A stretch of 64,000 nucleotides of DNA, from positions 3,505,605 through 3,569,604 of the forward strand of contig OZ252146.1 of the NCBI GenBank assembly GCA_965248735.1, read 5' to 3'. The translations under genes and the position numbers were made by a program. Positions within the stretch are counted from its first letter, which is position 1, and each line of letters starts with the position of its first letter. The DNA comes from Candidatus Aldehydirespirator sp. (GTDB taxonomy: Bacteria; Actinomycetota; Acidimicrobiia; Acidimicrobiales; Aldehydirespiratoraceae). The notes beneath the pieces are model-generated. The model had not been told where the DNA came from, searched no databases, and was given only the letters and a program-made list of their open reading frames with translations. This document shows, piece after piece, positions 1 to 64,000 of this stretch.

Positions 1-585
1 CGGGTGACGCGCCTGCGTGACTCGTCCACCCCGAATCACGAGTTCAGGCGGCTGCTGCGGGACCTGAGCTCGGTCCTGGTTTACGAGGCGATGCGGCAGG
101 CTCCGCTCGTGCCCGTCAACCTCACCACGCCCATGGGCCCCGCCACCGGCGTGCGCTTCGAGCGCCTCCCGGTGGTGGTGCCGGTGCTGCGGGCCGGCCT
201 GGGGATGCTCGACGCTGCGCTGGAGCTTCTCGGCGACGTGGAGGTGGCGTTCGTGGGGCTCAGGCGCAACGAGAGCACGCTGGTGGCGCGGGAGTATGCG
301 AGCACCCTGCCCGAGGACCTTGAAGGCCGCGATGCGCTGATCCTGGATCCGATGTTGGCCACCGGAGGATCGTGCGTGCACGCCTGCGAGTTGCTGCGGG
401 CCGCGGGAGCGAGCCGGGTCACTGCGGTGTGCGTGATCGCGGCTCCCGAGGGGATCGAGCGGGTCCGAGACTCCGGGTTGGCCGACGCCGTCTGCGTGGC
501 CGCGGTCGACGAATCGCTCGACGAGAACGGGTTCATCCTGCCGGGCCTCGGCGACGCCGGAGACCGCCAGTTCGACCCGCCGTGA
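1..585 (+). CDS. upp: uracil phosphoribosyltransferase, 5' end outside window
   Basis: ORF 4..585. PRPP-binding loop LILDPMLATGGS and C-terminal GFILPGLGDAGDR are typical of Upp. Similarity to Upp begins about 13 residues into the family, so the true start is probably upstream of the window. Confidence 0.9.
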   Translation, partial: RVTRLRDSSTPNHEFRRLLRDLSSVLVYEAMRQAPLVPVNLTTPMGPATGVRFERLPVVVPVLRAGLGMLDAALELLGDVEVAFVGLRRNESTLVAREYASTLPEDLEGRDALILDPMLATGGSCVHACELLRAAGASRVTAVCVIAAPEGIERVRDSGLADAVCVAAVDESLDENGFILPGLGDAGDRQFDPP

Positions 586-745
586 GCCGGACCCTGATGC
601 CAGCCCCGCAGCCGAGCCGGTCATGAGCCGGGCCCTGCCACCAGCCCCGCAGCCGAGCCGGTCGTGAGCCGGGTCCCATCAGCCTCCGCAGCCGGGCCGG
701 TCGTGAGCCGGGTCCCATCAGCCTCCGCAGCCGGGCCGGTCTCGG
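582..745 (+). repeat. tandem repeat (41,41,39,39 nt) built on the upp stop / next-gene start junction
   Basis: Units start at cGTGAgccgg (582), cATGAgccgg (623), cGTGAgccgg (664) and cGTGAgccgg (703). The first unit contains the upp TGA (583-585). Unit heads resemble the GTGAGCCAG start at 771. Relay ORFs run 582..626, 623..667 and 664..756. Confidence 0.9.
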
Positions 746-770
746 CGGTCGCCTGATTCCGGGGAGCGCG

Positions 771-1703
771 GTGAGCCAGCTTGTCGCGGTGGCGCCAGAC
801 ACCCGTCCCGTGATGCACGGCGCCTTCGTGGCCGCGGTGCACGACGCCGGCGGCGACGTGGCGGTGTCGGCGGCGGAGCTGGCCGAGGCCAAGGCCCTGG
901 TCTGGGCCGACCCGTTCGCGCCCCACCTGTACCCGGATGTGGTCGCCTCGGTCCCGGCCGTGGAATGGGTGCAGCTGCCGTTCGCGGGCATCGAGCCGTT
1001 CATCGACTATCTCGACGCACGCCTGGTGTGGGCCTGCGCCAAGGGCGTGTACGCCGACCCGGTGGCGGAGTGGGTCATGGCCGCGCTGCTGATGGGCCTG
1101 CGCGACTTCCATCTGTTCGCCGCGGCCGACTCGTGGTGCGCCGAGACGGGGCGCAACCTGCTGGGCGCCCGAATCACCGTGCTCGGCGGGGGCGGCATAA
1201 CCCGCTCGCTGCTGCGGCTGCTGGAGCCATGGGATTGCCAGGTAACGGTGGTGCGGCGCTCCGGCGAGCCCGTCGAGGGCGCGGCTCGCACGCTGACGCT
1301 CGCTCGGGTGCACGAAGCGGTGGCGGGCGCCGACGCGGTGGTGGTGGCGCTGGCCCTCACCTCCGAGACCCACCATGTGGTGGACGCGGCCCTGCTGGAG
1401 TCCATGGGGCCCCAGTGCTGGGTGGTCAACGTGGCCCGCGGCGGCCATGTCGACCACGGCGCGCTGGGTGCCGCGCTGCGGTCGGGAGCCATTGCGGGAG
1501 CGGTGCTGGATGTGACCGACCCCGAGCCGCTGCCGGACAGCTCCGAGCTGTGGGCGCTGCCCAACTGCGTGATCACCCCCCACATAGGCAACACCCGCGA
1601 CATGGGACTGCCGCTGATCACCAACCGGGTGCGCGAGAACGTGCGCCGCTGGCTGGCCGGCGAGGAGTTGTTGGGCCTGGTCGACATGGCCCTCGGCTAC
1701 TGA
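771..1703 (+). CDS. D-isomer-specific 2-hydroxyacid dehydrogenase (NAD-binding)
   Basis: 310 aa. Rossmann motif VLGGGGITRS, then VVNVARGGHVDHGAL and the catalytic-His region VITPHIGNT typical of the D-2-HADH family. GTG start preceded by GGGGAG. Confidence 0.85.
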   Translation: MSQLVAVAPDTRPVMHGAFVAAVHDAGGDVAVSAAELAEAKALVWADPFAPHLYPDVVASVPAVEWVQLPFAGIEPFIDYLDARLVWACAKGVYADPVAEWVMAALLMGLRDFHLFAAADSWCAETGRNLLGARITVLGGGGITRSLLRLLEPWDCQVTVVRRSGEPVEGAARTLTLARVHEAVAGADAVVVALALTSETHHVVDAALLESMGPQCWVVNVARGGHVDHGALGAALRSGAIAGAVLDVTDPEPLPDSSELWALPNCVITPHIGNTRDMGLPLITNRVRENVRRWLAGEELLGLVDMALGY

Positions 1704-1768
1704 CGCCCGCCTCTCGCCATTGAGTAGCTGCATCTTCAATATATTTAGTGATATTACGTTTGCAATGA

Positions 1769-2164
1769 GTGCGGGGGTCCGGTAGCGTCCCGAGCGTGGA
1801 GACCGCACTCGTCACGATGGGCGCCGCACTCCTCGCGATGGTCGCCGCAACGTTCGCCGCCGTGCTTGGGAGCATCTACGAGCTGCGCAGAGAGGGGACC
1901 AAGACCCGCGACAAGCTGGACGAGAACAACGAGAAGCTGGACGAGAACAACGAAGCTCTGCGAGAACTCGCGGCCCGGACCACGATCCTTGAGGCCAGCC
2001 ACCAGCACCTGCTACAGGACTTCGCGGAGCACCGCCGCATAGCCGACAAGAACCACGCCGAGGTCACCGGCAGTCTCATCGACGCCCGCGAGCGGCTGGC
2101 CCGCATCGAGGGACATATGGGCATCGGCATTCCGCCACCAAACCCGACCGGACCGAACGGCTAG
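1769..2164 (+). CDS. hypothetical small membrane-anchored coiled-coil protein
   Basis: ORF with one N-terminal hydrophobic helix (LVTMGAALLAMVAATFAAVLG) followed by heptad-like KLDENNEKLDENNEALREL. The upstream flank is AT-rich. The start (1769, 1796 or 1817) is not resolved. Confidence 0.45.
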   Translation: MRGSGSVPSVETALVTMGAALLAMVAATFAAVLGSIYELRREGTKTRDKLDENNEKLDENNEALRELAARTTILEASHQHLLQDFAEHRRIADKNHAEVTGSLIDARERLARIEGHMGIGIPPPNPTGPNG

Positions 2165-2179
2165 CTCCAGACCGGGCAC

Positions 2180-2227
2180 TTGACAGAATTGTCTTGTCAG
2201 TGCAAACTAGTTTGTATTGCAAACTAG
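2180..2227 (+). promoter_or_regulatory. candidate promoter/operator of the membrane-protein + wHTH operon
   Basis: TTGACA at 2180-2185. Perfect 12-bp palindrome CAAACTAGTTTG at 2203-2214, with its half-site repeated (TTGCAAACTAG) at 2217-2227. AGGAGG at 2232-2237 precedes ATG 2245. Confidence 0.4.
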
Positions 2228-2244
2228 ATGTAGGAGGCGGACGA

Positions 2245-2877
2245 ATGCAGGCACTCAATGAAGGCGCTGACGCGCTGACACCCGAGGAGAGCTGGCAGGC
2301 CATCCACACCACCATGGATGAGGCCCGAAGCTCGATGTACCTGGCTGGGAGCACGGCGATCATGCTGCTGTGGGGCGTGATCGGTTCAGTGGGATGGCTC
2401 TCCCAGTACGCCATCGAGACGCTCGCGACTGAGTTCGCCGAGAGCAGGCCGTGGTTCCCAGGCCCGTTGTGGGGTGGCCTCGGGACCGTCGGTGGGGTGA
2501 GTAGCTCCATCATCGGTCGCCGAGCGAGTCGCAAGATCGCGGCCAGCGAAGCGGCCCGCCGTGCGGGGATCCGGGTGTTCCTCTTCTGGGTCACCCTGAC
2601 GGTGGCCGCGTTCCTCCTCACGGGCGCGGCAGGGTTGTGGAACGCCGAAAGCGGCGAGAACATCCCGCGCGTCTGGGTCGGTATGGCGGCACTCGGCTAC
2701 ATCCTTTTTGGTCTCATGAACCGCCCGTTGATTGCGGTCGTGGGTGCAGGGATCGCGGCGACGTTCTACATCCCGAGCTACCTGGCTGGCGACGCGGCGC
2801 TAGCGGTGTCGGCCGCGGCCACGCTCGCGGTGGCCACACTGGCCTTCGCATGGCTCCGCAAGATCGGCGAATGGTGA
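2245..2877 (+). CDS. hypothetical polytopic membrane protein
   Basis: In frame with track ORF 2194..2877. ATG 2245 has an AGGAGG RBS, whereas the track start is TTG. Several hydrophobic helices. The stop overlaps the next start (ATGGTGA). Confidence 0.6.
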   Translation: MQALNEGADALTPEESWQAIHTTMDEARSSMYLAGSTAIMLLWGVIGSVGWLSQYAIETLATEFAESRPWFPGPLWGGLGTVGGVSSSIIGRRASRKIAASEAARRAGIRVFLFWVTLTVAAFLLTGAAGLWNAESGENIPRVWVGMAALGYILFGLMNRPLIAVVGAGIAATFYIPSYLAGDAALAVSAAATLAVATLAFAWLRKIGEW

Positions 2878-3491
2878 ACAAACAGATCTCGGCGACCAGT
2901 GAGGCACCTCCGAACCACGAGTCCTCTCCTGCTGGCGAGTCCGCCATGAGCGCAGAGTCCTCTCCTGCTGGCGAGTCCGCCATGAGCGCAGAGTCCTCTC
3001 CTGCTGGCGAGTCCGCCATGAGCGCAGAGTCCTCTCCTGCTGGCGAGTCCGCCATGAGCGCAGAGTCCTCTCCTGCTGGCGAGTCCGCCATGAGCGCAGA
3101 GTCCTCTCCTGCTGGCGAGTCCGCCATGAGCGCAGAGTCCTCTCCTGCTGGCGAGGCAATCGTCCTCAACGAGACGATCCACCAGCCGACCCGGCTGCGC
3201 ATCATGACGCTGCTCGTCTCCGTGCCGGAAGCAGACCGGCTGGCCTACGGGTTCATCCAGAAGACACTCGGGCTCACCGGCGGAAACCTGACCATCCATC
3301 TGCGCAAGCTTCAGGAAGCGGGCTACCTGTTCATCACCAAGGAGTTCCAAGGCTCCAAGCCCCGCACCTGGGTGCAGGCGACCACCACCGGGCGTCAAGC
3401 CTTCGCCAAGTACCTGTCGAACCTCCAGAGGGCCCTGGGATTGCGTGTTCAAGAAGCCGCTGTCGACGACGGACGGGCAGGTGGGTTGTGA
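2871..3491 (+). CDS. winged-helix (HTH_34/ArsR-like) transcriptional regulator with repetitive N-terminus
   Basis: C-terminal part IHQPTRLRIMTLLV...GFIQKTLGLTGGNLTIHLRKLQEAGYLFI...RTWVQATTTGRQAF matches the wHTH pattern. ATG 2871 overlaps the upstream stop. Confidence 0.75.
   Translation: MVNKQISATSEAPPNHESSPAGESAMSAESSPAGESAMSAESSPAGESAMSAESSPAGESAMSAESSPAGESAMSAESSPAGESAMSAESSPAGEAIVLNETIHQPTRLRIMTLLVSVPEADRLAYGFIQKTLGLTGGNLTIHLRKLQEAGYLFITKEFQGSKPRTWVQATTTGRQAFAKYLSNLQRALGLRVQEAAVDDGRAGGL
2919..3155 (+). repeat. 36-bp in-frame coding tandem repeat (about 6.6 copies, ESSPAGESAMSA)
   Basis: Identical unit gagtcctctcctgctggcgagtccgccatgagcgca repeated head to tail. Each unit carries an in-frame ATG. 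Confidence 0.95.
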
Positions 3492-3592
3492 CCGACGGCG
3501 TCCTGGAGCATCTGCGACGCATCGACATGGTTTCGACGGGGCGCGTGACGCTCTATTTCAGCCACGACCACCACACGCTGCCGATCAAGTGA
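3488..3592 (+). CDS. possible 34-aa coupled small ORF (VTDGVLEHLRRIDMVSTGRVTLYFSHDHHTLPIK)
   Basis: GTG 3488 overlaps the regulator stop (GTGA). Third codon positions are strongly G/C. No homology recognised. Confidence 0.25.
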   Translation: MTDGVLEHLRRIDMVSTGRVTLYFSHDHHTLPIK

Positions 3593-3759
3593 CCGCTGCG
3601 GGTGCCCCGGTGAGGAGCGGCACGGACGGAGGCCGTTTCTTGCATTCGACGTAACCGCACTAACGCCCGCTTCCCTCCGGACTCACGGCCGATCAATGAT
3701 GAATCGCACATGATATTTATTGAAACAGCCTGACAGTTGTCACACCCCTATGGCATGAT

Positions 3760-5361
3760 GTGTTCATGGGTATCGAGACGGCACGACGAGTGCGGGATCA
3801 GGTGCGGGAGGGGCTCGCAGAGCTGATCCGGCTCGTCAACGACCCCTCCACGCCGATTGCGGATGTGCGGGAAGTGCTGAGCGCGTCGAAGGCTCTCGGT
3901 GCTCAGGTGTCGGTGCTGCAGGCCGACGCTGCGGTGGTGGTCTCGGCCCGGGAGCGTCACGGTGATTCGGGTGTCGGGGTGCTGGCGCGGTCAGCGGGGC
4001 TGTCGCGGCGGGACGCGGCGGGGCAGGTCCAGACCGCGCAGAGCTTGCAGTCGATGCCCGCGGTGCGCGACGCGGTGGAGACTGGCCAGATCTCTGTTGC
4101 CAACGCCAAGACGCTGGCGAGAGCTTCAGGCAAGACGAGCGCCGACCAGGTCGACGGCGACGCCGAGTTGTTGGAGAAGGCCGCGGAGATGTCTGTCGAG
4201 CAGTTCGCCCGCGAGGCCGGCCGCTGGGCAGTCAAGCGTCAGGACGACGGCGGTGAGGGTGAGTATCGGCGGCAGCGGGCTCGGCGGCGGTTGAGCATTT
4301 GGGACGGCGATGACGGGATGGTGCATCTGCGGGGAGAGCTGGACCCGGTGGCGGGGGCCAAGGTGCGCAAGCGGTTCTTGTTGGAGGCTGAGCGGCTGCG
4401 GCGTGTGGATCTGCGCAGTCCTGGCGGGGAGAAGCGCAGCCTCAACCAGCGCATGGCCGACTCGCTCGACACTCTGACCGAGCACGGAAGCGTCTACTCC
4501 AAGGCCGGAAGCGCGACACCCAGCGGACACGGCCGTGGCGGCACCGGTGTCGCCACCAATGCCAGCAGGGGCGTGAGCGAGTCTGATCGCGGCTCTAGCG
4601 AGGATCGAGGCGGCGTGAGCCAGAACGGCAAGTGTGGTGACGCGAGCCAGGCCAGTGGCGAGGTGAGCCATGCCGAGAGCGCGAGATTGAGCCTGACCAG
4701 TGGTGGCGATGATTCGAGCCGGACAATCGGCGGCGGTAAGTGCGGGTGTGGGGGTCGGCCGTCGGCTGATATCACCATCGTGCAGCATCTCAGCGCGGAT
4801 GGCACCGACGCGTTCGCGGAGATCGCCGGTGGCGGTGTGATCCCCCCGAGCGTGCTCGAGGAGTATTTCTGTAACGCCCGGATCAAAGGGGTGGTGTTCA
4901 GCCATAAGGGTCTGCCTCTGTGGCACAGCCACGCCAAACGGCTCGCCACCAAGGCCCAGATGAGCGCGCTGCGGACCCTCTACGGAGCATGCGGCGGCTG
5001 CGGCGCCGACATGTGGGTATGCCAGGGCCATCACATCAGACCCGTGTCTGAGGGCGGCACGACTGACATTGACAACATGATGTTGTTGTGCTGGGCCTGC
5101 CACCAGAAGGTGCACCACCACGGTTGGCGGGTGGTGCCCGACGGGCGGGGCCCTCACACCATCGCACCGCCTGAGCGGACCCGCTACGGACCCGCACACG
5201 CCCCCGACCCCCCGCCAGCCCACGGGCCCCCGCCCCCGCGCAATACAGCAAGACACCCCGGGGCAGGCTCCATCGCCCGGGCGGCACCCGACCGAGTCAA
5301 CCTGGCCGAAAGCCCCTTGGCCGAAGCCCAGCAGCCCGAGCCGCTGTTCACCCTCGCCTAG
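3760..5361 (+). CDS. DUF222 / HNH endonuclease family protein (REP13E12-like)
   Basis: 533 aa. The N-terminal helical region is typical of DUF222. The C-terminal HNH motif is CGGCGADMWVCQGHHIRPVSEGGTTDIDNMMLLCWACHQKVHH. AT-rich upstream flank. Confidence 0.85.
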   Translation: MFMGIETARRVRDQVREGLAELIRLVNDPSTPIADVREVLSASKALGAQVSVLQADAAVVVSARERHGDSGVGVLARSAGLSRRDAAGQVQTAQSLQSMPAVRDAVETGQISVANAKTLARASGKTSADQVDGDAELLEKAAEMSVEQFAREAGRWAVKRQDDGGEGEYRRQRARRRLSIWDGDDGMVHLRGELDPVAGAKVRKRFLLEAERLRRVDLRSPGGEKRSLNQRMADSLDTLTEHGSVYSKAGSATPSGHGRGGTGVATNASRGVSESDRGSSEDRGGVSQNGKCGDASQASGEVSHAESARLSLTSGGDDSSRTIGGGKCGCGGRPSADITIVQHLSADGTDAFAEIAGGGVIPPSVLEEYFCNARIKGVVFSHKGLPLWHSHAKRLATKAQMSALRTLYGACGGCGADMWVCQGHHIRPVSEGGTTDIDNMMLLCWACHQKVHHHGWRVVPDGRGPHTIAPPERTRYGPAHAPDPPPAHGPPPPRNTARHPGAGSIARAAPDRVNLAESPLAEAQQPEPLFTLA

Positions 5362-5443
5362 CAGCCGGGTAGCACACCCTGGCAGAGCCAACCGAAGCGG
5401 CAGGCGGTTCACGAGCCAACCCGGCCACCGACCAGCCGTAGCT

Positions 5444-6052
5444 CTAGCGGTCGCGCTGTCTTGCGCCGAGGTAGCGCACGCCGAGCCAGGATCCGACCAT
5501 GCCTCCTGCGGTGGACAGGGCCAGGTCGCCGACGGTGTCGCCGTAGGTGAGAGCCAGCCCGCCGCCGGCGCCGGTCTCGGCCACGATCCACTCTGCGATC
5601 TCCCAGCCGACGATGGCCAGCGCGCCTATGCCCGCCCCCAGCAGCCATGCGTCGGCACCCGACATGGCTTCGACCGAGCCGCCCCGGCGATAGCGCCAGG
5701 CGTGGAACGCAGCCACCAGCAGCACCCAGTTGAGGGTGTGCAGCACGTCGTCGGTGACGTCGAACGAGTCGTAGAGGCCGACCAGGTTGCCCAGCGTGTC
5801 CAGCAGGAACGGCGCCACCACCAGCACGTCTGCGGTCGCCGGATAGGGCGAGAAGCGCCGCCGCCACGCCAGCGGCACCACCGCGGCCGACAGCATGAAC
5901 AGCGGGAACCGGAAGGCCATGCCCTTGCCCTCGAGTTGCTCCAGCGGCACCGTCAGCGCCACCACGAACGCCAGCGCCAGCGCGGCCTTCATCCCCACGG
6001 CGGCTGAGACCGCCCACCGGCCGGCGTCCAGTCGTTCCGCTTCGACGCTCAC
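5444..6052 (-). CDS. hypothetical membrane protein, paralog A
   Basis: In frame with track ORF 5444..6412. GTG 6052 chosen by alignment with paralog B (VSVEAERLDAGRWAVSAAVGMKAAL versus MGTGAERLDATRWATQAAVGMKAAL). About 5-6 hydrophobic helices. Confidence 0.65.
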   Translation of the reverse strand: MSVEAERLDAGRWAVSAAVGMKAALALAFVVALTVPLEQLEGKGMAFRFPLFMLSAAVVPLAWRRRFSPYPATADVLVVAPFLLDTLGNLVGLYDSFDVTDDVLHTLNWVLLVAAFHAWRYRRGGSVEAMSGADAWLLGAGIGALAIVGWEIAEWIVAETGAGGGLALTYGDTVGDLALSTAGGMVGSWLGVRYLGARQRDR

Positions 6053-6104
6053 GAGCCGCAACCCTAGATCGCGGGGCCGAGCTTGAAGTCGCGCGCCGCC
6101 ACGG

Positions 6105-6719
6105 TCACGCCGGGCCCGGCCGATTTTGGGGACCCAGGAACCGGACGCCGAGCCAGGAGCCGACCATCCCGCCCGCGGTGGAAGAGGCCAGATCGCCCAC
6201 TGTGTCGCCGTAGGTGAGCGGGATCCCGAAGTCGAAGCCGGCCTCAACCACGGCCCACTCGGCCACCTCCCAGCCGACGATGGCCAGGGCCCCGATACCT
6301 GCGCCGAGCAGCCACCAGTCCCTCCGCGACCCTCCCTCGCCGCCGAGTCGGCGGAACCGCCAGGCGTGGAACGCCAGCACCACCAGCAACCCGCTGAGCC
6401 CGTGGACCACATCGTCGGTGGCGCCGAAGGCGTCGTAGAACCCGGCGATGTTGGCGAGCGCGTCCGCCAGGAACGGCGCCACCAGCAGGGTGTCAGCCCC
6501 GGCCGGATACGGCGAGAAACGCCGCCACCCCCACGCCAGGGGCACCACCATCGTCGACAGCATGAACAGCGGGAACCGCAAGGCCATGCCCTTGTCTGCG
6601 AGATGGTCCAGCGGCACCGTCAGCGCCACCACGAACGCCAGCACCAGTGCGGCCTTCATCCCCACCGCAGCCTGTGTCGCCCAGCGGGTGGCGTCCAACC
6701 GTTCCGCACCGGTGCCCAC
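6105..6719 (-). CDS. hypothetical membrane protein, paralog B
   Basis: 204 aa, collinear with paralog A along its full length (shared ...FPLFMLS..VVPLAW..RFSPYPA.AD.L.VAPFL.D...TYGDTVGDLA.STAGGMVGSWLGVR). Confidence 0.65.
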   Translation of the reverse strand: MGTGAERLDATRWATQAAVGMKAALVLAFVVALTVPLDHLADKGMALRFPLFMLSTMVVPLAWGWRRFSPYPAGADTLLVAPFLADALANIAGFYDAFGATDDVVHGLSGLLVVLAFHAWRFRRLGGEGGSRRDWWLLGAGIGALAIVGWEVAEWAVVEAGFDFGIPLTYGDTVGDLASSTAGGMVGSWLGVRFLGPQNRPGPA

Positions 6720-6799
6720 TGCCGAACCCTAGGCCGTGCCGCCCCAATCGGCCGGGTGCAACCCGGCCAGGCCGGGGCGGCAACCTCGGAGACGATCCT

Positions 6800-6960
6800 G
6801 GACCGAGCTGTGGAGCCTGCCGACTGCGTGATCATGCCCCGCATCGCCAACACGCTCGAGATGGGCCTGCCGCTGATGACCAGCAGGGTGCGCGAGAACG
6901 CCCACCACTGGCTGTTCCGCGAAGAACCCCTAGGCCAAGCCGACGTCACACCATCATTGA
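6800..6960 (+). pseudogene. decayed copy of the 3' end of the 2-hydroxyacid dehydrogenase gene (771..1703)
   Basis: 6803-6950 aligns with 1540-1690 at DNA level (shared ccgagctgtgg, ctgcgtgatca, atggg.ctgccgctgat.acca.c.gggtgcgcgagaacg). It translates as DCVIMPRIANTLEMGLPLMTSRVRENAHHW versus NCVITPHIGNTRDMGLPLITNRVRENVRRW. The frame is broken upstream and the catalytic His is replaced. Confidence 0.6.
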
Positions 6961-7010
6961 TCCATCCAGCGATGACGGGGCAAAGACCTGCCGCCAGACC
7001 GTTAAGACTC

Positions 7011-7859
7011 TCAGGCCAGGAGGCTCCGCAACTCGGCCAGGCGCGGGGCTACCACCTCCGCGATGCTCCTGGCCCGCTCGGTCGGCGGGGCCAGAGCGGC
7101 CTCCCCCCAGAGGGCTCGTCCGGCCATGAACCCGGAGCAGCCCTCGGAAACGGCGATCTCCACCTGGTCGCGGTAGGACCGGTAGGAGCCGCCGCCCGAG
7201 AGCAGCGTCCAGGGCATGTGGCACCGCTCGCTGATCTCCGCGCAGGCGGCCGCCCACACACCGCGATCAGGCTCGTGGGCCGGGTCCACCGGGAACGGCA
7301 GCTTGAGCAGATGCGGGTCCATGGCCGCGAAGCGCTCCACGGTCTCGATCACCAGCTCCCGGCGAGCACGTGGGTCGTCGAGCCCGTAGAACAGCGGCTC
7401 CAGCACCAGCGGGATGCCCACGCGCCGGCACCCGGCGAGGATCTCGGCCGCCACCCGCTCCTGGGCTGCACCGTGGGGACGGTCCGGGCGGTACAGCACC
7501 AGCAGCTTGGCCGCAGCTGCCCCCGAAGCCGCGGCCGCGGCAACCGACCAGCCCTCCAGGACCCGCGTTGGGGCAACCTCCGGATCGGCGGCGTAGCCCT
7601 GGGCCTCCAGCGCGGCCGTGAAACCGACCCCGTCGGGCAGCGTGCCGTCGAGGAGCTGCGGGATCGAGTACTCGGGCTCGAGCATCACCCCGGTTGCGCC
7701 CTCAGCCAGCGCGCCCACCAGCTCACGCTTGAGACCGGTTATGGCATCGGCGCCGACCGAGTCCGGATCGTCAGGGGCCAGCACGGCCCGAAGGGAGTCC
7801 CGGTGATCGATGGCGAGCACCGCGAAGCGCCCGCCGTCGGAGATGCCGTCCAGGCTCAC
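7011..7859 (-). CDS. class I (LacD/YihT-type) aldolase, probable 5-dehydro-2-deoxyphosphogluconate aldolase of the iol pathway
   Basis: 282 aa. N-terminal FAVLAIDHRDSLR resembles the LacD/YihT family motif. It is the last gene of the iol operon. The functional assignment is by context. Confidence 0.7.
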   Translation of the reverse strand: MSLDGISDGGRFAVLAIDHRDSLRAVLAPDDPDSVGADAITGLKRELVGALAEGATGVMLEPEYSIPQLLDGTLPDGVGFTAALEAQGYAADPEVAPTRVLEGWSVAAAAASGAAAAKLLVLYRPDRPHGAAQERVAAEILAGCRRVGIPLVLEPLFYGLDDPRARRELVIETVERFAAMDPHLLKLPFPVDPAHEPDRGVWAAACAEISERCHMPWTLLSGGGSYRSYRDQVEIAVSEGCSGFMAGRALWGEAALAPPTERARSIAEVVAPRLAELRSLLA

Positions 7860-7936
7860 AGCAACCCCCAGCCGCTCGATGCTCCGTGCGGGCCCACAAC
7901 CGCACTCCCGCCGCCCACAACCAGACAGGGGCTCAC
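7856..7936 (-). other. 26-codon relay ORF bridging iolB stop and aldolase start
   Basis: GTG 7936-7934 overlaps the iolB TGA (7935-7933). Its TGA 7858-7856 overlaps the aldolase GTG (7859-7857). It contains a decayed junction copy (GGAGTGCGGTTGTGGGCC versus GGAGTGCGGCGGTGAGCC). Confidence 0.4.
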
Positions 7937-8793
7937 CGCCGCACTCCTGGACCGTCGGGAGTCACTACCGGCAGACCCCACTCCCCCACGTTCCAGTCGG
8001 CTTCGATCCAGGTGTGCTCGGCCATGAAACACGGCGGCGTGCGGCGATCGTCGTCCTGCAGTTCGCCCGCCAGATAGTTCAGGAAGTACATGTTGGAGCC
8101 AGGGCAGGCGACCGAGGTGTGGTAGCCCTTGGGAACGAGCGCCGCGTCGCCGTCGGATACGACCATGGCGTCGTCGTAGGACTCGTCGTGGCGCCAGTTG
8201 CGGTGGATGGCGTAGCCCTCGGGGCGGTCGAGGCGGAAGTAGTACACCTCCTCCAGGTACGGCGAGCCGTCGCGGCCGTCGTGGCAATGCGGGGGCCAAC
8301 CCGACCAGGTGCCCCGGGGCACGTACACCTCGTAGAGAATCAGGCGCTCCGCGGGCAGCGGATGGGCCAGCGAATGGACCACCTGCCGGTAGGCCTGACC
8401 GCCGCCCCGGATCTCGGTGCGCATCTCCGACGGCTCGAAGACCCGCACCGGATAGCGGCCCTCGGCCGGGGCCGAGCCGACCGACGCCTGCAACCCGGCC
8501 TCCGACTCGATCCGGAAGGGGGTTCCCGGCGGCAGGTACACGATCCGCGCCATCTCTTCGAAGACCGAACTGCGGCTCAACTCCACAAGCATCTCGTCGC
8601 CGACATGAACGCGTCCCTCGCCGGACAACGGCACTATCGCGGTCTCCCGATCAGCCGAGACGCCCGACCACGGCGCGTCCGCAGCCACCTCGACCACGCT
8701 GAACTCCACATAGTCCCAGCCGGCGGACTCAGGCGTCACATGCAGGATCCGGCCAGGCCCGTCAGCGGGCCGCAACAGGGACGAACTGGTCAT
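7933..8793 (-). CDS. iolB: 5-deoxy-glucuronate isomerase
   Basis: KduI/IolB-like sequence across the whole length. ATG 8793 is preceded by AAGGAGG. The track ORF extends to 8859, but that part has no RBS. Confidence 0.88.
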   Translation of the reverse strand: MTSSSLLRPADGPGRILHVTPESAGWDYVEFSVVEVAADAPWSGVSADRETAIVPLSGEGRVHVGDEMLVELSRSSVFEEMARIVYLPPGTPFRIESEAGLQASVGSAPAEGRYPVRVFEPSEMRTEIRGGGQAYRQVVHSLAHPLPAERLILYEVYVPRGTWSGWPPHCHDGRDGSPYLEEVYYFRLDRPEGYAIHRNWRHDESYDDAMVVSDGDAALVPKGYHTSVACPGSNMYFLNYLAGELQDDDRRTPPCFMAEHTWIEADWNVGEWGLPVVTPDGPGVRR

Positions 8794-8943
8794 CGTGATG
8801 CCTCCTTTGCCATGCGACCACACGAAATCAGTAGAGAAACCCGTCATATATCCGCACAAGTCGCACCGAGAATCTGCGAGGCCGCCCGCCGAAGTCGCAA
8901 CCGCGCTCGCAGCGGACCGCGAGACGAGACATCAGCGACGAGC

Positions 8944-9912
8944 TCACGCGGCGGCGAGCCTTCCAGTGGCCCGCTCCCGGCGGAACCGGATCAGCAGCTC
9001 CCGAATGCCGGGCGGCTCGTACCCGAGGACTTCCCTGGTGCGCCGCACGCTGAGACTGGTGTCATAGGGGATCGGGAAATCGCCCACCGCGCCCGCAGCC
9101 GATGTGTCGGGCGGTGTCGAGCTCAGCAGGGCCGGGTCGAGATCGAAGACGTCGCAGGCTATGCGGGCCAGCTCCATACGACCGGTCGACTCGGCCCCGC
9201 AGCAGTGGAAGACCCCGACGGCGGACTCGGCGGCCGCGATGCGCCACATCACCTCGGCGCACTCGCTGGCCAGCGACGGGGTAGCCGCCATGTTGATGTT
9301 GTCGGCCTCCCAGACCGCGAACTGCCGGCCGGCCTCCAGCGCGTCGACGATCGAAGTGACGAAGTAACCGAAGCCGCCGTCCTGCACCCGGGGCGTAGAG
9401 TCCCGCATCCGGTGCATACCGCTGACCGCCGACACCCGGGCCACCGCGGCCCGCCCGGCGCTCAGCATCGCGGCCTGCTCGCTGGCCATCTTGAGCACCC
9501 CGTAGAGATTCACCGGGTTGGGCGGCGTGTCCTCGTCGGCACCGGACTGGGTGCCGTCGAACACCCAGTCGGTGGACACCACGATGAGCTTGGCCCCGAC
9601 CTCGTCGGCCGCCCGGGCCAGAGTCTCGGTGGTGCCGACATAGCTGCGCCAGGCCAGGTCGCGGTCGGCGTACATGGCCGCGAAGTCGTTGAGGATCATC
9701 GAATGCACGATCACATTGGGTCCGAACGCGGCCACGCTGGCCCGCACGGCTCCGTCGTCGAGCAGGTCCAGGCGCTCCGTGGTGAACCCGCTCGATTCAG
9801 CGGGAACGAACCGGTGGACCGGGCAGTGCACGTCGGCTAGGTGGCGCTCGGCGAACACTTTGACAATGTTGGACCCGACGAAGCCGGTGCCTCCGGTCAC
9901 ATAGGCGCGCAC
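8944..9912 (-). CDS. NAD-dependent epimerase/dehydratase (RmlD-like sugar nucleotide-binding protein)
   Basis: N-terminal RAYVTGGTGFVGSNIV Rossmann motif and extended-SDR layout. GTG start. Confidence 0.8.
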   Translation of the reverse strand: MRAYVTGGTGFVGSNIVKVFAERHLADVHCPVHRFVPAESSGFTTERLDLLDDGAVRASVAAFGPNVIVHSMILNDFAAMYADRDLAWRSYVGTTETLARAADEVGAKLIVVSTDWVFDGTQSGADEDTPPNPVNLYGVLKMASEQAAMLSAGRAAVARVSAVSGMHRMRDSTPRVQDGGFGYFVTSIVDALEAGRQFAVWEADNINMAATPSLASECAEVMWRIAAAESAVGVFHCCGAESTGRMELARIACDVFDLDPALLSSTPPDTSAAGAVGDFPIPYDTSLSVRRTREVLGYEPPGIRELLIRFRRERATGRLAAA

Positions 9913-9939
9913 AGCGGCATCTCCCCAGTGGCCATCACC

Positions 9940-10068
9940 GAATTGGCAGTGTTGTGCTCACATACCGTGCAACACACTGCCAATTCCAATCTGCACCCGC
10001 CTGGATCACCCCGTTCGAACCGAACTGGCAGCATTCTGCTCGCAAACCGTGCAACACACTGCCGATTC
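9940..10068 (-). promoter_or_regulatory. two tandem 47-nt inverted-repeat elements between iolG and the epimerase gene
   Basis: 9940-9986 is gaattggcagtgttgtgc-tcacatacc-gtgcaacacactgccaattc. 10022-10068 is gaactggcagcattctgc-tcgcaaacc-gtgcaacacactgccgattc. The right arms are near identical. No U-tract follows. Confidence 0.5.
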
Positions 10069-10099
10069 GCTCGGCGGGAGCAGGCGGGTCGCATCTCTC

Positions 10100-11110
10100 T
10101 CAGCCGATCTCTGAGATGGCCACCGGGCGGCCCTCTCGGACCGAAGCCCACGCGGCCAGACCCATCACCAGCGGGGCGCGCCCGTCGGCCAAACTCACCG
10201 GCGACGGCGCGCCGTTCACCATGGCAACGAAGGCGTCCCACTCGGCCAGATACGACGCGGTGTAGCGCTCCAGGAAGAAGTACGGCAGCGGCGGCCCGTG
10301 GGACCCTTCCGGCCCCCAGTAGAGCGCGGTTGCCGCGGGCGGGTTCTGGGAGGTGGCCATGCCGCCCGAGCCGAACGCCTCCACCCGCTGGTCGTAGCCG
10401 TAGACGGCCCGGCGGCTGTTGTCGATGGTGGTGATGGCGCCGTTGGCATGGGTCACGACCACCACGACGGTGTCGAGGTCGCCGGCCTCGCCTATGGCCG
10501 GATCTACCCGCACCGCGCCGGTTGCGTATACCTCGACCGCCTCGCTGCCGATGACGAACCGAGCCATGTCGAAGTCGTGGATCGTCATGTCGCAGAAGAT
10601 CCCGCCGGACACCTCAATGTAGGCGATGGGCGGCGGGTCGGGGTCGCGGCTGGAGATGCGTACCAGGTGCACGTCGCCCACGTCGCCGGCGGCCACCCGG
10701 TCGCGCACATGGCGGTGGGCCGCGTCGAAGCGGCGGTTGAAGCCCACCTGCACCGCGATCCCGGCCTCGGTCGCCGCCCCGATGCCCCGGTCCACCTCGG
10801 CCAGGTCCAGAGACAGCGGCTTCTCGACGAAGGCAGGCTTGCCCGCGGCCGCGACCTCCACCAACAGGTCCATGTGGGTGTCGGTGGAGCTGCAGATGGC
10901 CACGGCGTCCACGTCGTCAGCCTCGATCAGCTCAGTTGCACTGGACGCCCGCCGGGCGCCGAAGGTCTCCGCGACCGAGATGGCCATGTCGGCAGCAACG
11001 TCGTAGACAGCGGCAAGGGCCGTGCCCGGGACCCTGCGAGCGACCAGGTCGGCGTGCATGGAGCCGATACGCCCACACCCGAGCAGCCCGATGCGCACTC
11101 GTTCACTCAC
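10100..11110 (-). CDS. iolG: Gfo/Idh/MocA oxidoreductase, probable myo-inositol 2-dehydrogenase
   Basis: N-terminal IGLLGCGRIGSMHA and the AFVEKPLS (EKP) motif. GTG 11110 is preceded by GGAGAGGGGAG. iol operon context. Confidence 0.8.
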   Translation of the reverse strand: MSERVRIGLLGCGRIGSMHADLVARRVPGTALAAVYDVAADMAISVAETFGARRASSATELIEADDVDAVAICSSTDTHMDLLVEVAAAGKPAFVEKPLSLDLAEVDRGIGAATEAGIAVQVGFNRRFDAAHRHVRDRVAAGDVGDVHLVRISSRDPDPPPIAYIEVSGGIFCDMTIHDFDMARFVIGSEAVEVYATGAVRVDPAIGEAGDLDTVVVVVTHANGAITTIDNSRRAVYGYDQRVEAFGSGGMATSQNPPAATALYWGPEGSHGPPLPYFFLERYTASYLAEWDAFVAMVNGAPSPVSLADGRAPLVMGLAAWASVREGRPVAISEIG

Positions 11111-11760
11111 CGCGCCGTGCTCCCCTCTCCAGCTCCCCGCAACCAGCCCGACCCGAAGGAGCACTCACCGCGCCGCCTCCCATGGCCCGGATCGTTGTCG
11201 ATCGGCCAGCCTGCATCGCGGCCGGCGCGCTCACCGCGCCTCGGCCTGCTGGCGGGGCGCGAGGAGCGACACCAGCCGGCCGTTACGCCGTCCACGTCGT
11301 AGACCTGCATCGCGGCCGGCGCGCTCACCGCGCCTCCGCCCCTCACGGCCACGGCCACGCCGTCCACGTCGTAGACCTGCATCGCGGCCGGCGCGCTCAC
11401 CGCGCCTCCGCCCCTCACGGCCACGGCCACGCCGTCCACGTCGTAGACCTGCATCGCGGCCGGCGCGCTCACCGCGCCTCCGCCCCTCACGGCCACGGCC
11501 ACGCCGTCCACGTCGTAGACCTGCATCGCGGCCGGCGCGCTCACCGCGCCTCCGCCCCTCACGGCCACGGCCACGCCGTCCACGTCGTAGACCTGCATCG
11601 CGGCCGGCGCGCTCACCGCGGTTCCGCCCCTCACGGCCACGGCCACGCCGTCCACGTCGTAGACCTGCATCGCGGCCGGCGCGCTCACCGCGGTTCCGCC
11701 CCTCACGGCCACGGCCACGCCGTCCACGTCGTAGACCTGCATCGCGGCCGGCGCGCTCAC
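11107..11760 (-). repeat. 72-bp tandem repeat (6 intact copies plus about 218 nt of decayed copies) forming one 217-codon bridging ORF
   Basis: The gctcaccgcg junction motif recurs at 11325, 11397, 11469, 11541, 11613, 11685 and 11757. There are two unit variants (gcctccgcc and ggttccgcc). GTG 11760 overlaps the desaturase TGA. The open frame ends with TGA 11109-11107, which overlaps the iolG GTG 11110. Confidence 0.95.
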
Positions 11761-13214
11761 CGCGGTTCCGCCTGCTGGCGAGGAGCGAGGCGCGACACCA
11801 CCCGCCCGTTGCGCACGGCCACGTCGTAGAGGGTGATCGGCTCCGTCGCCGGGAAGCGCAGGGCCTCCCCGGTGCGCAGGTCGAAGCAGCCGCTGTGCTT
11901 GGGGCACTCGATCATGCCGTCGAGCACGGCTGCCTCGGCGAGGTGGGCCCTCCCGTGGGTGCACAGCCCGTCACTCAGCACGAATTCCGCGGTGGGCTCA
12001 ACGCCCCCGGTCTCGGCATCGACCTCGACCCGGTACAGGGCATAGGTGCTGTCACCGTGGTCCACCCGGCGCGCCGATCCGGGGCTCAGACCCTCGGCCG
12101 CGCCGAGGTCGACCAGCCCGTCGTGCACCTCCCCGGCCCACGCGGTGACCCCCGTGTCCACGAACGACCGCTCCTCGCCGGCGACCTCGGGCACGTCGGG
12201 ACGGGGCTCGTCATAGGACGGGTCGCGCCACTGGCGGCGCAGCGTCGCCAAGATCCGCCGGTAGGCGGTCAGCGTGGACGGATCCGGCGGGGCCAGATAC
12301 TCCTTGATCTCGGCATGGAGCGCCGGCAGCGCGTAGTAGGGCACCGTCGGGAAGATGTGATGCTCGACGTGATAGTTCATGTTGGAGTACAGGAACCTGA
12401 GCACCGGGTTCATGTACACCGTGCGGGAGTTGAGGCGATGGTCGAGCACGTCCTCTCGCAGACCCGCATGCTGCGTGACCGCGAAGAACACCATGAGCCA
12501 GGCCCCGTAGACCGTCGGCAGCCCGATGTACAGTGCCGGCACGATCGAGCCGATGGCCACGCACCACACCGCGGTGCCGGCCAGGACGGCGATGTAGGCC
12601 CGCGACTCCCACTTGAGCTTGCCCAACTCGTCGGCGGGGATAAAGTCCCGGGCGTCGTCGTCGATGCGTCCCGCGGCGTGCTTGAGGGTGCGCCACATAG
12701 CCCGGGGGACGTTCAGCACCGGCACGAACACGCCCAGCACGGCCCGCGGTGACGAGGGACGCGAGAACACGATCTCGGGGTCGCGCCCCACGACGATGGT
12801 GTCGGTGTGATGGCGCACATGCGACCAGCGCCACAGGGTGGGCTGGCGCAGCAGCATGAACGACGCGATGTAGTAGACGACATCGTTGAGCCACTTGGCC
12901 CGGAACGCGGTGCCGTGCCCGCACTCGTGCCAGCGGGAGTCGCCGGCGCCGCCGTAGAGGGCACCGTAGGCCATGAACGCCGGCACCGCCCACCACGAGC
13001 CCAGCGCGCGGAAGGCGAGATAGCCGAAGACGGCCAGCAGACCGAGCCACATGATCGTGTCGCGGGCCGCCCGGGCGTTCGTGCGGACCTGCAGAGCCCG
13101 CAGCCGCTCGGCGTCGATGGGCGGGCGGAACCACTCGGCCTCAATCAGGCCGAGATCCACCGCCCGCCGCGAGTCCGCTCCGGTCAGGCCGTAGTCGCGA
13201 ACGGTCGCGGTCAC
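11757..13214 (-). CDS. membrane fatty-acid-desaturase/hydroxylase-family di-iron protein fused to a C-terminal Rieske [2Fe-2S] domain (MocD+MocE-like)
   Basis: His boxes HECGH, HVRHH and HVEHH lie in a polytopic N-terminal part. C-terminal CTHGRAHLAEAAVLDGMIECPKH fits the Rieske pattern (CxH-16-CxxH). Confidence 0.85.
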   Translation of the reverse strand: MTATVRDYGLTGADSRRAVDLGLIEAEWFRPPIDAERLRALQVRTNARAARDTIMWLGLLAVFGYLAFRALGSWWAVPAFMAYGALYGGAGDSRWHECGHGTAFRAKWLNDVVYYIASFMLLRQPTLWRWSHVRHHTDTIVVGRDPEIVFSRPSSPRAVLGVFVPVLNVPRAMWRTLKHAAGRIDDDARDFIPADELGKLKWESRAYIAVLAGTAVWCVAIGSIVPALYIGLPTVYGAWLMVFFAVTQHAGLREDVLDHRLNSRTVYMNPVLRFLYSNMNYHVEHHIFPTVPYYALPALHAEIKEYLAPPDPSTLTAYRRILATLRRQWRDPSYDEPRPDVPEVAGEERSFVDTGVTAWAGEVHDGLVDLGAAEGLSPGSARRVDHGDSTYALYRVEVDAETGGVEPTAEFVLSDGLCTHGRAHLAEAAVLDGMIECPKHSGCFDLRTGEALRFPATEPITLYDVAVRNGRVVSRLAPRQQAEPR

Positions 13215-13291
13215 TGCGGCATCTCCGCGGTCAACAGTTCCGGGCCCGATTCCGGTCCGGGGAGGCCGTAGTCGCGCACGATCGTCCTCAT
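13211..13291 (-). other. 26-codon relay ORF made of a copy of the desaturase head plus the SDR tail
   Basis: ATG 13291 overlaps the SDR TGA (ATGA). TGA 13213-13211 overlaps the desaturase GTG 13214 (GTGA). The peptide is MRTIVRDYGLPGPESGPELLTAEMPQ; compare the desaturase head MTATVRDYGLTGADS and the SDR tail PGPELGPRPAESGTQP. Confidence 0.5.
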
Positions 13292-14142
13292 GGCTGCGTT
13301 CCCGACTCAGCCGGCCGCGGACCCAGTTCCGGTCCGGGGAACACAGAGTCGCCCGCGCCCAGCACGGTCTGGTCCCACTCCACCACCGCGCCGGTCATCA
13401 TCCCCGACTCGGCCGTGGCCAGATGCACGATCGTGCGGGCGATCTCGGAGGGCTTGATCAGCCGGCCGAAGGGCATCTCGGCCTCGGCCCGCTCCAGCCA
13501 TCCGTCGGTGGCGCCGCCGAAGGTCCGCTGCACGATGTCCTCGGCGGGGGTGTCCATCCATCCCGGGCACAGCAGGTTCACGCGGATCCGGTGGCGCATC
13601 AGCGCGAAAGCCAGGTTGCGGGTCATCGCCACCAGCGCCCCCTTGGAGGTGGCATAGGGCAGCAGCTTCGGCGGGCCTCCCCGACCGGCGATCGAGCCGA
13701 TCAGCACGATGGTGCCCTCGACGGACTCTCGGGCCATGATCCGGGCCACCCCTTGGCTGAGCAGGCCCGGCGCCTTCACGTTGACGGCCAGCATGGCGTC
13801 CCACAGCTCGGGCGTGGCGTCCCACACCGAGCCCCGGTCGGTGACGGCCGCGCAGTTGACGAAGCTGTGGCAGGTGCCGAATCTCTCGTCCAGGGCCACG
13901 ATCACCGTCTCGCAGGCATCGGGATGGGCAAGGTCAGCGGCCACGAACTCCGCCCGGCATTCAGGCGTTCGCAGCGAGGCCGCGGCAGCCTCTCCCTTGG
14001 CCCGGTCCCGACCGACCAGCATGAGCCCGGCCGCCCCCTCCGACACCAATCGCTGGGCCACCGCGTAGCCAAGACCCTGGGAGCCGCCGGTGACCAGCGC
14101 GATTCCACGGCTGAACGAACCAAGAGGACGCGGCTCGGTCAT
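13288..14142 (-). CDS. short-chain dehydrogenase/reductase (SDR)
   Basis: ALVTGGSQGLGYA cofactor motif and classical SDR length. ATG 14142 chosen because everything upstream is the 35-bp repeat. Confidence 0.85.
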   Translation of the reverse strand: MTEPRPLGSFSRGIALVTGGSQGLGYAVAQRLVSEGAAGLMLVGRDRAKGEAAAASLRTPECRAEFVAADLAHPDACETVIVALDERFGTCHSFVNCAAVTDRGSVWDATPELWDAMLAVNVKAPGLLSQGVARIMARESVEGTIVLIGSIAGRGGPPKLLPYATSKGALVAMTRNLAFALMRHRIRVNLLCPGWMDTPAEDIVQRTFGGATDGWLERAEAEMPFGRLIKPSEIARTIVHLATAESGMMTGAVVEWDQTVLGAGDSVFPGPELGPRPAESGTQP

Positions 14143-14425
14143 GCGGCCGCGGTCCCAACCCCGGCAGGCTCGGTCATGCGGCCGCGGTCCCAACCCCGGC
14201 AGGCTCGGTCATGCGGCCGCGGTCCCAACCCCGGCAGGCTCGGTCATGCGGCCGCGGTCCCAACCCCGGCAGGCTCGGTCATGCGGCCGCGGTCCCAACC
14301 CCGGCAGGCTCGGTCATGCGGCCGCGGGTCCCAACCCCGGCAGGCTCGGTCATGCGGCCGCGGTCCCAACCCCGGCAGGCTCGGTCATGCGGCCGCGGTC
14401 CCAACCCCGGCAGGCTCGGTCACCG
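14132..14425 (-). repeat. 35-bp tandem repeat (8 intervals, one of 36) encoding a chain of 7 relay mini-ORFs upstream of the SDR gene
   Basis: Minus-strand unit ATGACCGAGCCTGCCGGGGTTGGGACCGCGGCCGC. Start codons at 14423 (GTG), 14388, 14353, 14317, 14282, 14247, 14212, 14177 and 14142 (SDR). Each 12-aa ORF MTEPAGVGTAAA ends in an ATGA shared with the next start. Confidence 0.95.
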
Positions 14426-14454
14426 ACCCGCGCACCCAGCTCCGCACGACACGG

Positions 14455-16338
14455 TCACCAGCCCACCCGCTGGGCGGCGCGGCCCGCGTCCATCGCCGCC
14501 CTGGCCTCCTTCACCGAGGCGCGGCCGCTCACCTCGGGCACGCCCACCTCCCAGAACGAGCCGCCCTCGGTCCAGCGGTGGGGATGGGTCTTGAGGGCGA
14601 TCACGTAAGTGCGGTCGGAGGCTCTGGCCCGCTCGATGGCCGACTCCAGCTCGGAGATGGAGCCCACCGTCTCGGTCTCGCAGCCCATCGAGGCCGCATG
14701 GGCCGCGAAGTCGACAGCGACCAGCCGCTCGGTGCGGCAGTCCTCGAAGAGATTGTTGAACGAGGCGCCGCCCTGATTGACCTGGAGCCGGTCGATCACC
14801 GCGTAGCCGCCGTTGTCGGCCACGATCACGATGAGCTTGTGCCCGGTGAGCACCGTGCTGTACAGGTCACTGTTCATCATGAGGTAGGAGCCGTCGCCCA
14901 GCAGCACCACCACCTCGCGCTCGGGCATCGCCATCTTGGCGCCCCAGGCGCCTGAGATCTCGTAGCCCATGCACGAGTAGCCGTACTCGCAGTCAAAGGA
15001 ATGCACCGTGCGGGCGCGCCAGCCGTTGACGAGCTCGCCGGGCAGGCCCCCGGCCGCGGCGACGACGTAGGTGGAGGCGTCCGCGGCCCGGTCCACCGCC
15101 CCCACCACCTGGGCGTAGGTGGGCAAGTCGGCGTGAGGGTCCGAAGATCGGTCGCCGCCGGTGGCCGCGACAGTCACTGGCGCGGCGATCTTGTCGATGT
15201 AGGCGTGGTACTGCGCGGTCTCCGACGCAGCCCGCACCGTCCAGTCGCCGCTGGCCCGGTAGTCGCTGAGGGCCGTGCCCAACTCCCGGAGGCCCTCGCG
15301 GGCGTCGGCCACTAGCGGCAGGCACATGTGCTTGGTGGCATCGAAGCGGGCCGCGTTGAGCCCGACGATCTCTGCGGACTCGTCGCCGAACACCGTCCAT
15401 GAGCCGGTGGTGAAGTCCTGCATTCTCGTGCCCACCGCCAGCACCACATCGGCGTCGGCGGCCATGGCGTTGGCCGAGACGCAGCCGGTCACTCCGATGG
15501 GGCCGCAGTTCAGCGGATGGTGCGCCGGCAGTGAGGTGCGGCCCGCGGTGGTCTCTACCACGGGGATGCCGTGGGCTTCGGCGAAGGCGGCGAGCTGCTC
15601 CTCCGCCAGCGACCAGCGCACCCCTCCGCCCGCGATGATGAGGGGGCGCTCGGCTCGGGCCAGCGCAGCCGCGGCCCTTCGCAGCTCGCCCGCGTCGGGG
15701 CGGGGCCGGCGGATGTGGTGCACCCTCTCGGCGAAGAACCCGACCGGATAGTCGTAGGCCTCGGCCTGAACGTCCTGGGGCAGGGCGATGAAGGCCGGGC
15801 CGCAGTCGCCGGGGTCGAGCATGGTGTTGAGAGCCTGGGGCAGCGACTGCACCACCTGCTCGGGGGTGGTGATCCGGTCCCAGTAGCGCACTACCGCCCG
15901 GAAGGCGTCGTTGACGGTGGTGGCCGGCGCCCCGAAGTGCTCCACCTGCTGCAGCACCGGGTCCACGATGCGATGCTCGAAGGTGTCGCCGGCCAGCAGC
16001 AGCAGCGGCAGCCGGTTGGCGAGCGCCACCGCGGCCGCGGTCACCATGTTGGTGGCGCCGGGGCCGATCGAGCTGGCCGCCACCATGATCCGGCGGCGCT
16101 TGGCGGCCCGGGCGAACCCGCAGGCGGCCAGCGCCATCCCCTGCTCGTTCTGGCCCCGCCAGGTGGGCAGCACATCCTGTGCCTGCTCGAGCTCGTGGCC
16201 GAGGCAGGTCACGTTGCCGTGGCCGAATATGGCGAACACGCCCGCGAACAGCGGCACCACCTGACCGTCGACCTCGATGCGCTGGGCAGCCAGGTAGCGC
16301 ACCACGGCGCCCGATGCAGTCAGCCTGATCGTGTCCAC
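14455..16338 (-). CDS. iolD: 3D-(3,5/4)-trihydroxycyclohexane-1,2-dione acylhydrolase (ThDP-dependent)
   Basis: 627 aa with ThDP-enzyme layout and the GDGSYLM cofactor motif. The N-terminus IRLTASGAVVRYLAAQ is typical of IolD. Confidence 0.9.
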   Translation of the reverse strand: MDTIRLTASGAVVRYLAAQRIEVDGQVVPLFAGVFAIFGHGNVTCLGHELEQAQDVLPTWRGQNEQGMALAACGFARAAKRRRIMVAASSIGPGATNMVTAAAVALANRLPLLLLAGDTFEHRIVDPVLQQVEHFGAPATTVNDAFRAVVRYWDRITTPEQVVQSLPQALNTMLDPGDCGPAFIALPQDVQAEAYDYPVGFFAERVHHIRRPRPDAGELRRAAAALARAERPLIIAGGGVRWSLAEEQLAAFAEAHGIPVVETTAGRTSLPAHHPLNCGPIGVTGCVSANAMAADADVVLAVGTRMQDFTTGSWTVFGDESAEIVGLNAARFDATKHMCLPLVADAREGLRELGTALSDYRASGDWTVRAASETAQYHAYIDKIAAPVTVAATGGDRSSDPHADLPTYAQVVGAVDRAADASTYVVAAAGGLPGELVNGWRARTVHSFDCEYGYSCMGYEISGAWGAKMAMPEREVVVLLGDGSYLMMNSDLYSTVLTGHKLIVIVADNGGYAVIDRLQVNQGGASFNNLFEDCRTERLVAVDFAAHAASMGCETETVGSISELESAIERARASDRTYVIALKTHPHRWTEGGSFWEVGVPEVSGRASVKEARAAMDAGRAAQRVGW

Positions 16339-16363
16339 GGCGGCCTCCCCGTTCTCGTCACCG

Positions 16364-17536
16364 TCAATCGATCCTCACCGACACGACGTCCGTCCAGGCG
16401 CCGGTCTCCCAGCTTCGCAGCAGCGCCGCCTGCACGCTCACGTACTCCAACGCCTGCTCGAGGCCGGCCGAGTGGGGCCGGTCCTCGGCGACCGCCGTGA
16501 GGAACTCGTAGTCCTGGATCGTTACCACGTCCTCGAATCCGATCGAGTTGGCCTCACCCGGGACAAAGTCGCTATGGAAGGGATGCCGCTCGCCGGCAAA
16601 AACTGTGGTGTAGCCCTGGTCGCCGCGGCCGAGCTGGAACATCCGGATCTCGTTCATCGTCTCCAGGTTCCAGCTGAGCGCGCCCTCGGTGCCGTGAACG
16701 TCGAAGGCCATCTGGCTCTGAGGCCCAACCATCGTCCGGCTGGCCTCGAAAGTGCCGCGACTGCCGTTGGCGAACACGGCCATAGCGCCGAAGTAGTCCT
16801 CGTTGGTGACCACGCCCACCGGGTCGCCCGGCACGCCCCGGTCGTAGTGGGTTCCCGACGCGGACGGCAGCGGCCTCTCCTTGATGAACGTCTCGCCGGT
16901 TCCCACCACCCGCAGGATCGGGCCGTTGAGCATCATCGCCAAGTCGATGGCGTGGCTGAGGATGTCGGTGGACACGCCGTGCCCCGCCTGATCGAGCAGG
17001 AAGCGCCATGTGAGCAGGCCGAGCGGGTCGGCGCCGTACACCGACAGGAAGCGGCCCCGATAATTGGTGATCTGGCCCAGCTCGCCGGAATCGATCAGGT
17101 TGCGGACGTGCTGCACGAGCGGCACGAACCGGTAGTTGTAGCCGACCCCCGTGATGACCCCTGCGTCGCGGCAGGCCTTCTCGGCCCGGGCCGTCTGCTC
17201 GGGGGTGCCCCCGACCGGCTTCTCGCAGAACACGTGCTTTCCCGCTCCGGCGGCCGCCTCGACGATCTCGCAGTGCAGTATGTTGGGCGCGCAGATCACG
17301 ACAACGTCCACCTCAGGGTGCTCGACCGCGGCTCGCCAGTCGCCGGTGGTGTGACGGAAGCCGAAATCGGTGGCCGCCGAGGAGCGCCGCTCTGCCAGCG
17401 TGTCAGCGCATACCGTCAGCTCGGGCCGGCACGCGAGGCCGTCGAAGATCATGGGCAGGCGCGCGTAGGAGCGGGCGTGGGCCTGGCCCATCCAGCCGAA
17501 GCCGATCACCGCCATGCCCAGGCGGCGGGCGCTCAT
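16364..17536 (-). CDS. Gfo/Idh/MocA family oxidoreductase (second inositol/inosose dehydrogenase candidate)
   Basis: MAVIGFGWMGQAHA Rossmann motif and the FCEKPVGG EKP motif. ATG 17536 gives a family-typical N-terminus; the track start at 17761 adds an Arg/Pro-rich extension. Confidence 0.85.
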   Translation of the reverse strand: MSARRLGMAVIGFGWMGQAHARSYARLPMIFDGLACRPELTVCADTLAERRSSAATDFGFRHTTGDWRAAVEHPEVDVVVICAPNILHCEIVEAAAGAGKHVFCEKPVGGTPEQTARAEKACRDAGVITGVGYNYRFVPLVQHVRNLIDSGELGQITNYRGRFLSVYGADPLGLLTWRFLLDQAGHGVSTDILSHAIDLAMMLNGPILRVVGTGETFIKERPLPSASGTHYDRGVPGDPVGVVTNEDYFGAMAVFANGSRGTFEASRTMVGPQSQMAFDVHGTEGALSWNLETMNEIRMFQLGRGDQGYTTVFAGERHPFHSDFVPGEANSIGFEDVVTIQDYEFLTAVAEDRPHSAGLEQALEYVSVQAALLRSWETGAWTDVVSVRID

Positions 17537-17598
17537 CGGACTCCGCCACCGGCGGCGGCCGGGTCGAGCGAGGTCGAAGGGTTGCCAGGCGCGGTCAT
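17533..17598 (-). other. 21-codon relay ORF bridging the 2-HADH stop and the Gfo oxidoreductase start
   Basis: ATG 17598 overlaps TGA 17597-17595. TGA 17535-17533 overlaps ATG 17536. Peptide MTAPGNPSTSLDPAAAGGGVR. Confidence 0.35.
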
Positions 17599-18551
17599 GA
17601 CGCTCTGCGACGGTCCACAGCCGGGTCGGCCGCGGAGGCATCCAGGAGGTGCTCAGGCGTTTCGCCGCGCAGCCATTGGGCCGCCTGGCCGAGGGCCTGA
17701 CCGATGAGGCGCACAGCCCCGGCGGTGGTGGACGAGGCCACGTGCGGGGTGACGATAACATCTTCGCGCCCGAGCAGCGGATGGCCCGCAGGCAGCGGTT
17801 CGGGCTCGGTCACATCGAGGCCGGCCCCTGCGATTTGACCGGACTCAAGGCCGGCGAGCAGCGCGTCGTGGTCGATCAACGAGCCCCGGGCACAGTTGAC
17901 GATGATCACGCCCGGTCGCATGGCCGAAATGCTGTCGGGGTTGACCATGTGGCGTGTCGCCTCGGTCGCAGGCGCGTGCAGCGACACCGCATCACTGCAC
18001 CGCCACAGTTCGTCGAGGTCCACGAGTTCGGCCACGCCCTCGGTGTCGGATGCCTGCAGGTGCGCGTCGTACACGAGAACTCTCATGCCCAGCGCGGCCG
18101 CGTAGCGCGCCACGCGCCTGCCGATGCGCCCGCAGCCGACCAGCCCCAGAGTCCGGCCCTCGAGTTCGAGGGCGCAGTGAACCGCCCGATAGTCACCGAG
18201 ACCAGCGTGAAGCCGCAGCTCAGAGCGCTTGATCCGTTTGGCCACAGCCAACAGCAGCGCCAGGGAGTGCTCGGCGGTGGAGACCGTGGGAGCGGCGGGC
18301 GTGTTGCACGCAGCAACCCCGACCGCCGCGCACCCGGCCGGATCGACATTGTCGTAGCCGATGCCGGCGCGGGCCACCACCTTGAGCCGGGGCAGGCGGC
18401 TGCACACGGCCGCGTCCCAGGGTTCGTTGGCGCCCACGATCACACCGTCCGCGTCGGCGAGGTCGCCGGTCAGCTCGAGGTCGTCGGGGATGGCGACCTC
18501 CGGCGGCGGCGGTCGGTCGATCCAGATGCGCCAGGGCGCCGCGGTGCTCAC
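17595..18551 (-). CDS. D-2-hydroxyacid / phosphoglycerate dehydrogenase-like NAD-dependent dehydrogenase
   Basis: GLVGCGRIGRRVA Rossmann motif, IVNCARGSLID, and the VIVTPHVAS catalytic-His region. GTG 18551 overlaps the iolC stop (GTGA). Confidence 0.85.
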   Translation of the reverse strand: MSTAAPWRIWIDRPPPPEVAIPDDLELTGDLADADGVIVGANEPWDAAVCSRLPRLKVVARAGIGYDNVDPAGCAAVGVAACNTPAAPTVSTAEHSLALLLAVAKRIKRSELRLHAGLGDYRAVHCALELEGRTLGLVGCGRIGRRVARYAAALGMRVLVYDAHLQASDTEGVAELVDLDELWRCSDAVSLHAPATEATRHMVNPDSISAMRPGVIIVNCARGSLIDHDALLAGLESGQIAGAGLDVTEPEPLPAGHPLLGREDVIVTPHVASSTTAGAVRLIGQALGQAAQWLRGETPEHLLDASAADPAVDRRRAS

Positions 18552-19519
18552 GCCGCCGACACCTGAGCAATCCCGGGGTCCGCGCCGGCGAGCACGGCGT
18601 CGATCTCGGCTGCGGTGGGCATGGCGTCGGCGCACGTCAGCCGGCCAGCCACGATCGCACCCGCGGCGTTGGCCCTGGTGACGGTCTCGGTGGGTTCGAG
18701 GCCTGCCAGGAGCCCGTCGGCCAGCGCACCGCCGAAGGCGTCGCCAGCGCCGAGCCCGCACACCACCTCGACCGGCACCGGTGGAACCGCCGACCTGCTG
18801 TCGGGCGTCGCGACCAGCACGCCATCGGCCCCCATCTTCACCACCGCCAGCGACACGCCCCGTTCGAGCAGCCGGTCGGCGGCCTCATCCGGATCGGCGG
18901 TGCCCACCGCGATCTCGCACTCGGTCCGGTTGCCGACGGCCACCGTGGCGTAGTCGACAGCCGCCCCGATGTGCTCGGACGCCTCGGCCGGCGACGACCA
19001 GAAGCTAGGGCGGTAGTCCAGGTCGAGAACGGTGTGCTCGGTCCGGTTGCGCCTTTCCAGCGCGGTGCGCACCGCCGAGCGTGACGGCTCCTGCGCGAAG
19101 CGCGAGCCCGTCACCCACAGCACAGGCACAGCGTAAGCCGCCTGGGGAATGTCGGCGATCGTGAGGTTCATGTCGGGACCTCGCGGCTCCCGGTAGAAGA
19201 GCAGGGGCGGGTCGGTCGGGGGATCCAGCGCACAGAAGGCCAAGGCGGTTCGCAGGTGCGGGTCCACCGAGACGTAGTCGTTGACCACACCGAACTGCTC
19301 GGCCAGGGCCGTGCGGATGTACTCGCCGAAGCCGTCGTCGCCGACCCGGGTGACCACCGCGGCCCGCCGGCCCAGCCGGGAGGCGGCCACGGCAACGTTG
19401 GTGGGCGAGCCGCCGATCGACTTGACGAACGACGACACCCCGCTGAGGGGCACCCCGCTCTGCTGCGGGTAGAGATCGACGCTGACGCGGCCGACGGTCA
19501 GCAGCTCGAGCTCAGCCAT
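18548..19519 (-). CDS. iolC: 5-dehydro-2-deoxygluconokinase (PfkB family)
   Basis: PfkB signatures (GGSPTNVAVA and GAGDAFGGAL) in iol context. ATG 19519 gives a family-typical N-terminus (MAELELLTVGRVSVDLYP). Confidence 0.85.
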   Translation of the reverse strand: MAELELLTVGRVSVDLYPQQSGVPLSGVSSFVKSIGGSPTNVAVAASRLGRRAAVVTRVGDDGFGEYIRTALAEQFGVVNDYVSVDPHLRTALAFCALDPPTDPPLLFYREPRGPDMNLTIADIPQAAYAVPVLWVTGSRFAQEPSRSAVRTALERRNRTEHTVLDLDYRPSFWSSPAEASEHIGAAVDYATVAVGNRTECEIAVGTADPDEAADRLLERGVSLAVVKMGADGVLVATPDSRSAVPPVPVEVVCGLGAGDAFGGALADGLLAGLEPTETVTRANAAGAIVAGRLTCADAMPTAAEIDAVLAGADPGIAQVSAA

Positions 19520-19586
19520 CGAGCGCCGTCCGACCTGTTGCGACCCGCCACCGACGACGGCGAAGGCCGATAGACCCTGTTCACCC

Positions 19587-20372
19587 TCAGTTGGTGCCGG
19601 CCTGAGCCAGTTCGTGCTGCAACTCCTTGAGTTCGGCGCCACCGGCCATGAGCTGGGTCAATTCGGCCTGCGACAGCTCGTCCTTGGCCCAGTTGCCGAG
19701 CGACTGGCCCCGCTGCAGGATCACAAAACGGTCGCCCACGGGGTAGGCGTGGTTGGGGTTGTGGGTGATGAAGATCACGGCCAGACCCTGGTCGCGGGCC
19801 TCGACGATGCGGCGCAGCACCACGCCAGACTGCTTCACGCCCAGCGCCGAGGTGGGCTCGTCGAGGATCAGCACCCGGGCGCCGAAGTAGCTGGCCCTGG
19901 CGATGGCCACCGACTGGCGCTCGCCGCCCGAAAGCGTGCCCACGCTCTGCTCGGTGTCGCGGATGTCGATGCCCATCTTGGCCATCTCGTCCTTGGCGAT
20001 CATCTTGGCCTTGTCGATGTCGATCTGGCGGAACGGCCACACGCCCTTCTTTGGCTCCTGGCCGAGGAAGAAGTTCCGCCAGACCGACATCAGGGGGACC
20101 ATGGCCAGATCCTGGTACACGGTGGCGATGCCCGCGGTCAGCGCCTCGCGCGGGGAGGCGAACTTCACGTGGGTGCCCTCCAGGAGCAGTTCTCCCTCGT
20201 CGTGCTGGTGCACGCCGGCAAGGATCTTGATGAAGGTGGACTTGCCTGCGCCGTTGTCGCCGAGCACGCATGTCACCTCGCCGGGGTTGACGGTCGTGGT
20301 GACGCCGGTGAGAGCGATGATGTTGCCGTAGAACTTCGACAAGCCACGAAGCTCGAGGAATTCGGTGCTCAT
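19587..20372 (-). CDS. sugar ABC transporter ATP-binding protein (single NBD)
   Basis: Walker [10 protein letters not shown], signature LSGGERQ, Walker B LILDEPT. ATG 20372 is preceded by AAAGGAGG and overlaps the permease stop (ATGA). Only the last 261 codons of track ORF 19587..22142 are real. Confidence 0.9.
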
Positions 20373-22747
20373 TCCTTGTCCTCCTTTGAACTGGAAGGTC
20401 CCTTGGGCACGATGATGGTGATCCCAGTCTGGTCGGGTTTGGTGGCACTGGACTTGACCGGCGCCTTCCCGGCTCGGCCGCGCACGTAGTTGTTGACCAG
20501 CACCGCCACCAGCAGAAGGGCTCCGAGGACCAGGAATCTCCAGTCGCTGTTCCATTGGGCGAAGCCGATGCCCTGGGAGATCATGCCCCAGATCAAAGCT
20601 CCAATGCCCGCACCGAGCGCCGATCCGTAGCCGCCGGTCAGCAGGTTGCCGCCCACAACGGCGACGATGATGTAGCGGAACTCGTTGCCGTCGCCCACGT
20701 CGGCCTGCACGGCGGTGAGCCGGAAAGCGATCAGCATCCCGGTGATCCACGCCGCCGCCGACACGAGCATGAACAGCGTGGTCTTGGTGCGGGCCGCGGG
20801 CACGCCCACCGAGCGGGCCGCCTCCTTGTTCCCGCCGACGGCCATGATCCAGCTGCCGAACTGCGTGCGCATCAACAGCCACGAACCGACGGCCGCGAAG
20901 ACGACGAACGACAGCACGACCACACCGAACTGCGTCTGGGGGCACCGCAGCTCTCCGTCCGTGCCGACCGTGCAGATCTTGTCCAGTTCGGTTCCGGTCA
21001 CGAACAGCAGCCGGGTGACGACGCTGAGCATGACGGCCCCGATGCCCACCGACACCAGGGCCCGCCCGACTCCCTCGTCGCGCGTGAAGAGCGTGTATGC
21101 CACGGTGACGAGGGCGTACACGAAGAAGGCGGCGAGGCCACCCTTGGCAACCCCGATGAGCAGTGCATAGAGGATCCCGTCGCCATCGACCATTTCCATG
21201 ACGAAGAAAACAACCGTGGCCACAGCTCCGATGACGGCACACAAGTGCATCCATCGGCCGAACTGAGCGGGCGGAGGTGCCGACGTGCGAGCCGAGCCCA
21301 GGTAGCGGGCCACCGCGGACGCGGCCAGCACAAGTGCCACCAGCAACAGAACAGTGAACAACTCCACACGGATCTTGCGGGAGCCAGCCTCGCTCTGTAT
21401 GAAGAAGGCCAGCACCACGATCACGACGGAGATGGCCAGAGAGACGCCGACCGACGGCCGAACCCTTCTGGCCGCACCCGACAGCAGCGACACCCCCAGC
21501 AGGGCGAGCCCGCCGAAGAGGATGGTCCGAGCTGCCTGCACCGTCACCAGGAAGCTGATCGACGGCACGGCCACGAGTACGGCCCCGATGGCGGGATAGC
21601 CGGGCGTGACCCGTCCCAGAGCGGCCAACACGGCCAGAACGCCGACGACGGCAATACCGAGCGCGAACACAAACTTGCCGACGGAGCCGCCCAGGAAGCC
21701 CAACTGCGAGGAGTCCTCGGCGTTCATGACAGCGGCGATGATCATGGCCACCGACGCCGCAGCCAGTCCGGCAACCAGGTACTGCCACCACCCCGCGGAC
21801 GCACCGCGGTCGGAGCGGTCCGGCGACTCGTAGCGGGCCAGGCACCAGCCGGCAACGCCGACCAACACACCGGCCGCTGCCAGGAATCCTCCGATCCAGT
21901 TGGATGTGGACCCGTCCCCCACCAGCAACAGAACGAAGCCGACCACACCCAGCGCAACGCCCACGATTGCGACCAGGCCCGACCCGACGTTCATGGACTT
22001 GCGCCGAGCGTATGTGAGCTCGAACACCCCCAGCAGCAAGGCCAAGCTGCCGCAGGTGAGCAGGCCGGCCCAGACTTCGTCGCGGACCAACCACACGCCG
22101 GACCATCTTCGGGCGTCCCAGACATGTCCGTTGCGGAGCCATTCAGCGCCGAAGATGCCGTTCCAGAAGTCGTAGCCCTCAGCTTCGTCGAGGCCCTCTA
22201 CCAGCACCTTGTTGGTGAACAGCTTGGAGAATCCGAGCTTTGCGCCGATCAGCATGAAGAAGGTGCCGAGAGTGACGATGAAGCTGGGCAGCGACGTCTT
22301 CTCCACCACCGTGCCGTTGAACCAGCCGATGGCCAGCGCGAAGGCCAGCGACAGGGGAACGGCGACATGAAGGCCCAGTCCCGCGCCGTTGATGTCGTTG
22401 GCCAGCAGGATGGCGACAATGGCGGTGGCGCCGGTCATGGCGCCCGAGGAGAGGTCGAACTCCCCGCCGATCATCAGCAGCGCGACCGGCACGGCCATCA
22501 GGCCAAGGTAGGCCGCGACATCGAGGAAGTTGGCGGTGCCGCCGACGGTGCCGAACGGCGCTGACACCAGCCAGAAGAGCACCCATACGCCCACGGCGCC
22601 GAGCAGTGCCCCGATCTCGGGGCGGGTCAACAGCTGCTGGATCGGCCCCCTGTGGGCGAGCCGCTCATCGACGGACCCGCCGCCGGCGGCATTGTCATCG
22701 GCGGCAACTGTGTCGTCGTTGGCAATGGTGTTGTCGGCTGCAGCCAT
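20369..22747 (-). CDS. sugar ABC transporter permease (RbsC/XylH-type) with a roughly 400-aa multi-helix insertion
   Basis: 792 aa. N-terminal [12 protein letters not shown] and C-terminal [20 protein letters not shown]...[12 protein letters not shown] permease motifs are separated by about 535 residues containing about 12 extra hydrophobic helices. Confidence 0.85.
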
Positions 22748-22855
22748 GCAGTGCCCCAATCGTTGGCTACGTCCCCACGGCCGATTCGAAGGTTCAGAAG
22801 ACCGCGGATCCCAATGCGTGGCTACGGCGCGCGTCGCCCCGCATGACGGAAGCTA

Positions 22856-22891
22856 GTCGAGGGCGGCCGGAGTTGTCCGGCCGCCCTCGAC
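22856..22891 (-). terminator. perfect 16-bp stem / 4-nt loop hairpin just downstream of the binding-protein gene (intra-operon attenuator or mRNA stabiliser)
   Basis: gtcgagggcggccgga-gttg-tccggccgccctcgac, 13 nt after the SBP stop (22905-22907). No U-tract. Confidence 0.6.
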
Positions 22892-22904
22892 CACTAAGGA
22901 TTGA

Positions 22905-23948
22905 TCAGCGAGTGCCCTGGCTGACCAGTTCCTTGACCGCCGATGCGTTGGCGGTGTCCACGAAACCAGGACCGGTGAGGATCGGCAGGCCGCCGCCCGC
23001 GGTGTTCTGGTTGGTGGCCTGCAGGTGCATCAGGATCACCGGCAGATATCCCTGCAGGTACTGCTGCTGGTCGACGGTGAAGGCCACATCGCCGGCCTCG
23101 ATGGCGTCGATCAGGTCGCCGGACAGGTCGAAGCCGCCGATGACCAATTGGCTACCGGCCTGCTCTCCCGCGGCGAGGGCTCGCAGCGGGAGGTTCGGGC
23201 CGACGCCGAGCACGCCGTCGATGGAGGGATCGGCCTGGAGGATGGCCGCGATGCTGTTCTGCTGCTCGTCCGGGTTGGCGTCGAGTCCGACGAACTCGGA
23301 GGTCACCTCGCCGTTGAAGGTCTCGGCCAGGCCCTGGCAGCGCTCCTCGAGCGCCACGTTGGACTGCTCCTGGCGGGCGCACAGCACATGGGTCGCGCCC
23401 AGCGCGTTGAAGCGCTCGCCCGCGCCGTTGCCGGCCACGATCTCGGTCTGGCCCACATGGGTGGCCGCGCCGAGGTCCTTGTAGTTGTTCACGCCCGAGT
23501 TGAGCGTGTACAGCGGGATGCCCGCAGCCACCACGGCCTCGGCCGCGGCGGTCACGCCCGCCGGGTCGGCCAGCGAGATAGCAATGCCGGAAGAGTTGGA
23601 CGCTATGGCGGCCTCGATCTCCTGGGACTGCGCCAGCGCGTCGTTATTGGAGCCGAAGTACACGACGTTGCAGCCGATTGCGTTCGCCGCGTCGCGCACT
23701 GCCACCTCGACGACGGACCAGAACACGCCGGAATCGCCGTGGGTAATCACGTGGTAGGTGTTGTCACAGCCCTGCGTGTCGACTACCTCGTCGGTCGCGG
23801 CCGGGGCGGCCTCGCCGTCATCGTCTGGCGGCGCGGTCGTCTCGGCGGGGGCCGCCGGCGTCGAATCATCGTCCTCGTCACCGCCGCAGGCGGCCGCGAC
23901 GAGCGTGATGGCGAACATCACGGCGAGCAGCTTCCATAGTTTTGACAT
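22905..23948 (-). CDS. sugar ABC transporter substrate-binding lipoprotein
   Basis: Lipobox signal MSKLWKLLAVMFAITLVAAAC. The mature part looks like a type I periplasmic binding protein. ATG 23948 is preceded by GGAGGG. Confidence 0.85.
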   Translation of the reverse strand: MSKLWKLLAVMFAITLVAAACGGDEDDDSTPAAPAETTAPPDDDGEAAPAATDEVVDTQGCDNTYHVITHGDSGVFWSVVEVAVRDAANAIGCNVVYFGSNNDALAQSQEIEAAIASNSSGIAISLADPAGVTAAAEAVVAAGIPLYTLNSGVNNYKDLGAATHVGQTEIVAGNGAGERFNALGATHVLCARQEQSNVALEERCQGLAETFNGEVTSEFVGLDANPDEQQNSIAAILQADPSIDGVLGVGPNLPLRALAAGEQAGSQLVIGGFDLSGDLIDAIEAGDVAFTVDQQQYLQGYLPVILMHLQATNQNTAGGGLPILTGPGFVDTANASAVKELVSQGTR

Positions 23949-23953
23949 GTTGT

Positions 23954-24904
23954 TTATCCCTCCGGGAATTGGTGGTTGCTGTTTATTTTTCCGCTGCCCG
24001 CACCGGCGGGCACCAGACCTTGCAGGAACTCTCGACTTAGATCGGCGTTGCGTCTGAGCCAGGCAACCGCGGAGAGGTCGCCGTCCGCGATGGCTGCGTC
24101 CTGCTCCAGGACGTACCAAAGGTCTCGTCCTGACTCTTCGAGGCGGGTGACGACCTCTGCGATCGCCACCTCTCCTCGACCCAGCGGCGGGAACAGGCCG
24201 CGCTGCACGGCCTGCATGAGCGACAACTCTCCCGCCGTCAAACGCGCCCTCAGCGCGGGATCCACGTCCTTGAGGTGGACGAGGCCCACGCGGTGCGCGT
24301 AGCGATCCAACAGTCCCACCACATCGGTCCCGCCGAGCGTCAGGTGGGCGGTGTCCAGCACGACCGAGACCCCGGAGCCCCGCAGGACCCGGGCGAGCTC
24401 GGCGTCAGTCTCCACCAACGACCCGAAATGGGAGTGGTACACCTGCTGCAGTCCATGCTCGGCCGCGACGCGGTCGATCTCGGCCAGAGACCGGCAGAGC
24501 ACCGCCCATTCGGTGTCGGTCAACGGCGCCTGGCGCCATTCGTCTTGATGGCTGACGGCGCAGCTGACGAAGAACTGCCCTCCGGCCCCGGCGATGAGCT
24601 CGGCCCAACGATGCGCCGCGTCCCGGGCCGCCTCGGCGCGGCCGGGATCGTGCAGGACCAGCGGCACGAATCCCCCCAGCAGGCTCAGGCCGTGGCGGAC
24701 GAGAGTCTGGCGCAGCGCCACCGGCTGCGTCGGCAGGTAGCCGAGGGCTCCCAACTCGGTGTGGGTGAAGCCGGCATCGGCCATCTCGGCCAGAACCCTG
24801 TCGACGGGAAGCTGGTACCCCCAGCCCGGCACTTCGCACACGCCCCAACTGATGGGCGCGGTGGCCACCCGATCAAGGAGCGCCGTGCGCGTCGCGGTCG
24901 TCAT
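23954..24904 (-). CDS. iolE: xylose-isomerase-like TIM-barrel protein, probable inosose dehydratase
   Basis: APISWGVCEVPGW start and sugar-phosphate isomerase/epimerase-type sequence. First gene of the iol operon. Confidence 0.75.
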   Translation of the reverse strand: MTTATRTALLDRVATAPISWGVCEVPGWGYQLPVDRVLAEMADAGFTHTELGALGYLPTQPVALRQTLVRHGLSLLGGFVPLVLHDPGRAEAARDAAHRWAELIAGAGGQFFVSCAVSHQDEWRQAPLTDTEWAVLCRSLAEIDRVAAEHGLQQVYHSHFGSLVETDAELARVLRGSGVSVVLDTAHLTLGGTDVVGLLDRYAHRVGLVHLKDVDPALRARLTAGELSLMQAVQRGLFPPLGRGEVAIAEVVTRLEESGRDLWYVLEQDAAIADGDLSAVAWLRRNADLSREFLQGLVPAGAGSGKINSNHQFPEG

Positions 24905-24994
24905 GCTGCGCACGCGGCTGGCCCTCGGCATGTATCGGGCTTAGCTTCCCCCACCGGCATGCCCCATTTCCCCCTCACCGACTCAACCTAGGGT

Positions 24995-25021
24995 TTGGAG
25001 CGCTCTAATAGAGCGCTCCAA
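24995..25021. promoter_or_regulatory. 27-bp perfect palindrome, candidate LacI-family operator (iol promoter side)
   Basis: TTGGAGCGCTCTA-A-TAGAGCGCTCCAA. The 13-nt arms are exact reverse complements. It lies 91 nt upstream of the iolE start. Confidence 0.6.
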
Positions 25022-25145
25022 CGGTCTACCGCGCCGGCTGCGGTGTGTCAAGCCGCACCTCGTCGGCTGACACGAGCCGCTCAAGGCCTGCGAGCCTGCG
25101 ACAGCTAGGAGGCCGCGTCGCGGTCTCATCCGCCTGCGCATTGCC

Positions 25146-25159
25146 TTGGAGCGCTCCAA
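25146..25159. promoter_or_regulatory. 14-bp perfect palindrome, candidate LacI-family operator (regulator side)
   Basis: TTGGAGCGCTCCAA, 51 nt upstream of the LacI-family gene start. Same half-site as 24995-25021. Confidence 0.6.
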
Positions 25160-25209
25160 AGCTCTATTGTTGCCCGCTATGGCGCATCGAGCCGCTGGCC
25201 GGAGCTGAC

Positions 25210-26223
25210 ATGGGCCGCCCGACCATGGAAGACGTGGCCGAGCGGGCGAACGTGTCGCGCGCCCTCGTGTCGCTGGTGATGAACAACTCGCCGCAGGTGT
25301 CCGACGAGAAGCGGCGCTCGGTGCTGCGCGCCGCCCGCGAACTCGGCTACCGGCCCAACCTGATAGCCCGCAACCTCGCGCAGCAGCGCACGCACACCAT
25401 CGGCGTGCTAGTCGACGACCTGCGCAACCCGTTCTTCGGAGAGGTCGTCGACGGGATCGAGGCGGAGGCCGCGGAACACGGCCTCCGAGTGCTCATACTC
25501 AACGGCCACCGCGACCTGCAGCGCGAGCTGGCCGCGGTGGAGACCCTCCTGCAGTTCCGGGTTGAGGGGATGGCGCTGGTCGGACCCCGCATCGGAGAGA
25601 ACGACCTGGTCCGCATCGGCGGATCCGCTCCCTGCGTGGTGGTGGCATCCGGCACGGCCCATCCCGGCGTCGACACCGTGGGAACCGACGGTCGCCGGGG
25701 AGCCGAACTGGCGGTGGAGCACCTGGCGGCGCTGGGCCACCGGCGGATCGTCCACCTGGACGGCGCGGCCAACGTGTCCGCTGCGGAGCGCCGAGCCGGC
25801 TACCGCTCCGGCATGCGGACCGCGGGCCTCGGCGACCTCATCGACATCCGCCCTGCCGGCGACGACGAGGCCGACGCGCTCGCAGTGATCGACGAGCTGC
25901 TGGCTGAGAACGATCCACCGACCGCCATCTTCGCATTCAATGATCTGCTCGCCGCCGGCGCGCTCGACCGGCTCGACGACGCGGGCCTGGCCGTGCCCGG
26001 CGACATGTCCCTGGTCGGATTCGACAACACCTTCATCTCCGCCCTGCGCCATTTCTCGCTCACCACGATCAACCAGCCCACCCTCTCGATGGGCCGACTG
26101 ACGGTCACGACGCTGGTCGAACGCATCTCCGGTGGCCCCGGCGAGCCGATCCGCCATACGCTCGAGCCGGAACTGGTGGTGCGGGGCACCACCGGACCGC
26201 CGCCGGAGGGGGGACCCCGATGA
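25210..26223 (+). CDS. LacI family transcriptional regulator (likely iol repressor)
   Basis: N-terminal HTH PTMEDVAERANVSRALVSLVMNN followed by a periplasmic-binding-fold effector domain. Divergent from the iol operon. Confidence 0.9.
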   Translation: MGRPTMEDVAERANVSRALVSLVMNNSPQVSDEKRRSVLRAARELGYRPNLIARNLAQQRTHTIGVLVDDLRNPFFGEVVDGIEAEAAEHGLRVLILNGHRDLQRELAAVETLLQFRVEGMALVGPRIGENDLVRIGGSAPCVVVASGTAHPGVDTVGTDGRRGAELAVEHLAALGHRRIVHLDGAANVSAAERRAGYRSGMRTAGLGDLIDIRPAGDDEADALAVIDELLAENDPPTAIFAFNDLLAAGALDRLDDAGLAVPGDMSLVGFDNTFISALRHFSLTTINQPTLSMGRLTVTTLVERISGGPGEPIRHTLEPELVVRGTTGPPPEGGPR

Positions 26224-26254
26224 ACGACGGCACTGCCCAATCGGCCGTCTGAAG

Positions 26255-26860
26255 ATGCTCGACCATGTCTTCACCGACGCCATCGGCGCCCTGCGCGACG
26301 CCTTCGAGGACGCGCTGCTGGAGCGGCAGGCGGGCGAGGAGCGATTCCAGACCGACGTGCTGGCAGGCGACGTCTCCTGGGAGAACTCCTACGCCCTGCC
26401 CGGGGAGGGGCAGCCGCCCCGGGTGTGCGCCGACGTCAGCTGCGTGTGGCCCACATGGTCGCAGGCGGCCTACCTGAGCTGGTACGCGGGGGACGGCTAC
26501 GTCGAGCCGCCGCGCATCGAGATCAAGATCCTGCTGCGGGCCCAGTGCCTGGCCGAGGCCCCCGCGCCGGCCATGGTCCTCGACGTGCTGCCCCCGGCGA
26601 GCCCCAACATCGGCGGCGAGCCGCTCACACGGGGCGGTCCGAGGGGCGAGTCGATCTATGCCGAGGATCTCGACGACGCCGACGCGACCGAGTACGCCAT
26701 CGATGTCAACTACGAGGGTGCCTACGAGCTAGACGAGGCGGGCCTGTCCGACGGCGCCGAGCTCGACAAGGACTTCACCGCGCTGGGCGGGTGGATCGCC
26801 TCGATGCTGGTGCGTCTGGGCGACCTCGAACTGCGCTACCGGCCGGTTCTGGAGGACTGA
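26255..26860 (+). CDS. hypothetical acidic protein
   Basis: In frame with track ORF 26132..26860. Codon bias looks coding. No family recognised. Confidence 0.45.
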   Translation: MLDHVFTDAIGALRDAFEDALLERQAGEERFQTDVLAGDVSWENSYALPGEGQPPRVCADVSCVWPTWSQAAYLSWYAGDGYVEPPRIEIKILLRAQCLAEAPAPAMVLDVLPPASPNIGGEPLTRGGPRGESIYAEDLDDADATEYAIDVNYEGAYELDEAGLSDGAELDKDFTALGGWIASMLVRLGDLELRYRPVLED

Positions 26861-26883
26861 TCGCGCTTGCGGGCAAGAGCGGC

Positions 26884-27300
26884 TCACAAGCCGCGCCGCA
26901 CCTCGGGCAGGTCTTCATAGGAGGGCGGGCGGCTCTCGGACTGGGCCGCGAACGACTCGGCCAGGTCTTGGGGGTGGAACATCCCCGACTGCCACAGCGC
27001 GATGTGGCGAAGCGAGTCCTCCACCGTGTGATCACGGCTGTAATTGATGGCCTCCTTGGTGCCGTGCAGCGCCAGCGGCGACTTGGCCGCGATCTCCGCG
27101 GCGATCGCCATCGTCGCCTCCATCATCGAGTCCCGATCATCGAAGACCTCATTGACCAGGCCCAGCTGGTGGGCCCGCTCCGCCGGCATGCGCCGGCCCG
27201 TGTATGCGTACTCGCGGGCCACACCCGACGGGATGAGCTTCGGCACACGCTGCAGCGTGCCCACATCGGCGGTCATCCCGATGTTGCTTGTACCCCACGC
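26884..27300 (-). pseudogene. 3' fragment of an enoyl-CoA hydratase/isomerase (crotonase) gene
   Basis: Only the C-terminal part of the fold is present (MTADVGTLQRVPKLI...GLVNEVF...AIAAEIAAKSPLALHGTKE). The N-terminal ~120 residues, including the oxyanion-hole region, are missing, and the TetR gene end (27339) abuts the break. Confidence 0.7.
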
Positions 27301-27338
27301 CCGCAGCGTACCCATGCGCGACACCGCCAACGGTGGGA

Positions 27339-28034
27339 TCACTCCTCGGCCGATGGCCGGTTCGGGGAAGCCGCAGGGCCCAAGGCCGCAACCAGCCGAG
27401 CAATCAACGCCTCCCAATCCGCGCTGGGTACACCGCTGTCCGACGCGGCGGAGACCACCAGGTGCATCCCCAGACCCAGGGCCTGGTAGAACGCGACAAT
27501 GGCGCGCGTGCTCAGATCCGCGTCGATGGATCCTTCGGCCTTGCCCCTGGACACGATCTCGCCGAGACGCACCGCGTCGTGCTCCATGGACCGGGCGACC
27601 GCGGCGCGGAAGTCGTTGTCGCGCCGAGCACTGACGAATGCCTCCAGCACCACGTCGCGGGCCCGGGCGCTCGGCGTGTTCACGAGACTCGAGCCCCGAG
27701 CGGCCCGCGTTTCGGTAGCCGGAATGTCGGCGGCGACCGCCAAGGGGTCCATGAACTGCGGAGCGACGTGGCCGACGGCATCAACGATCAGGGCACGCTT
27801 GCCCCGCCAGCGGGCGTAGATGGCACCGGTGGTGAGGCCGGCTCGACGGGCGATCTCTGCGACGCGGGCAGCCTCAAACCCGCGCTCGGCGAACACTTCG
27901 ACGGCGGCATCCAGCAGGCGCGTGGTCACTTCGTGCGACCGGCTGACGCCCTCCGTCGCTGGCGCGGTCTCGGAACCGGCGCCATCGATGGCGTCGGCAT
28001 CCGTTGCGGCACCATATGTTTCTGCATCATCCAC
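27339..28034 (-). CDS. TetR family transcriptional regulator
   Basis: HTH region LLDAAVEVFAERGFEAARVAEIARRAGLTTGAIYARW. GTG start. Confidence 0.85.
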   Translation of the reverse strand: MDDAETYGAATDADAIDGAGSETAPATEGVSRSHEVTTRLLDAAVEVFAERGFEAARVAEIARRAGLTTGAIYARWRGKRALIVDAVGHVAPQFMDPLAVAADIPATETRAARGSSLVNTPSARARDVVLEAFVSARRDNDFRAAVARSMEHDAVRLGEIVSRGKAEGSIDADLSTRAIVAFYQALGLGMHLVVSAASDSGVPSADWEALIARLVAALGPAASPNRPSAEE

Positions 28035-28051
28035 GGCGGCGGCAAACTGGT

Positions 28052-28064
28052 AATAACCGTTATT
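28052..28064. promoter_or_regulatory. candidate TetR operator
   Basis: AATAAC-C-GTTATT palindrome, 18 nt upstream of the TetR start, in an AT-rich spacer. Confidence 0.35.
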
Positions 28065-28219
28065 GTCTGAAATAGGCTGACACTATTTAGAATAATATTA
28101 GATGGCGTCACCGAATCCACCGCCTTGGGCGAAATCGCCGCAGGGCGCGAGTGCCTCCGGGGTACGGGGCGGGGCGAGACAACGGCGCCCAACACGACGG
28201 CGCCGACGGTGATCGGCAG

Positions 28220-28663
28220 TCAGAACCGGGCCGCGAAACGACGGAGACTGCGATCCCACACAGCCCTGAGCACCGGACGGGCCACGGCCGCGCCGAGCGA
28301 TCCGCCCATCCACCATCGGAACCGGAGCGTCTCGGTCCACTCAAACCGTGTGTGGATCTCGCCAGCCGGCTGAGGGCACGGAGAGAGCCGGAACTGCCCG
28401 GTGCCCGAGACCGCCCCGCGGTGGCGGATCCCCATGACCTCGGTGTTGCGCCACTCGGTCACCTCCATGCGGTCGATGACCCGCATCGGGCCGACTCGGG
28501 TAGCGCACTCAAAGCGCACACCGACGCCCTCAGTGGCCTCGGTGAGGAAGCGGATCGAGTAGGCGTCGCTCATCCAATCGACGTGGCGGCCGATGTGGCG
28601 CAGGTCCTCCCATACTGCCGCGGGCGCCGCGGGCACCACCGTCGAGACCCGGATCGTCGCCAC
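28220..28663 (-). CDS. SRPBCC (polyketide cyclase/dehydrase-like) family protein
   Basis: 147 aa. The start (I.VST.V.A....VW..L....) is typical of this fold family. Confidence 0.7.
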   Translation of the reverse strand: MATIRVSTVVPAAPAAVWEDLRHIGRHVDWMSDAYSIRFLTEATEGVGVRFECATRVGPMRVIDRMEVTEWRNTEVMGIRHRGAVSGTGQFRLSPCPQPAGEIHTRFEWTETLRFRWWMGGSLGAAVARPVLRAVWDRSLRRFAARF

Positions 28664-28751
28664 GCGTCGAGCCTAGGAGGCCGAGCGGATCCGACGGCGC
28701 CCCGAACCAGACGGCCCCGCGAGCCCGAGGCGGCGCCCGGAACGCCCTCGA

Positions 28752-29813
28752 TCACACGAGCCCGGCCGCGACGGCGCGCTGTGACAGCGACACCAGGGGA
28801 CGTGCGCCCACATGGCCGATCACCTCGGCCGCGGCCAGGCTTCCCAATTGTCCGCAGCGGGCCAGGGGCGCGCCCCGGCTGAGACCCCACAGGAAGCCCG
28901 CGGCGTACAGATCGCCGGCGCCGGTGGCGTCCACGACCTGCGGAACCGGGATCGCGGCGACCCCCTCCACCGTTGCGCCCTCGGCCAGAACGGAACCACG
29001 GGCGCCGCGGGTGACAACCACAGTCCGGGCCATCTCGGCCGTGCGGGCGCGGGCCGCTGACAAATCGCCGGTCGAGTGCAGGGCGCACACCTCCGCCTCG
29101 TTGGCGAACACCACATCGACGCGGTCCTCGATCAGGTCCAGCCACTCGGCGCGGTGGCGCTCCACGCAGTAGGAGTCGCTCAGGGCCAGCGCCACCGTCC
29201 GGCCGGCCTCGCCCGCAGCCTCCATGGCCACGCGGATGGCGTCCTTGGCCACTTGTACGTCCCAGAGATAGCCCTCGCAGTACGTGATCGCCGCCGAGGC
29301 CACCAGGCCCGTGTCCACGTCGGCGGGTCCCAGCAGGGCCGAGGTGCCCAGGAAGGTGTTCATGGTCCGCTCGGCATCGGGGGTCACCTGGATCAGGCAG
29401 CGGGCGGTGGGCGGGCCGTCCGGTGCCGGCGGCACGTCGAAGGCGACTCCCGTCGCCCGGATGTCGTGCACGAAGACTTCGCCCAACTGGTCGTCGCGCA
29501 CCTTGCCGATGAACCCGGCCCGGCCGCCGAAGGAGGCCACGCCGGCCATGGTGTTGGCCGCCGAGCCGCCGGAGGCCGCTATCCCGGGCGGCATGGCGTC
29601 GTACAACTCAGCTGACCTCTCGGCGCCGACCAGGGTCATGGCCCCCTTCACCAGGCCGTGGTCCGCGATGAACGACTCACCGACCGCCGCGATCACATCG
29701 ACGATTGCGTTGCCGACACCCACCGCATCGAGCACAGGTTCCAAGGGGCCTCCCCAGGGGTCGGCCCAGACAGTAGGCCGGAACCGGGCCGCTCGGCCTC
29801 TGTGCAGCCGCAA
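28752..29813 (-). CDS. PfkB-family kinase, adenosine-kinase-like
   Basis: VGVGNAIVDVIA...SGGSAANTMAGVASFGG...FIGKVRDDQLG and C-terminal TGAGDLYAAGFL. The real start is probably near 29735-29744; the track start is TTG 29813. Confidence 0.75.
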   Translation of the reverse strand: MRLHRGRAARFRPTVWADPWGGPLEPVLDAVGVGNAIVDVIAAVGESFIADHGLVKGAMTLVGAERSAELYDAMPPGIAASGGSAANTMAGVASFGGRAGFIGKVRDDQLGEVFVHDIRATGVAFDVPPAPDGPPTARCLIQVTPDAERTMNTFLGTSALLGPADVDTGLVASAAITYCEGYLWDVQVAKDAIRVAMEAAGEAGRTVALALSDSYCVERHRAEWLDLIEDRVDVVFANEAEVCALHSTGDLSAARARTAEMARTVVVTRGARGSVLAEGATVEGVAAIPVPQVVDATGAGDLYAAGFLWGLSRGAPLARCGQLGSLAAAEVIGHVGARPLVSLSQRAVAAGLV

Positions 29814-29823
29814 ACATCACAAG

Positions 29824-29879
29824 CTATGATCAATTCTGAACCTATGATGTACCATAAGTTATAATTCATCATAAGTTAT
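29824..29879 (+). promoter_or_regulatory. AT-rich candidate promoter/operator region of the giant gene
   Basis: TATAAT at 29860-29865. Direct repeats CATAAGTTAT at 29853-62 and 29870-79 (each contains the small palindrome ATAAGTTAT). CTATGAT at 29824-30 and 29842-48. The local AT content is very unlike the flanks. Confidence 0.4.
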
Positions 29880-29895
29880 CGTTGACTGGAAGTCA

Positions 29896-32800
29896 TTGTC
29901 TCTGACGTCTTGCGCAAGGAATCCGCCGGGGGGTGTGGGCGTGCGTGAGCGACCGCGCCGACAGGTGTCGGTGGCGGCGCTGCTGACCGCGGCGCTCCTG
30001 GCCGTGGCCGCGCCGACGCCTGCTCACGCCGACTCGCATCCGGTGGTGACGGTGGCTGCGGGCACGGTGCCGAACACGTTCAGCGCCACCGACGACGACC
30101 CGCACGACACCACCTGGCACTACGCGTGGATCACCGGCAGCGACCCGTGCGGGCCCTCGACCACGTTCCCGTCTGCGCAGACCTACGCCGAGGGCAACGA
30201 CGTCTCCTATGGCACCAGCAACCTCGGCCAGAGGCTGTGCTTGCGCGCCGTGGACTCCAGCAGCAACACGGGCTACGCCACGTCGGACATCGTCGACCAC
30301 CTGGCCCCACCCAGGGTCCCGTTCCGAATCGGCGAGATCATGGCCACGCCCGGCGACGAGTCGGTCACCCTCACATGGGAGGCGCCCTACGACGGCGGCT
30401 CGCCCATCACCCAATACGTAGTCCTCAGCAACCCACCAGGCGGCCTCTGCATCACCAGCGTCCCGGGCTGCACCATGACCGGGCTCGCCAACGGCACCGC
30501 CTACGACTTCGAGGTGAGCACCTTCAACGCTATTGGCTACGAAGACTCCTTCTTCCCGCTACAAGTCACACCCACCGCCGACCCACCGGCCACAGACCCA
30601 CCAGCCACAGACCCACCGGTGACCGACCCACCGGCCACAGACCCACCAGCCACAGACCCACCGGTGACCGACCCACCGGCCACAGACCCACCGGCCACAG
30701 ACCCACCGGTGACAGACCCACCAGCCACAGACCCACCGGTGACCGACCCACCAGCCACAGACCCACCGGTGACCGACCCACCAGCCACAGACCCACCGGT
30801 GACCGACCCACCAGCCACAGACCCACCGGTGACCGACCCACCAGCCACAGACCCACCGGTGACCGACCCACCAGCCACAGACCCACCGGTGACCGACCCA
30901 CCAGCCACAGACCCACCGGTGACCGACCCACCAGCCACAGACCCACCGGTGACCGACCCACCAGCCACAGACCCACCGGTGACCGACCCACCAGCCACAG
31001 ACCCACCGGTGACCGACCCACCAGCCACAGACCCACCGGTGACCGACCCACCGGTGACCGACCCACCGGCCACAGACCCACCGGCCAAAGACCCACCGGT
31101 GACCGCACCAGGCGGAAGCGGAGGCAGTGGGTCCTCGGGCGGCGACGGTGAGCGCGCCGCGCGGACTACGGAAACGACGACGCTGTCGGGCATCACCGTC
31201 GATGGGACCGCGATCCCCGACTTCGATGCGGAGCGGGACTCGTACACGGTCGGGCTCGCCAACGGCGTGGCCACCGCGACCGTGGCGGCCACACCGACCG
31301 CGAGCTCCGCCACCGTGACGTGCTCGGTCGATGCCGATGGCAATGCGGCCGGATGCCAGGTCGCGCTCACGGCGGGCGCGGGAGTCGACCTGACCCTGAC
31401 CGTGACCGATAGCTCGGCAACGATGGACTACACGCTCACGCTCAACCGCGGCCTGACCGGCACCTTCGCGTGGAAGGCGTCCGACGACATCTACGGCCTG
31501 GCCGCCGTGCTTGGAGAAAACACCAGCAGGACGAGGGGCATTTGGAGCGACGGCACCACGTTGTGGGTCGCCGACAATGACCGAAGGAATTCGAAGCTGG
31601 TCGCCTTCAACCTCGAAACCAAGGCACGACAGTCGCTCAACGACATCAACACGGGTGCGAGCGACCTTCTTCATGTGCGCAGGCCGGTGGGCGTCGCGGG
31701 AACTGACGACGGCTCGGTGCTGGTCGCCCGCAGACACAACGGACTCACTGAACAGGCCAGGATTCAAGGATTCCGTCGAAACGACGCATCAGAGTGGCAG
31801 CCCGACATCGAGGAGAGCTATGTACTGCCGTCCGATATTATTCTTGCTCCGTCAATCAGAGGCATCTGGACTCACGGAGAACGGCTGTATATCGCCGACG
31901 ATAGCTCAGACAATGCGGTCTTGGCATTCACCTGGAACTCTGACCGCTCCAACATGGTGCACGATTCCCCCGGGGACATCACTCTCGCCAGCGAGAACGA
32001 CAGTCCGGCCGGCATATGGTCCGACGGCGAGACGATATGGGTCGCCGACGCCCTGACGGAACGAATCTTTGCCCACAAGACGGTCGACGGCCAGCGTGAC
32101 ACCGCCAAGGAGTTCACCCAGAGCCACCTGACCGTGAAGGACACTCCCATCAAACCCTGGGGCATCTGGTCCGACGGCGAGACGATGTGGGTAGTCGACC
32201 GCGGCACCGCGATCGTCTACTCCTTCAACCTGCCGGTGTCGAACAACCCGGGGCTGAGTCAGCTCGAGGTTCAGCACGGGGAGGATCCTGTCGAGCTCAG
32301 TGTGGCCGAGACCACGCACACGGTGGTGCTGCCGGGCAGTCCGACCTCGACAACGTTGACGATTGCGCCGCGCAACCGCTTCGCGACCGTAGACGTCCTC
32401 CCGGCCGATGCCAACCTCAGCCTCGGCGGGTACCAGGTCGACCTGACCGGCGGCCCGGTCGAGGTCACGATCACGGTGACCGCGGCCGACGCCACAACAA
32501 GGCAGGTCTACACGGTCACGGTCGGGCCCGCGCCACTCGAGATCACGAGCGTCATCGCGACGCCCAACACCCGTCTGCTGCAGGTGAGCTGGCACGAACC
32601 GTCGAACAGCGCGACCTTGGGCGTGACCGCCTACGACTTGCGCTACGCACGCACCGACGCAGACAACCTCGAGAACGACGACCAGTGGACCGTGATCGAC
32701 GATGTCTGGACCACGGGCGGCGGCGACCTCTCCTACATCCTCAGGGGATTGACCAACGGTCAGGCCTACTACGTCCAGGTGCGCGCGGTCAACGCCCTGC

Positions 32801-35800
32801 GCGAGGGACCGTGGCTTCCCCACGAGCGCATCAGCGAGTCTGCAACCGGCACGCCCGCGGCTTCAACCTCGCTCGATGCCAGTCTCAGCGCCATCACGGT
32901 CAACGGCGCGGCGATTCCCAACGTTGCAATGGACCGCGGCAACTACACGGTGGGCGTCGCCAGCTCGGTCGCGACGGCGACGGTGATCGGCACACCCAGG
33001 GATGTCGGCGCGACCGTTTCGTGCATCGACGACTCCGATCCGGTGGCCGACGGATGCCAGGCCTCCCTCACTGAGAATGGCAGCACCGAAGTCCAGCTCA
33101 CCGTGACGATAGGCACCACCGTCGGCAACTACACGATCACGATCAACCGCGGGCGAGGCGGGACCTTCCACTGGAAGGCGTCGCAGGACATCTACGGCCT
33201 GGACGCATCTTTGACCACGAGCTTCCCGCGGGGCATCTGGAGCGACGGCACCACGCTGTGGGTGGTGAACAACGGAACACCGAAAGGGTTGTTCGCCTTC
33301 GATCTGGAGACCGGGGCGCGCCAACCCCAAGCGGACATCGTGCAGACACTCGCGGAGACTCAGGCCAGCCTGCGCGGGCTCGCCGGAGCCGACGAGATGA
33401 TATTCGTGGCCGACTCCAAACCCACCAATGCCCTCCGGTACACCAAAGTGTTCGCCTACACCCAGGGCTCGAGCGGCGACTGGCAGCACAACCCACTCCT
33501 CGATCTCACCGGCTCGTCCGTGGGACTCCTGGACACGAACACAATTCAGGGCATCTGGACGGACGGCGAGGTGCTCTGGGGATCCGTCGGAGGAGCCATT
33601 CGCGCCGTTTGGCTCACCGGCCCGAGCAGGAACCAGCGCCTACCGGCGAGAGACTTCGGTATTGCGTCACTCTCACAGTTCCGCGGCCTATGGTCCGACG
33701 GCGAGACGATGTGGGCTGCGGAGTCCTCCGAGATCCGTGCCTACGACATGCTGACCAGAGCGCACGTTGCGAGCAAGTCGTTCGACAGCGACCACCTGCG
33801 GGTGCCAGGCTCGACGGTCGATCCTTGGGGCATCTGGTCCGACGGCGAGACGATGTGGGCCGTCGACAGCGTCAAGGGGAACGCCTACTCCTTCGAGATG
33901 CCCGTCTCGAACAACGCGACGCTGCAACACTTGCGGATCGACGGTGTGGACGCTGCGGAGTTCGACCGGGAGCTGAGCAGCCAGACCCTCGGCCTTGCCA
34001 ACGACGCCTCTACCATCACCCTCGACGCGCGCCCGCGACACTTCCAGGCCGAGTACCTCATCACCTCAACCGACGACGACAGCATGGAAGGGCACCAGAT
34101 CGACGTATCGGGCGCGGCCAAGACCTTCACCGCCACCGTTACCGCGCAGGACGCCGTGACGACGAAGACATACAGCATCGAGATCGGGCGCCTGCCCGCG
34201 CTGATCGTCGGCGCCGACGCGACCCCCGGCCCCAACAGCCTGAGCGTCGGCTGGAGCGCGCCCTCCGACCCGGGCTCATCGGCCGTCACGAGCTACGACC
34301 TGCGCTACGCGGCGACACAGACAGAGCGGTTGCACGAGGATTCTCGATGGACCGAGGTTCCCGGCGTCTGGCAGACCGGGGGCGGCACGCGGTCGCACCA
34401 GATCAGCGGTCTCGACCCGAGAGACGAGTACTACGTGCAGGTCCGCGCCAACAACGGGGTCGGCTCCGGCCCGTGGATGCCGCACTCACGGATCGGCGAG
34501 TCGGGACGCGGCACGCCACAGGCCTCCGGCTCCGATGTCTCTTCACTGAGCAGTCTCAGCGTCAGCCCGGGGGCGCTGTCGCCCGGCTTCGACGCCGGCA
34601 CGACCGGCTACTCCGTGGAGCTGGGCTTCTCGGTCGAACGGATCACCGTTGCCGCCGCGACGACCGACTCGAACGCCGACTACGAGATCCTGGGAGGCAG
34701 CGAGCAGACAACGCTGGTCGACGCCGACCCGAACACGCCCGGATTCGAGGTGGATGTCCCCGCGGGGGCCTACACGATCACGGTCAGCGTGACCTCCCAG
34801 CATCTCCTCGAATCGACCGACTACACGATCAGCATCACCCGGGCCGCCGCCGCAACCGATGCCAATCTGTCGGTCCTCTCGCTCAACGACGCCGATCTCG
34901 ACGAACTGCTGGACTTCGACACCGCCACGACCTCCTACACCTTCGCTGTCCCGAACGACTCTGCTCGGATCACGGTGACGGCGACGGCGCGCAGCGCGAG
35001 GGCCACGATCGCCTTCCTCGACGGCGCCTCGGGCACAGTCGAGCTCCCGGACGCCGATCGGAGAGCGAACGGCTTCCAGATCGATCTCATCGGGGGCCAA
35101 CAGAAGACGTTCAGGGTCGTGGTGACCGCGGAGTCCGGCACCAAGAGGACGTACACGCTGAGAGTCACCCGCTCCCAGCCGCGGGTCGGCGTGGAGGTCG
35201 TGCCGCCCCTCGACGGCGACGCGAACGAGATTCCCTATGTCGAGGGCGACTCGCTGAACTTCACGGTCTCCTTGGGGTCGGCCCTGTCGTCAGACGTCGA
35301 CGTGGCCTACACATTGACCGGCGACATCGTAGCTGGGGCGACCTCGGGCACGGCCAGGATCGTCGCCGGCCAGACCTCGGTCGATGTGACCGTGCCGACC
35401 AGCGGCAACACGCTCTACTCCGACCACCACACGGTGACGCTGACGCTCACCGCTCCCGGCGACGGCGCCTACGCATTCGTGACGAACAAGCAGTCGGTCG
35501 CCGTCGAGGTTCGCGACGACGACTTTCCCGACATCAGCAATGCCGTTGCCGATATGGAAGTGGACGGCACGAGCGTGGTGGAGGGGGGCACCGTCACCGT
35601 GACGGTGCGGATTGAGTTGGACAGCCTCACAGACTTCCCCCACGCGAGTTCGACGCCTGTCCGGCTCTACACGGCAGACCGTCCAGCGAACACGCCAGGA
35701 GATAAAGCGACCGCGGGCGACGACTACCAGGCGCTGGACGTACAGGTCTCCATACCGCCGGAGAACTTCGAAATCGGCAACGGCTTCTTCGGCCCAACAA

Positions 35801-38800
35801 TTGTCGGGACCGCCACCCTCGAGATTCCGATCCTCTTCGACCCCGAGGCCGAGGCCGCCGAGCAGTTCGACGTCCACCTCTCCGACAGCCGCTTCGCATA
35901 TGCCTTCGTAGTCACCCGTTCGCAGACCATCACGATCGCGGCGAACGCGGCAGCCTCGACCGAGGCCGCGCTGGGCTCGCTGAGCGCGTCGCCCGCGGCG
36001 CTCACTCCAGACTTCGCCCCGACGACGTACTCATACGCCGGGTCGGTGGCCAGCACCGTCACGCAGGTGACGCTGGCCGCCGCGCCCAGCGACCCCGACG
36101 CCCACCTGGTGGAGTACCTCGACGACAACAACGACGCGATCGTCGACGCCGACGGCAACGAGGGCAACGGCCTCCAGGCGGCGCTGGCGGTCGACCGCAA
36201 CGTGTTCACGGTGAGAGTCACCGCGGAGGACCGCGCCACCACGCAGGACTACACCGTCACCATCACCCGGCGCCTGTCCGATGTGGCCACCCTCAGCGCC
36301 CTCACGATCCGCGACAGCGCGGCCACGGGCACGTTCACCCAGTCGTTCTCCACCAACTGCAACACCTGCACCCACACCGCACGGGTCGACGGCGACGTGG
36401 AGCAGCTGACGATCACGCCGACGCCGACCGACCAAGACGCCTCGGTCAGCTACCACCGCGGCGATACCGAGCTGTCCGACGCCGACACCGCAACGGCGGA
36501 CACGTTCGAAGTCGACCTCGCGGAGGGCGACAACGTGATCGAGGTCAGGGTCACCGCGGGCGACGGCACAACCACCAAGAGCCATACCCTGACCGTCACC
36601 CGGGCCAGCGACAAACCCGTGGCCAGCGTCCGTGCGCCCACGGGCACGCCCGTCGAGGGCGCCACCCTGGCGTTCGCGGTCAGGCTGTCACGAGCAGCCG
36701 AAGCGGACATCACCATCGGCCTCAGCGCAACACAGACCGGCACCATGATCGTCGCCAAACCACCGAGCGTCACGATCGCGGCGGGCGACACCTCGGCCAC
36801 CGCCGAGGTGACCACCCAGGCCGATCTCATCTGGGAGGAGCACTCCGAAATCACGCTGGAGATCGACGCCAGCACCAACGACGACTACACCGTGAGCGGC
36901 TCCGCCGGCAGCGCCACAAAGACCGTCCAGGACGACGACTTCCCACTCGGCGATGCGGTGCTCGCCCTCACCGCAGACACCGTCGACGAAGGCACATCCG
37001 TCACCGCCACCGTGACCGTCACGACACGGGGCGACGAGCAGCCGCACACCGCCAGCGGGCACATGGTGATAGCGACCGAGGACGGCGTCGGCAGCGGCGG
37101 TGCCGTCTCGCCGGCCGACTTCACGGCTGTGACCGCCCGGCGCTTCAACCTGCCCATGAACAGGTTCACGCAGGTGGACGTCGACGACGATCCCGTAGCG
37201 GAGGACCCTCGCTGGCGGGCCGCCTATGAGCTGACGATCAACACCGTCAACGATGCCAACCCCGAGGTCGCGGAGACGTTCGACGTGCTGCTCCGCACCG
37301 ACTCCACCAGCGAGCACGCCGACAAGCTGTCGGTGTCGGGCTCGCCGGCCACGGCCACCATCCGCACCAGCGACTTCGCCGAGGTGAGGATCAGCAGCAC
37401 GAAGTCCGACAGCACCGAGGGCGCCAGCATCAGCTACACCGTCACACGCTCGGGACCGGCGGCGACAGCGGACATCGTCGTCAACCTGGCCGTCGAAGAA
37501 GACGGCGACATGCTGTCGGCGAGCGACGAGGGCGAGCGGACGGCGACCATCCCCGCCAACCAGAGCTCGACGACGTTCACGCTTCCGACGCAGACCGACA
37601 CCATCTACGAGGAGCACTCCACGATCACGGTCACCGTCGTCGACGGCGGCGGCTACACCCACCGCGAGGCGACCGGCCGCGCGACCGACGTCATCGACGA
37701 CGACGACTTCCCCGCAGCGCAGGCGACGCTGGCCGTCTCCGCGCCCCAGCTCGACGAGGGCGACACCCTGACGCTGACCTACACCGTCACCACCGACGCC
37801 AACGAGATCCCCCACCGCGGCACCGGCCTGCTGCGGGTGGCGGCCGCGTCGGGCACGGCCACTGCCGGGCTCGACTTCGCCGGGCTCGACGAGCAGCTGG
37901 ACTTCGAGGTGGACGACTTCGAGGAAGTCGACGTCGACGACACCGTCAGCGGTGAAGACCTGCGCCGGCAGGCCACCAAGGAATGGGAGATCCTGATCAC
38001 CGACGACAACTCCGGAGAACGGGCCGAGACGTTCACCGTCTCGCTGCGCAGCATCAGCGGCGGATCCAACCCGACCGCGGCCAACATCGACATCGCACCC
38101 TCCGACCCCGCCGAGCTCACGGTCACCATCGGCCCCAGCGACCTTCCGATCATCAGCATCACCACGGACACGGCAACCGTCGTCGAGGGCAACGCCATCG
38201 AATACACCGTGGCCCGCAGTTTCGCCACGACCGAGGCGCTGATGGTCACGGTCGTCGTCACCGAGACCAGCACCCTCGCCGCCGCCGGCGAGACCGGCGA
38301 CCGCACAGTCACCATCGGTGCCGGCCGGCCGTCGGCGACGCTCATCGTGGCCACTTCGACCGACACCGAGTGGGACGAGCACGGAACGGTAACGGCGGTG
38401 GTCGTCGCAGGCGACGGCTACACGGTCAGCGACAGCCGACGAGCGGCGACGCGCAACGTGGAGGACAACGACTTCCCCGAGGCCAGCCTCAGCCTGCAAA
38501 ACAGTCCCGCCACGGTCTGGGAAGGCTTCGACCAATCGCTCGGGTATCTGTTCCTGACCGCCGACGACCACCAGCCCCACAAGTCCACCGGCGAGTTCAT
38601 CCTCTCGATCCTCGGCGGCACCGCGGTCGTGGGACCGCGGGGCGACGGCGTCGACGTGATCGAATTCGAGCCGCTGGTCTTCAGCGTCGACGCGGGCAGC
38701 TTCACGCGAGTCGACCTCGACCTCGGCCCGGGCTTCGACTGGCGTTGGAGCGCGAGCACAATCACCTCGCGACGCCTCAATGTGGTCGATGACATCGATG

Positions 38801-41800
38801 AGGAGGCCCTCGAACAGTTCAGCCTCAACCTCGTCGCGGCGATCATGGTCGACTCGTCCAACCCCGCCGATGGGAACATCATGGTGACGAGTCCCGGCGT
38901 GATCCAGATCAGTGCCAACGACATCGATCTCAGATCCGAGGACGCCACCCTCTCGGGCCTAGATTTGAGAACCGACAACTCCATCCCGGCCCTCTCTCCC
39001 GGCTTTGTGGGCAACCAGCTCGAGTACACGGCCACGGTGGCGTTCGCGGAAACCGAGCTCACGATCACCCCGACCACCAACGACATGAACGCTTCGGTGA
39101 CCTACCGGGAAGGAACCATCGGAAGTCTCACAGCGGTCACCGGCGGCTCATTCCAGGTCAACCTGGCCGAGGGCCCCAACGTGATCGAGATACATGTCGC
39201 GGCCCATGATCCCCGCTACACGGAGACCTACACGGTTGCCGTCACCCGCCAGCCGCAGGTGAGCATCGCGGTGAAGACCACCGGAGCGGTCACCGAGGGC
39301 GGCCACGTCGAGTTCACCGTGACCCGCAGCCGGGCCAGCGACGCGGACCTCGTCGTCGACCTGACAGTGACCGATGTCGGCGATGTGATCGATCCCGATG
39401 GCGAGGGCGCCAAGCAGGTGACGATTCCGGCCGATCAGCGGTCGGCGGACTACACCGTGACCACCAGGGGCAACACGGCGTACGCAGCGCGCGCCGAGGT
39501 CACCGTCGCGGTCACCGGCGGCGATGGGTACACGCCAGCCACCACGGGCGGCAGCGCCAGCAAAGACATCCGAGACGACGACTTCCCCGGAGCGGAAATC
39601 ACCCTGACCGTGGACAAGAACACAGCCGCGGAGGGCGAGTCGGTCACCGCCACGGTGACCGTCCAGGTCAGCAACACGGACATTCTGCACGCAGGAGTGG
39701 ATGCCGGCGTGATCGTGCTGAGAGCCTCGGACACCGCATCGTCGACCCCGGGAACCGACTACTCGTTCACCGAGATGGAGTTGCCGTTCAACTACGGGGA
39801 CTTCTCCCCCGAAGACATCGACCCCGGAAACCCCCAGGACTTCCGCTCCACGGCACGCAGGACGGTCACGATCCGGATCACCGATGACAACGTTACAGAG
39901 GGCGACGAGGACCTCACGCTGCTGCTGGTCCGCCCCGACCGGCAGCAGCAGCCCGACGCCCTGCATCCCAACATCAGGCTCGGCACGGCAACCGCAACCG
40001 TCACCATCCCGGCCAACGACTCGGCCGACGCCACTCTGAGCGCTCTCGCCCTGACAGACGGCACGGACAGCATCGGGCACCTCGACCCGGCGTTCCGCAC
40101 GAGCGTGACCGAGTACCGCGCCGGAGTGGGCTTCGACACCACGAGCGTCACGCTGGCAGCGACGGCCCACCACGAGGAAGCCCGGGTCAGCATCGCCGGG
40201 CGCGCCCAGCGGGACCGAACTTCCAGCGAGACGCTGAACCTGCGCGTGGGCGAGAACGTCCTCACCGTGGTGGTCACTGCCGAGAACGACACAACGACCC
40301 AGACGTACACGGTCAGGGTCACGCGGGCCCCCCAGGTCACCTCGCTCACCCCGACCGCCTCCGACCCGGCAGCCGCCTATGCGACCACCGCGACCTACGA
40401 CATCGTCTTCCGCGGCCACTGGAACCAGCAGGTGACACCGCCGAGAGTGCCCGCGAACGCGCACTTCACCGCGCTGGTCGGCGGCGTCCACGGCGACGCC
40501 GTGAGCTTCCTCACCGCCGGAGGGCAGGCCACCGCCGGGGTGGAAGCCATGGCCGAGACCGGCGCCACCCAGGGGCTGCAGGCGGAGGTCCAGATCGCCA
40601 TGGACGCCGCCGACCCGACCGCGTACGGCACGTTCCGGCAGACTGTCGGCGGCGGCCCCACCGCCGTCGCAACCCTGAACGAGATCGTGTTCACGTCCGA
40701 GTTCCCCCGCCTGACGCTGACTTCGATGATCGCCCCCACGCCCGACTGGTTCGTGGGCGTCTCGGGCCTGCCGATGCTCGACAACCAGGGGCGCTGGCTG
40801 CGGGAGCGCACTGTCAACCTGTATCCCTGGGACGCGGGAACTGAGGACGACGTCTCCGACGACAACGGCTTCAGCTTGGGCGGGCTGGACACCGACCCGC
40901 AGGAGAACATCCGGAGCCTGCGCGGCGCCGGACCGTTCACGATCGAGCGGATCGCCTCCCTCGAGGTCACCCTGCACTCCGTCGCCACGATGCGCGAACT
41001 CGACGAGAACACCGGCGCGGGCGTCAACATCGGAGCGGCCGTGGCCTCGCCGGCGGCCCCGCCGGCGGGCAGCGGAACGATCACCTACAGCCTCGCCGGC
41101 GCCGACGCCGGCTCATTCGAGATCAACACCACAACGGGACAGCTCCGGGCCAAGTCCGGCGTGGACTACGACTTCGAGGCCAGGTCCGGGAACAGCTACG
41201 CGCTGACCGTCGTGGCCACCGACGCAGGCCCGGACCCCGAGGTGGTGACCAACATCGATGTCACCATCATTCTGCGCAACGTGGAGGAGGCGGGCGAACT
41301 GGCGGTTGCTCCCGCAGCGGCCGGCGTCAACGTGCTGCTGACGGCGTCGCTGTCTGACCCCGACGGGGGCGTGGCCGACGAGACTTGGAGATGGGAGCGC
41401 TCCGACAACGGCGTCAGCGGCTGGAGCGCGATCGCCAACGCCGACACCGCAACCTACATCCCGGTCGCCGACGACGAGGCCAAGTACCTGCGGGTGACGG
41501 TGACCTACGACGACGCGCAGGGGATGGGCCGGAGCCTCAGCCAGGTGCTGGGCCCCGTGGAGGCGCCGGCTCAGCTGAGCGACGACAGCACACTGAGCGC
41601 GCTGTCACTGAGCGGCCTCACCCTCAACCAAAGCTTCAGTTCGAGCGTCACCACCTACACCGCCGCAGCCGACTACACGACGGTGCAGACCACCGTGACC
41701 GCCACCGCCGGCGCCGCGGCCGACGGGGCGGCGGTCCAGATCCTGGACGGCAACGGCGACGCAATCCCCGACGCCGACGATCGGACCGGAGGCCACCAGG

Positions 41801-44800
41801 TTGCGCTCACCATCGACGTGAACGTGATCGTGGCGAAGGTCACCGCGGAGGACGGCTCGTCGCAGTCGTACACGGTGACAGTGACCCGCGCCCAGCCGAC
41901 GGTCACCGTCACCGCGCCCGCGGCGACGCTGACCGAGGGCAGCACGGTGCCGTTCGTGGTGAGCCGCTCGGAGGCGGCCGGGGACGGCTTGGTGGTGAAG
42001 GTGGAGGTCAGCGAGGTGGGCGAGATGGTGGCCGCCGCGAACGAGACGGTGCACACGGTCACGATCCCCGCCGACGCCCAGAGTCTGCGGCTCGAGATCG
42101 CCAGCGTCAGCGACGAGTCTTGGGAGGCTCACGCCGTGGTGACCGCGGCCGTGCAGGCCGATGCGAGCTACACGGTGGGCAGCCCGGGCTCGGCGGAGCA
42201 GACCGTTTCCGACAACGACTTCCCCGACGCCGAGGCCGTCCTCGAGGTGACCGACGAGGTCGACGAAGGCGGATCGGCCACCGCCACCGTGACGATCACG
42301 ACAGCGGGCGATCACATGCCGCACGAGGACTCGGGTCCGATCCTGGCAAGCACACAGACCGGCTCGGCGGGCGGTGGTGATTTCACGGCGCTCACCGCGA
42401 TGACCGGCACGCTGGAGTTCGCGGCGGACGATTTCGTGGCCGGGAACGGAGACAACGGCTGCCCCACCGGCACGTACTGTCTGAGCCAGAGCGTGGACAT
42501 CGCGATCACCGACGACGACCTGGCCGAGAACGCTGAGACGTTCGCGGTTGCCATGGCCAGGGTGAATCCGGCCAATCCGTCCGAGGCCCGAACCGACGGC
42601 GCGATCACACTCGACGGCACGAGCACGCCGCAGACGGTGACCATCCGACCGAGCGACCGTTCCAGCGTCAACACGCTGGGCAGCCTGAGCCTTGACGGCA
42701 CCGTGCTGACAGCCGCGTCGGACGGGAGCTACGCAGCGACCGTCAACTTCGCCGACGAGCAGATCACCGTGGTTGCCGCCGCGGGAGACAACACCGCGAC
42801 GGTGTCGTTCCTCGACCAGAACGACGCCGAGCTCGACGACGCCTCGACGATTCCGGGCCATCAGGTCGATGTGGTGATCGGAGAGACCGTGTTCAAGGTG
42901 CTGGTCACCGCCCAGGACACCACCGCAGCGACCTACACGGTGACGGCGACGCGGTCCGGGCCGGTGCTGACGCTGAGCGTGACCGCCACCGAGCTGACCG
43001 AGGGCGGCAACGTGGTGTTCACAGTGTCGCGCAACGGGGCCACGTCGGACACCACTGCTTTCGAGCTGGCGGTGACTGAGACAGGCGGGCCGATGGCAAC
43101 GGCCGGACTCAGCACCTCGCCGCTGTCCCTGTCCATCGGCAGCGGGCAGAACTCGGTCACCCACACGGTGCCCACCGAGGGCGACGACAACTGGGAGCCC
43201 CATGCCCAGATCACCGCCGCCGCCACCTCGGCCTACAGGTTCGAGAACGACACCAACTCGATCACCAAGGAAGTGCTCGACGACGACTTCCCGGCCGCGG
43301 AGGCCGTGCTCACCGTGTCGCCGACGACGATCGCGGAGCGGGACGGCGCCACGGTGACCGCGACGCTGACCGTCACAACCGACGCCAACGAGCAGCCCCA
43401 CAAGGCCAGCGGCACGATCCGGCTGGCCACCGCGCCGAACACGGCGAACACGAGCGACTACCAGGCGATCAGCTCGACTGCGGGCGCGGTGAGCTTCGAC
43501 GCCGCAGACTTCGCTGAAGTCGACATCGGCGGCGGGGTGATGCGCTGGCAGGCGAGCCGGGCGGTGCAGATCGGCATCGTCGACGACGCCATCAAGGAGC
43601 CGCAGGAGCAGTTCAGTGTCACGATGGCGGTCACGACGGGATCGAGGCCGACCGACGCGCACATCCGGCTGCACGCTGATGCCGAGTTCGTGGTCAGCAT
43701 CGATCCGAGCGACCGTTCCAGCGACGCATCGCTGCAGAGTCTCGGGCTCAGTGCGGGTCGCCTGGACACCGCGTTCCAGTCGGGAACCATCGCCCACACC
43801 GTGACGGTGCCGTTCGGGAGCCCCCGAATCACCGTCAGCCCGCAGGCCACCGACTCGAACGCCGTGTCGGTGGAGGTGCTCGACGGCACTGACCAGACCG
43901 CCGAGGTGGACGTCGACCCGAACACGCCGGGCACGCAGGTCGACCTTGAGCTCAACACGCCGAGGGCGATCGCCATCACGGTGACTGCGGAGGACACCAC
44001 CACGATGCGCACCTACACCCTGACGATCACGCGCCAGTTGCCCGAACTGACGATCAGCGTCACCGACGACGAACTGGCCGAAGGCGAAAGCGTAGTCGCG
44101 ACGATCAGCCGTGACGCCGCCACTGATGAGACGACCGCGTTCACCCTGAGCGTCAGCGAGGACGGCACGATGGTCGATGACGTGCTCGAGACGGACGGCG
44201 TGACGTACCTGATTCAGGCCGAGCAGACCGCGTTCGAGCTGGAGATCCCCACCCAGGCCGACGACGTCTGGGACGCCGCCTCGACGGTCAGCGTGGAACT
44301 CGAGGAGAACGACGCCGCCTACAGAACGTCGGGCCCGCTGACGGTGACCGCCGCGGTGAGCGACAACGACTTCCCCGAGGCGGCCGCGGTGCTGGCCGTG
44401 TCGAGCGACACCGTCGACGAGAGCCAGACGGTCACGGCCACGGTGACCATCACGACGGCGCGTGCCGAGCAGCCCAACGAGGACGGGGGCAAGCTGCTGG
44501 TGAGCACGTCCGACGGGCCCGACCCCGACGGTGCCGGCAACGGAGCGCCGGCCACCGCAGGCATCGACTACCGAGCGCTCACCGCGACGACGGGAGAGTT
44601 GACCTTCCGCCAGCAAGAGTTCGTCGAAGGGGACGAGACGAACGACTGCCCGGTCTCTAGGTGGTGCGCGAGCAAGAACATCGAGATCGCCACCCTCGAC
44701 GACAACGAGAGCGAGCAAGTCGAGCGGTTCACCCTCAGCCTGGCTGCGGTCACGACCGATCCGGACCCGACCGATTCCAACATCGCGCTCGACCCCGACC

Positions 44801-47799
44801 GCAGCAGCCAGCACGTCGACATCGCGCCCAACGACCTGACCGACAAGGCCGGCCTCCAGGCCATCGAGCTGACCGGCGGCGAGCTCAGCCCGACCTTCAT
44901 CAGCACGACCACCGAGTACACGGCCAGCATCGGCTTCGACCATCCACAGATCACGATCGCGCCCGAGACGCTGAACCCCGGTGAGACGTTCGACTTCTAC
45001 GGCCAGGAGGGACTCACCCTCCTGGACGACGCCGACATCACCGCGCCCGGCTTCCAGGTCGACCTGCCCGTGGGCACGGCCGTGGTCGTCAGGATCGTGG
45101 CCACCGCCCGGGACCGGCTGACTATCGAGACCTACACGGTCACGTTCACGCGCCAGGTGCCAGAGGTTGCCATTGGCGTGCCCCAGACCTCCGGGCTCGA
45201 GGAGGGCGCCGAGCTGACCTTCACCGTGACGCTGAACGGGCCGGTGGAAGCCCCCGCCGGGCTCGACGTGACGCTGACGATCGACGAGACGGGCGGGATG
45301 CTGCCTCCGCCCGGCGAATCCCCCCGAACGGTCACGGTCAACGTGCCCCAGGGCCGGACCACGGCCACACACACGCTGGCGACCGTGGACGACGATGCGT
45401 GGGAGGAGCACTCCACGATCAGCGTGTCCGTCTCGCCGACACCGGGCTCGTACACGGTTCCGTCCGGCTCGGAGGCGGCGTCGCACATCGTCATGGACGA
45501 CGACTTCCCCGAGGCGACGGCCGTTCTGGAGGTCTCGCCCCGACCGGTGGACGAAGGCGGCACCGTCACCGCGGCGGTCGTGATGACGACGGCGCGTGAC
45601 GAGCAGCCCCGCGAGGACGCAGGCACAATCCTCCTCAGCACCACCGATGGCACCGCCACCGCCGGCGACGACTACACCGCCATCTCGCCTGCGTCGGGGG
45701 CGCTCACGTTCGCCCAGGCCGACTTCAAGCGCGTCGACCTCGACACCGACTCCGGCGACAATGTCACGGACTATCGATGGCGCGCGGCCAAGGCGGCGAC
45801 CATCTCTGTGGCCAACGACACCGCCGACGAGCCCGACGAGACCTTCAGCGTGGCCATGGCCGCGGACGCGACGGGCTCGTCGCCGACGGACGGTGCGATC
45901 ACGCTGGACTCGAGCACCTCCTCGCTCGACGTGACGATCAACGCGAGTGATGTGCACCGTGTCGCCATCGTCACGGTGGGCAGCCCTAGCCAGACTGGCG
46001 CGACCGCGACGGTCTCAATCACCAACCCGAGCCGGGCGAGCGTCACGGTTTACCTGCGGTACCGGCCGGATGGCGGGGCGTACGGGCCGGCGGTGGAGAT
46101 GCAGACCTCCCGGGCCAGCGTGCAGTTCGAGCTCAGCGGGCTGAGCGAGGCGACGCTGTACGAAGTGCAGGCCTCCCTGGACAATGGGTTCGCGTCGCCC
46201 AAGACCGCGCGGTTCTCCACGCTCGGGAGTGCGCCCGCGGTGTCCGAGCTCGAGGTGGAGAACGCGGGCCAGACCGGGGCGTCGGTGACTGCGTTCATCG
46301 CCAACGTCGGCACCACCACTGCCGGGACATCGGCTCGCAGCCTCGGCGATCGAACAGTCATGGCGCTCACGGCCAAGACGCAGCCTGTCGGCGCACCAAC
46401 GGTCGGGGCACGAACAGTCGGCGCAGCAACAGTCGGGGCACGAACAATCAGCGCACCAACAGTCCAGACGCAGCCGCCCGAGCACACGGTCAGCCTGCGC
46501 TACCGCTACGAGGGCGAACCATGGTCACAGGAGCAGTCGATGACGACCACGGCGTCCTCGGTGACCTTCCATCTCACCGGCTTGCGGGCCGGCGCTACGC
46601 CAGAGGTGGAGGCGACGCTGAGCGACAGCTTCGATGATGTGGGCGTGCAGTCGTTGCAGTTCGACACGGAGCCCCCCGCCGTGACCGCGGTCGCGGTCGA
46701 CGCCGCCGACATCACCGCACACACGGCCAAGCTCACGGTGACCGTCAGCGACCGCAACGGCGACCGGGTACATCTGCGCTACCGCGCCGACAGCCATTGG
46801 ACGCAGATGAGCAAGGTCTTCGACGAGGGCGGCAGCGACGACACATTCGAACTGCCCGGCCTCGTCGCGGGCACCGCGTACAACGTGGAGGCTTCGTTTG
46901 ACAGCACCTTCGGCGACAGGACTGCAACCAGGTGCATGAGCTTCGTCACCGACACCGCACCGGACTCCGACGATGGCCGCCAGACCGGCGCGAACTGCCG
47001 GGGATCGGCGGTCACCCCTGGCAACGTCGGCCGAGGAGGGCCAGCGCCTGGCGGCGGCGGAGGGCTACCGCCCGGTGGCGAGCCGGAGCCCGAGACGGCG
47101 CAGCCGGATGTGGTCTTCGGCGACGTGCCCCAAGACGCCTGGTACCACGACGCCGTGCAGCACATAGCCCGGCTCGGCATCACCACAGGCTGTCTCACCG
47201 AGCCGCTGCGCTACTGCCCCGCCCAACCGGTCAGCCGAGCCCAATTGGCCGCGTTCCTGTCACGGCTTCTCGGCGGACCCCCTGCCGACAACGCGCCGGA
47301 TGTGGTCTTCGGCGACGTGCCCCAAGACGCCTGGTACCACGACGCCGTGCAGCACATAGCCCGGCTCGGCATCACCACAGGCTGTCTCACCGAGCCGCTG
47401 CGCTACTGCCCCGCCCAACCGGTCAGCCGAGCCCAGATGGCCGCGTTCCTGTCACGGCTTCTCGGCGGACCCCCTGCCGACAACGCGCCGGATGTGGTCT
47501 TCAGCGACGTGCCCCAAGACGCCTGGTACCACGACGCCGTGCAGCACATAGCCCGGCTCGGCATCACCACAGGCTGTCTCACCGAGCCGCTGCGCTACTG
47601 CCCCGCCCAACCGGTCAGCCGAGCCCAAATGGCCGCGTTCCTGAGCCGAGCCATCACCCACTCCGAAGCCCGCGACGACAACGCCGCAGCCACTTGGGCC
47701 GGCACCTTCACACCCCAAGCCGTGCGATCGGGGGCCGCCCTCCAAGTTAGCCAGTGGCCACCCGGCGGGCCAGGGACCGGAACGCCATCACGAAGGTGA
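29896..47799 (+). CDS. giant (5,967 aa) secreted, SLH-anchored mosaic cell-surface protein
   Basis: A single open frame of 17.9 kb with coherent domain grammar throughout. Sec-type signal ...RRQVSVAALLTAALLAVAAPTPAHA/D. The likely start is GTG 29935 or 29941 rather than TTG 29896. See the sub-features. Confidence 0.93.
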   Translation: MSLTSCARNPPGGVGVRERPRRQVSVAALLTAALLAVAAPTPAHADSHPVVTVAAGTVPNTFSATDDDPHDTTWHYAWITGSDPCGPSTTFPSAQTYAEGNDVSYGTSNLGQRLCLRAVDSSSNTGYATSDIVDHLAPPRVPFRIGEIMATPGDESVTLTWEAPYDGGSPITQYVVLSNPPGGLCITSVPGCTMTGLANGTAYDFEVSTFNAIGYEDSFFPLQVTPTADPPATDPPATDPPVTDPPATDPPATDPPVTDPPATDPPATDPPVTDPPATDPPVTDPPATDPPVTDPPATDPPVTDPPATDPPVTDPPATDPPVTDPPATDPPVTDPPATDPPVTDPPATDPPVTDPPATDPPVTDPPATDPPVTDPPATDPPVTDPPVTDPPATDPPAKDPPVTAPGGSGGSGSSGGDGERAARTTETTTLSGITVDGTAIPDFDAERDSYTVGLANGVATATVAATPTASSATVTCSVDADGNAAGCQVALTAGAGVDLTLTVTDSSATMDYTLTLNRGLTGTFAWKASDDIYGLAAVLGENTSRTRGIWSDGTTLWVADNDRRNSKLVAFNLETKARQSLNDINTGASDLLHVRRPVGVAGTDDGSVLVARRHNGLTEQARIQGFRRNDASEWQPDIEESYVLPSDIILAPSIRGIWTHGERLYIADDSSDNAVLAFTWNSDRSNMVHDSPGDITLASENDSPAGIWSDGETIWVADALTERIFAHKTVDGQRDTAKEFTQSHLTVKDTPIKPWGIWSDGETMWVVDRGTAIVYSFNLPVSNNPGLSQLEVQHGEDPVELSVAETTHTVVLPGSPTSTTLTIAPRNRFATVDVLPADANLSLGGYQVDLTGGPVEVTITVTAADATTRQVYTVTVGPAPLEITSVIATPNTRLLQVSWHEPSNSATLGVTAYDLRYARTDADNLENDDQWTVIDDVWTTGGGDLSYILRGLTNGQAYYVQVRAVNALREGPWLPHERISESATGTPAASTSLDASLSAITVNGAAIPNVAMDRGNYTVGVASSVATATVIGTPRDVGATVSCIDDSDPVADGCQASLTENGSTEVQLTVTIGTTVGNYTITINRGRGGTFHWKASQDIYGLDASLTTSFPRGIWSDGTTLWVVNNGTPKGLFAFDLETGARQPQADIVQTLAETQASLRGLAGADEMIFVADSKPTNALRYTKVFAYTQGSSGDWQHNPLLDLTGSSVGLLDTNTIQGIWTDGEVLWGSVGGAIRAVWLTGPSRNQRLPARDFGIASLSQFRGLWSDGETMWAAESSEIRAYDMLTRAHVASKSFDSDHLRVPGSTVDPWGIWSDGETMWAVDSVKGNAYSFEMPVSNNATLQHLRIDGVDAAEFDRELSSQTLGLANDASTITLDARPRHFQAEYLITSTDDDSMEGHQIDVSGAAKTFTATVTAQDAVTTKTYSIEIGRLPALIVGADATPGPNSLSVGWSAPSDPGSSAVTSYDLRYAATQTERLHEDSRWTEVPGVWQTGGGTRSHQISGLDPRDEYYVQVRANNGVGSGPWMPHSRIGESGRGTPQASGSDVSSLSSLSVSPGALSPGFDAGTTGYSVELGFSVERITVAAATTDSNADYEILGGSEQTTLVDADPNTPGFEVDVPAGAYTITVSVTSQHLLESTDYTISITRAAAATDANLSVLSLNDADLDELLDFDTATTSYTFAVPNDSARITVTATARSARATIAFLDGASGTVELPDADRRANGFQIDLIGGQQKTFRVVVTAESGTKRTYTLRVTRSQPRVGVEVVPPLDGDANEIPYVEGDSLNFTVSLGSALSSDVDVAYTLTGDIVAGATSGTARIVAGQTSVDVTVPTSGNTLYSDHHTVTLTLTAPGDGAYAFVTNKQSVAVEVRDDDFPDISNAVADMEVDGTSVVEGGTVTVTVRIELDSLTDFPHASSTPVRLYTADRPANTPGDKATAGDDYQALDVQVSIPPENFEIGNGFFGPTIVGTATLEIPILFDPEAEAAEQFDVHLSDSRFAYAFVVTRSQTITIAANAAASTEAALGSLSASPAALTPDFAPTTYSYAGSVASTVTQVTLAAAPSDPDAHLVEYLDDNNDAIVDADGNEGNGLQAALAVDRNVFTVRVTAEDRATTQDYTVTITRRLSDVATLSALTIRDSAATGTFTQSFSTNCNTCTHTARVDGDVEQLTITPTPTDQDASVSYHRGDTELSDADTATADTFEVDLAEGDNVIEVRVTAGDGTTTKSHTLTVTRASDKPVASVRAPTGTPVEGATLAFAVRLSRAAEADITIGLSATQTGTMIVAKPPSVTIAAGDTSATAEVTTQADLIWEEHSEITLEIDASTNDDYTVSGSAGSATKTVQDDDFPLGDAVLALTADTVDEGTSVTATVTVTTRGDEQPHTASGHMVIATEDGVGSGGAVSPADFTAVTARRFNLPMNRFTQVDVDDDPVAEDPRWRAAYELTINTVNDANPEVAETFDVLLRTDSTSEHADKLSVSGSPATATIRTSDFAEVRISSTKSDSTEGASISYTVTRSGPAATADIVVNLAVEEDGDMLSASDEGERTATIPANQSSTTFTLPTQTDTIYEEHSTITVTVVDGGGYTHREATGRATDVIDDDDFPAAQATLAVSAPQLDEGDTLTLTYTVTTDANEIPHRGTGLLRVAAASGTATAGLDFAGLDEQLDFEVDDFEEVDVDDTVSGEDLRRQATKEWEILITDDNSGERAETFTVSLRSISGGSNPTAANIDIAPSDPAELTVTIGPSDLPIISITTDTATVVEGNAIEYTVARSFATTEALMVTVVVTETSTLAAAGETGDRTVTIGAGRPSATLIVATSTDTEWDEHGTVTAVVVAGDGYTVSDSRRAATRNVEDNDFPEASLSLQNSPATVWEGFDQSLGYLFLTADDHQPHKSTGEFILSILGGTAVVGPRGDGVDVIEFEPLVFSVDAGSFTRVDLDLGPGFDWRWSASTITSRRLNVVDDIDEEALEQFSLNLVAAIMVDSSNPADGNIMVTSPGVIQISANDIDLRSEDATLSGLDLRTDNSIPALSPGFVGNQLEYTATVAFAETELTITPTTNDMNASVTYREGTIGSLTAVTGGSFQVNLAEGPNVIEIHVAAHDPRYTETYTVAVTRQPQVSIAVKTTGAVTEGGHVEFTVTRSRASDADLVVDLTVTDVGDVIDPDGEGAKQVTIPADQRSADYTVTTRGNTAYAARAEVTVAVTGGDGYTPATTGGSASKDIRDDDFPGAEITLTVDKNTAAEGESVTATVTVQVSNTDILHAGVDAGVIVLRASDTASSTPGTDYSFTEMELPFNYGDFSPEDIDPGNPQDFRSTARRTVTIRITDDNVTEGDEDLTLLLVRPDRQQQPDALHPNIRLGTATATVTIPANDSADATLSALALTDGTDSIGHLDPAFRTSVTEYRAGVGFDTTSVTLAATAHHEEARVSIAGRAQRDRTSSETLNLRVGENVLTVVVTAENDTTTQTYTVRVTRAPQVTSLTPTASDPAAAYATTATYDIVFRGHWNQQVTPPRVPANAHFTALVGGVHGDAVSFLTAGGQATAGVEAMAETGATQGLQAEVQIAMDAADPTAYGTFRQTVGGGPTAVATLNEIVFTSEFPRLTLTSMIAPTPDWFVGVSGLPMLDNQGRWLRERTVNLYPWDAGTEDDVSDDNGFSLGGLDTDPQENIRSLRGAGPFTIERIASLEVTLHSVATMRELDENTGAGVNIGAAVASPAAPPAGSGTITYSLAGADAGSFEINTTTGQLRAKSGVDYDFEARSGNSYALTVVATDAGPDPEVVTNIDVTIILRNVEEAGELAVAPAAAGVNVLLTASLSDPDGGVADETWRWERSDNGVSGWSAIANADTATYIPVADDEAKYLRVTVTYDDAQGMGRSLSQVLGPVEAPAQLSDDSTLSALSLSGLTLNQSFSSSVTTYTAAADYTTVQTTVTATAGAAADGAAVQILDGNGDAIPDADDRTGGHQVALTIDVNVIVAKVTAEDGSSQSYTVTVTRAQPTVTVTAPAATLTEGSTVPFVVSRSEAAGDGLVVKVEVSEVGEMVAAANETVHTVTIPADAQSLRLEIASVSDESWEAHAVVTAAVQADASYTVGSPGSAEQTVSDNDFPDAEAVLEVTDEVDEGGSATATVTITTAGDHMPHEDSGPILASTQTGSAGGGDFTALTAMTGTLEFAADDFVAGNGDNGCPTGTYCLSQSVDIAITDDDLAENAETFAVAMARVNPANPSEARTDGAITLDGTSTPQTVTIRPSDRSSVNTLGSLSLDGTVLTAASDGSYAATVNFADEQITVVAAAGDNTATVSFLDQNDAELDDASTIPGHQVDVVIGETVFKVLVTAQDTTAATYTVTATRSGPVLTLSVTATELTEGGNVVFTVSRNGATSDTTAFELAVTETGGPMATAGLSTSPLSLSIGSGQNSVTHTVPTEGDDNWEPHAQITAAATSAYRFENDTNSITKEVLDDDFPAAEAVLTVSPTTIAERDGATVTATLTVTTDANEQPHKASGTIRLATAPNTANTSDYQAISSTAGAVSFDAADFAEVDIGGGVMRWQASRAVQIGIVDDAIKEPQEQFSVTMAVTTGSRPTDAHIRLHADAEFVVSIDPSDRSSDASLQSLGLSAGRLDTAFQSGTIAHTVTVPFGSPRITVSPQATDSNAVSVEVLDGTDQTAEVDVDPNTPGTQVDLELNTPRAIAITVTAEDTTTMRTYTLTITRQLPELTISVTDDELAEGESVVATISRDAATDETTAFTLSVSEDGTMVDDVLETDGVTYLIQAEQTAFELEIPTQADDVWDAASTVSVELEENDAAYRTSGPLTVTAAVSDNDFPEAAAVLAVSSDTVDESQTVTATVTITTARAEQPNEDGGKLLVSTSDGPDPDGAGNGAPATAGIDYRALTATTGELTFRQQEFVEGDETNDCPVSRWCASKNIEIATLDDNESEQVERFTLSLAAVTTDPDPTDSNIALDPDRSSQHVDIAPNDLTDKAGLQAIELTGGELSPTFISTTTEYTASIGFDHPQITIAPETLNPGETFDFYGQEGLTLLDDADITAPGFQVDLPVGTAVVVRIVATARDRLTIETYTVTFTRQVPEVAIGVPQTSGLEEGAELTFTVTLNGPVEAPAGLDVTLTIDETGGMLPPPGESPRTVTVNVPQGRTTATHTLATVDDDAWEEHSTISVSVSPTPGSYTVPSGSEAASHIVMDDDFPEATAVLEVSPRPVDEGGTVTAAVVMTTARDEQPREDAGTILLSTTDGTATAGDDYTAISPASGALTFAQADFKRVDLDTDSGDNVTDYRWRAAKAATISVANDTADEPDETFSVAMAADATGSSPTDGAITLDSSTSSLDVTINASDVHRVAIVTVGSPSQTGATATVSITNPSRASVTVYLRYRPDGGAYGPAVEMQTSRASVQFELSGLSEATLYEVQASLDNGFASPKTARFSTLGSAPAVSELEVENAGQTGASVTAFIANVGTTTAGTSARSLGDRTVMALTAKTQPVGAPTVGARTVGAATVGARTISAPTVQTQPPEHTVSLRYRYEGEPWSQEQSMTTTASSVTFHLTGLRAGATPEVEATLSDSFDDVGVQSLQFDTEPPAVTAVAVDAADITAHTAKLTVTVSDRNGDRVHLRYRADSHWTQMSKVFDEGGSDDTFELPGLVAGTAYNVEASFDSTFGDRTATRCMSFVTDTAPDSDDGRQTGANCRGSAVTPGNVGRGGPAPGGGGGLPPGGEPEPETAQPDVVFGDVPQDAWYHDAVQHIARLGITTGCLTEPLRYCPAQPVSRAQLAAFLSRLLGGPPADNAPDVVFGDVPQDAWYHDAVQHIARLGITTGCLTEPLRYCPAQPVSRAQMAAFLSRLLGGPPADNAPDVVFSDVPQDAWYHDAVQHIARLGITTGCLTEPLRYCPAQPVSRAQMAAFLSRAITHSEARDDNAAATWAGTFTPQAVRSGAALQVSQWPPGGPGTGTPSRR
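30576..31106 (+). repeat. 15-bp coding tandem repeat, about 35 copies of TDPP(A/V)
   Basis: acagacccaccagcc / accgacccaccggcc / acagacccaccggtg units head to tail, giving a Pro/Thr-rich stalk after the first FN3 domain (30330-30570). Confidence 0.95.
31183..34530 (+). other. duplicated super-module: cadherin-like beta-sandwich, 5 Trp-rich blades, cadherin-like beta-sandwich, FN3 (two copies: 31183-32860 and 32866-34530)
   Basis: Blades carry GIWSDG(T/E)T(L/I/M)WV(A/V)D-type motifs (8 clear and 2 degenerate). FN3 copies contain TAYDLRYA...GL.....YYVQVRA.N. The cadherin-like units follow L..L.V.G..L.P.F......YT..V. Confidence 0.7.
34537..40330 (+). other. array part 1: cadherin-like beta-sandwich domains alternating with five Calx-beta-like domain pairs
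   Basis: Recurrent pattern V.EG....FTV.RS.A...DL.V.L.V...G...(T)IPA.Q.S....V.T..D...E.H...T..V, then D(D/N)DFP, then VDEG..VTATVTVTT...E.PH...G...D(Y/F)......F...DF..VD...R(W)...E.F.V.L. The D(D/N)DFP boundaries lie near 35515, 36935, 37695, 38465 and 39575. Confidence 0.7.
40340..41290 (+). other. Spondin_N-like domain (40340-40986) followed by a cadherin repeat (40987-41290)
   Basis: YDIVFRGHWN...HFTALVGGVH...MIAPTPDWFVGVSGL...NLYPWDAGTEDD matches the F-spondin N-terminal domain signature from memory. ITYSLAGADAGSFEINTTTGQLRAKSGVDYDFE...YALTVVATDAG matches the cadherin-repeat pattern. Confidence 0.65.
41575..45950 (+). other. array part 2: four more cadherin-like beta-sandwich + Calx-beta-like pair modules
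   Basis: Same grammar as 34537-40330. The D(D/N)DFP boundaries lie near 42215, 43280, 44365 and 45495. Confidence 0.7.
45955..46950 (+). other. three FN3-like domains, the second interrupted by a 5x pentapeptide (VGA.T) 15-bp repeat at 46384-46460
   Basis: Repeated pattern T.A.VTV......V.LRYR....W...........F.L.GL...T.Y.V.AS.D..F. Confidence 0.5.
47104..47679 (+). repeat. three near-identical 192-bp repeats, each encoding an SLH (S-layer homology) domain
   Basis: Copies start at 47104, 47296 and 47488. Each encodes FGDVPQDAWYHDAVQHIARLGITTGCLTEPLRYCPAQPVSRAQ(L/M)AAFLSR, which fits the SLH consensus (F.DV...W....I..L...GI..G.....P...V.R.Q.A.FL.R). Only a handful of nucleotide differences separate the copies. 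Confidence 0.85.
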
Positions 47800-48559
47800 C
47801 GGCACCCAGTCCGACGATGGCGGCAATTCCCTTGCCCAGAGAGGCCACGTCCCAGTTGTCGGACATCAGCGACCGCATCGCCTCGAGCAGGTAGGTCACG
47901 GGGTTCCAGGCGGCCACGGTCTGCATCCATCCGGTCATCAGCTCGCGCGGCAGGTACGCGGGCGTCAGGAAGGCGAAGGGGAAGAAGATCAGGAATGACG
48001 AGTTGACCGCGGCTGGATTCCCGGTGCGCAGGGCCACCGTGTACGGGAATCCCGTGAAGGAGAGGCTCCACGCCACCGCCAGGACCAGGAAGACCAGGAT
48101 CCCCGGCAGCCCGGTTCCGAAACTCACGCCGAAGACGAAGCCCATGGCGATCACGACGAGCGACAACGCCACTGCCAGAGCAACGTCGGCGACCATCATG
48201 CCGAGCAGCAGCGTGGTCCGGCGTACCGGCGTGACGAGCATCCGGTCTAGGTAGCCGGTCTGGATGTCGATGACCAGAACCGACGCGCGGGAGATGCCGG
48301 TGACCGCGAAGATTATGGCGACGGGTATCTGGAACGCCCTGTAGTCGATGCCGGGGGTGCGCTCCACGAACGACTCCAGCGCGCCGACGTTGACGATGAA
48401 GAAGAACGTCGGGATGATCAGAGCCGGGGCCATCGCCTCCGGCTCGCGCAGCAGGCTGCGCACGGAGCGGCGGGCCACCGTGGCGATGTCGGTGAGGATC
48501 CCGACAGGCCGGACCATGCCGCCGGCGGGCACGGAGGGCGCACCAGTCTGAAGGCTCAC
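47747..48559 (-). CDS. ABC-2 type transporter permease (DrrB-like)
   Basis: 270 aa with six hydrophobic helices. GTGA overlap with the upstream ATPase gene. Its 3' end overlaps the giant gene 3' end by 53 nt (convergent). Confidence 0.85.
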   Translation of the reverse strand: MSLQTGAPSVPAGGMVRPVGILTDIATVARRSVRSLLREPEAMAPALIIPTFFFIVNVGALESFVERTPGIDYRAFQIPVAIIFAVTGISRASVLVIDIQTGYLDRMLVTPVRRTTLLLGMMVADVALAVALSLVVIAMGFVFGVSFGTGLPGILVFLVLAVAWSLSFTGFPYTVALRTGNPAAVNSSFLIFFPFAFLTPAYLPRELMTGWMQTVAAWNPVTYLLEAMRSLMSDNWDVASLGKGIAAIVGLGAVTFVMAFRSLARRVATG

Positions 48560-49623
48560 GGTTGGCTGCTCCCCCGAGGCGCCGCCGACTTTGTGGGGCG
48601 AGCCTCCCAGGATCCTGATCCCCCGGCAGCGCGGCCGGCTTCGGCGGTTGAGTCCAGGGCCGACATCCGGTATCCGGTCGCCAGGAGGAACACATCGTCG
48701 AGCGATGGCGTGCGCACGGTGAGCGATAGCGGGTGCAGTCCAGCAGACGACAGAGCCACGGCCACACTCCCGACGGTGGCCGCGCCGTCGGCGGTGGCGA
48801 TGGTGATGCCGCGGCGACCCTGGGTAACGGCATCGACCTCCGGCACGGTCTCTGCAACAGCCATAGCCGGTGCAATTGCGTCAGATGGAAGGTCGACGAC
48901 GATCACGTCCGCACCCACGGCCCGCTTCAGGTCCGATGGCGGCCCCTGCTCGACTATGCGGCCGTCGTCGATGATGGCCACCCGGTCCGCCAGCGCGTCG
49001 GCCTCCTCGAGGTACTGGGTGGTCAGGAACACCGTCACCCCGAGCTCGCGGTTCAACCGGCGCACCTCGTCCCAGACCTGCGCCCGGCTGACCGGGTCGA
49101 GGCCGGTGGTGGGCTCGTCCAGGAAGAGCACTTCGGGGCCGTGTATCAGCGAGGCGGCCAGATCGAGGCGGCGTCTCATGCCGCCGCTGTAGGTCTTGAC
49201 ACGGGCATCCATGGCGTCGCCGATATCAGCGAGGTCCACTGCCCGTGCGATGGAGGCGGCGCGGTCGGCCGCGCTCAACCCGTATAGGCGGGCCTGAAGA
49301 TCCAGTATCTCCCGGCCGGTCTGGCGTTCGTCGAGCGCCGCATCCTGCAGGGCGACGCCGATGCGGATGCGAACCTCTCCAGGATGGTCGACGACGTCGT
49401 ATCCGGCCACCGATGCCCGCCCCTCCGTGGGCTTCAGCAAGGTGCACAGCATCCGCACCGTGGTGCTCTTGCCCGCGCCGTTGGGACCGAGGAAGCCGTA
49501 TATCTCCCCGGAGCTGACGGCAAGGTCGACTCCGTCCACGGCCCGATTGCTGCCGAAGGTCCGAACCAGCCCGCGAGCGGAGATCGCTGAGTTCTGAGCC
49601 CCGCTTCGGGCAGTATCGGGCAC
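48556..49623 (-). CDS. ABC transporter ATP-binding protein (DrrA-like)
   Basis: Walker A GPNGAGKST, signature YSGGMRRRL, Walker B LFLDEPTTGLD, plus the C-terminal extension typical of the DrrA family. Confidence 0.9.
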   Translation of the reverse strand: MPDTARSGAQNSAISARGLVRTFGSNRAVDGVDLAVSSGEIYGFLGPNGAGKSTTVRMLCTLLKPTEGRASVAGYDVVDHPGEVRIRIGVALQDAALDERQTGREILDLQARLYGLSAADRAASIARAVDLADIGDAMDARVKTYSGGMRRRLDLAASLIHGPEVLFLDEPTTGLDPVSRAQVWDEVRRLNRELGVTVFLTTQYLEEADALADRVAIIDDGRIVEQGPPSDLKRAVGADVIVVDLPSDAIAPAMAVAETVPEVDAVTQGRRGITIATADGAATVGSVAVALSSAGLHPLSLTVRTPSLDDVFLLATGYRMSALDSTAEAGRAAGGSGSWEARPTKSAAPRGSSQP

Positions 49624-49736
49624 GGGGCCGCAGACTACCGGAGTCGAACGTTGGCGAGTCCGGGCGAGACCTCGATCATCAGCGCTGCGGGGTCATGCGC
49701 GGCTGACAGCGCCGACGCCGCGAGTACGGTCGGGCC

Positions 49737-52280
49737 ATGAGCCCGAGACTGCCTGCCGGCGTCGCTCCCCGGCACTACGCCATTGAACTGGAGCCCGACC
49801 TTGAGGCTGCGACCTTCGCGGGAAGCGTCGCAATCGATATCGACGTCACCGAGCCGGCGGGCTCGATCGTGTTGAACGCGGCGGAGCTGAGCATCGTCAA
49901 CGCTCAACTCGACGCCGCGGGCGACGAGGCCGTCGAGCTCGACTGCTCCCTTGATGAGGAGTCGGAGCGCCTGACGCTGTCCCGGCGAAACGGCGGGGGC
50001 GAGTTCGCCGCAGGGCCGGCCCGGCTGGACATCTCCTTCACAGGGGTGCTCAATGACCAGCTCCACGGCTTCTACCGCTCCACCTACACCGACGATGCCG
50101 GCGCCATCCACACCATCGCCACCACCCAGTTCGAGTCCACCGACGCCCGGCGGGCCTTCCCCTGCTTCGACGAACCCGCGCTGAAGGCCACCTTCGCGAC
50201 AACGCTGGTGGTGGACGAGGGCCTGCTGGCGGTGTCCAACACGGCCGAGACCGGCCGCGAGCCGCTCAGCGACGGCCGGGTGAGGGTCAGCTTCGCCCCC
50301 ACCATGGTGATGTCCACGTACCTGGTGGCCTTCGTGGTCGGCCCGCTGGAGGCCACCGACGCGATCGACTGCGGCGGGGTGCCCGTGCGGGCGATCCACC
50401 GGCCCGGCCGGGGCGACCAGACCGGCTTCGCTCTGAACGTGGCCGCCCACGCGCTGGAGTGGTACTCCGACTACTACGGCCTGCCCTATCCCTCCGACAA
50501 GCTCGATCTGGTAGCCATCCCCGACTTCGCGTTCGGTGCCATGGAGAACCTCGGCTGCGTGACCTTCCGGGAAGTGCTCCTGCTGGTCGACGAAACCGCG
50601 GCGAGCCAGCCCGAGCTGCAGAGGGTGGCCGACGTGATCAACCACGAGCTGGCCCACATGTGGTTCGGCGACCTTGTGACCATGGCCTGGTGGGAGGGCA
50701 TCTGGCTCAACGAGGCCTTCGCCACGTTCATGGAGACGGCCTGCACCGACGGCTACCGGCCCGACTGGAAGGTCTGGTCGACGTTCTGCCGCAGCCGTGC
50801 CTCCGCGCTGTCGACCGACGCCCTCGGCAACACCAGGGCGGTGGAGTACCCGGTGCACTCCCCCGCCGAGGCCGAGGACATGTTCGACGTGATCACCTAC
50901 GAGAAGGGCGCGGCCCTGGTCCGCATGCTGGAGCAGTATCTCGGTGCGGAGACGTTCCGGGCCGGGGTGCGCCTCTACCTGCGGCGGCACGCCTACGCCA
51001 ACACCGTGACCGCGGACCTGTGGGACGCGCTGGCTGAAGCGTCGGGTCAGCCCGTGCGACAGATCATGGAGGGCTGGATACTCCAGGGCGGGCATCCATC
51101 GGTGAGCGCCACCAACACCGGGCACGGCCTCGAAGTGGCCCAGCGCCACTTCACCCTCGACCCCGGTCGGGCCGACGAACGCAGTTGGGTGGTCCCGCTG
51201 CGGCTGCGGGTGCGGCAGCCCGAGGGCGACCGGCGTGAGCTGAGACTTCTGCTCGACCAGGCCCGCCGGACCCTGACCGTCGCCGCATCCGAGGTGGTGA
51301 CGCTGAACAGCCGCGCCTCCGGCTTCTACCGCGAGGAAGTGCCCGCCGAGGTCCTCGCCGCCGTCTCCGCGGCTGGACCCGGGGACCGCAACGCCGAGGA
51401 GCGCCACGGCCTGATCGACGACGCATGGGCCGCGACCCTGGCCGGAAGACTCAACTCGCCGGCCCTCCTCGATCTTGTGCTGACTGGCTTCACCGGCGAG
51501 CGAGACCTCACCGTGTGGCAGGCAATCGCCGGTGCGCTGGGCCACCTCCGCAGGCTGCTCGACGGCGACGCCGCACAGCGCTTCGGCGAACTCGTCGCCG
51601 CGTCCAGCGACCCCGCCGCGACCGAGATGGGGATCGACCCGGCGCCCGAGGGGGACGAGGACGACCGCACCAGGGAGCTGCGAGCAACCCTGGTGCGGCT
51701 GCGGGGCGCAACCGCGGACCACCCGGCCACGATCGAGGCGTGCCAACAGAGGCTCGACCACCCGGACCCCACGCTGGCCGCGGCCGCCCTAGCCGTGGTG
51801 GCGGCCCACGGAGACGCCGCCGACTTCGCCCGGATCCGCCAGCGCTTCGAGAAGGCGTCGGATCCCCAGACCGAGCAGCGCCACCTCGCCGCCCTGGCCG
51901 ACTTTCCCGACGCCGAACTCGTGCGCTCCATCCTGGAGGGCACCCTCGACGGCTCGGTGCGCACCCAGGACGGGCCCTACCTGATCCGCCGCGCCCTCGC
52001 CAACCGACGCTGCGGACCCGACGCGTGGGACTTCCTGGCTGAGCACTGGGACCGTCTCCTCGCGATCTTCCCGACCAACTACTCGCTGGCCCGGATGCTG
52101 GAGGGCGTGACCGCGCTCGACCGGGCGGCGCTGGCCGCCCGGGTGCGAGACTTCATGGCCGCGCACCCGTTGCCCCAGGGGACGAAGCAGGTTGCCCAGC
52201 ACTTGGAGCGGCTCGACATCAACGTCGCTCTGCGGGCCCGCGAGTCCGATCGTCTCGCAGAAGCGGTACTCAGCCGCTGA
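49737..52280 (+). CDS. pepN: aminopeptidase N (M1 family)
   Basis: GAMENLG exopeptidase motif and HELAHMWFGD...E zinc motif. 847 aa. Confidence 0.93.
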   Translation: MSPRLPAGVAPRHYAIELEPDLEAATFAGSVAIDIDVTEPAGSIVLNAAELSIVNAQLDAAGDEAVELDCSLDEESERLTLSRRNGGGEFAAGPARLDISFTGVLNDQLHGFYRSTYTDDAGAIHTIATTQFESTDARRAFPCFDEPALKATFATTLVVDEGLLAVSNTAETGREPLSDGRVRVSFAPTMVMSTYLVAFVVGPLEATDAIDCGGVPVRAIHRPGRGDQTGFALNVAAHALEWYSDYYGLPYPSDKLDLVAIPDFAFGAMENLGCVTFREVLLLVDETAASQPELQRVADVINHELAHMWFGDLVTMAWWEGIWLNEAFATFMETACTDGYRPDWKVWSTFCRSRASALSTDALGNTRAVEYPVHSPAEAEDMFDVITYEKGAALVRMLEQYLGAETFRAGVRLYLRRHAYANTVTADLWDALAEASGQPVRQIMEGWILQGGHPSVSATNTGHGLEVAQRHFTLDPGRADERSWVVPLRLRVRQPEGDRRELRLLLDQARRTLTVAASEVVTLNSRASGFYREEVPAEVLAAVSAAGPGDRNAEERHGLIDDAWAATLAGRLNSPALLDLVLTGFTGERDLTVWQAIAGALGHLRRLLDGDAAQRFGELVAASSDPAATEMGIDPAPEGDEDDRTRELRATLVRLRGATADHPATIEACQQRLDHPDPTLAAAALAVVAAHGDAADFARIRQRFEKASDPQTEQRHLAALADFPDAELVRSILEGTLDGSVRTQDGPYLIRRALANRRCGPDAWDFLAEHWDRLLAIFPTNYSLARMLEGVTALDRAALAARVRDFMAAHPLPQGTKQVAQHLERLDINVALRARESDRLAEAVLSR

Positions 52281-52432
52281 GGCTAGAGGCCGAGCGGATG
52301 GGCGACACTTCACGTCGAATCTCGCAAGGTGTTGAGCGAGGCCGTGGCCCGAGCGGCCCGTGAGCGCAGCGAACAAGAGCGGGAAACACAACTCCTAACC
52401 GCGAGGCGCTCACCACCTATCCGCGCATGTTC

Positions 52433-53380
52433 TCAGACCAGGCCGAGCCGGCCCCGGGCGTCGGCAACATCGAGGGCGAGCTGCTCAGAGAGGTGCTCCA
52501 GCCCCTCGAACTTGCGCTCGCTCCGCAGGAAGTCGACGAACTCCACTCGCACCTCGCACCCGTACAGGTCGCCGTCGAAGTCGATGACGTGGACCTCCAG
52601 GAGCGACTGCTGAGCGTGCTCGTAGAAGGTGGGACGGCGGCCGATGTTGATGGCGCAGCCCCGCCGGCTGCCGTCCGGCAGCGTGCACCATCCCGCGTAG
52701 ACGGCGTCGGCCGGCCAGGCCATGGCTTTGGGAACGGGCACGTTGGCGGTAGGGAACCCGACCGTCACCCCTCGCCGGTCCCCGGGAACGACCTTGCCGC
52801 GCACCTCGTAGTAGCGCCCCAGCATGGCCGCGGCCCGAGCCACGTCGCCGCCGGCGAGGGCCCTGCGCACGGTCGTCGACGACACCGGCTCGCGGGCGTC
52901 GCTGCGGTGGCGTATGAGCTCTAGGGGAACCACCTCGAAGCCCCACTCGCGGCCTAGGCGCTCCAGCTCGGCCACGTTGCCGGTGCGGCCCTTGCCGAAG
53001 TGGAAGTCCTCCCCCACCACCACGGCCCGGGCGTGGAGGGCATCGAGGAACACCTGCTCGACGAACTCCTCGGGCCGGGTATCGGCCCGAGCCTCGTCGA
53101 ACTCGATGACGTAGCAGTAGTCGAGGCCGGTGGCCTCCAGCAGTTCGAGCTTCTGCTCAAGCGTCGTGAGCAGCTTCGGCGCGTTCTCCGGGCGAACCAC
53201 ATAGGCCGGATGGGTGTCGAAGGTGACGACCGCCGACGCGACGTCAAGGCGCCCGGCGGTCTCACGGACCCGGGTCAGCACCTCCCGATGGCCAAGGTGC
53301 ACCCCGTCGAACACGCCTATGGTCGCCGCGGCTGACACCGTGGGGGGCAGTTGATCGCGCCGATCATGCAGCAACTCCAC
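52433..53380 (-). CDS. ribF: bifunctional riboflavin kinase / FMN adenylyltransferase
   Basis: GVFDGVHLGHREVL (FAD synthetase) and GFPTANV (riboflavin kinase) motifs. Conserved position next to truB. Confidence 0.92.
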   Translation of the reverse strand: MELLHDRRDQLPPTVSAAATIGVFDGVHLGHREVLTRVRETAGRLDVASAVVTFDTHPAYVVRPENAPKLLTTLEQKLELLEATGLDYCYVIEFDEARADTRPEEFVEQVFLDALHARAVVVGEDFHFGKGRTGNVAELERLGREWGFEVVPLELIRHRSDAREPVSSTTVRRALAGGDVARAAAMLGRYYEVRGKVVPGDRRGVTVGFPTANVPVPKAMAWPADAVYAGWCTLPDGSRRGCAINIGRRPTFYEHAQQSLLEVHVIDFDGDLYGCEVRVEFVDFLRSERKFEGLEHLSEQLALDVADARGRLGLV

Positions 53381-53453
53381 AAACGCCTCCAGCGCGGATA
53401 GTGGGTGTTCCGGGACCTGAGCCGGCTCGTGAGAGGCTACCGAGGCCGGTGCT

Positions 53454-54320
53454 CTACCTCACACCCGCCACGACCACCGCAGGCTTCGCGCCCTCTCGAA
53501 ACGGCTCGTAGACCGCGAGCAGTCCGCCCTCGGAGTCGTGCACCGCCCACGGGCCGGCGCCCGCCGCGCCCAGGCGGTCGAGGTCCAGAACCCGGCCGTG
53601 GGCCACCTCCGCGGCCACTGCGGGACCCACCCGCACACCCGACAAGTGCTCGACGGACCTCGACATCGGCAGGACCTCGGGCGACTCCACCGGACGGGCC
53701 TGAGCCAGCCCGAAGCCTCCCACCGCGGTGCGGCGGAGGCATCTCAAGTGGGCGCCCCCTCCGAGCGCCCGGCCCAGATCCGCGGCCAGCACCCGCACGT
53801 AGGTGCCCGACGAGCACTCCACGGCGGCGCGGAGCACGCCCTCGCGGCCTGGCGCTGAGGCCACCTCGAAGCGGTAGACCGTGACGGGCCGCGGCTTGCG
53901 CTCCACCTCCACACCCTCCCTGGCCAGCTCGTGGAGCCTCCGCCCTCCCACCTTCACCGCCGAGACCATGGGCGGCACCTGAAGGATGTCGCCGGTCAAC
54001 GAGGCGGCCGCTTGGCGCGCTTGAGTCTCGCTCACGCCGTCCATCCGGTGGCGTGCCGTCACCCGTCCCGCCGAATCGAGGGTGTCGGTCTCGACTCCGA
54101 GCACGATCTCCGCCTCGTAGCTCTTGGGCAGCTCGGTGAGGAACCGCAGCAGCCGGGTGGCCCGGCCGATTCCGAGCACGAGAACTCCGGTGGCGTCGGG
54201 ATCGAGGGTGCCGCTGTGCCCCACCTTGCGGGTGCCCAGCACGCCCCTCGCCTTGGCCACCACGTCATGGCTGGTCCACCCCGCCGGCTTGTCTATTACT
54301 GCGATCCCGTCAAGCAGCAT
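53454..54320 (-). CDS. truB: tRNA pseudouridine(55) synthase
   Basis: HSGTLDPDATGVLVLG catalytic motif. Synteny with rbfA and ribF. Confidence 0.92.
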   Translation of the reverse strand: MLLDGIAVIDKPAGWTSHDVVAKARGVLGTRKVGHSGTLDPDATGVLVLGIGRATRLLRFLTELPKSYEAEIVLGVETDTLDSAGRVTARHRMDGVSETQARQAAASLTGDILQVPPMVSAVKVGGRRLHELAREGVEVERKPRPVTVYRFEVASAPGREGVLRAAVECSSGTYVRVLAADLGRALGGGAHLRCLRRTAVGGFGLAQARPVESPEVLPMSRSVEHLSGVRVGPAVAAEVAHGRVLDLDRLGAAGAGPWAVHDSEGGLLAVYEPFREGAKPAVVVAGVR

Positions 54321-54443
54321 CAGCTGGCGGGATCCGCAGCGCGGGCCATACCGTCGAGCACTGTCAGCTCTCCGGATCGGCGGCGCCGGCCATACCGTCG
54401 CTCTCCGGATCCGCAGCGCGGGCCATACCGTCGAGCACTGTCA
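54320..54443 (-). repeat. duplicated rbfA/truB junction (77 + 41 nt) with two relay mini-ORFs
   Basis: GTG 54438..TGA 54364 encodes VLDGMARAADPESDGMAGAADPES. GTG 54361..TGA 54320 encodes VLDGMARAADPAS. The last TGA shares its A with the truB ATG. Heads resemble the truB start MLLDGI and tails resemble the rbfA end LLDGMAGAADPES. Confidence 0.85.
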
Positions 54444-54842
54444 GCTCTCCGGATCGGCGGCGCCGGCCATACCGTCGAGCAGCCTCTCTATGCGTTCGGC
54501 CGAGCGCAGCGCGGTGTCCGGGCGGAACACCAGCTCGGGTGTGCGCCGCAGCCGGGTCTGGTCCCCGACGGTGCGCCGCAGTTCGCCAGCGTGTTCCTCG
54601 AAGGCCTCGGCTATGTCGATGTCGCCGTCGTCGTCGTCGGTATCGCCCAGCGACGTGAACCACACCACTGCTCGGTGCAGGTCACGGTCCACATCCACGG
54701 ATGTCACCGACACCATGGCCAGCCGGTCATCGTCCAGTTGCTCCATGGACTCGGCGACTATGCGCCTGATGAGCTCGCCTACCCGGGCGGTGCGGTGACC
54801 GGCCCGGTGGTCGGGCTGGGAGCGTCTCGTGCGTCGTGTCAT
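54441..54842 (-). CDS. rbfA: ribosome-binding factor A
   Basis: RVGELIRRIVAESMEQL...VSVTSVDVDRDLHRAVVWF is typical of RbfA. Synteny between infB and truB. Confidence 0.88.
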   Translation of the reverse strand: MTRRTRRSQPDHRAGHRTARVGELIRRIVAESMEQLDDDRLAMVSVTSVDVDRDLHRAVVWFTSLGDTDDDDGDIDIAEAFEEHAGELRRTVGDQTRLRRTPELVFRPDTALRSAERIERLLDGMAGAADPES

Positions 54843-54870
54843 CGGTTGTCTCGGACCGCGTGCGGGCCCC

Positions 54871-57639
54871 TCACCCCTCGAGGGTTCGGGCCACCTCGCG
54901 CTCGGTGTAGGTCTCGATGACGTCGCCCGCTTTGAGGTCCTGGAAGTTGCTCAGGCCTATGCCGCACTCGAAACCGGACTGAACCTCGCGGACATCGTCG
55001 GAGAAGCGCTTGAGCGACGTGATGGTCCCCTTCCAGATGATCGTCTGATCGCGCAGGAACCGCACGCTGGATCCCCTGGTGATGGTGCCGTTCTGCACGT
55101 AGCAGCCCGCCACCGCACCCACGCGGGGGATGCGGAAGACCTGACGCACCTCGGCATCGCCCGTCACGATCTCCTCGATGTCGGGGGCCAGCATCCCGAC
55201 CATCGCCGAGGACACGTCCTCGAGGAGCTTGTAGATGATCTCGTAGGTGCGGATCTCCACGTTCTCGGCGTCGGCGGCCTCGCGGGCCTTGCGGTCGGGT
55301 CGGACATTGAACCCGATGATGGTCGCGTTCGAGGCCGAGGCCAGCTGGATGTCGCTCTCGTTGATGCCGCCGACGCCGCGGTGCACGATGGCGATGCGGA
55401 CGTCCCCGGTCGCTAGCTTGCGCAGGCTCTCGGTGACGGCTTCGAGCGAGCCGTTCACATCGGCCTTCACGATGGCGTTCAGAGTGGCGGTCTCGCCCCG
55501 CTGGATCCGAGTGAAGAGATCCTCGAGCTTGGCCCCGCCCGACAGGGTGTGCGCCTCGCGGCCCAGGCTCGACAGCCGCTGCCAGTGCTCACGGGTGTCG
55601 GCCACCCGGCCCGCGATCTTCTCGTTGGGAGCCACCGCGAAGGCGTCACCCGCGATCGCGACCTCCGACAGGCCCAGGACCTGGACCGGTGCGGACGGCG
55701 GAGCCGCGCCGACATTCTGGCCCAGCTCGTCGAGCAGGGCCCGGACCCGGCCCCAGGCCGCTCCCGCGACCACCGGGTCGCCCACCCGCAGCGTGCCCCG
55801 CTGCACCAGCACAGTGGCCACCGGACCCAGCCCGATGTCGAGGTTCGACTCGAGCACGACACCTCCCGCTCGGCCCTCCGGCAAAGCTCGGAACTCCTCG
55901 ACCTCAGCCACCAGCAGGATCTGATCCAGCAACTCCTCGATGCCCTCGCCGGTCAGGGCCGAGATCTCGCAGTAGATCGTGTCCCCGCCCCAGACTTCGG
56001 GAACCAGTCCCTGCTCGGCCACCCCAGCCACCGTCCTCTGCGTGTCGGCGTTCGGTCGGTCGATCTTGTTCACGGCCACAACGATGGGAACGTCGGCAGC
56101 CTTAGCGTGGTTGATGGCTTCTACCGTCTGGGGCATCACGCCGTCGTCGGCCGCCACCACCAGAACCACGATGTCGGTGGCGCTCGCGCCCCGGGCCCGC
56201 ATCGCAGTGAACGCCTCGTGGCCCGGAGTGTCTATGAACGTGAGTGTCCGGCCGTTGCGCTCGACCTGGTAGGCGCCGATGTGCTGAGTGATCCCGCCCG
56301 CCTCGCCGTCAACCACATTGGTGTCGCGGATGCGGTCCAGCAGCAGGGTCTTGCCATGGTCCACATGGCCCATGACCGTCACTACCGGAGGCCGAAGCGG
56401 CGCCTCGTCGGTGTCGTCGGCGTCGCCATCGATGCCGAGGAGCTTGCGGAGCTCGACCTCCTGCTCCTCGCCCGGATCGACAAGCCTGATCTCGGCATCG
56501 ATCTCCGCCGCGAAGAGCTCCATCATCTCGTCACTCAGCGACTGGGTGGCGGTGACCATCTCGCCGTGCTGCATGAGGAAGCGGACCACATCGGCGGCGG
56601 TGCGGTTCAGTTTGGGGCCGAAGTCCTGGGCCGCTGAGGCCCGTTCGACCACCACCACGCCCGGCGGTACCGCCGCATGACGGGGCGTGTAGGTCGGAAT
56701 GTCCATCGGCTGGAGCTCTTCACGCACCCGGCGCCGACGGCTCTTGCGTCGGGGCGGGCGCCGCTGCGCGCCGCCGGGACCGCCTCTGCCAGGTGGGCGG
56801 CCCCCGGGTCCCGGCGCTCCGGGGCGCGGCCCGCCGAGAGGGCGAGGGGCCGCCGCGGGCGCGCCGCGGCGAGCGCCCGCGCCGCGATCGGGCCCGCCCG
56901 AGGGCCGGAACCCCGTGGGACGGGCACCCGGACCTGCGGACCGGCGCTCGGCAGCCGAGGCGCCGGGCCGCGTCGGGCCGCCCGGAGGGGGAGGCGGGTG
57001 CAGGCGGCGCGGCGGAGGAGGGGGCGGGATGGGTTTGCCCGAACGCGAGACGGGCGGGATCCCCGACCTGAGGGAGCGGGCCGGAGGGGCGCTGGCGGGC
57101 GCCCTCTGACCAGCCTGCCTCTGCAGTGGCGGCTCTTCGGCCGGGGGCTGGGGTTCGTCTCGGACGACACGCTTGGCCGGGGCGACGCTACCGCTCGAGG
57201 AGATCGTCACCCTGGGTTTGGGCGCGCTCTGTTCCCTCCTGGCCGCGGCCGGAGGGGCCTTCGCCACCCGTGGCCCATCGGAACCGGCCAGCGGCGCGGC
57301 CCGCTTTTGCTGCTCAACGGGCTTGTCGGGCCGCAAGACGGCTGGGCTCTCGGCTGGCGGGGGCGGAGGCTTCCTGGCCGCGGCGGGCTGGGAACGCACA
57401 GGCTCGTCATGCGGCTCCGGGGCCACCGGCGCCGCGAGTTCAACCACCGGCGGCGGGGGCGGCGGCTTCAGCAAACCGTCGCGCTGTGCCCTTCGCCGGA
57501 CGCGGTCGGCTTGGGCTTCGACAATGCTTGAGGAGTGGGACTTGACCCCGATGCTGAGCGCGAAGCAGAGTTCGAGCGTCTCCTGATTGGTCAACCCGAG
57601 TTCTTTGGCGAGCTCATGGACGCGGATCTTGCCTGGCAA
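54871..57639 (-). CDS. infB: translation initiation factor IF-2
   Basis: GHVDHGKT and DTPGHEAF GTPase motifs, the Pro/Ala/Gly/Arg-rich N-terminal region usual for high-GC Gram-positives, and a TTG start after GAAGGGGG. Confidence 0.95.
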
Positions 57640-57651
57640 AGCGTGCCCCCT

Positions 57652-57939
57652 TCAGGACTGTGCCGCGCGGCTGCCCGGTCCGGGAGCGTCCCCGGGACCC
57701 GACGGCCACGCTTGTTGAAGCCTATCGATCTCGACCGGCTCAACGTCAGGCCGAAAAGCCCGCGCGAATGCTCGACGGCGCCGGGCCGCGTCCAAGCAGG
57801 CGATGTCGTCGCACAACCAGGCACCGCGCCCCGCCCCGGGGCCGAGGCGCAGAGCGCCGCCCGCGTCCATGCGCACGCGCCGCAACTCCGCGCTGGGCCG
57901 GCGAGTGCGGCAGCCGATGCAGGTGCGAACGGGGCTCAG
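57652..57939 (-). CDS. ylxR: YlxR/DUF448 family protein; start codon uncertain
   Basis: The conserved RTCIGCRTRR...ELRRV motif lies upstream of the track start (TTG 57885) and is in frame with it. The only candidate start is CTG 57939, which overlaps the nusA TGA (CTGA). Confidence 0.65.
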   Translation of the reverse strand: MSPVRTCIGCRTRRPSAELRRVRMDAGGALRLGPGAGRGAWLCDDIACLDAARRRRAFARAFRPDVEPVEIDRLQQAWPSGPGDAPGPGSRAAQS

Positions 57940-59108
57940 ACGCTCTCCGCCCGCTTCGCCGGGATCTCGGCCCCCTTGGCACCGGGGGCTTCGGCCCGGT
58001 CCTGGGCCGCGGCCTCGGCCCAGGCCTGGGCGCTGACAGCCTCGCCGCCATCAGCAGGCTGCCACAGCTGCTCTCCTGTGGCACGGTCGGTGATCCACTC
58101 TCCCTCGGCCCATTCCACGTCGCCGTAGGCCGCCTCCTCGGCCAGCTGGGTCTCGCTCTTGATGTTGATTCCCCAGCCGGTGAGCCGGCTGGCCAGGCGA
58201 GCGTTCTGGCCCTCCTTGCCGATGGCGAGCGAGAGCTGGTAGTCGGGGACGATCACGTCGCAGTCGCCGGTCAGCTCGTTGGGGCGGACCTCCTTGATCC
58301 TTGCCGGCGACAGCGCCTTGGTGACGAACTCCTGGAGCTCGCTGCTGTAAGGGACGATGTCGATCTTCTCGCCGCGCAGCTCGTTGACGACCTGGCGGAC
58401 CCTTGCTCCCCGGGCCCCCACGCACGCGCCCACCGGATCAACGTTCGGGTCGTTGGAGGACACCGCGATCTTGGTGCGGTGGCCCGGCTCGCGCGCGCAC
58501 GCCTTGATCTCCACTATGCCGTCCGCGATCTCGGGGACCTCGAGCTCGAACAGCCGCTTCACCAGACCGGGATGGGTGCGGCTGACCACAATCTGGGGCC
58601 CCTTGGCCGTCTTGCGGACCTCGACGATGTAGGCCTTGAGCCGGGTGTTGGAGTCGGGGCGCTCGTAGGGGACCTGCTCCGCCTGGGGCAGCAGGGCCTC
58701 GACTCTCCCCAGGTCGAGGAGGGTGTAGCGGGCGTCGGTCTGCTGGATCATGCCGGTGACGATGTCCCCCTCGCGGCCCGCGTACTCCTCGTACTTGAGC
58801 TCCCGCTCCGCCTCGCGGATGCGCTGGGTCATGACCTGGCGGGCGGTCTGGGCCGCGATGCGCCCGAAGTTGTTCGGCGTCACCTCGAACTCCTCGCCGA
58901 CCGGGTTGCCGTCGGCGTCCAAGTCCTGGGCCAGCACGCGGAACTCCAAGCTGGTGGGATCGATCGTCACCCAGGCGTACTCCTTGGCATCGGGCAGCCG
59001 CTTGTAGGCCGACTCCAGCGCATCGGCCAGGGCCGAGTACAGGGCGTCGACGGTGATGCCCCGCTCGGCCGCCATCGCCTGCAGCGCTTCCATCATCTCT
59101 GCGTTCAT
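57936..59108 (-). CDS. nusA: transcription termination/antitermination factor NusA
   Basis: N-terminal MEALQAMAAERGI, then S1 and KH regions. ATG 59108 follows GAGGAG and overlaps the rimP stop (ATGA). Confidence 0.95.
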   Translation of the reverse strand: MNAEMMEALQAMAAERGITVDALYSALADALESAYKRLPDAKEYAWVTIDPTSLEFRVLAQDLDADGNPVGEEFEVTPNNFGRIAAQTARQVMTQRIREAERELKYEEYAGREGDIVTGMIQQTDARYTLLDLGRVEALLPQAEQVPYERPDSNTRLKAYIVEVRKTAKGPQIVVSRTHPGLVKRLFELEVPEIADGIVEIKACAREPGHRTKIAVSSNDPNVDPVGACVGARGARVRQVVNELRGEKIDIVPYSSELQEFVTKALSPARIKEVRPNELTGDCDVIVPDYQLSLAIGKEGQNARLASRLTGWGINIKSETQLAEEAAYGDVEWAEGEWITDRATGEQLWQPADGGEAVSAQAWAEAAAQDRAEAPGAKGAEIPAKRAESV

Positions 59109-59608
59109 GGCTTCTCCTCGGTGTGGGCTCGTTGTTGGGACTCTTGTGGATCGCGGCGGCGCGGGCCCCACTCGAAGACGGTGCGGGCCGAGGCCAACTG
59201 CTCGAAGGCGATGCGGGACAGCTGGCCGTCATCGCCCCGCAAGTCGAAACCGTCGTCGGCCACGGCCTCCAGCACTCCGGTAAGCCGGCGGGGCCCCTCG
59301 AACCCGGGCCGGGTCTTGACTCTCACCTCGGAGCCCGCGGCCCGGCGGAAGTGATCGAGCGTGCGCAGGGGGCGCTCCAAGCCTGGGCTCGACACCTCCA
59401 GCGTGTACCGACCCGGTATGAGATCGTGCTCGTCAAGGGCGCGGCTTACCGACCGCGCCAGCCGGGCGATGACGTTCAAATCGATGCCGCCGTCGTTGTC
59501 GACGAGGACTCGCACGGTGCCTCCGTTGTGCTCTACGTCGTAGAGGTCGACCGAGGCGGCCTCAGCCAGCGGGGCAACAAGTTCGCGGACGCGATCGGTG
59601 ATCGCCAT
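59105..59608 (-). CDS. rimP: ribosome maturation factor RimP
   Basis: 167 aa with a typical RimP N-terminus (VRELVAPLAEAASVDLYDVE). Lies upstream of nusA. Confidence 0.88.
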   Translation of the reverse strand: MAITDRVRELVAPLAEAASVDLYDVEHNGGTVRVLVDNDGGIDLNVIARLARSVSRALDEHDLIPGRYTLEVSSPGLERPLRTLDHFRRAAGSEVRVKTRPGFEGPRRLTGVLEAVADDGFDLRGDDGQLSRIAFEQLASARTVFEWGPRRRDPQESQQRAHTEEKP

Positions 59609-59728
59609 GATATTCCCTGGGATTCTGCTCTCGGGGTGCTGCTCGAATCTGGGCCCGAACCGGCAACGGCGTGGGCACCAGCCCACGCCGCTTCCGCAGA
59701 ATCGAACGTGTCGGGAAGTATACCCGGG

Positions 59729-60970
59729 TTACGGGCTAGTGGAGCGGCTCTTGCGCCGGATCCCCGCCACCACCGCCTCCGAGTTGTTGGCGTCGTCCCC
59801 GAGCTCGTCGAGGTTGCGACGCCGATCCTCCTCAGCCGCCCGCCGAGCCGAGGCGCGGGTCTTCTTGGCCCGCTCCAGTGCGGCCTCGGAGCCGTGCTCG
59901 CAGATGAACTCGGCCCATTCCAGAAGCGCGTCCACCATCTCGTCCTCAGCGACGACCGCCACGTTCTCGCCCTTCACAAAGAGGTGTCCCCGTCGATTTC
60001 CCGCCGCGATGCCGAGGTCGGCGTCGCGGGCCTCGCCCGGACCGTTCACGACGCAGCCCATCACGGCCACCTGCAGCGGAATCTCACGCTCGCCGAAGGC
60101 TTCCATCGCCCGCTGGGCGATGCCAAAAACGTCCACCTCGGCCCGCCCACAGCTGGGGCAGGCAATCAGGTCGACGTTGCGGCGCTCGCGCAGTCCCATC
60201 GCCTCCAGCAGCTTCCGGCCGGCCCGGGCCTCCTCAACCGGGTCGGTGGTCAGCGAATAGCGGATCGTGTCGCCGATTCCCTCAGCCAGCAGCGCGGCGA
60301 TCCCAGCCGTCGACTTGATGGTCCCGGCGGGCGGGGGCCCGGCCTCGGTCACGCCGAGATGCAGCGGATGGTCTGTCGCGTCGGCGAGATGGCGGTAGGC
60401 CTCGATCATGAGCGGAACGCTCGACGCCTTAACCGAGATCTTCACCAGGTCGAATCCGACGTCGTCGAAGTAGGCGAGCTCCCGCATCGCGGAGGCCACC
60501 ATCGCCTCGGGTGTAACTCCCAGCTCCGGGTGGTAGAGGTCGGGATCGAGCGACCCTCCGTTGACTCCGATGCGGATGGGCACGCCCCGGTCCCGGCACT
60601 CACGCGCCACCGCCTTGATGTGCTCGGGCCTGCGGATGTTGCCCGGATTGAGCCGCAGGCATTGCACCCCGGCCTCCAACGCGGCCAGCGCCATGCGGTA
60701 GTTGTTGTGGATGTCGGCGACGATGGGCACCGGCGAGCGGGGCACGATCCGGGCCAGCCCCTCGGCGGCCTCGCGCCGGTTGCAGGTGCAGCGCACAATG
60801 TCGGCGCCCGCGGCCGCCAGCGCGTAGATCTGCTGCAGAGTGGCCTCGTAGTCGGCCGTCTTGGTGACCGTCATCGACTGCACGGACACCGGCGCGCCCC
60901 CGCCCACCGGCACCGCCCCGACCATGATCTGCCGTGTGGCTCGCCGCGGGAACCTCGCGGTCACCTTCAC
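59729..60970 (-). CDS. ispG: 4-hydroxy-3-methylbut-2-en-1-yl diphosphate synthase
   Basis: RRATRQIMVGAVPVGGGAPVSVQSMT start, and the CPSCGR and C-terminal Cys/Glu Fe-S ligand regions. It has a charged C-terminal tail of about 45 aa. Confidence 0.93.
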   Translation of the reverse strand: MKVTARFPRRATRQIMVGAVPVGGGAPVSVQSMTVTKTADYEATLQQIYALAAAGADIVRCTCNRREAAEGLARIVPRSPVPIVADIHNNYRMALAALEAGVQCLRLNPGNIRRPEHIKAVARECRDRGVPIRIGVNGGSLDPDLYHPELGVTPEAMVASAMRELAYFDDVGFDLVKISVKASSVPLMIEAYRHLADATDHPLHLGVTEAGPPPAGTIKSTAGIAALLAEGIGDTIRYSLTTDPVEEARAGRKLLEAMGLRERRNVDLIACPSCGRAEVDVFGIAQRAMEAFGEREIPLQVAVMGCVVNGPGEARDADLGIAAGNRRGHLFVKGENVAVVAEDEMVDALLEWAEFICEHGSEAALERAKKTRASARRAAEEDRRRNLDELGDDANNSEAVVAGIRRKSRSTSP

Positions 60971-61014
60971 GTCGGCGAGTCTACCCGGACCCGGTCTACC
61001 CGCTCGGCCTCTGG

Positions 61015-62493
61015 TCAGCCGAAGCTGACCGGGTCGAAGATGTCGCGCACCAGCGCCACGCCACCGACCAGCAGCAGCAGCGCCACCACGGCATAGGTGA
61101 GCGGCAGGAGCCGGGACGCGTCCACCCGGTGGGAGCGGCCACCGATGGAGCGGATGCGCTCGTAGGTGGCCACAACCACGTGGCCCCCGTCGAGGGGCAG
61201 CAGCGGCAGCAGGTTGAACACGCCGAGGAAAATGTTGACGTACACCAGCAACAGCAGCACCTGGGACGCCCCGTCGGAGGCCGCCTCCGCGCCGATCCGA
61301 GCCACTCCGTAGATCGAGAGGATCCGGTTCTCGTCCGGATGGGACCGGTCGAGACGCCGGACTTCTAGCTCGCGCACCGTCTCGGCCCGGCTCGCGGCCG
61401 GTTCGTCGCCCCCCAGACCGTCCAGCGTGCCGCCGAATCCGTCCGTCACGATGCTGGGGATGGCGAAGACCACGTCGCGCACGGTTGCGGTCAGCAGGCG
61501 CACCGACTCGCCGGTGGCCTGCACCACACCTAGCGGTGGGTTGCGGTAGTCGGCCGAGACCCCGAAGAAGCCCATGACCCCAGACGAGGGATCGACGAGC
61601 TCGTCGATCATCGCGCCCTGCACCACCACCGGGCGGCCCGTTCGAGTGTCGACAACGGTTATGTCGATCGGCTCGCCCAGCCGGTGGCGCGCGTGCGCGG
61701 CCACCTCGGCATAGGTCGGGGCGCCATCGGATTGGAGCCCCTCGACGGCGAGGATCCGGTCACCCTGGATCAACCCGACGATACCGGCCGCGCCCGCGGC
61801 GGTGAGACGCTCGCCGATCCGCGTCACGGCGGTGTGCGCCACCCCGTCGCGCCAGTAGACCACCTCCACCTCCGCGCCCGGGAGCTGCTGGACCTGGCGA
61901 GAGAAGTCGGCGAAAGTCGTCCGGCCCACACCCGCGACCGAGATCAGCTCGTCGCCGGGCCGCAGGCCCGCGGCGGAGGCCGCGCTGTCGACCGAGACAG
62001 TGGCCAGCGTCCACTCCCCGACCTCGTCCGCCTCGGAGGTGGCACCGACTGACAGGCTCCCGTCGAGAGTGAGCAGCGCGAACAGCAGCGCCAGCGCGAT
62101 GACGAAGTGCATGCCGGATCCCGCCGTCAGCACGAGCAGCTTCCTCGGGTAGCTCTTCTGCCGGAAACTGCGGGGCTCGTCGCGCGGGTCAACCTCCTCA
62201 AGGTTGTTCATCCCCACGATGCGGACGTAAGCGCCCACCCAGACGGCCTTGACTCCGTATTCCGTCTCGCCGCGGCGGAAGGACCAGACGCGGGGGCCGA
62301 ATCCGATGAAGAACTCGCTGACCTTCATGCCCGTCAGGCGGGCGGTGAGATAGTGGCCGAGCTCGTGCATGAACAGCATGGCGACCAGCAACACGATGAT
62401 CACCACCCAGCTCGCTCCGCCGAGCACGCCGATCAGCACCAGCAGGGCGACGAGGCCGACCAACCCGCCGTGATCGCTCAGACGCTTGTGCAT
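61015..62493 (-). CDS. rseP: RIP (site-2) zinc metalloprotease, RseP/Rip1-like
   Basis: HELGHYLTA zinc motif, a PDZ-like middle region, and a C-terminal NLLPLLPLDGGH motif. ATG 62493 overlaps the dxr stop (ATGA). Confidence 0.9.
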   Translation of the reverse strand: MHKRLSDHGGLVGLVALLVLIGVLGGASWVVIIVLLVAMLFMHELGHYLTARLTGMKVSEFFIGFGPRVWSFRRGETEYGVKAVWVGAYVRIVGMNNLEEVDPRDEPRSFRQKSYPRKLLVLTAGSGMHFVIALALLFALLTLDGSLSVGATSEADEVGEWTLATVSVDSAASAAGLRPGDELISVAGVGRTTFADFSRQVQQLPGAEVEVVYWRDGVAHTAVTRIGERLTAAGAAGIVGLIQGDRILAVEGLQSDGAPTYAEVAAHARHRLGEPIDITVVDTRTGRPVVVQGAMIDELVDPSSGVMGFFGVSADYRNPPLGVVQATGESVRLLTATVRDVVFAIPSIVTDGFGGTLDGLGGDEPAASRAETVRELEVRRLDRSHPDENRILSIYGVARIGAEAASDGASQVLLLLVYVNIFLGVFNLLPLLPLDGGHVVVATYERIRSIGGRSHRVDASRLLPLTYAVVALLLLVGGVALVRDIFDPVSFG

Positions 62494-63656
62494 CAGGCCG
62501 CCTCGCGCCGCTTCACCAGGCCGGCAGCGACCCGGCGGGCCTGGTGGTCGGCGACCAGCACCGCGTCGACGTCGGAAGCCCGATCGCCGGGCCACAGCCC
62601 GAGCGCCTCCTCCAGCACGCGGACGATGTCCAACCAGCGGATCCTGCCGTCGAGGAAGGCGTGAACGGCTACCTCGTTGGCAGCGCTGAGCCAGGCCGGC
62701 GCGGTCTCGGAGGCCCGTCCGGCCTCATAGGCCAAGTCGATGCAGCCGAAGGCGCGGCGGTCGGGAGGCTCGAAGTCCAGCCGGCCCATCTCGTCCCAGT
62801 CGATGGCGCCGTAGGCCAGATCGAGGCGATCGGGATAGGCGAGCGCGTAGCCGATGCAGAGCCTCATGTCCGGCTTTGACAGCTGGGCCACGGTGGCCCC
62901 GTCGCTGTACGTGACCATCGAATGGACGATGGACTGCGGGTGAACGACGACCTCGATCTGGTCGTAGCCGATCCCGAAGAGCTCGTGGGCCTCGATGACC
63001 TCGAGGCCCTTGTTCATCAGCGTGCTGGAGTCGATGGTGATCTTCGGGCCCATCTGCCAGGTCGGATGGGCCAGGGCATCGGAGACGGTGACCGCTTCCA
63101 ACTCGGCTCTGGTGCGGCCCCGGAAGGGTCCGCCGCTAGCCGTCAAGACGATGGAGGACACCCGATCCGGATGATCGTTGGCCCGCAGGCACTGGTGAAC
63201 GGCGCAGTGCTCGGAGTCGACCGGAATGATCTCGGCCCCCGGATTGGAGCGGACCCGCTGAACCACCGGTCCGGCCGCGATCAGCGACTCCTTGTTGGCC
63301 AGCCCGAGCCGCTTGCCCGCCTCCAGGGCCGCCAGCGTCACCGGCAGCCCGGCGAACCCGACTACTCCGTTGATGACCGTGTCGGCGGCGGTGGCCGCGG
63401 CCGCCATCGCGTCCTCGCCGGCGAGCAGCTCCACGCCGGCCGGCAACAGCTCGGCCAGAGCGGGGGCGCGGGACGCGTCGGCCAGCGCGACGATCTCAGG
63501 CCGGAAGCGCCGGGCCTGCTCGGCCAGCAGCTCCACGGAGCGGGCTGCTCCCAGCGCGACCACGCGGTAGCGGTCGGGCCGGGCCCGCACGATGTCGAGC
63601 GTCTGGGTTCCAATCGATCCGGTCGAGCCCAGAACGGCGACCGCAGACGAGCTCAA
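62493..63656 (-). CDS. dxr: 1-deoxy-D-xylulose 5-phosphate reductoisomerase
   Basis: LGSTGSIGTQTLDIV NADPH motif and full-length Dxr-like sequence. Confidence 0.95.
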   Translation of the reverse strand: MSSSAVAVLGSTGSIGTQTLDIVRARPDRYRVVALGAARSVELLAEQARRFRPEIVALADASRAPALAELLPAGVELLAGEDAMAAAATAADTVINGVVGFAGLPVTLAALEAGKRLGLANKESLIAAGPVVQRVRSNPGAEIIPVDSEHCAVHQCLRANDHPDRVSSIVLTASGGPFRGRTRAELEAVTVSDALAHPTWQMGPKITIDSSTLMNKGLEVIEAHELFGIGYDQIEVVVHPQSIVHSMVTYSDGATVAQLSKPDMRLCIGYALAYPDRLDLAYGAIDWDEMGRLDFEPPDRRAFGCIDLAYEAGRASETAPAWLSAANEVAVHAFLDGRIRWLDIVRVLEEALGLWPGDRASDVDAVLVADHQARRVAAGLVKRREAA

Positions 63657-63711
63657 GTCAGGTCACGCTGGACGCTGGGGCCGCCAAGGCGAACTCAAGT
63701 CACCCCGGACA

Positions 63712-64000
63712 TCAGACAACGCCGGTCATGAGAGCCACGTAGTAGGTGGCGGGCAGCACGAACAGCAGCGCGTCGAAACGGTCCAGAATCCCGCCGTGGC
63801 CGGGCAGCAGCGAGCCCATGTCCTTGATGTTGAGGTCGCGCTTGAGCATCGACTCGGCCAAGTCCCCGATGGGGGCGGCCACCGCGACCACCACGGCCAG
63901 AAGGATCACCGTCCATGCGCTTCCGGGCTCGGCCGCGATCGGCGCAGGCATTCCCGCCAGCCCCATGATCACGCCGACGCCGACGGTGACAACCATGCCC
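63712..64000 (-). CDS. cdsA: phosphatidate cytidylyltransferase, 3' part only (5' end outside window)
   Basis: C-terminal signature [27 protein letters not shown]. Synteny with dxr. Confidence 0.8.

Follow-up and report, generated by a model that had tools for sequence, protein, structure and literature searches.

The window analysed is a stretch of 64,000 nt from Candidatus Aldehydirespirator sp. (GCA_965248735.1, contig OZ252146.1, positions 3,505,605-3,569,604, forward strand). The host is a sponge-associated actinobacterium, a member of Acidimicrobiia, and its DNA has a G+C content of 69%. Seven co-directional gene junctions in the window, designated J1 to J7, carry inserted or repeated units, and an additional array, absent from an earlier note on this DNA, lies in the N-terminus of an HTH regulator. 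The positions and periods listed in that note for all seven junctions were exact on recheck. The features are as follows:

582..773, plus strand: J1, upp to 2-hydroxyacid dehydrogenase; upp stop GTGA at 582-585, units of 41, 41, 39, and 39 nt
2874..3155, plus strand: N-terminus of the HTH regulator; 6.6 perfect 36-nt units at 2919-3155
7856..7936, minus strand: J2, iolB to DeoC aldolase; 77-nt insert from GTGA 7936 to GTG 7859
11105..11772, minus strand: J3, desaturase-Rieske to iolG; 650 nt from GTGA 11760 to GTG 11110
13211..13291, minus strand: J4, SDR to desaturase; SDR stop ATGA 13291-13288, 77-nt insert, desaturase GTG 13214
14139..14458, minus strand: J5, iolD to SDR; a degenerate 35-nt unit, then seven units of 35 nt and one of 36 nt
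17533..17598, minus strand: J6, 2-hydroxyacid dehydrogenase to Gfo/Idh/MocA oxidoreductase; ATGA 17598-17595, 62-nt insert, ATG 17536
54317..54481, minus strand: J7, rbfA to truB; rbfA stop TGA 54443-54441, spacings of 77 and 41 nt, truB ATG 54320

Start-like NTGA motifs of J1 are at 582, 623, 664, and 703, with a decayed copy at 742, and a 29-nt tail behind the last unit leads to the dehydrogenase GTG start at 771. Its relay ORFs have 14, 14, and 30 codons. At J2, the iolB stop is TGA 7935-7933, and a 26-codon bridging ORF runs to the TGA that overlaps GTG 7859 of the aldolase gene; a decayed internal copy of the junction lies near 7905. The desaturase-Rieske stop of J3 (TGA 11759-11757) is followed by 6.8 units of 72 nt at 99% (TRF, 11285-11772), behind which, at 11110-11300, both the Rieske 3' end and the junction recur as decayed copies. 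A single in-frame relay ORF of 217 codons crosses the region. The iolG start at 11110 reads GTGAGTGA and therefore holds stops in both other frames. The insert ORF of J4, beginning MRTIVRDYGLPGPES, is a copy of the desaturase N-terminus VTATVRDYGLTGADS, and the insert tail is a copy of the SDR 3' end. The iolD stop at J5 is a GTGA (TGA 14457-14455) and SDR starts with ATG at 14142; the units each begin with ATGACCGAGCC, identical to the SDR start, and the relay ORFs are 12 codons long (MTEPAGVGTAAA and stop). The insert of J6 holds a 21-codon bridging ORF. At J7, derivatives of a 44-nt unit repeat the rbfA 3' end (LLDGMAGAADPES and stop) as far as the truB ATG, with relay ORFs of 24 and 13 codons, the last stop of which overlaps this ATG (TGATG). 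The motif here is TGAcaGTG / TGATG and not a strict NTGA. The HTH regulator GTG overlaps the upstream stop (GTGA 2874-2877), and its array, with ATGA in every unit, is in frame as an N-terminal ESSPAGESAMSA repeat.

Spacers were compared with the ends of their flanking genes against 500 dinucleotide shuffles. Those of J3 and J7 match the upstream gene end (p=0.002 each), that of J4 both flanking gene ends (p=0.002), and that of J5 the downstream gene start (p=0.008). No significant flank similarity was found within the window for the spacers of J1, J2, and J6 (p 0.15-0.87). Comparison with relatives supports J1 and J2 as probable junction copies. For J6, undemonstrable as a junction copy from the window alone, we infer a duplication origin only from relatives, which have an ancestral ATGA overlap and an apparently homologous spacer. 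The description of all spacers as copies of their own junctions is thus upheld at J3, J4, J5, and J7 by shuffles and at J1 and J2 by relatives, and not at J6, which is without significant flank similarity. Units of different window junctions have no mutual similarity, as all cross-junction comparisons were within shuffled expectation.

Loci of related genomes are given as L-numbers. L163 is a same-species genome with compared genes 97-99.8% identical to the window in nucleotides, and the HADH2 nucleotide identity to the window is 97.5-97.7% in L164/L166 and 93% in L167. The gene order iolC-HADH-Gfo-iolD-SDR-desaturase-iolG-epimerase-iolB-aldolase is kept in about 17 related genomes, and an NTGA overlap was seen at each of the five junctions of that order in several of them. 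Comparison of orthologues shows a direct NTGA or T(A/G)ATG/TAGTG stop/start overlap as the ancestral junction. The same junctions carry different units in different lineages and have been expanded independently. Repeated duplication of overlapping junctions, as the earlier note had it, was borne out by such orthologues and expansions, and the comparison of orthologous junctions it had proposed revealed copy-number variation within species.

Repeated units at J1 number 4, 2, or 0 among close genomes (41, 39, 41, 39 nt in L167; 42, 39 nt in L164/L165; none in L166). L166, a close relative, lacks the J2 insert and has GTGA as a direct overlap, and fresh equivalents of the insert are present in L004, L006, and L095/L102; the last two carry fresh 5'-end copies of the downstream gene, roughly 50 nt from iolG and roughly 35 nt from the aldolase gene. 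The 72-nt unit of J3 has 6.8 copies in the window, 2.8 in L163, and about 1.8 in L167, and a different 128-nt spacer is found in L164 and L166. Direct GTGA overlaps represent J4 in L001-L006, L082, L088, L095, and L102. J5 in L163 consists of 8.3 units of 36 nt with 100% match, compared with mostly 35-nt units in the window; elsewhere its units are of 38 nt (L001-3), 33 nt (L004), and 39 nt (L081). J6 orthologues in L001-3, L005, and L008-10 have the ATGA overlap, and apparently homologous inserts are found in L004 (65 nt), L006 (35 nt), and L082/L095 (32 nt). One extra copy of the 44-nt unit of J7 is present in L162 and two in L161. The 36-nt array of the HTH regulator has 6.6 copies in the window, 14.6 in L163, and about 1 in L164/L166/L167. 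The density of tandem repeats with periods of 25 nt or more is 8.4 per 100 kb for loci of this clade versus 1.2-1.5 elsewhere, a comparison that is biased because the clade loci retrieved were those surrounding the junctions under study.

The spacers of J1-J7 are best explained, with a probability of roughly 0.78, as locus-specific minisatellites that arose by microhomology-mediated tandem duplication across a stop/start overlap of -4 or -1; they are not a dispersed family of the MIRU type, since each junction has units unrelated to those of the others. Starting from an ancestral overlap of the upstream stop and downstream start (NTGA or T(A/G)ATG/TAGTG), slipped-strand mispairing or unequal exchange would take place between two short near-identical stretches, one in the gene-1 3' end and one in the gene-2 5' end, and the interval between both stretches would be duplicated. 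The likeliest matches would be those in the same codon phase, which across a -4 overlap means a distance of 2 mod 3. By the geometry shown at the junctions, both genes remain intact with a stop/start motif in every copy, and a copy therefore reads as a mini-ORF with a gene-2-like start and a gene-1-like end. Arrays then grow, shrink, and homogenise like VNTRs, or alternatively are turned by substitutions and indels into ordinary-looking spacer, and the alleles show both courses. Out-of-frame duplications elsewhere in coding DNA would presumably be purged, while junction-spanning ones would persist. Mini-ORFs stay open because stops are rare in DNA of such G+C content, and termination-reinitiation could plausibly carry ribosomes along them, so that insertions would cost little.

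Direct support for the duplication step comes from J7 and J4. The unexpanded rbfA/truB junction of L168 has a 9/10-nt match, GATGGCATGG / GACGGCATCG, exactly 44 nt apart, and the codon phase of both stretches is the same (DGM / DGI). L161, L162, and J7 of the window have units with a period equal to this spacing. An unexpanded allele with exact microhomology was seen at one junction only (J7). At J4, GCGACT...CCGGA.CGGA occurs in both the 3' end of SDR and the 5' end of the desaturase gene at the duplication offset. When a near match between gene-1 end and gene-2 start was defined as at least 10 of 12, 47 unexpanded junctions had 72 such matches at offsets of 2 mod 3, 10 at 0, and 19 at 1, and identity peaked at 2 mod 3 in 20 of 23 junction families. 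The phase model predicted proportions of about 0.67 / 0.21 / 0.12.

Selection could also have kept the periods and the relay mini-ORFs, preserving or tuning termination-reinitiation onto the downstream gene. On the sequence data we regard this as unlikely, at something like one chance in five. If it were true, copy number and unit length would be a heritable, reversible dial on downstream expression. The relay chain is complete at J2-J7, i.e., at 6/7 window junctions, and most alleles found in relatives also have a complete chain. At J1 the final stop (TGA 754-756) is 17 nt short of the dehydrogenase start. Only 3% of dinucleotide shuffles gave a coupled chain at J7, plus 8% in frame, with 16% plus 12% at J3, and the iolG start with its stops in both other frames points in the same direction. 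With length and NTGA at both ends fixed, bridging ORFs, which the earlier note expected to exceed those of shuffled spacers, arose in 83%, 68%, and 92% of shuffles at J2, J4, and J6, respectively, and so speak against it. Apparently homologous spacers at three junctions differ by multiples of 3 (HADH to Gfo 62/65/35/32, iolB to aldolase 74/77, desaturase to iolG 58/61). Of the 35 expanded alleles at NTGA junctions, 24 are 2 mod 3, versus 12/27 at Shine-Dalgarno-type control junctions, counts that overstate sample size because events at orthologous junctions are non-independent. However, the size of this excess is what codon-phase-matched microhomology at a -4 overlap predicts without selection. 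The class of 1 mod 3, absent from the intact periods in the earlier note, is present in relatives, with inserts or units of 40 nt in L003, 58/61 nt in L001/L003, 148 nt in L095, and 61 nt in L007, and J1 inserts of 82, 73, and 70 nt in L166, L170, and L172. A single nucleotide separates L001 from L002 (37 vs 38), and the J3 relay is broken in L163 because of a 71-nt unit; same-species arrays of 35 and 36 nt also argue against maintained periods. Selection for termination-reinitiation as the cause of the periods was therefore not established, and the earlier observation as a whole is partly confirmed and its interpretation partly supported. For the duplication model, the 0-mod-3 periods of high-copy arrays (72, 36, 39, 33) are commoner than simple phase predicts, and would need secondary events or an added filter.

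It is highly improbable that the mini-ORFs and in-frame arrays yield functional peptides or extend the downstream enzymes by a functional N-terminal segment. Gene callers annotated some of them (ORFs of 42, 62, and 97 residues and an SDR of 382 residues), and N-x-S-T-S is common to the HADH to Gfo mini-ORF of the window and L004, with synonymous differences. Against this, peptides at the same junction are wholly different between lineages, their presence/absence and copy number vary within species, and annotators assign no Pfam family to such ORFs.

Insertion of a dispersed, MIRU-like mobile family at NTGA overlaps with later tandem amplification is still less probable. The architecture is that of MIRUs, which have tandem units of 40-100 bp between cistrons, with ORFs overlapping the flanks at -4, and a true dispersed element is present in this clade. 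Lengths of 77 and 62 nt recur in the window and match MIRU unit sizes. However, the unit ends copy local gene ends, units of different junctions compare only as shuffled sequences do, and the dispersed element of the clade differs in sequence and does not fill J1-J7. Least credible is an assembly or consensus artefact, in which metagenome assembly would have collapsed, expanded, or mis-polished the repeats: the 35 vs 36 nt units and the single 71-nt unit of L163 resemble 1-nt consensus errors, but numerous independent assemblies, made with different assemblers from different samples, have repeats at the same junctions, the flanking coding sequence of L163 (about 8 kb) aligns to the window without frameshift, and assembly cannot produce decayed copies.

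The spacers, which we take as minisatellites of local origin, are much like the MIRU repeats known from the tuberculosis bacterium, although they would arise locally at each site. MIRUs (Supply et al. 1997) are summarised as one dispersed family with a common consensus at 40-50 loci, thought to be mobile (PMC12548453, PMC3184786). As far as these summaries describe them, both kinds lie within operons of a high-G+C actinobacterium, vary in copy number among strains, and have a short ORF the ends of which overlap flanking genes at -4, so that translation can be coupled. Compared by that description, each junction here differs in having its own unit from its own flanking gene ends, and the host belongs to Acidimicrobiia, not Mycobacterium.

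Microhomology-mediated tandem duplication was described genome-wide in S. pombe, where the interval between two short direct repeats is likewise duplicated, rates of gain and precise loss are high, and duplications are depleted where coding sequence would break (bioRxiv 10.1101/2020.03.03.972455). That host is eukaryotic and gene junctions were not addressed; here the microhomologies are in two different overlapping genes, and codon phase would set the period class. Borg elements have pervasive perfect tandem repeats that are similarly locus-specific, recent, independently formed, flanked by partial repeats, without exception divisible by 3 when within ORFs, and of strong lineage specificity (PMC9879509). 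Unlike here, their carriers are A-rich archaeal extrachromosomal elements, and no stop/start motif in the unit, relay ORFs, or link to overlapping junctions is described there. ATGA/TGATG overlaps couple translation by termination-reinitiation (PMC6728339, PMC10666635, PMC12548453), and here the unexpanded junctions are overlaps of the classical -4 and -1 kinds, reproduced in each repeat copy. Unlike the cases described in those papers, the arrays here would form putative chains of up to eight successive reinitiations.

The window has a G+C content of 69%, and its third-position G+C is very high, near 0.9. Pfam assigned upp, two 2-hydroxyacid dehydrogenases (HADH), an iol-type cluster (iolC, Gfo/Idh/MocA oxidoreductases, iolD, SDR, a desaturase-Rieske fusion, iolB, and DeoC aldolase), and an infB-rbfA-truB-ribF region, in agreement with the gene names used in an earlier note on this DNA. 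The Pfam-assigned genes flanking the expanded junctions J1-J7 lie on the same strand in all seven cases. The periods reported in that note are all exact when the junctions are read on the coding strand:

J1, upp/2-hydroxyacid dehydrogenase: periods of 41, 41, 39, and 39 nt
J2, iolB/DeoC aldolase: period of 77 nt
J3, desaturase-Rieske/iolG: 650-nt spacer holding 6.8 x 72 nt
J4, SDR/desaturase: period of 77 nt
J5, iolD/SDR: a degenerate 35-nt unit followed by 7 x 35 nt and 1 x 36 nt
J6, HADH/Gfo: period of 62 nt
J7, rbfA/truB: periods of 77 and 41 nt

Tandem arrays were located by Tandem Repeats Finder at five places:

601-741, tandem array
2919-3155, tandem array
11285-11772, tandem array
14132-14457, tandem array
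54330-54481, tandem array

No Rfam family matched anywhere in the window at gathering thresholds, and junction copies are absent from the spacers at 1703-1769 and 28663-28752, the latter with a 17-nt repeat. An NTGA overlap of stop and start codons had been claimed for every copy; it is found at J1-J6, but J7 has TGAcaGTG or TGATG instead. Relay offsets are -1 (NTGA) at J1-J6, and +5 and +2 at J7, with stop and start codons overlapping or a few nt apart, as termination-reinitiation requires. The chain of mini-ORFs leading from the upstream stop to the downstream start (the relay) is unbroken at J2-J7, but at J1 the last ORF ends 17 nt early.

Each spacer was compared with 60 nt of either flank, against 500 dinucleotide shuffles. 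The view that the spacers are copies of the junction itself was upheld by this test at four junctions, where the spacer resembles the Rieske 3' end (J3, p=0.002), both flanks (J4, p=0.002), the SDR start (J5, p=0.008), or the rbfA 3' end (J7, p=0.002), but not at J1, J2, and J6, where similarity within the window was not significant. At J4, the mini-ORF MRTIVRDYGLPGPES plainly copies the N-terminus of the desaturase, VTATVRDYGLTGADS. Control spacers were mostly not significant. One of them, at ~6755-6795 (-) and some 270 nt beyond the aldolase gene (stop at 7011), unexpectedly holds a decayed aldolase 3' end (IVSEVAAPAWPG vs IAEVVAPRLAEL, p=0.002), which suggests an older and larger gene-end duplication.

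A scan with the desaturase-Rieske protein, one genome per species, recovered sponge-associated Acidimicrobiia with 82-85% protein identity, in which the complete gene order is kept. A metagenome scan added five further loci, with no same-species genome among its matches. All five NTGA-type junctions are plain overlaps in several relatives: GTGA in ten genomes at SDR/desaturase, ATGA in seven at HADH/Gfo, and three to seven genomes each at desaturase/iolG, iolB/aldolase, and iolD/SDR. Further relatives carry inserts of their own at the orthologous junctions. At iolD/SDR the units are 38 nt (L001-3), 33 nt (L004), 39 nt (L081), and 35/36 nt (window), and L102 has a 119-nt insert. Young duplications are seen in L095 and L102, whose spacers begin with copies of the downstream 5' ends, about 50 nt for iolG and about 35 nt for aldolase; these two loci are nearly identical, the only difference being an 11-nt indel within the SDR gene, and their comparison is uninformative on copy number. 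Tandem repeats with a period of at least 25 nt number 8.4 per 100 kb in the clade loci vs 1.2-1.5 in the other loci fetched, a contrast inflated by the choice of clade loci around these junctions.

At rbfA/truB in the related locus L168, the junction is an unexpanded TAGTG overlap. There, GATGGCATGG in rbfA (coding for D-G-M) and GACGGCATCG in truB (D-G-I) lie exactly 44 nt apart, and the J7 unit of L161, L162, and the window has just this length. Homeology of the same kind occurs at J4 at a 77-nt offset. These spaced short matches are the signature of microhomology-mediated tandem duplication, an established mutational process (bioRxiv 10.1101/2020.03.03.972455), to which the likeness consists in the short direct repeat at unit-length spacing in the unexpanded J7 allele and the homeology at J4. 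Tandem duplication across an overlapped junction leaves both genes intact and creates a piece starting like gene 2 and ending like gene 1, so that the anatomy of the spacers is explained with no further assumptions. The feature is real, and the duplicated-junction origin put forward earlier is judged right, given the overlaps in relatives, the independent inserts, the copy-number variation, and the J7 and J4 matches. At the level of sequence, DNA between operon genes can arise from the two gene ends alone.

Closer genomes were obtained by homologue searches with truB, desaturase, and dehydrogenase. The compared genes of L163, from the same species, are 97-99.8% nucleotide-identical to those of the window and without frameshift. 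Among genomes whose compared genes are mostly identical at this level (93% for L167), copy number varies at J1, J3, J7, and a 36-nt array. J1 has four, two, or zero repeated units. The copy numbers of J3 are 6.8 (window), 2.8 (L163, with a single 71-nt unit), and about 1.8 (L167), and L164 and L166 have a different 128-nt spacer containing its own junction copies. The 35-nt units of J5 in the window stand against 8.3 perfect 36-nt units in L163. At J7, one additional 44-nt copy is present in L162 and two in L161, where they form a perfect TGATG relay. The 36-nt array (window 2919-3155, +) has 6.6 perfect copies vs 14.6 in L163 and about one in other close relatives; over 2874-3155 (+) it encodes the N-terminal ESSPAGESAMSA repeat of an HTH regulator, with ATGA in each unit. 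The window and L163 share the small single-copy inserts at J2, J4, and J6, which are fixed and differ little in sequence. L166 lacks the 77-nt insert of J2; its junction there is a clean GTGA overlap, and its iolB end is a hybrid. The alleles form a natural series for chained termination-reinitiation, with copy numbers of 0, 1, 2, and on to 8, units of either 35 or 36 nt, and intact or broken relays. Gene callers make spurious ORFs and extended proteins from such arrays; the SDR of L163 is annotated as 382 residues, extended through the 36-nt J5 array.

Periods of 1 mod 3, which the earlier note did not find among the intact periods of the window, do occur in relatives, e.g., the 61-nt unit of L007 and inserts of 40, 58/61, 148, and 70-82 nt. 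The pattern is not merely avoidance of 1 mod 3; it is a true bias towards 2 mod 3. This class holds six of the seven primary periods of the window. Of the 35 expanded alleles at the five NTGA junctions, 24 belong to it (nine being 1 mod 3 and two 0 mod 3), against 12 of 27 at two control junctions of Shine-Dalgarno type. Where third-position G+C is near 0.9, coding stretches are most alike when their codon phases coincide, and since same-phase sites across a -4 overlap are 2 mod 3 apart, the bias is expected without selection. Near matches (at least 10 of 12) at 47 unexpanded junctions numbered 72 at 2 mod 3 vs 10 and 19 in the other classes, and identity peaks at 2 mod 3 in 20 of 23 junction families. 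The shares predicted from the junction-family identities (about 0.67, 0.21, and 0.12) match the observed period spectrum, so selection is not needed as an explanation; codon-phase-matched microhomology across the -4 overlap accounts for the 2-mod-3 insert lengths.

Periods and relay ORFs might nevertheless be kept by selection to preserve translational coupling, as the earlier note proposed. Spacers that appear to be homologous have lengths a multiple of three apart (62/65/35/32, 74/77, and 58/61), and the iolG start GTGAGTGA puts stops in both other frames. A strict frame rule has exceptions, however: the 1-mod-3 lengths, the 1-nt difference between the L001 and L002 inserts, and the broken J3 chain of L163. 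Dinucleotide-shuffled spacers of real length, with the real NTGA ends kept, gave a coupled chain in most cases at J2 (83%), J4 (68%), and J6 (92%), and in 35% at J5, 16% at J3, and 3% at J7. Relay ORFs are thus mostly not beyond chance, J7 alone being unusual, and can follow from the geometry of the duplication without being an adaptation. With hints of constraint on one side and counter-examples on the other, preserved coupling is plausible but unproven on these sequences; the shuffled chains, the phase prediction, and the counter-examples do not support the adaptive reading.

The nearest described system is that of mycobacterial interspersed repetitive units (MIRUs), the comparison being by architecture and behaviour. 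MIRUs are intercistronic tandem units of 40-100 bp whose ORFs overlap their neighbours at -4, and recent reviews view them as mobile elements inserting at start codons (PMC12548453; PMC3184786). The window units also lie between co-directional operon genes, are of similar size (35-77 nt, those of 35-39 nt slightly under the MIRU range), have ORFs overlapping neighbouring ORFs (NTGA at J1-J6), and differ in copy number between closely related genomes. Unlike MIRUs, they share no consensus across loci: pairwise local alignments of the J1-J8 units stayed within shuffled expectation, with matches only among units inside J1, so that the units do not form one dispersed repeat family, and a MIRU-type family is rejected on these unit comparisons. 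A single family for the three 77-nt spacers (J2, J4, and J7) is likewise rejected, as their sequences are unrelated, and the common length looks coincidental.

Comparable lineage-specific bursts of locus-specific repeats are those of Borg elements (PMC9879509). No account of recurrent or systematic duplication of overlapping junctions was found in the literature searched, and journals beyond its coverage may have one. Junction duplication may be a general route to spacers and new small ORFs in compact operons, and the arrays in this lineage may act as reversible translational dials, in which copy number would set the reinitiation steps between two enzymes and a 1-nt switch in unit length would yield either a relay of 12-codon ORFs (35 nt) or an N-terminal extension in frame (36 nt). 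One such repeat, dispersed later, might have become the MIRUs, and the junction repeats are a possible origin for repeats of this type. This joint reading is improbable as a whole, with a probability of roughly 0.15.

Other rearrangements were seen in the relatives. At the epimerase/iolB junction, unexpanded in the window, the epimerase 3' end is tandemly duplicated in L082 (14510-14728) and L095/L102 (14464-14650), with lengths of 94 and 93 nt, respectively. In L007, ~1.1 kb of low-G+C DNA is inserted between the epimerase gene and iolB (13689-14839). In L163, the conserved gene order is broken downstream of aldolase by an insertion with a DDE_3 transposase gene (15931-17019).

A dispersed element of about 100-130 nt with the core GAGCGAGGCCGTGGCCCGAGCGGCCCGTGAGCGCAGCGAACAAGAGCGGGA occurs in unrelated contexts across the clade; it has no Rfam match, and its predicted structure is weak (z -1.4 to -1.7).

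Window 52300-52430 (+), between the convergent peptidase M1 and ribF genes
L003 ~7000-7130, dispersed copy
L004 ~6970-7100, dispersed copy
L095 ~18270-18390 (-), dispersed copy
L161 214-682, 150-nt x 3.1 array
L162 20025-20297, 45-nt x 6.1 array, annotated as a 97-residue ORF

The iolG/epimerase spacer of the window (9915-10100, -) has two copies of a hairpin GGCAGTGTGTTGCACGG...CTGCC, 77 nt apart, with a predicted fold of z = -4.7. The hairpin is conserved at this position, in one or two copies, in L003, L004, L082, and L095; candidate roles for it are those of an operator, a terminator-like element, and a REP-like element. A single ORF of 5,967 codons at 29896-47799 (+) has internal in-frame repeats:

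30580-31105, 30 nt x 17.5
46387-46464, 15/30 nt
47103-47643, 192 nt x 2.8

Follow-up and report, generated by a model that had tools for sequence, protein, structure and literature searches.

What fills the 650 nt between two co-oriented genes of an iol-type cluster, how did it get there, and does the open reading frame that crosses it belong to a gene? The question is raised by the junction of a desaturase-Rieske gene and an iolG-like gene in the 64-kb stretch of DNA analysed here (the window), where the spacer is filled by six exact 72-nt units and by older copies. The original prediction saw a minisatellite that had expanded stepwise, and put forward three explanations: a linker ORF that is translated, a device for coupling, and slippage that is simply tolerated. 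Our analysis makes it very probable that the feature is a young, fast-changing minisatellite (VNTR) of local origin, derived from the NTGA overlap at which two translationally coupled genes of an iol-type operon meet in an Acidimicrobiia bacterium.

Genomic context and anatomy of the repeat array

The coordinates of the genes, the repeat copies and the other junction arrays are collected in Table 1. Both flanking genes appear complete: the desaturase retains an intact C-terminus (ending in NGRVVSRLAPRQQAEPR and the stop codon) that agrees with its orthologues, and the start of the downstream gene fits the orthologue pattern VS[DE].VR[VI]GLLGCGRI. The surrounding iol-type cluster holds genes for PfkB, a TPP enzyme/IolD, KduI/IolB and a DeoC aldolase; these neighbours and the Pfam domains of the downstream gene fit its putative assignment as iolG (myo-inositol 2-dehydrogenase). 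The same cluster contains a second GFO/IDH/MocA gene. Exact-protein look-ups returned no exact record for the desaturase, iolG and SDR proteins of the window.

Table 1. Repeat copies, flanking genes, bridging frame and further junction arrays (window positions)
Feature	Position	Strand	Description
upp/2-hydroxyacid dehydrogenase spacer	582..775	+	39-41-nt units, upp stop context (C/T)[AG]TGAGCCGG in each
GFO/IDH/MocA oxidoreductase, iolG-like, 336 aa	10100..11110	-	Pfam; start context GCGCGGTGAGTGA
ORF217, bridging frame, 217 codons	11107..11760	-	GTG 11760 to TGA 11109-11107
Oldest spacer part	11111..11209	-	one further GCGCGGTGAG junction at 11164-11173; Shine-Dalgarno-like GGGGAG at 11120-11125
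Copy B, 94 nt	11210..11303	-	diverged full-length desaturase 3' end, NGRLVSLLAPRQQAEAR and stop, GTGA, same 21 nt as copy A
Six 72-nt units	11304..11735	-	phase TCTACGAC...GCGATGCAGG, GCGGTGAG in each unit
Copy A, 95 nt	11736..11830	-	last 70 nt of desaturase, GTGA overlap, 21 nt (from alignment)
Desaturase + Rieske fusion, MocD/MocE-like, 485 aa	11757..13214	-	Pfam FA_desaturase 7.7e-39, Rieske 3e-10
SDR/desaturase 77-nt junction copy	13211..13291	-	26-codon ORF MRTIVRDYGLPG..., copies desaturase N-terminus
TPP-enzyme (IolD)/SDR sister array	14132..14457	-	35-nt units x 8.3, SDR start ATGACCGAGCC in each
rbfA/truB junction	54320..54481	-	rbfA 3' end + stop duplicated, 77 nt x 1.9

TRF reports a single tandem array at 11285-11772 with a period of 72, 6.8 copies, 99% matches and a score of 934, and a 69-nt core of the unit has six exact matches in the 64-kb window, all of them in the array (shuffled sequences are expected to give none), which bears out the six intact units first described. 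The units differ solely in the bases before the junction, AACC or GGC, and these variants lie in blocks, as had been proposed: AACC-GCGGTGA is found at the desaturase end and in units 1-2, and GGC-GCGGTGA in units 3-6 and the copy that follows. The units are contiguous head to tail, with no unique spacers of the kind seen in a CRISPR between them. A CRISPR, a REP-like hairpin element and a programmed frameshift or readthrough fusion to the desaturase were considered and dropped, no feature supporting any of them.

Upstream of the units lies the long first copy (copy A), the sole copy that belongs to the desaturase gene, into which TRF extends the array as far as 11772. Downstream, a tail of 218 nt had been described as decayed units. 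That description holds for a 44-nt partial unit at its beginning; the remainder comprises a longer and older copy of 94 nt (copy B) and, beyond it, about 99 nt in which the junction motif recurs once. The alignment derives the 72-nt unit from an A- or B-type copy by internal loss of 22 nt, leaving 19+11 nt of the gene end, and copy B predates the 72-nt units.

Scanning of the spacer gave no sigma-70 promoter and no intrinsic terminator, and no Rfam family reached its gathering score. Neither a single unit, folded as DNA on both strands, nor the iolG leader folded better than shuffles (z about 0); three units folded as RNA gave z = -2.6, which we attribute to pairing between identical units. 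The Shine-Dalgarno-like GGGGAG lies 9 nt 5' of the iolG start and is also present in two of the related loci (L001 and L003).

Origin from the desaturase/iolG junction

The suspicion that the array was derived from the junction itself is supported. The tail contains a copy of the last 70 nt of the desaturase (copy B) that scores 83 in local alignment, against a shuffle maximum of 36 (0/2000), and the 72-nt unit has TCTACGACGTGG.CG.GCG in common with the desaturase 3' end (14/2000 shuffles). The window has nine occurrences of the 10-mer GCGCGGTGAG, where 1.1 would be expected, and seven of them, including the iolG start, fall in the spacer. The 21 nt that follow each GTGA show no resemblance to the 5' end of the window's own iolG, so a unit composed of the desaturase 3' end and the window's own iolG 5' end was rejected as regards its iolG part; they do resemble the iolG 5' ends of relatives (best 10/3000; also 22/3000).

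Copies A and B differ at eight sites, five of which are third positions (p about 0.09 by a binomial estimate, not significant). The oldest part of the spacer is common to the window, L161 and four sister loci (L162/163/166/167). Its approximately 99 nt are not statistically traceable to either flank, so that the first step may have been an insertion of foreign DNA; comparison of the oldest tail pieces with the spacers of L001/L003/L006 and with the desaturase 3' end likewise gave no significant similarity. Away from the desaturase/iolG junction, the motifs of the unit and tail were found nowhere in 169 loci or in the 64-kb window, a 37-mer of the unit had no match among JGI metagenome contigs, and a protein-based scan of the JGI metagenomes returned nothing closer than 84%.

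The comparisons show the following course of events. The desaturase 3' end with its GTGA junction, probably together with the first ~20-25 nt of iolG, was duplicated in tandem, creating a spacer. Loss of 22 nt in one copy produced the 72-nt unit, which has since grown and shrunk through slippage or unequal exchange to the 0, 1, 2 and 6 units seen in close relatives. As the first copy remains joined to the body of the desaturase and the last junction to iolG, both proteins are unchanged, and junction duplications for that reason survive where duplications within a gene would not.

Copy number in related genomes

The desaturase/iolG junction was compared in 20 related loci, all from Acidimicrobiia MAGs. 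In most of them the two genes overlap directly (NTGA). Such a stop/start overlap (NTGA, TAATG or NTGNNTGA) is found in L002, L004, L005, L008-10, L019, L081 and L082, and the much closer L164, L165 and L168 have the same direct overlap and no units; in L165 the junction sequence is ...GAAGCGCGGTGAGTGAACGAGTGCGC, in which the iolG start known from the window is joined onto the desaturase stop. On the strength of this distribution, direct overlap is the ancestral state. The sister lineages L162/163/166/167 carry a 193-nt spacer with one 69-nt unit, L161 a 361-nt spacer with two units, and the window 650 nt with six; copy B is present in L161 and absent from L162. The nucleotide identity of L161 to the window is 97-98.7% in four of the five genes compared (93.9% in SDR), which places both in the same species; the polymorphism within the species is thus documented by two alleles, that of the window and that of L161. 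Unit number accordingly varies among close relatives (6, 2, 1, 0), as in a VNTR, and there is strong support for the stepwise expansion that had been read from the variant blocks, with slippage or unequal exchange as its mechanism.

The bridging open reading frame

The frame that had been described across the spacer (ORF217) is indeed open from end to end, and overlaps both genes. Its GTG at 11760 overlaps the desaturase TGA (11759-11757) in a GTGA at 11760-11757, and its own TGA overlaps the iolG GTG at 11110 in a second GTGA at 11110-11107. The repeat peptide of this frame is AVSAPAAMQVYDVDGVAVAVR. That the frame exists is certain; that it is striking is less so, since the array is open in four of six frames and 31% of shuffled tails also remain open (P = 0.31). 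Moreover, GTGAGTGA, the context of the iolG start, closes two frames, and the third is in frame. With an NTGA in every copy and two frames closed by GTGAGTGA, DNA inserted at this junction almost automatically yields an ORF that runs from stop to start.

The proposal of a translated linker found no support. No homologue of ORF217 was found at E<=1e-3 among 5.8 billion proteins and no match in Pfam. In the conspecific L161 a 1-nt deletion creates a TAA that ends the ORF after 62 codons, and in L162 the shared tail DNA is read in another frame, which ends at a -8 TGA. The GC content at the three codon positions of the array frame is gene-like (0.82/0.54/0.96), that of the tail, with a GC2 of 0.73, is not, and the gene-like GC3 comes from the codons of the parent sequence. 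AlphaFold2, run on the single sequence, models one beta-hairpin per 24 residues with a pLDDT of 80-92 across the repeats and a pTM of 0.71; a search of the PDB with this model returned only insignificant beta-helix or amyloid-like matches (best E 0.07). For perfect repeats, confident models are to be expected from the method and are uninformative on expression, and we give the predicted structure no weight in that respect. The comparisons with relatives show ORF217 to be a by-product of the repeat whose peptide is not conserved. A coupling relay would fit the NTGA at both ends of ORF217: ribosomes that terminate on the desaturase may re-initiate at GTG 11760 and so reach the iolG start, which would limit polarity over the 650 nt. 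Copy number may shift the desaturase:IolG ratio, and iolG can probably also initiate from its own GGGGAG site.

Arrays at other junctions

The desaturase/iolG junction is not the only one affected. The window holds four further junction arrays (Table 1), and others occur in the relatives, at the same or at different junctions. The units of different junctions are unrelated, each array being built from the ends of its own flanking genes. The IolD/SDR array forms a chain of eight mini-ORFs linked by NTGA, of which seven have 12 codons and the other has 24. At this junction L161 has 36-nt units (x 8.3) where the window has 35-nt units, a 1-nt indel having been homogenised over all units; L005 has a plain GTGA overlap, L001-3 a 38-nt duplication and L004 a 33-nt unit (x 2.8). 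The 26-codon ORF of the SDR/desaturase junction begins on the SDR stop (ATGA) and finishes on the desaturase start (GTGA), and the corresponding copy has grown to 2.3-3.3 copies in L164, L165 and L169.

Duplication of junctions is a general process that recurs elsewhere in the window and in its relatives. The clade has 6.0 arrays with periods of 30-150 per 100 kb; the corresponding densities are 0.34 for other high-GC loci and 0.66 for low-GC loci. An alignment test for copies that span a stop codon gave 6/129 in the clade against 1/244 elsewhere; it lends weak support, being insensitive, and it missed the 72-nt array itself, whose unit retains too little of the gene end (19+11 nt).

Alternative explanations

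Several other readings of the locus were weighed. A repeat falsely expanded during assembly could be imagined, the genome of the window being absent from all collections searched; we hold this to be virtually inconceivable, since the array is also seen in independent assemblies from five samples, where copy numbers differ and private substitutions occur, and blocks of two variants with older flanking copies are unlike mis-assembly. Scarcely more credible is that ORF217 is a real newborn beta-hairpin repeat protein. The confident AlphaFold2 model, the gene-like GC pattern of the array frame and the codon phase retained from the YDV...V.V strand of the Rieske C-terminus would agree with such a protein; the absence of any homologue, Pfam or structural match, the cut to 62 aa in the conspecific L161, the different frame in L162, the tail composition and the confidence expected for any perfect repeat all speak against it. 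A MIRU-like mobile element might also have struck the iolG start codon, the junction motif being the target-site repeat and the tandem units a later amplification. The ~190-nt form in L162 does have CGCG[AG]TGAG on either side, neither flank yields the oldest ~99 nt, and insertion at start codons, with a -4 spacing, has been described for MIRUs (PMC12548453). The unit and copy B, however, are demonstrably copied from the adjacent desaturase 3' end, no second copy of unit or tail exists in the window, the 169 loci or the JGI metagenome collection, and the arrays elsewhere have unrelated units made from their own flanking gene ends, all of which renders the element very unlikely.

The remaining reading gives the arrays a function, namely that of a selected relay or rheostat in which NTGA-linked ORFs hand ribosomes on from one gene to the next and the number of copies adjusts the ratio of the enzymes. 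Selection would be in keeping with the NTGA at both ends of ORF217, with the unbroken NTGA chain in the window (iolD, the eight mini-ORFs, SDR, the 26-codon ORF, desaturase, ORF217 and iolG) and with a 72-nt unit that keeps the frame whatever its copy number. The periods observed are 35, 38, 41, 77, 77 and 95 (2 mod 3) and 33, 36, 39, 69, 72 and 93 (0 mod 3), with none of about nine independent junction duplications at 1 mod 3 (p about 0.03, post hoc); and coupling decays over +50 to +350 nt where there is no relay, the MIRU ORFs being thought to act as one (PMC12548453). Yet in the conspecific L161 the relay is broken by the TAA, 173 nt before iolG, and is rescued only if a restart is assumed at a GTG 10 nt upstream of it; iolG has its own Shine-Dalgarno-like site, as in L001/L003; closure at the 3' end is automatic, GTGAGTGA stopping two frames; the mod-3 pattern is post hoc and comes from a small sample of partly dependent events; and many close relatives have no spacer whatever. 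We therefore think it improbable that selection has made a relay of this array, and just as doubtful that junction minisatellites in general are self-generating 'ribosome relay' spacers, kept only at lengths of 0 or 2 mod 3, whose copy number tunes enzyme ratios. If true, such a class would build chains of NTGA-linked ORFs (12 linked ORFs from iolD to iolG in the window), tune enzyme ratios within an operon by changes in copy number, and provide an in-situ route to MIRU-like elements. A purely neutral account predicts neither the missing 1-mod-3 periods nor the unbroken NTGA chain, and both hint at selection on frame.

Comparison with known repeat systems

Read as a locus-derived minisatellite, the array finds its nearest counterpart in the MIRU-VNTRs of the Mycobacterium tuberculosis complex, which are operon minisatellites whose copy number varies between strains (Supply et al. 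1997, as cited in PMC4803746; PMC12548453). As summarised in the latter, MIRU units measure 40-100 bp, and their ORFs overlap the flanking stop and start at a -4 spacing, an overlap by which the insertion is believed to be accommodated in an operon with hardly any effect on the downstream gene (PMC12548453). The present array, with six units of 72 nt and copies of 94-95 nt, similarly lies between co-oriented operon genes of a high-GC actinobacterium, varies in copy number between strains and has the same overlaps. In these accounts, however, MIRUs form a family that is spread over about 40 loci, shares a consensus and counts as mobile, whereas our arrays are made at their own locus, with units unrelated between junctions, in a host that belongs to the Acidimicrobiia and not to Mycobacterium. 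The 72-nt unit was found at one junction only in the 64-kb window and the 169 loci, and not at all in the JGI metagenomes. The likeness to MIRUs is one of anatomy, with ORFs that appear coupled to both neighbours. What the locus offers is a route by which MIRU-like anatomy arises in situ, in a second class of actinobacteria.

A second known system, translational coupling through termination-reinitiation at NTGA overlaps, includes short 'delivery' ORFs, which serve solely to bring a ribosome to the following gene (reviewed in PMC12548453). The ancestral desaturase/iolG junction is a canonical -4 overlap of this type, and the spacer ORFs keep a -4 (or -8) spacing at each end, as 'delivery' ORFs do; they differ in their size (217 codons here, eight mini-ORFs at the next junction), in their variable length and in that coupling is deduced from the sequence. 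With an NTGA in each copy, both genes are left intact and the ORFs would be coupled to both neighbours.

Classic contingency repeats consist of 1-8-nt units within coding regions or promoters and switch genes on and off. The arrays described here have units of 33-95 nt, lie across gene boundaries and leave both genes intact; in their near-identical head-to-tail units, variant blocks, strain differences in copy number and homogenised indels they behave like ordinary VNTRs that arise by slipped-strand mispairing. In organelle genomes, intergenic spacers are described as arising by tandem duplication followed by decay of one copy. Our spacers resemble these in being decaying duplicates of an adjacent gene end (copy B, the L003 spacer and a 93-nt copy in L082), and differ in their setting in a bacterial operon and in a duplication that is repeated, reversible and centred on overlapping stop and start codons. 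The window and its relatives provide a graded natural series of 0, 1, 2 and 6 units, which shows how a compact overlapping junction can become a long spacer and shrink again.

For annotation, the locus is a warning that ORFs of this kind are by-products in spite of a high GC3 and a confident AlphaFold fold. In this lineage the arrays are roughly 10 to 20 times as dense as in the other taxa sampled, and they constitute natural constructs for asking how far termination-reinitiation relays and whether repeat number tunes operon stoichiometry.

Anatomy and origin of the desaturase/iolG spacer

Tandem Repeats Finder places one array between the desaturase-Rieske fusion gene and the iolG-like gene (11285-11772, period 72, 6.8 copies, 99% matches, score 934), and the 69-nt core of the unit occurs exactly six times, with no others in the 64-kb window, which agrees with the six intact 72-nt units of the original prediction. 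The two unit variants lie in blocks, as had also been noted: in units 1 and 2, as at the desaturase end, the junction is preceded by AACC, and in units 3 to 6 and the next copy by GGC. Both genes flanking the spacer are intact. The genes around them encode a PfkB kinase, another GFO/IDH/MocA protein, a TPP enzyme (IolD-like), an SDR, an RmlD-like epimerase, KduI/IolB and a DeoC-type aldolase; from the PfkB, IolD-like, KduI/IolB and DeoC-type members of this set, the label 'iolG' first given to the downstream gene suits its context. Relatives of the fusion protein carry the label 'MocE subfamily' in some sources.

Features of the spacer, of the same junction in close relatives (L161-L169, loci of other genomes) and of further junctions; positions refer to the window, and NTGA denotes a stop/start overlap of adjoining genes
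Feature	Position	Strand	Description
Desaturase gene	13214-11757	-	Fatty-acid-desaturase + Rieske fusion; upstream of spacer
iolG-like gene	11110-10100	-	GFO/IDH/MocA oxidoreductase; downstream of spacer
Copy A	11830-11736	-	95 nt: last 70 nt of desaturase + GTGA + 21 nt
Six 72-nt units	11735-11304	-	
Copy B	11303-11210	-	94 nt, diverged duplicate of desaturase 3' end
Tail	11209-11111	-	Older sequence, ~99 nt, then iolG
L164, L165, L168			Direct NTGA overlap of desaturase and iolG
L162, L163, L166, L167			193 nt: one 69-nt unit + old tail, without copy B
L161			361 nt: two full units + copy B + tail as in window
L169			Without array; desaturase 3' end with 14-nt unit-like insertion GAGGGGCGGAAGCG
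IolD/SDR array	14132-14457	-	35-nt units x 8.3, each with SDR start ATGACCGAGCC
SDR/desaturase junction	13211-13291	-	73-nt spacer = 77-nt copy of desaturase 5' end
upp/2-hydroxyacid dehydrogenase spacer	582-775	+	39-41-nt units repeating upp stop context
rbfA/truB junction	54320-54481	-	rbfA 3' end + stop duplicated, 77 nt x 1.9, 100% match

The spacer is described here in the unit phase TCTACGAC...GCGATGCAGG. Copy B aligns with the desaturase 3' end at a score of 83 (shuffle maximum 36; reached in 0 of 2000 shuffles) and in its own frame reads NGRLVSLLAPRQQAEAR before the stop, where the gene has NGRVVSRLAPRQQAEPR. Alignment of the 72-nt units with copies A and B needs one internal 22-nt deletion. 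The 10-mer GCGCGGTGAG is present nine times in the window (1.1 expected), seven times within the spacer if the iolG start itself is counted; the 2-hydroxyacid dehydrogenase gene also starts on it (766-775). The proposed likeness of the units to both flanks stands for the desaturase 3' end and, at the junction motif, for the iolG start; beyond the motif, the 36 nt after the GTGA of copy B do not resemble the window's own iolG 5' end. These 36 nt, the first 21 of which are the stretch common to all copies, resemble instead the iolG 5' ends of relatives in left-anchored alignments (L002, 10/3000; L001, 22/3000; L004, 51/3000), lending moderate support to an original duplication that would have crossed the junction and taken in part of iolG. 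For the final ~99 nt of the spacer, no source in either flank was found.

The junction in related genomes

A scan of species-representative genomes gave orthologous loci in Acidimicrobiia MAGs with 72-85% protein identity and conserved gene order. Desaturase stop and iolG start overlap in L002, L004, L005, L008-L010, L019, L081 and L082, and spacers of 54-57 nt (L001 and L003), 97 nt (L006) and 25 nt (L007) occur elsewhere, that of L003 being derived from the 3' end of the adjoining desaturase gene by duplication and decay (1/2000). A protein search yielded a 90% cluster of 174 members, the representative being 96% identical to the window's protein, and nine member-bearing contigs were compared. 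At 97.1-98.7% nucleotide identity over iolD, desaturase, iolG and epimerase (SDR 93.9%), L161 belongs to the same species as the window; of the remaining eight contigs, the three whose identity was measured (L162, L164 and L165) show 87-94%. Across these close relatives the unit number runs 0, 1, 2 and 6, in keeping with the stepwise expansion originally suggested, and the junction of L165 (...GAAGCGCGGTGAGTGAACGAGTGCGC) is the window's iolG start sitting on the desaturase stop.

Because direct junction copies flank the spacer, its loss back to the overlap should be as easy as its gain: exchange between the outer copies would return the overlap state. Spacer gain thus appears reversible, and reversibility would account for the overlap state being scattered among spacer-holding lineages.

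Over window positions 8944-16305, nucleotide identity to L162, L164 and L165 is 93-94% in the desaturase gene, 87-90% in iolD, iolG and epimerase, and 88-93% in SDR, a mosaic that suggests recombination. The NGRLVS variant of copy B is an allele also found in L165 (P0130). The 14-nt L169 insertion (within 4400-4470) makes a premature TGA and a desaturase of 473 rather than 485 aa; it is identical to part of the short unit (L162-type variant), where the window units have ...GGAACCGCG or ...GGAGGCGCG; either it is the scar of a lost array or it hints at the origin of the short unit's odd middle.

Status of the 217-codon frame

The bridging frame (ORF217) is open over 217 codons on the minus strand, from GTG 11760, which shares its TG with the desaturase TGA, to the TGA at 11109-11107, which shares TG with GTG 11110 of iolG; length and both overlaps are as first read. 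The suggestion of a translated linker fared worse. ORF217 has no homologue among 5.8 billion proteins and no Pfam match, and in L161, of the same species, the lack of a single G (gcgatgcag-tctacg) sends the frame into a TAA after 62 codons, 173 nt before iolG. In L162 a 66-codon ORF runs from the desaturase stop (ATGA) to the second TGA of GTGAGTGA; the tail DNA common to L162 and the window is read in different frames, and the peptide is therefore not conserved.

Four of the six frames are open within the array. Its gene-like GC1/2/3 (0.82/0.54/0.96) is inherited, since the unit retains the desaturase codon phase of YDV; the tail is not gene-like (GC2 = 0.73), and its frame stays open in 31% of trials with dinucleotide-shuffled tails. 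Closure at the 3' end is automatic because GTGAGTGA stops two frames (-4 and -8), the third being iolG's own. AlphaFold2 confidently models the repeat as a stack of beta-hairpins (pLDDT 80-92 across the repeats), a fold that has no significant structural neighbour and has no bearing on expression; the tendency to form hairpins plausibly goes back to the C-terminal strands of the Rieske domain. On this evidence, ORF217 is a by-product.

Other junction duplications

Four further junction duplications occur in the window, and its other junction arrays are built from their own flanks. As 35 is 2 mod 3, the IolD/SDR array reads as a chain of NTGA-linked mini-ORFs, eight in all; seven have 12 codons, and one has 24 (ATG 14353, stop 14281) where a remaining 36-nt unit fuses two units. 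The same junction in L161 (4744-5041) has 36-nt units x 8.3, 100% identical and in frame into SDR; a 1-nt indel has been homogenised across whole arrays. Elsewhere this junction is a plain GTGA overlap (L005), a 38-nt duplication (L001-L003) or 33 nt x 2.8 (L004). The SDR/desaturase copy forms a 26-codon ORF (ATGA to GTGA) and reaches 2.3-3.3 copies in L164 (2864-3041), L165 (2781-3035) and L169 (2858-3035), while the short ORFs at rbfA/truB end on TGATG overlapping the truB start. Through the NTGA of the spacer ORFs, iolD, SDR, desaturase and iolG are joined by an unbroken NTGA series in the window. Downstream of the epimerase, L162 has a 51-codon ORF from its stop (GTGA) to the iolB start (ATGA; 6814-6967), and in L082 the epimerase 3' end is duplicated at the iolB junction (93 nt x 1.9, 7624-7799).

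Arrays of period 30-150 number 6.0 per 100 kb in the clade, a rough figure as the clade loci are partly orthologous, and 0.34 (high-GC) and 0.66 (low-GC) per 100 kb in the other loci fetched. Junction periods are either 2 mod 3 (35, 38, 41, 77, 77, 95) or 0 mod 3 (33, 36, 39, 69, 72, 93); none of 1 mod 3 was seen.

Translational coupling and resemblance to MIRU elements

The commonest coupling arrangement is NTGA, coupling declines over +50 to +350 nt, some short ORFs can act purely for ribosome delivery, and MIRU ORFs are thought to deliver ribosomes at -4 spacing (PMC12548453). Ribosomes ending the desaturase could likewise reinitiate on GTG 11760 and be brought as far as the start of iolG, a relay that copy-number change would leave unaltered, 72 being a multiple of 3. 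That such a relay or rheostat has been selected finds a lead, rather than a result, in the lack of 1 mod 3 periods (p about 0.03, post hoc, about nine independent origins): such a period would put restarted ribosomes out of frame over the next start. The L161 allele speaks against it, indicating that an intact relay would not be required, and we rank selection second and consider it unlikely. iolG is probably able to initiate on its own site. GTG 11110 is preceded, at 9 nt, by a Shine-Dalgarno-like GGGGAG, which the spacers of L001 and L003 also contain. Searches of the window's spacer for a sigma-70-like promoter, an intrinsic terminator, an Rfam family or an exceptional fold gave none. The feature, then, is probably a junction VNTR that is tolerated, its ORF being incidental and possibly translated.

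GTGCTCC, just past the junction motif at 11168, and GGAGCAC, which overlaps GGGGAG, make up a perfect inverted repeat of 7 bp at 11120-11165 (minus strand); it would hide the iolG ribosome-binding site unless opened by upstream translation, the overall folding z-score being not significant.

Units of 40-100 bp within an operon, variable copy number and an ORF overlapping both neighbours at -4 all recall MIRU. However, MIRU are defined by a dispersed consensus family, and in everything searched the present unit was found only at the desaturase/iolG junction. The tolerated VNTR is MIRU-like in anatomy and probably in behaviour; new are its demonstrated origin in situ, at NTGA junctions of Acidimicrobiia, and its likely reversibility. 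ORF217 is ordinary once explained, and it is the recurrent junction process with its natural allelic series that merits specialist attention.

Further repeats

At 2919-3155 (+), a perfect in-frame 36-nt x 6.6 repeat, (ESSPAGESAMSA)n, falls within the N-terminal tail encoded for a winged-helix (HTH_34) regulator, whose ATG overlaps the upstream stop (ATGGTGA); every unit contains ATGA. One frame (29875-47799, +) is open over about 5,975 codons and includes repeats of 30 nt x 17.5 (30580-31105) and 192 nt x 2.8 (47103-47643). The SDR coding region of L161 bears a 45-nt in-frame tandem duplication (5040-5130, PLGSFSRGIAL.TGG twice) directly before the Rossmann glycine motif. Immediately 3' of the epimerase stop, L001 (9500-9614) and L004 (9549-9662) carry a tandem pair of 60-nt units that both contain an inverted repeat (TCTCGGGT.GG...CAACCCGAGA); these are a hairpin-type intergenic repeat, not a junction copy.

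Follow-up and report, generated by a model that had tools for sequence, protein, structure and literature searches.

A MocD-MocE-like fusion protein in an actinobacterial inositol operon, a candidate O-methyl-cyclitol demethylase

The inositol operon

The window, the whole 64-kb stretch of DNA that was analyzed, contained a 14-gene operon on the minus strand, in which a gene for a MocD-MocE-like fusion protein was located between the iolD/SDR genes and iolG. The operon was assigned to myo-inositol catabolism (iol) because IolG, IolD, IolB, and IolC all scored above their equivalog cutoffs. No iolA was found in the window, and a search for promoters and terminators along the operon yielded no signal above chance. 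The features were as follows.

7011-7859, minus strand: DeoC/LacD-family aldolase (IolJ-like), last gene of the operon (Pfam/NCBIfam; below its cutoff)
7933-8859, minus strand: iolB (TIGR04378, 230 bits, cutoff 205)
8944-9912, minus strand: RmlD-like NAD-dependent epimerase/reductase (Pfam/NCBIfam)
10100-11164, minus strand: iolG, inositol 2-dehydrogenase, next downstream of the fusion gene (TIGR04380, 394 bits, cutoff 355)
11285-11772, no strand: near-perfect tandem repeat, 72 bp x 6.8, filling the gap from the stop codon of the fusion gene to iolG
11757-13214, minus strand: MocD-MocE-like fusion with di-iron oxygenase domain, linker, and Rieske ferredoxin domain (ORF, Pfam, identity to MocD and MocE)
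13211-13291, minus strand: 26-codon upstream ORF (read from the sequence)
13288-14142, minus strand: SDR oxidoreductase of the PRK06198 subfamily, directly upstream of the fusion gene (NF004847, 337 bits, cutoff 240)
14455-16338, minus strand: iolD (TIGR04377, 850 bits, cutoff 715)
16364-17536, minus strand: second GFO/Idh/MocA dehydrogenase, levoglucosan/scyllo-inositol dehydrogenase-like (Pfam, NCBIfam)
17595-18551, minus strand: D-2-hydroxyacid dehydrogenase family gene (Pfam; start inferred from the gene call of the related locus L001)
18548-19519, minus strand: iolC, 5-dehydro-2-deoxygluconokinase (TIGR04382, 343 bits, cutoff 300)
19587-20372, minus strand: ABC transporter ATPase (Walker A and signature motifs; ABC_tran in the L001 orthologue)
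20369-22759, minus strand: ABC permease of 796 residues (BPD_transp_2)
22905-23948, minus strand: sugar/cyclitol substrate-binding lipoprotein (Peripla_BP_4; PDB 4ru1, E 4e-52)
23954-24931, minus strand: IolE-like xylose-isomerase-type TIM barrel, first gene of the operon (PF01261)
25045-26223, plus strand: divergent LacI-family regulator (orthologues beside the operon in loci L021, L023, L029, L033, and L053)

An earlier note on this DNA had placed the fusion gene between iolD/SDR and iolG, which was confirmed by the profile scores of the neighbors. The extra SDR, two extra dehydrogenases, and epimerase that it described were also found, the last three as the second GFO dehydrogenase, the 2-hydroxyacid dehydrogenase, and the RmlD-like gene. 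Homologues of the SDR with 41-46% identity were located beside MocD/E-type genes in the non-actinobacterial loci L054, L077, L082, and L084. The second GFO dehydrogenase matched the PDB entries 6a3f (E 6e-73) and 5ya8, a “scyllo-inositol dehydrogenase” (E 2e-58), and was 34% identical to MocA over the N-terminal half only. Among the NCBIfam models, the binding protein matched the rhizopine SBP model best, with 205 bits where the cutoff is 420; its identity to MocB was 25%. The IolE-like protein scored 159 bits with TIGR04379 (cutoff 290) and was 32% identical to the iolE/mocC-like gene product of Phyllobacterium.

Two small features adjoined the fusion gene. The 26-codon ORF overlapped the stop of the SDR gene (ATGA) and the start of the fusion gene (GTGA), and its N-terminus MRTIVRDYGL duplicated VTATVRDYGL of the fusion protein. 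The 72-bp array had 2.8 copies in the 96% identical relative at L001. It was considered as the source of extra Rieske-like strands and was rejected as a part of the protein, since it begins after the stop codon and its copy number differs between near-identical genomes.

Domain architecture of the fusion protein

The ORF listing and translation showed an intact reading frame with a GTG start, encoding 485 residues. The GC3 of the gene was 0.89, which was usual for genes of this 70% G+C window. An exact-sequence look-up gave no database record for the window protein, and its homologue P0001, which had the same length and was 96% identical, was used in its place. The following parts were located on the gene.

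12915-12929, minus strand: His box 1, HECGH, residues 96-100 (translation; H96, E97, G99, and H100 invariant in 26 homologues)
12807-12821, minus strand: His box 2, HVRHH, residues 132-136 (translation; invariant in 26 homologues)
12357-12371, minus strand: His box 3, HVEHH, residues 282-286 (translation; invariant in 26 homologues)
12288-12998, minus strand: FA_desaturase-type di-iron domain, residues 73-309 (PF00487, E 7.7e-39)
12120-12197, minus strand: inter-domain linker, about residues 340-365 (poorly conserved; pLDDT <50 at residues 344-360)
11826-12107, minus strand: Rieske [2Fe-2S] ferredoxin-type domain, residues 370-463 (PF00355, E 3e-10)
11895-11963, minus strand: Rieske cluster ligands CTH-x17-CPKH, namely C418, H420, C437, and H440 (translation; invariant in 26 homologues)

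The N-terminal domain belonged to the desaturase superfamily with 134.4 bits for PF00487 against a gathering cutoff of 29.7, and the C-terminal domain was of the Rieske ferredoxin type with 40.3 bits for PF00355 against 20.3. The translation also showed the pattern of the superfamily, in which the boxes HX3-4H, HX2-3HH, and HX2-3HH are combined with four membrane helices in two pairs. The helices were assigned to residues 46-69, 76-99, 194-221, and 225-249 from the AlphaFold model and the hydropathy peaks, and they formed two pairs as in membrane desaturases. The ligands were invariant in an alignment of 26 homologues with 56-96% identity. Pfam and the translation thus bore out the membrane domain of desaturase/hydroxylase type with three His boxes, followed by a C-terminal Rieske domain, which the earlier note had described.

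In a Foldseek search, the Rieske domain aligned with the ferredoxin components CarAc and BphA3 with a TM of ~0.9. The predicted fold resembles the electron-carrier ferredoxin components of multicomponent oxygenases and not the catalytic Rieske oxygenases. Sequence searches of the PDB matched the Rieske part only, and no solved relative of the N-terminal domain was found at E < 0.01. The Foldseek matches of the N-terminal domain were FADS-like and weak, and therefore no structural inference on the substrate pocket was drawn from them. The segment between TM4 and His box 3 (residues 249-272) was modelled poorly, so that the pocket gave no constraint on the substrate.

Relation to MocD and MocE

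The locus L004 of Phyllobacterium zundukense Tri-48 was used as the reference for MocD and MocE, representing the rhizobial moc genes (Bahar et al. 1998, 2000). This locus holds the whole moc set, including a MocR-type regulator, mocA, mocB, a mocC/iolE-like gene, and mocDEF, and it also holds PurU. The N-terminal part of the fusion protein was 49% identical to MocD over 360 of 361 residues (E 6e-119) and collinear with it, and the C-terminal part was 39% identical to MocE over 105 residues, end to end (E 1e-22). The alignment with MocD ended and that with MocE began in the linker. MocD has no curated model; membership was judged by full-length collinear similarity, which was found here, and the fusion gene was the sole match in the window when MocD was used as the query. 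In addition, tblastn returned 444 plasmid records with adjacent MocD-like/MocE-like pairs collinear with the fusion.

The MocE family model TIGR02377 was the top-ranked NCBIfam match, but the whole protein scored 72.7 bits and the isolated domain 77.4 bits, both below the cutoff of 136.15. True or split MocE proteins scored 178-186 bits and the other actinobacterial fused domains 83-95 bits. By the curated standard, the Rieske domain therefore falls outside the family, as a sister branch that has diverged from it. In a distance-based neighbor-joining tree of 85 N-terminal domains, midpoint-rooted with no outgroup and no support values, the window protein was placed in an actinobacterial fused clade, which was sister to the split clade containing the MocD of L004 and not nested in it; the specificity of the two may thus differ. 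The homology to MocD and MocE, which the earlier note had put forward, holds at these identities to a genuine moc locus, whereas family membership of the Rieske domain under TIGR02377 and a position inside the MocD clade did not stand.

Distribution and neighboring genes

The two domains were encoded by a single ORF in 56 of the 84 related loci, nearly all from Actinomycetota. The 27 split loci belonged to non-actinobacterial lineages, among them Alphaproteobacteria and Cohnella, and a MocF-like reductase gene adjoined most of them. The fusion is far commoner than the earlier note had implied, and its value as a rarity is lowered by the thousands of database sequences with this form. About 25 of the 56 fused loci were inside iol operons, with varying insertion points, and represented six or more subclades within the fused clade; the linkage to inositol genes was conserved across many Acidimicrobiia. 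More than half of the fused loci did not adjoin iol genes, and the family therefore probably has several substrates. The neighbors in these contexts were sugar ABC transporters, Zn-dependent alcohol dehydrogenases, ROK regulators, and KDPG aldolase.

The earlier note had seen no ferredoxin reductase in the window, and our results agreed with it: neither tblastn, for which two MocF sequences and the FNR-like domain of P0123 served as queries, nor Pfam scans of the other plausible ORFs found a MocF-like/FNR-like reductase in the 64 kb. None was found beside any actinobacterial fused locus either. The three-component MocDEF arrangement, with an adjacent MocF-type FAD-dependent ferredoxin reductase, was thus not present in the 64-kb window. 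Triple fusions of the type FA_desaturase-Rieske-FAD_binding_6/NAD_binding_1 were found in P0123 (760 residues) and at the Verrucomicrobiota locus L076 (751 residues). They should be self-sufficient owing to their own FAD/NAD(P)H reductase domain, and their domain order lays out the expected electron chain from reductase to Rieske domain to di-iron site. PanB-like genes occurred at 11 split and 2 fused loci, including L050 inside an Acidimicrobiales iol operon, and neither PanB-like nor PurU genes were found in the window by tblastn. The recurrence of these THF/C1 genes (PanB-like, PurU) beside family members fits a release of C1 units or formaldehyde.

Proposed reaction

On this evidence we lean, with restrained confidence, towards the fusion being a candidate single-polypeptide version of MocD/MocE that removes the methyl group from an O-methyl-inositol or a similarly decorated inositol. 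The protein combines the two domains with their metal-ligand motifs, is homologous to MocD and MocE over their full lengths, and belongs to an operon whose linkage to this family is conserved; the electron path, reaction type, substrate, and product are those that we infer. The enzyme would be an integral-membrane His-ligated di-iron monooxygenase of the FA_desaturase/AlkB/XylM superfamily bearing a dedicated Rieske ferredoxin on its cytoplasmic C-terminus. A decorated cyclitol, likeliest an O-methyl-inositol (pinitol, ononitol, or sequoyitol), would be imported by the ABC transporter of the operon. A flavoprotein reductase encoded elsewhere in the genome would transfer electrons from NAD(P)H, one at a time, to the Rieske domain, which would reduce the di-iron site. 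O2 would be activated at this site and the methyl C-H bond hydroxylated, and the resulting hemiacetal would collapse to a free inositol isomer and formaldehyde. The isomer would then be converted to scyllo-inosose by IolG, the scyllo-inositol-dehydrogenase-like GFO enzyme, and the SDR, and scyllo-inosose would be degraded by the IolE-like protein, IolD, IolB, IolC, and the aldolase.

Studies of other organisms bear on this proposal. In Rhizobium mesoamericanum, root exudate, in which pinitol was most abundant, induced mocDEF homologues, a mocB-like transporter, and iol genes (PMC5789663). A P450 system that oxidatively demethylates 6-O-methyl-galactose to the sugar and formaldehyde is a precedent for the chemistry (PMC6292453). 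Erwinia degrades pinitol with no demethylase, although only vanB-type genes were tested in that paper, and demethylation is therefore not obligatory for growth on methyl-inositols (PMC9788770). In the literature, O-demethylation by members of the family, MocDE included, was found only as a proposal, the role of the archetype being a genetic model, and the searches brought up no paper that describes a fusion of desaturase and Rieske domains in the catabolism of inositol, nor one that describes a demethylase of this type for pinitol or ononitol in bacteria. Against the demethylase reading, a source of O-methyl-inositols has not been established for a sponge-associated marine actinobacterium, the window lacks the reductase, PanB-like, and PurU genes, the Rieske domain scored below the MocE cutoff, and the protein belongs to a sister clade.

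Alternative explanations

The same type of enzyme and electron chain could catalyze another reaction on a cyclitol or sugar derivative, such as hydroxylation of a deoxy-inositol (quercitol-type) or a C-methyl-inositol, oxidative loss of a different substituent (amino or N-methyl, for instance), or demethylation acting on a methoxy-sugar and not on a cyclitol. We regard this as unlikely, but it carries real weight, because the membrane di-iron oxygenases of the superfamily catalyze a wide range of C-H oxidations, the fused proteins are found in a variety of non-iol settings, the poorly modelled pocket region sets no constraint, and the window contains no C1-handling gene. Removal of an O-methyl group is nevertheless favored by the only genetically studied relatives, which serve the catabolism of O-methylated cyclitols, and by the recurring PanB-like/PurU neighbors, which fit C1 release better than a simple hydroxylation. 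The logic of the operon further requires a product acceptable to IolG-type dehydrogenases. A lipid desaturase or hydroxylase, acting for example on the acyl chains of phosphatidylinositol or on other membrane lipids and present in the operon by chance or through a coupling of lipids and inositol, is very improbable. The database annotation “fatty acid desaturase” and the Pfam FA_desaturase domain with its four membrane helices would agree with such a function; however, the DesA, DesB, and CrtR models gave only 28-40 bits against cutoffs of 475-500, MocD was equally weak, and the clustering with unrelated lipid desaturases that the earlier note had named as contrary evidence was not seen. The closest relatives were all MocD-type genes in catabolic clusters for sugars or cyclitols, and chance does not explain the linkage to iol genes, since it recurs in many lineages with different gene orders.

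Homology to both MocD and MocE, the rhizopine SBP model as the sole NCBIfam match of the binding protein, and the GFO-family (MocA-like) and IolE/MocC-like genes might suggest a bona fide enzyme for rhizopine (3-O-methyl-scyllo-inosamine or scyllo-inosamine) and make the operon a moc locus. This reading was rejected, and we give it even less credence than a lipid enzyme, because the binding protein and the GFO dehydrogenase are only remotely similar to MocB and MocA, and the operon did not show the MocR, MocB, MocA, and MocC of a moc locus. Its regulator is of the LacI type and a MocR-type regulator is absent, as is an aminotransferase; nothing links the host, an actinobacterium of a marine or sponge setting, to legume nodules, and the fused clade is apart from the clade of true MocD. 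The least probable explanation is an inactive relic whose reductase partner is not encoded nearby. The lack of a MocF-like/FNR-like gene in the window and at all actinobacterial fused loci speaks for it, but the frame is intact, the metal ligands do not vary among the homologues, the GC3 is typical of expressed genes, and the gene is conserved across the whole clade. Moreover, rhizopine catabolism reportedly does not require mocF, implying that a generic reductase is able to take its place.

Implications

For over 25 years, papers have cited MocDE(F) as the rhizopine-demethylating oxygenase; no report showing the reaction was found, and the literature gives the function of mocDEF-like clusters outside rhizopine loci as unclear. 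Four points are new here: the MocD/MocE pair occurs as a single polypeptide throughout Actinomycetota, the fused form has been repeatedly recruited into inositol operons, putatively self-sufficient triple fusions exist, and THF/C1 genes travel with the family. Together they give a testable functional hypothesis and better experimental material than the three-gene rhizobial system. The actinobacterial fused clade could, as a tentative view that falls a little short of probable, be a large unrecognized family of putative membrane FADS-type O-demethylases of carbohydrates or cyclitols, a second independent solution beside the P450. If this is true, thousands of “fatty acid desaturase” genes would be re-annotated, and methylated cyclitols would be added to the substrates of marine and sponge-associated Acidimicrobiia and would be a real carbon currency in the habitats of these symbionts, including the sponge holobiont. 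Like the arginine hydroxylase GntB before it, the enzyme would be a rare example of a membrane protein with the desaturase fold whose substrate is small and polar, and the fused and triple-fused forms would permit in vitro reconstitution of the proposed MocDE reaction. If it is wrong, the family would still be a conserved accessory oxygenase of cyclitol catabolism with another substrate.

Comparison with known systems

For the catabolism of rhizopine, 3-O-methyl-scyllo-inosamine, MocDE(F) has been put forward as a complex of ferredoxin and oxygenase (Bahar 1998, as recounted in PMC5132102 and PMC10107442). The rhizobial proteins have the same three His boxes and the same CxH/CxxH ligands as the fusion, both systems are associated with inositol-pathway genes, and the chemistry proposed for both is the removal of a cyclitol O-methyl group by an oxygenase. 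However, the oxygenase and ferredoxin are encoded by two genes in the moc locus and form one polypeptide here, no MocF reductase, MocR regulator, PanB-like, or PurU gene is adjacent here, and the window Rieske domain has an insertion of ~10 residues relative to MocE. The hosts also differ, being rhizobial in one case and an actinobacterium of a marine or sponge setting in the other.

Also related are the LacI(FixV-like)-linked mocDEF-like clusters of rhizobia, Rhodobacteraceae, and Pseudomonas syringae, for which an “inositol derivative” was suggested as the substrate (PMC3538637, PMC5132102, PMC5789663); the fusion was not described in these three papers. LacI-type regulation, a xylose-isomerase-like TIM barrel, and a sugar ABC transporter are shared with the window, and sometimes also the same SDR and IolG-like genes (L077, L082, L084). 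Unlike the window, these clusters have split genes with 45-50% identity, a PanB-like gene, and nearly always a MocF-like reductase. The triple fusions (P0123, L076, and L073 of Thermoflexales) start with the two domains of the window protein, in unchanged order and with 43-45% identity, and bear the reductase domain in addition, whereas the window protein ends after the Rieske domain.

In the natural AlkB-rubredoxin (AlkG) fusions and in XylM/XylA, a membrane di-iron hydroxylase likewise has an iron-sulfur electron carrier of its own. Their design is shared with the fusion, as a His-box di-iron membrane hydroxylase is joined, by a covalent bond or by tight association, to a carrier of single electrons that faces the cytoplasm, but the carrier is a rubredoxin or a plant-type ferredoxin-reductase instead of a Rieske protein, the substrates are hydrophobic hydrocarbons, and no sequence similarity of these systems to the fusion was detectable in the PDB search. 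A functional analogue is the experimentally proven P450 6-O-methyl-D-galactose demethylase of marine porphyran degraders, which acts with a ferredoxin and a ferredoxin reductase (PMC6292453, PMC10033563, PMC9400963). This three-component marine system also converts a carbohydrate O-methyl ether with release of formaldehyde and thereby opens a standard sugar pathway, but its catalyst is an unrelated soluble haem P450 with another class of substrate. The solved structures closest to the C-terminal domain are CarAc, BphA3/BphF, and the NDO ferredoxin (E ~1e-11, TM ~0.9), which are pure electron shuttles. These are free-standing proteins of 100 residues serving soluble Rieske oxygenases, whereas the domain in the window is tethered to a membrane di-iron enzyme.

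Structure of the fusion protein

The window has a G+C content of about 70%, so that long spurious ORFs are common in it. The codon-position bias of the fusion ORF (11757-13214, minus strand) was that of the real genes of the window (GC3 0.89, GC2 0.52). The domain architecture of the 485-aa product was demonstrated by Pfam, with FA_desaturase at residues 73-309 (E 7.7e-39) and a Rieske domain at residues 370-463 (E 3e-10). The translation contained three His boxes (HECGH 96-100, HVRHH 132-136, and HVEHH 282-286) and the Rieske ligands CTH-x17-CPKH at residues 418-440, and all of them were invariant across 26 aligned homologues with identities of 56-96%. The GTG at 13214 is the correct start, since the alignment with MocD begins at residue 1 and the 96%-identical relative (P0001) is equal in length. 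In the AlphaFold model (mean pLDDT 73.7), the long helices formed two pairs, residues 344-360 formed a disordered linker, and the C-terminal domain was β-rich. Foldseek superposed this last domain, with a TM of ~0.9, on the Rieske ferredoxins that serve carbazole, biphenyl, and naphthalene dioxygenases. These ferredoxins are of the electron-shuttle type and are not catalytic Rieske oxygenases.

The inositol gene cluster

The fusion gene belonged to a co-directional cluster running from 24931 down to 7011 on the minus strand, with a LacI-family regulator gene divergent from it. A consensus scan found no intergenic terminators in the cluster beyond chance.

Genes of the cluster in transcription order (all minus strand)
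1, IolE-like TIM barrel, below the equivalog cutoff
2, substrate-binding lipoprotein (Peripla_BP_4)
3, 796-aa permease (BPD_transp_2)
4, ABC ATPase (ABC_tran found in the orthologue)
5, iolC, above the NCBIfam equivalog cutoff
6, 2-hydroxyacid dehydrogenase
7, GFO-family dehydrogenase; nearest solved relatives include levoglucosan dehydrogenase and a scyllo-inositol dehydrogenase
8, iolD, above the NCBIfam equivalog cutoff
9, PRK06198-type SDR
10, 11757-13214, MocD-MocE-like fusion
11, iolG, above the NCBIfam equivalog cutoff
12, RmlD-like epimerase/reductase
13, iolB, above the NCBIfam equivalog cutoff
14, DeoC-type aldolase, below cutoff

The ABC permease (20369-22759, minus strand) was unusually long, with 796 aa in the window and 792 aa in L001, the locus of the 96%-identical relative. 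Because the BPD_transp_2 match was limited to the C-terminal third (residues 504-753), the extra length is a large additional membrane region, which was kept in relatives. A DUF222/HNH-endonuclease ORF lay just outside the operon (3760-5361, plus strand). In L001 a DDE_3 transposase (15931-17019), absent from the window, was inserted between the aldolase and DUF2238 genes, an indication that mobile elements were recently active at the operon edge. The remaining window contained the housekeeping genes infB, nusA, truB, ribF, dxr, and rseP, an M1 peptidase, and a giant ORF of 5967 aa (29896-47799, plus strand). This ORF had an N-terminal signal-like segment, a tract of 30-bp (TDPPA/V) repeats at 30580-31105, numerous repeated Ig/cadherin-like modules, and three 64-aa C-terminal repeats at 47103-47643, and its product is probably a cell-surface adhesin of a sponge-associated lineage.

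Tandem repeats at gene boundaries

Near-perfect tandem repeats with periods of 35, 36, 39, 72, and 77 bp were located exactly at gene boundaries in the window and in L001, and their units contained start-codon or stop-codon contexts.

Near-perfect tandem repeats
Window: 11285-11772, 14132-14422, 2919-3155, 601-741, 54330-54481
L001: 8744-9041, 11443-11641, 20793-21326

The SDR start ATGACCGAGCC was carried by the 35-bp unit, and the GCGGTGA stop of the fusion by the 72-bp unit. In L001, both of the corresponding gene boundaries examined had arrays, and the 36-bp unit had a counterpart elsewhere in the locus. Since the arrays were common to both loci and differed in copy number (6.8 in the window and 2.8 in L001 for 72 bp; 6.6 and 14.6 for 36 bp), they look like real, fast-evolving VNTRs, which could tune the translational coupling of genes in an operon. 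A 26-codon ORF (13211-13291, minus strand) occupied the gap from the SDR to the fusion gene, overlapping the stop of the former (ATGA) and the start of the latter (GTGA). The 10 N-terminal residues of this ORF, MRTIVRDYGL, nearly duplicated the N-terminus of the fusion, VTATVRDYGL. The ORF thus looks like a duplicated and decayed 5' end of the fusion gene, in line with the repeats at the gene boundaries.

Distribution of the fusion and its linkage to inositol genes

More than 7,600 homologues came from a word-indexed search; the best 120 of these all contained both domains, and their named sources were Acidimicrobiia, Ilumatobacteraceae, and Candidatus Poriferisocius. An exhaustive search of representatives gave 5,247 clusters (50% identity) at E <= 1e-3 and 294 at E <= 1e-30. 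Scanning one genome per species gave 588 relatives, 80 of whose loci were retrieved; the closest named organism was Candidatus Aldehydirespirator (90% identity), and MAGs derived from sponges came next. Sponge-symbiotic lineages have been described among Aldehydirespiratoraceae (PMC11706023). When 84 loci were each checked for one ORF spanning both parts, 56 were fused, nearly all of them from Actinomycetota with two exceptions, and 27 were split into two genes (Alphaproteobacteria, Cohnella, and others). In a midpoint-rooted neighbour-joining tree of the N-terminal domains, without support values, the actinobacterial fused clade was separate from the split clade holding genuine MocD. The two exceptions, which came from MAGs of Burkholderiaceae and Verrucomicrobiota, fell within the split clade of this tree and are independent fusions.

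At least two iol genes were found within 10 kb at about 25 of the 56 fused loci, and these iol-linked loci were spread over at least six subclades of the fused clade. In the window and its relatives, the fusion gene stood between iolD, accompanied or not by the SDR, and iolG; at other loci it was inserted at the operon head between the LacI gene and iolE (L023 and L029), between the GFO gene and iolB (L035), or after the aldolase (L021). This repeated linkage with shuffled gene order argues for a function of the fusion in the same pathway as the iol genes, and chance does not explain it. The PRK06198-type SDR also accompanied MocD/E-type genes outside Actinomycetota (41-46% identity; L054, L077, L082, and L084), and in the last of these, from marine Rhodobacteraceae, the split genes adjoined iolD, iolG, and the SDR. 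Because the other half of the fused loci had varied sugar-type contexts, the family probably covers several substrates. In low-G+C marine Acidimicrobiia (L043, L045, and L083), iol genes were absent and four conserved genes lay upstream of the fused gene; by eye, their products resembled a DapB-like oxidoreductase, a glyoxalase/VOC protein, an HD-domain protein, and an alpha/beta hydrolase. This context hints that the substrate of the subclade is a different one.

Electron transfer partner

A MocF-like reductase gene was directly downstream in almost all split loci, where a PanB-like gene and a divergent MocB-like binding protein were also frequent. The 1998 work of Bahar reportedly proposes conversion to scyllo-inosamine and is said to find mocF dispensable. 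No MocF-like or FNR-like neighbour was found at any actinobacterial fused locus examined. No flavoprotein reductase was present among the window genes, and tblastn with MocF from two species, the FNR-like reductase domain, the PanB-like protein, and PurU gave no match in the 64 kb, in agreement with the earlier note, which had seen no ferredoxin reductase partner in the window. In three sequences, the fusion was extended by FAD_binding_6/NAD_binding_1 domains.

Triple fusions (desaturase-Rieske-FNR-like reductase)
L076, 3302-5557, 751 aa, Verrucomicrobiota
L073, 6136 to contig end, truncated, Thermoflexales
P0123, metagenomic protein, 760 aa

Judged from their sequences, these proteins of about 750-760 aa should each act as a MocDEF system that needs no partner, with electrons passing from NAD(P)H to the flavin reductase, the Rieske domain, and then the di-iron site, and they serve as a key to this electron path. 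Their existence accounts for the odd "NqrF" labels in JGI annotations, and they are ideal for biochemistry.

Reaction and substrate

In the passages citing Bahar 1998 (PMC5132102, PMC10107442, PMC5789663), rhizobial MocDE(F) is proposed as a ferredoxin-oxygenase complex acting on 3-O-methyl-scyllo-inosamine ahead of the inositol pathway. The chemistry that we infer for the fusion is that of a MocDE-type monooxygenase, probably acting on a cyclitol derivative. We lean slightly towards an O-methyl-cyclitol demethylase feeding the iol pathway.

Three indirect lines, namely the PanB-like and purU neighbours, induction by a pinitol-rich exudate, and a P450 precedent, speak for a methyl ether as the source of a released C1 unit. 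PanB-like genes recurred beside MocD/E family members in three phyla, in Alphaproteobacteria and two Acidimicrobiales loci among others.

Loci with the PanB-like gene
L004 (14759-16500), L002, L003, L050, L064, L067, L070, L077-L079, L081, L082, L084

The encoded hydroxymethyltransferase was divergent (126 bits against a PanB cutoff of 272). In L050 (Acidimicrobiales), the gene was 60% identical to that of Phyllobacterium and lay inside an iol operon bearing the fused gene, and in the genuine moc locus (L004, Phyllobacterium zundukense Tri-48) it was followed by purU, which suggests a dedicated route for the released C1 unit. Mimosa root exudate, in which pinitol was the most abundant measured component (145 uM) and rhizopine was absent, induced mocDEF homologues, a mocB-like transporter, and iol genes in Rhizobium mesoamericanum (PMC5789663); the link from pinitol to this induction is drawn by us and not by those authors. 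A P450 demethylates 6-O-methyl-galactose to galactose and formaldehyde (PMC6292453). Against the demethylase reading, however, the C1-handling genes and the reductase were missing from the window, and Erwinia uses pinitol without demethylation (PMC9788770).

Comparison with the moc system

No published account of the fused form, or of a bacterial enzyme of this type that demethylates methyl-inositols, was found in the literature search. The function of non-rhizopine mocDEF clusters has been called unclear (PMC5132102), and "an inositol derivative" has been suggested for them (PMC3538637). Since databases contain many such fusions, labelled "fatty acid desaturase", what makes the finding valuable is not rarity but the functional hypothesis and the experimental handle that it offers.

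Searching 72,556 plasmids by tblastn gave 444 records, mostly rhizobial, in which the fusion was collinear with two adjacent genes (93-98% coverage, 45-50% identity) annotated as "fatty acid desaturase family protein" and "MocE family 2Fe-2S type ferredoxin" or as "hydrocarbon oxygenase MocD-like" and "Rieske MocE-like". One of these records, L004, carried a complete moc set, comprising an iolE/mocC-like gene, Gfo/Idh/MocA, a sugar-binding protein, and a MocR-type PLP-dependent regulator, followed by mocD, mocE, an FAD-dependent oxidoreductase (mocF), the PanB-like hydroxymethyltransferase, and purU. The homology to MocD and MocE suggested in the earlier note held against this locus, with 49% identity to MocD over 360 of 361 residues (E 6e-119) and 39% to MocE over all 105 residues (E 1e-22). 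Grouping with unrelated lipid desaturases, which by the earlier note would speak against its demethylase candidate, was not seen, because curated lipid-desaturase and carotenoid-hydroxylase models gave the fusion 28-40 bits against cutoffs near 500, and MocD itself scored equally weakly. The best NCBIfam family for the Rieske domain was TIGR02377 (MocE family), at 72.7-77.4 bits and below the cutoff of 136.15, whereas true and split MocE scored 178-186 bits and the other actinobacterial fused domains 83-95 bits. Other moc components were not recognisable in the window, where the substrate-binding protein was 25% identical to MocB, the regulator was LacI and not MocR, and MocF was absent. The fusion is thus clearly homologous to MocD and MocE and would work like the two combined, but it falls below the curated MocE threshold and belongs to a sister clade, another gene context, and another phylum; for these reasons, it is filed as a fused, actinobacterial, iol-embedded variant of the MocDE kind and not as a member of the moc system.
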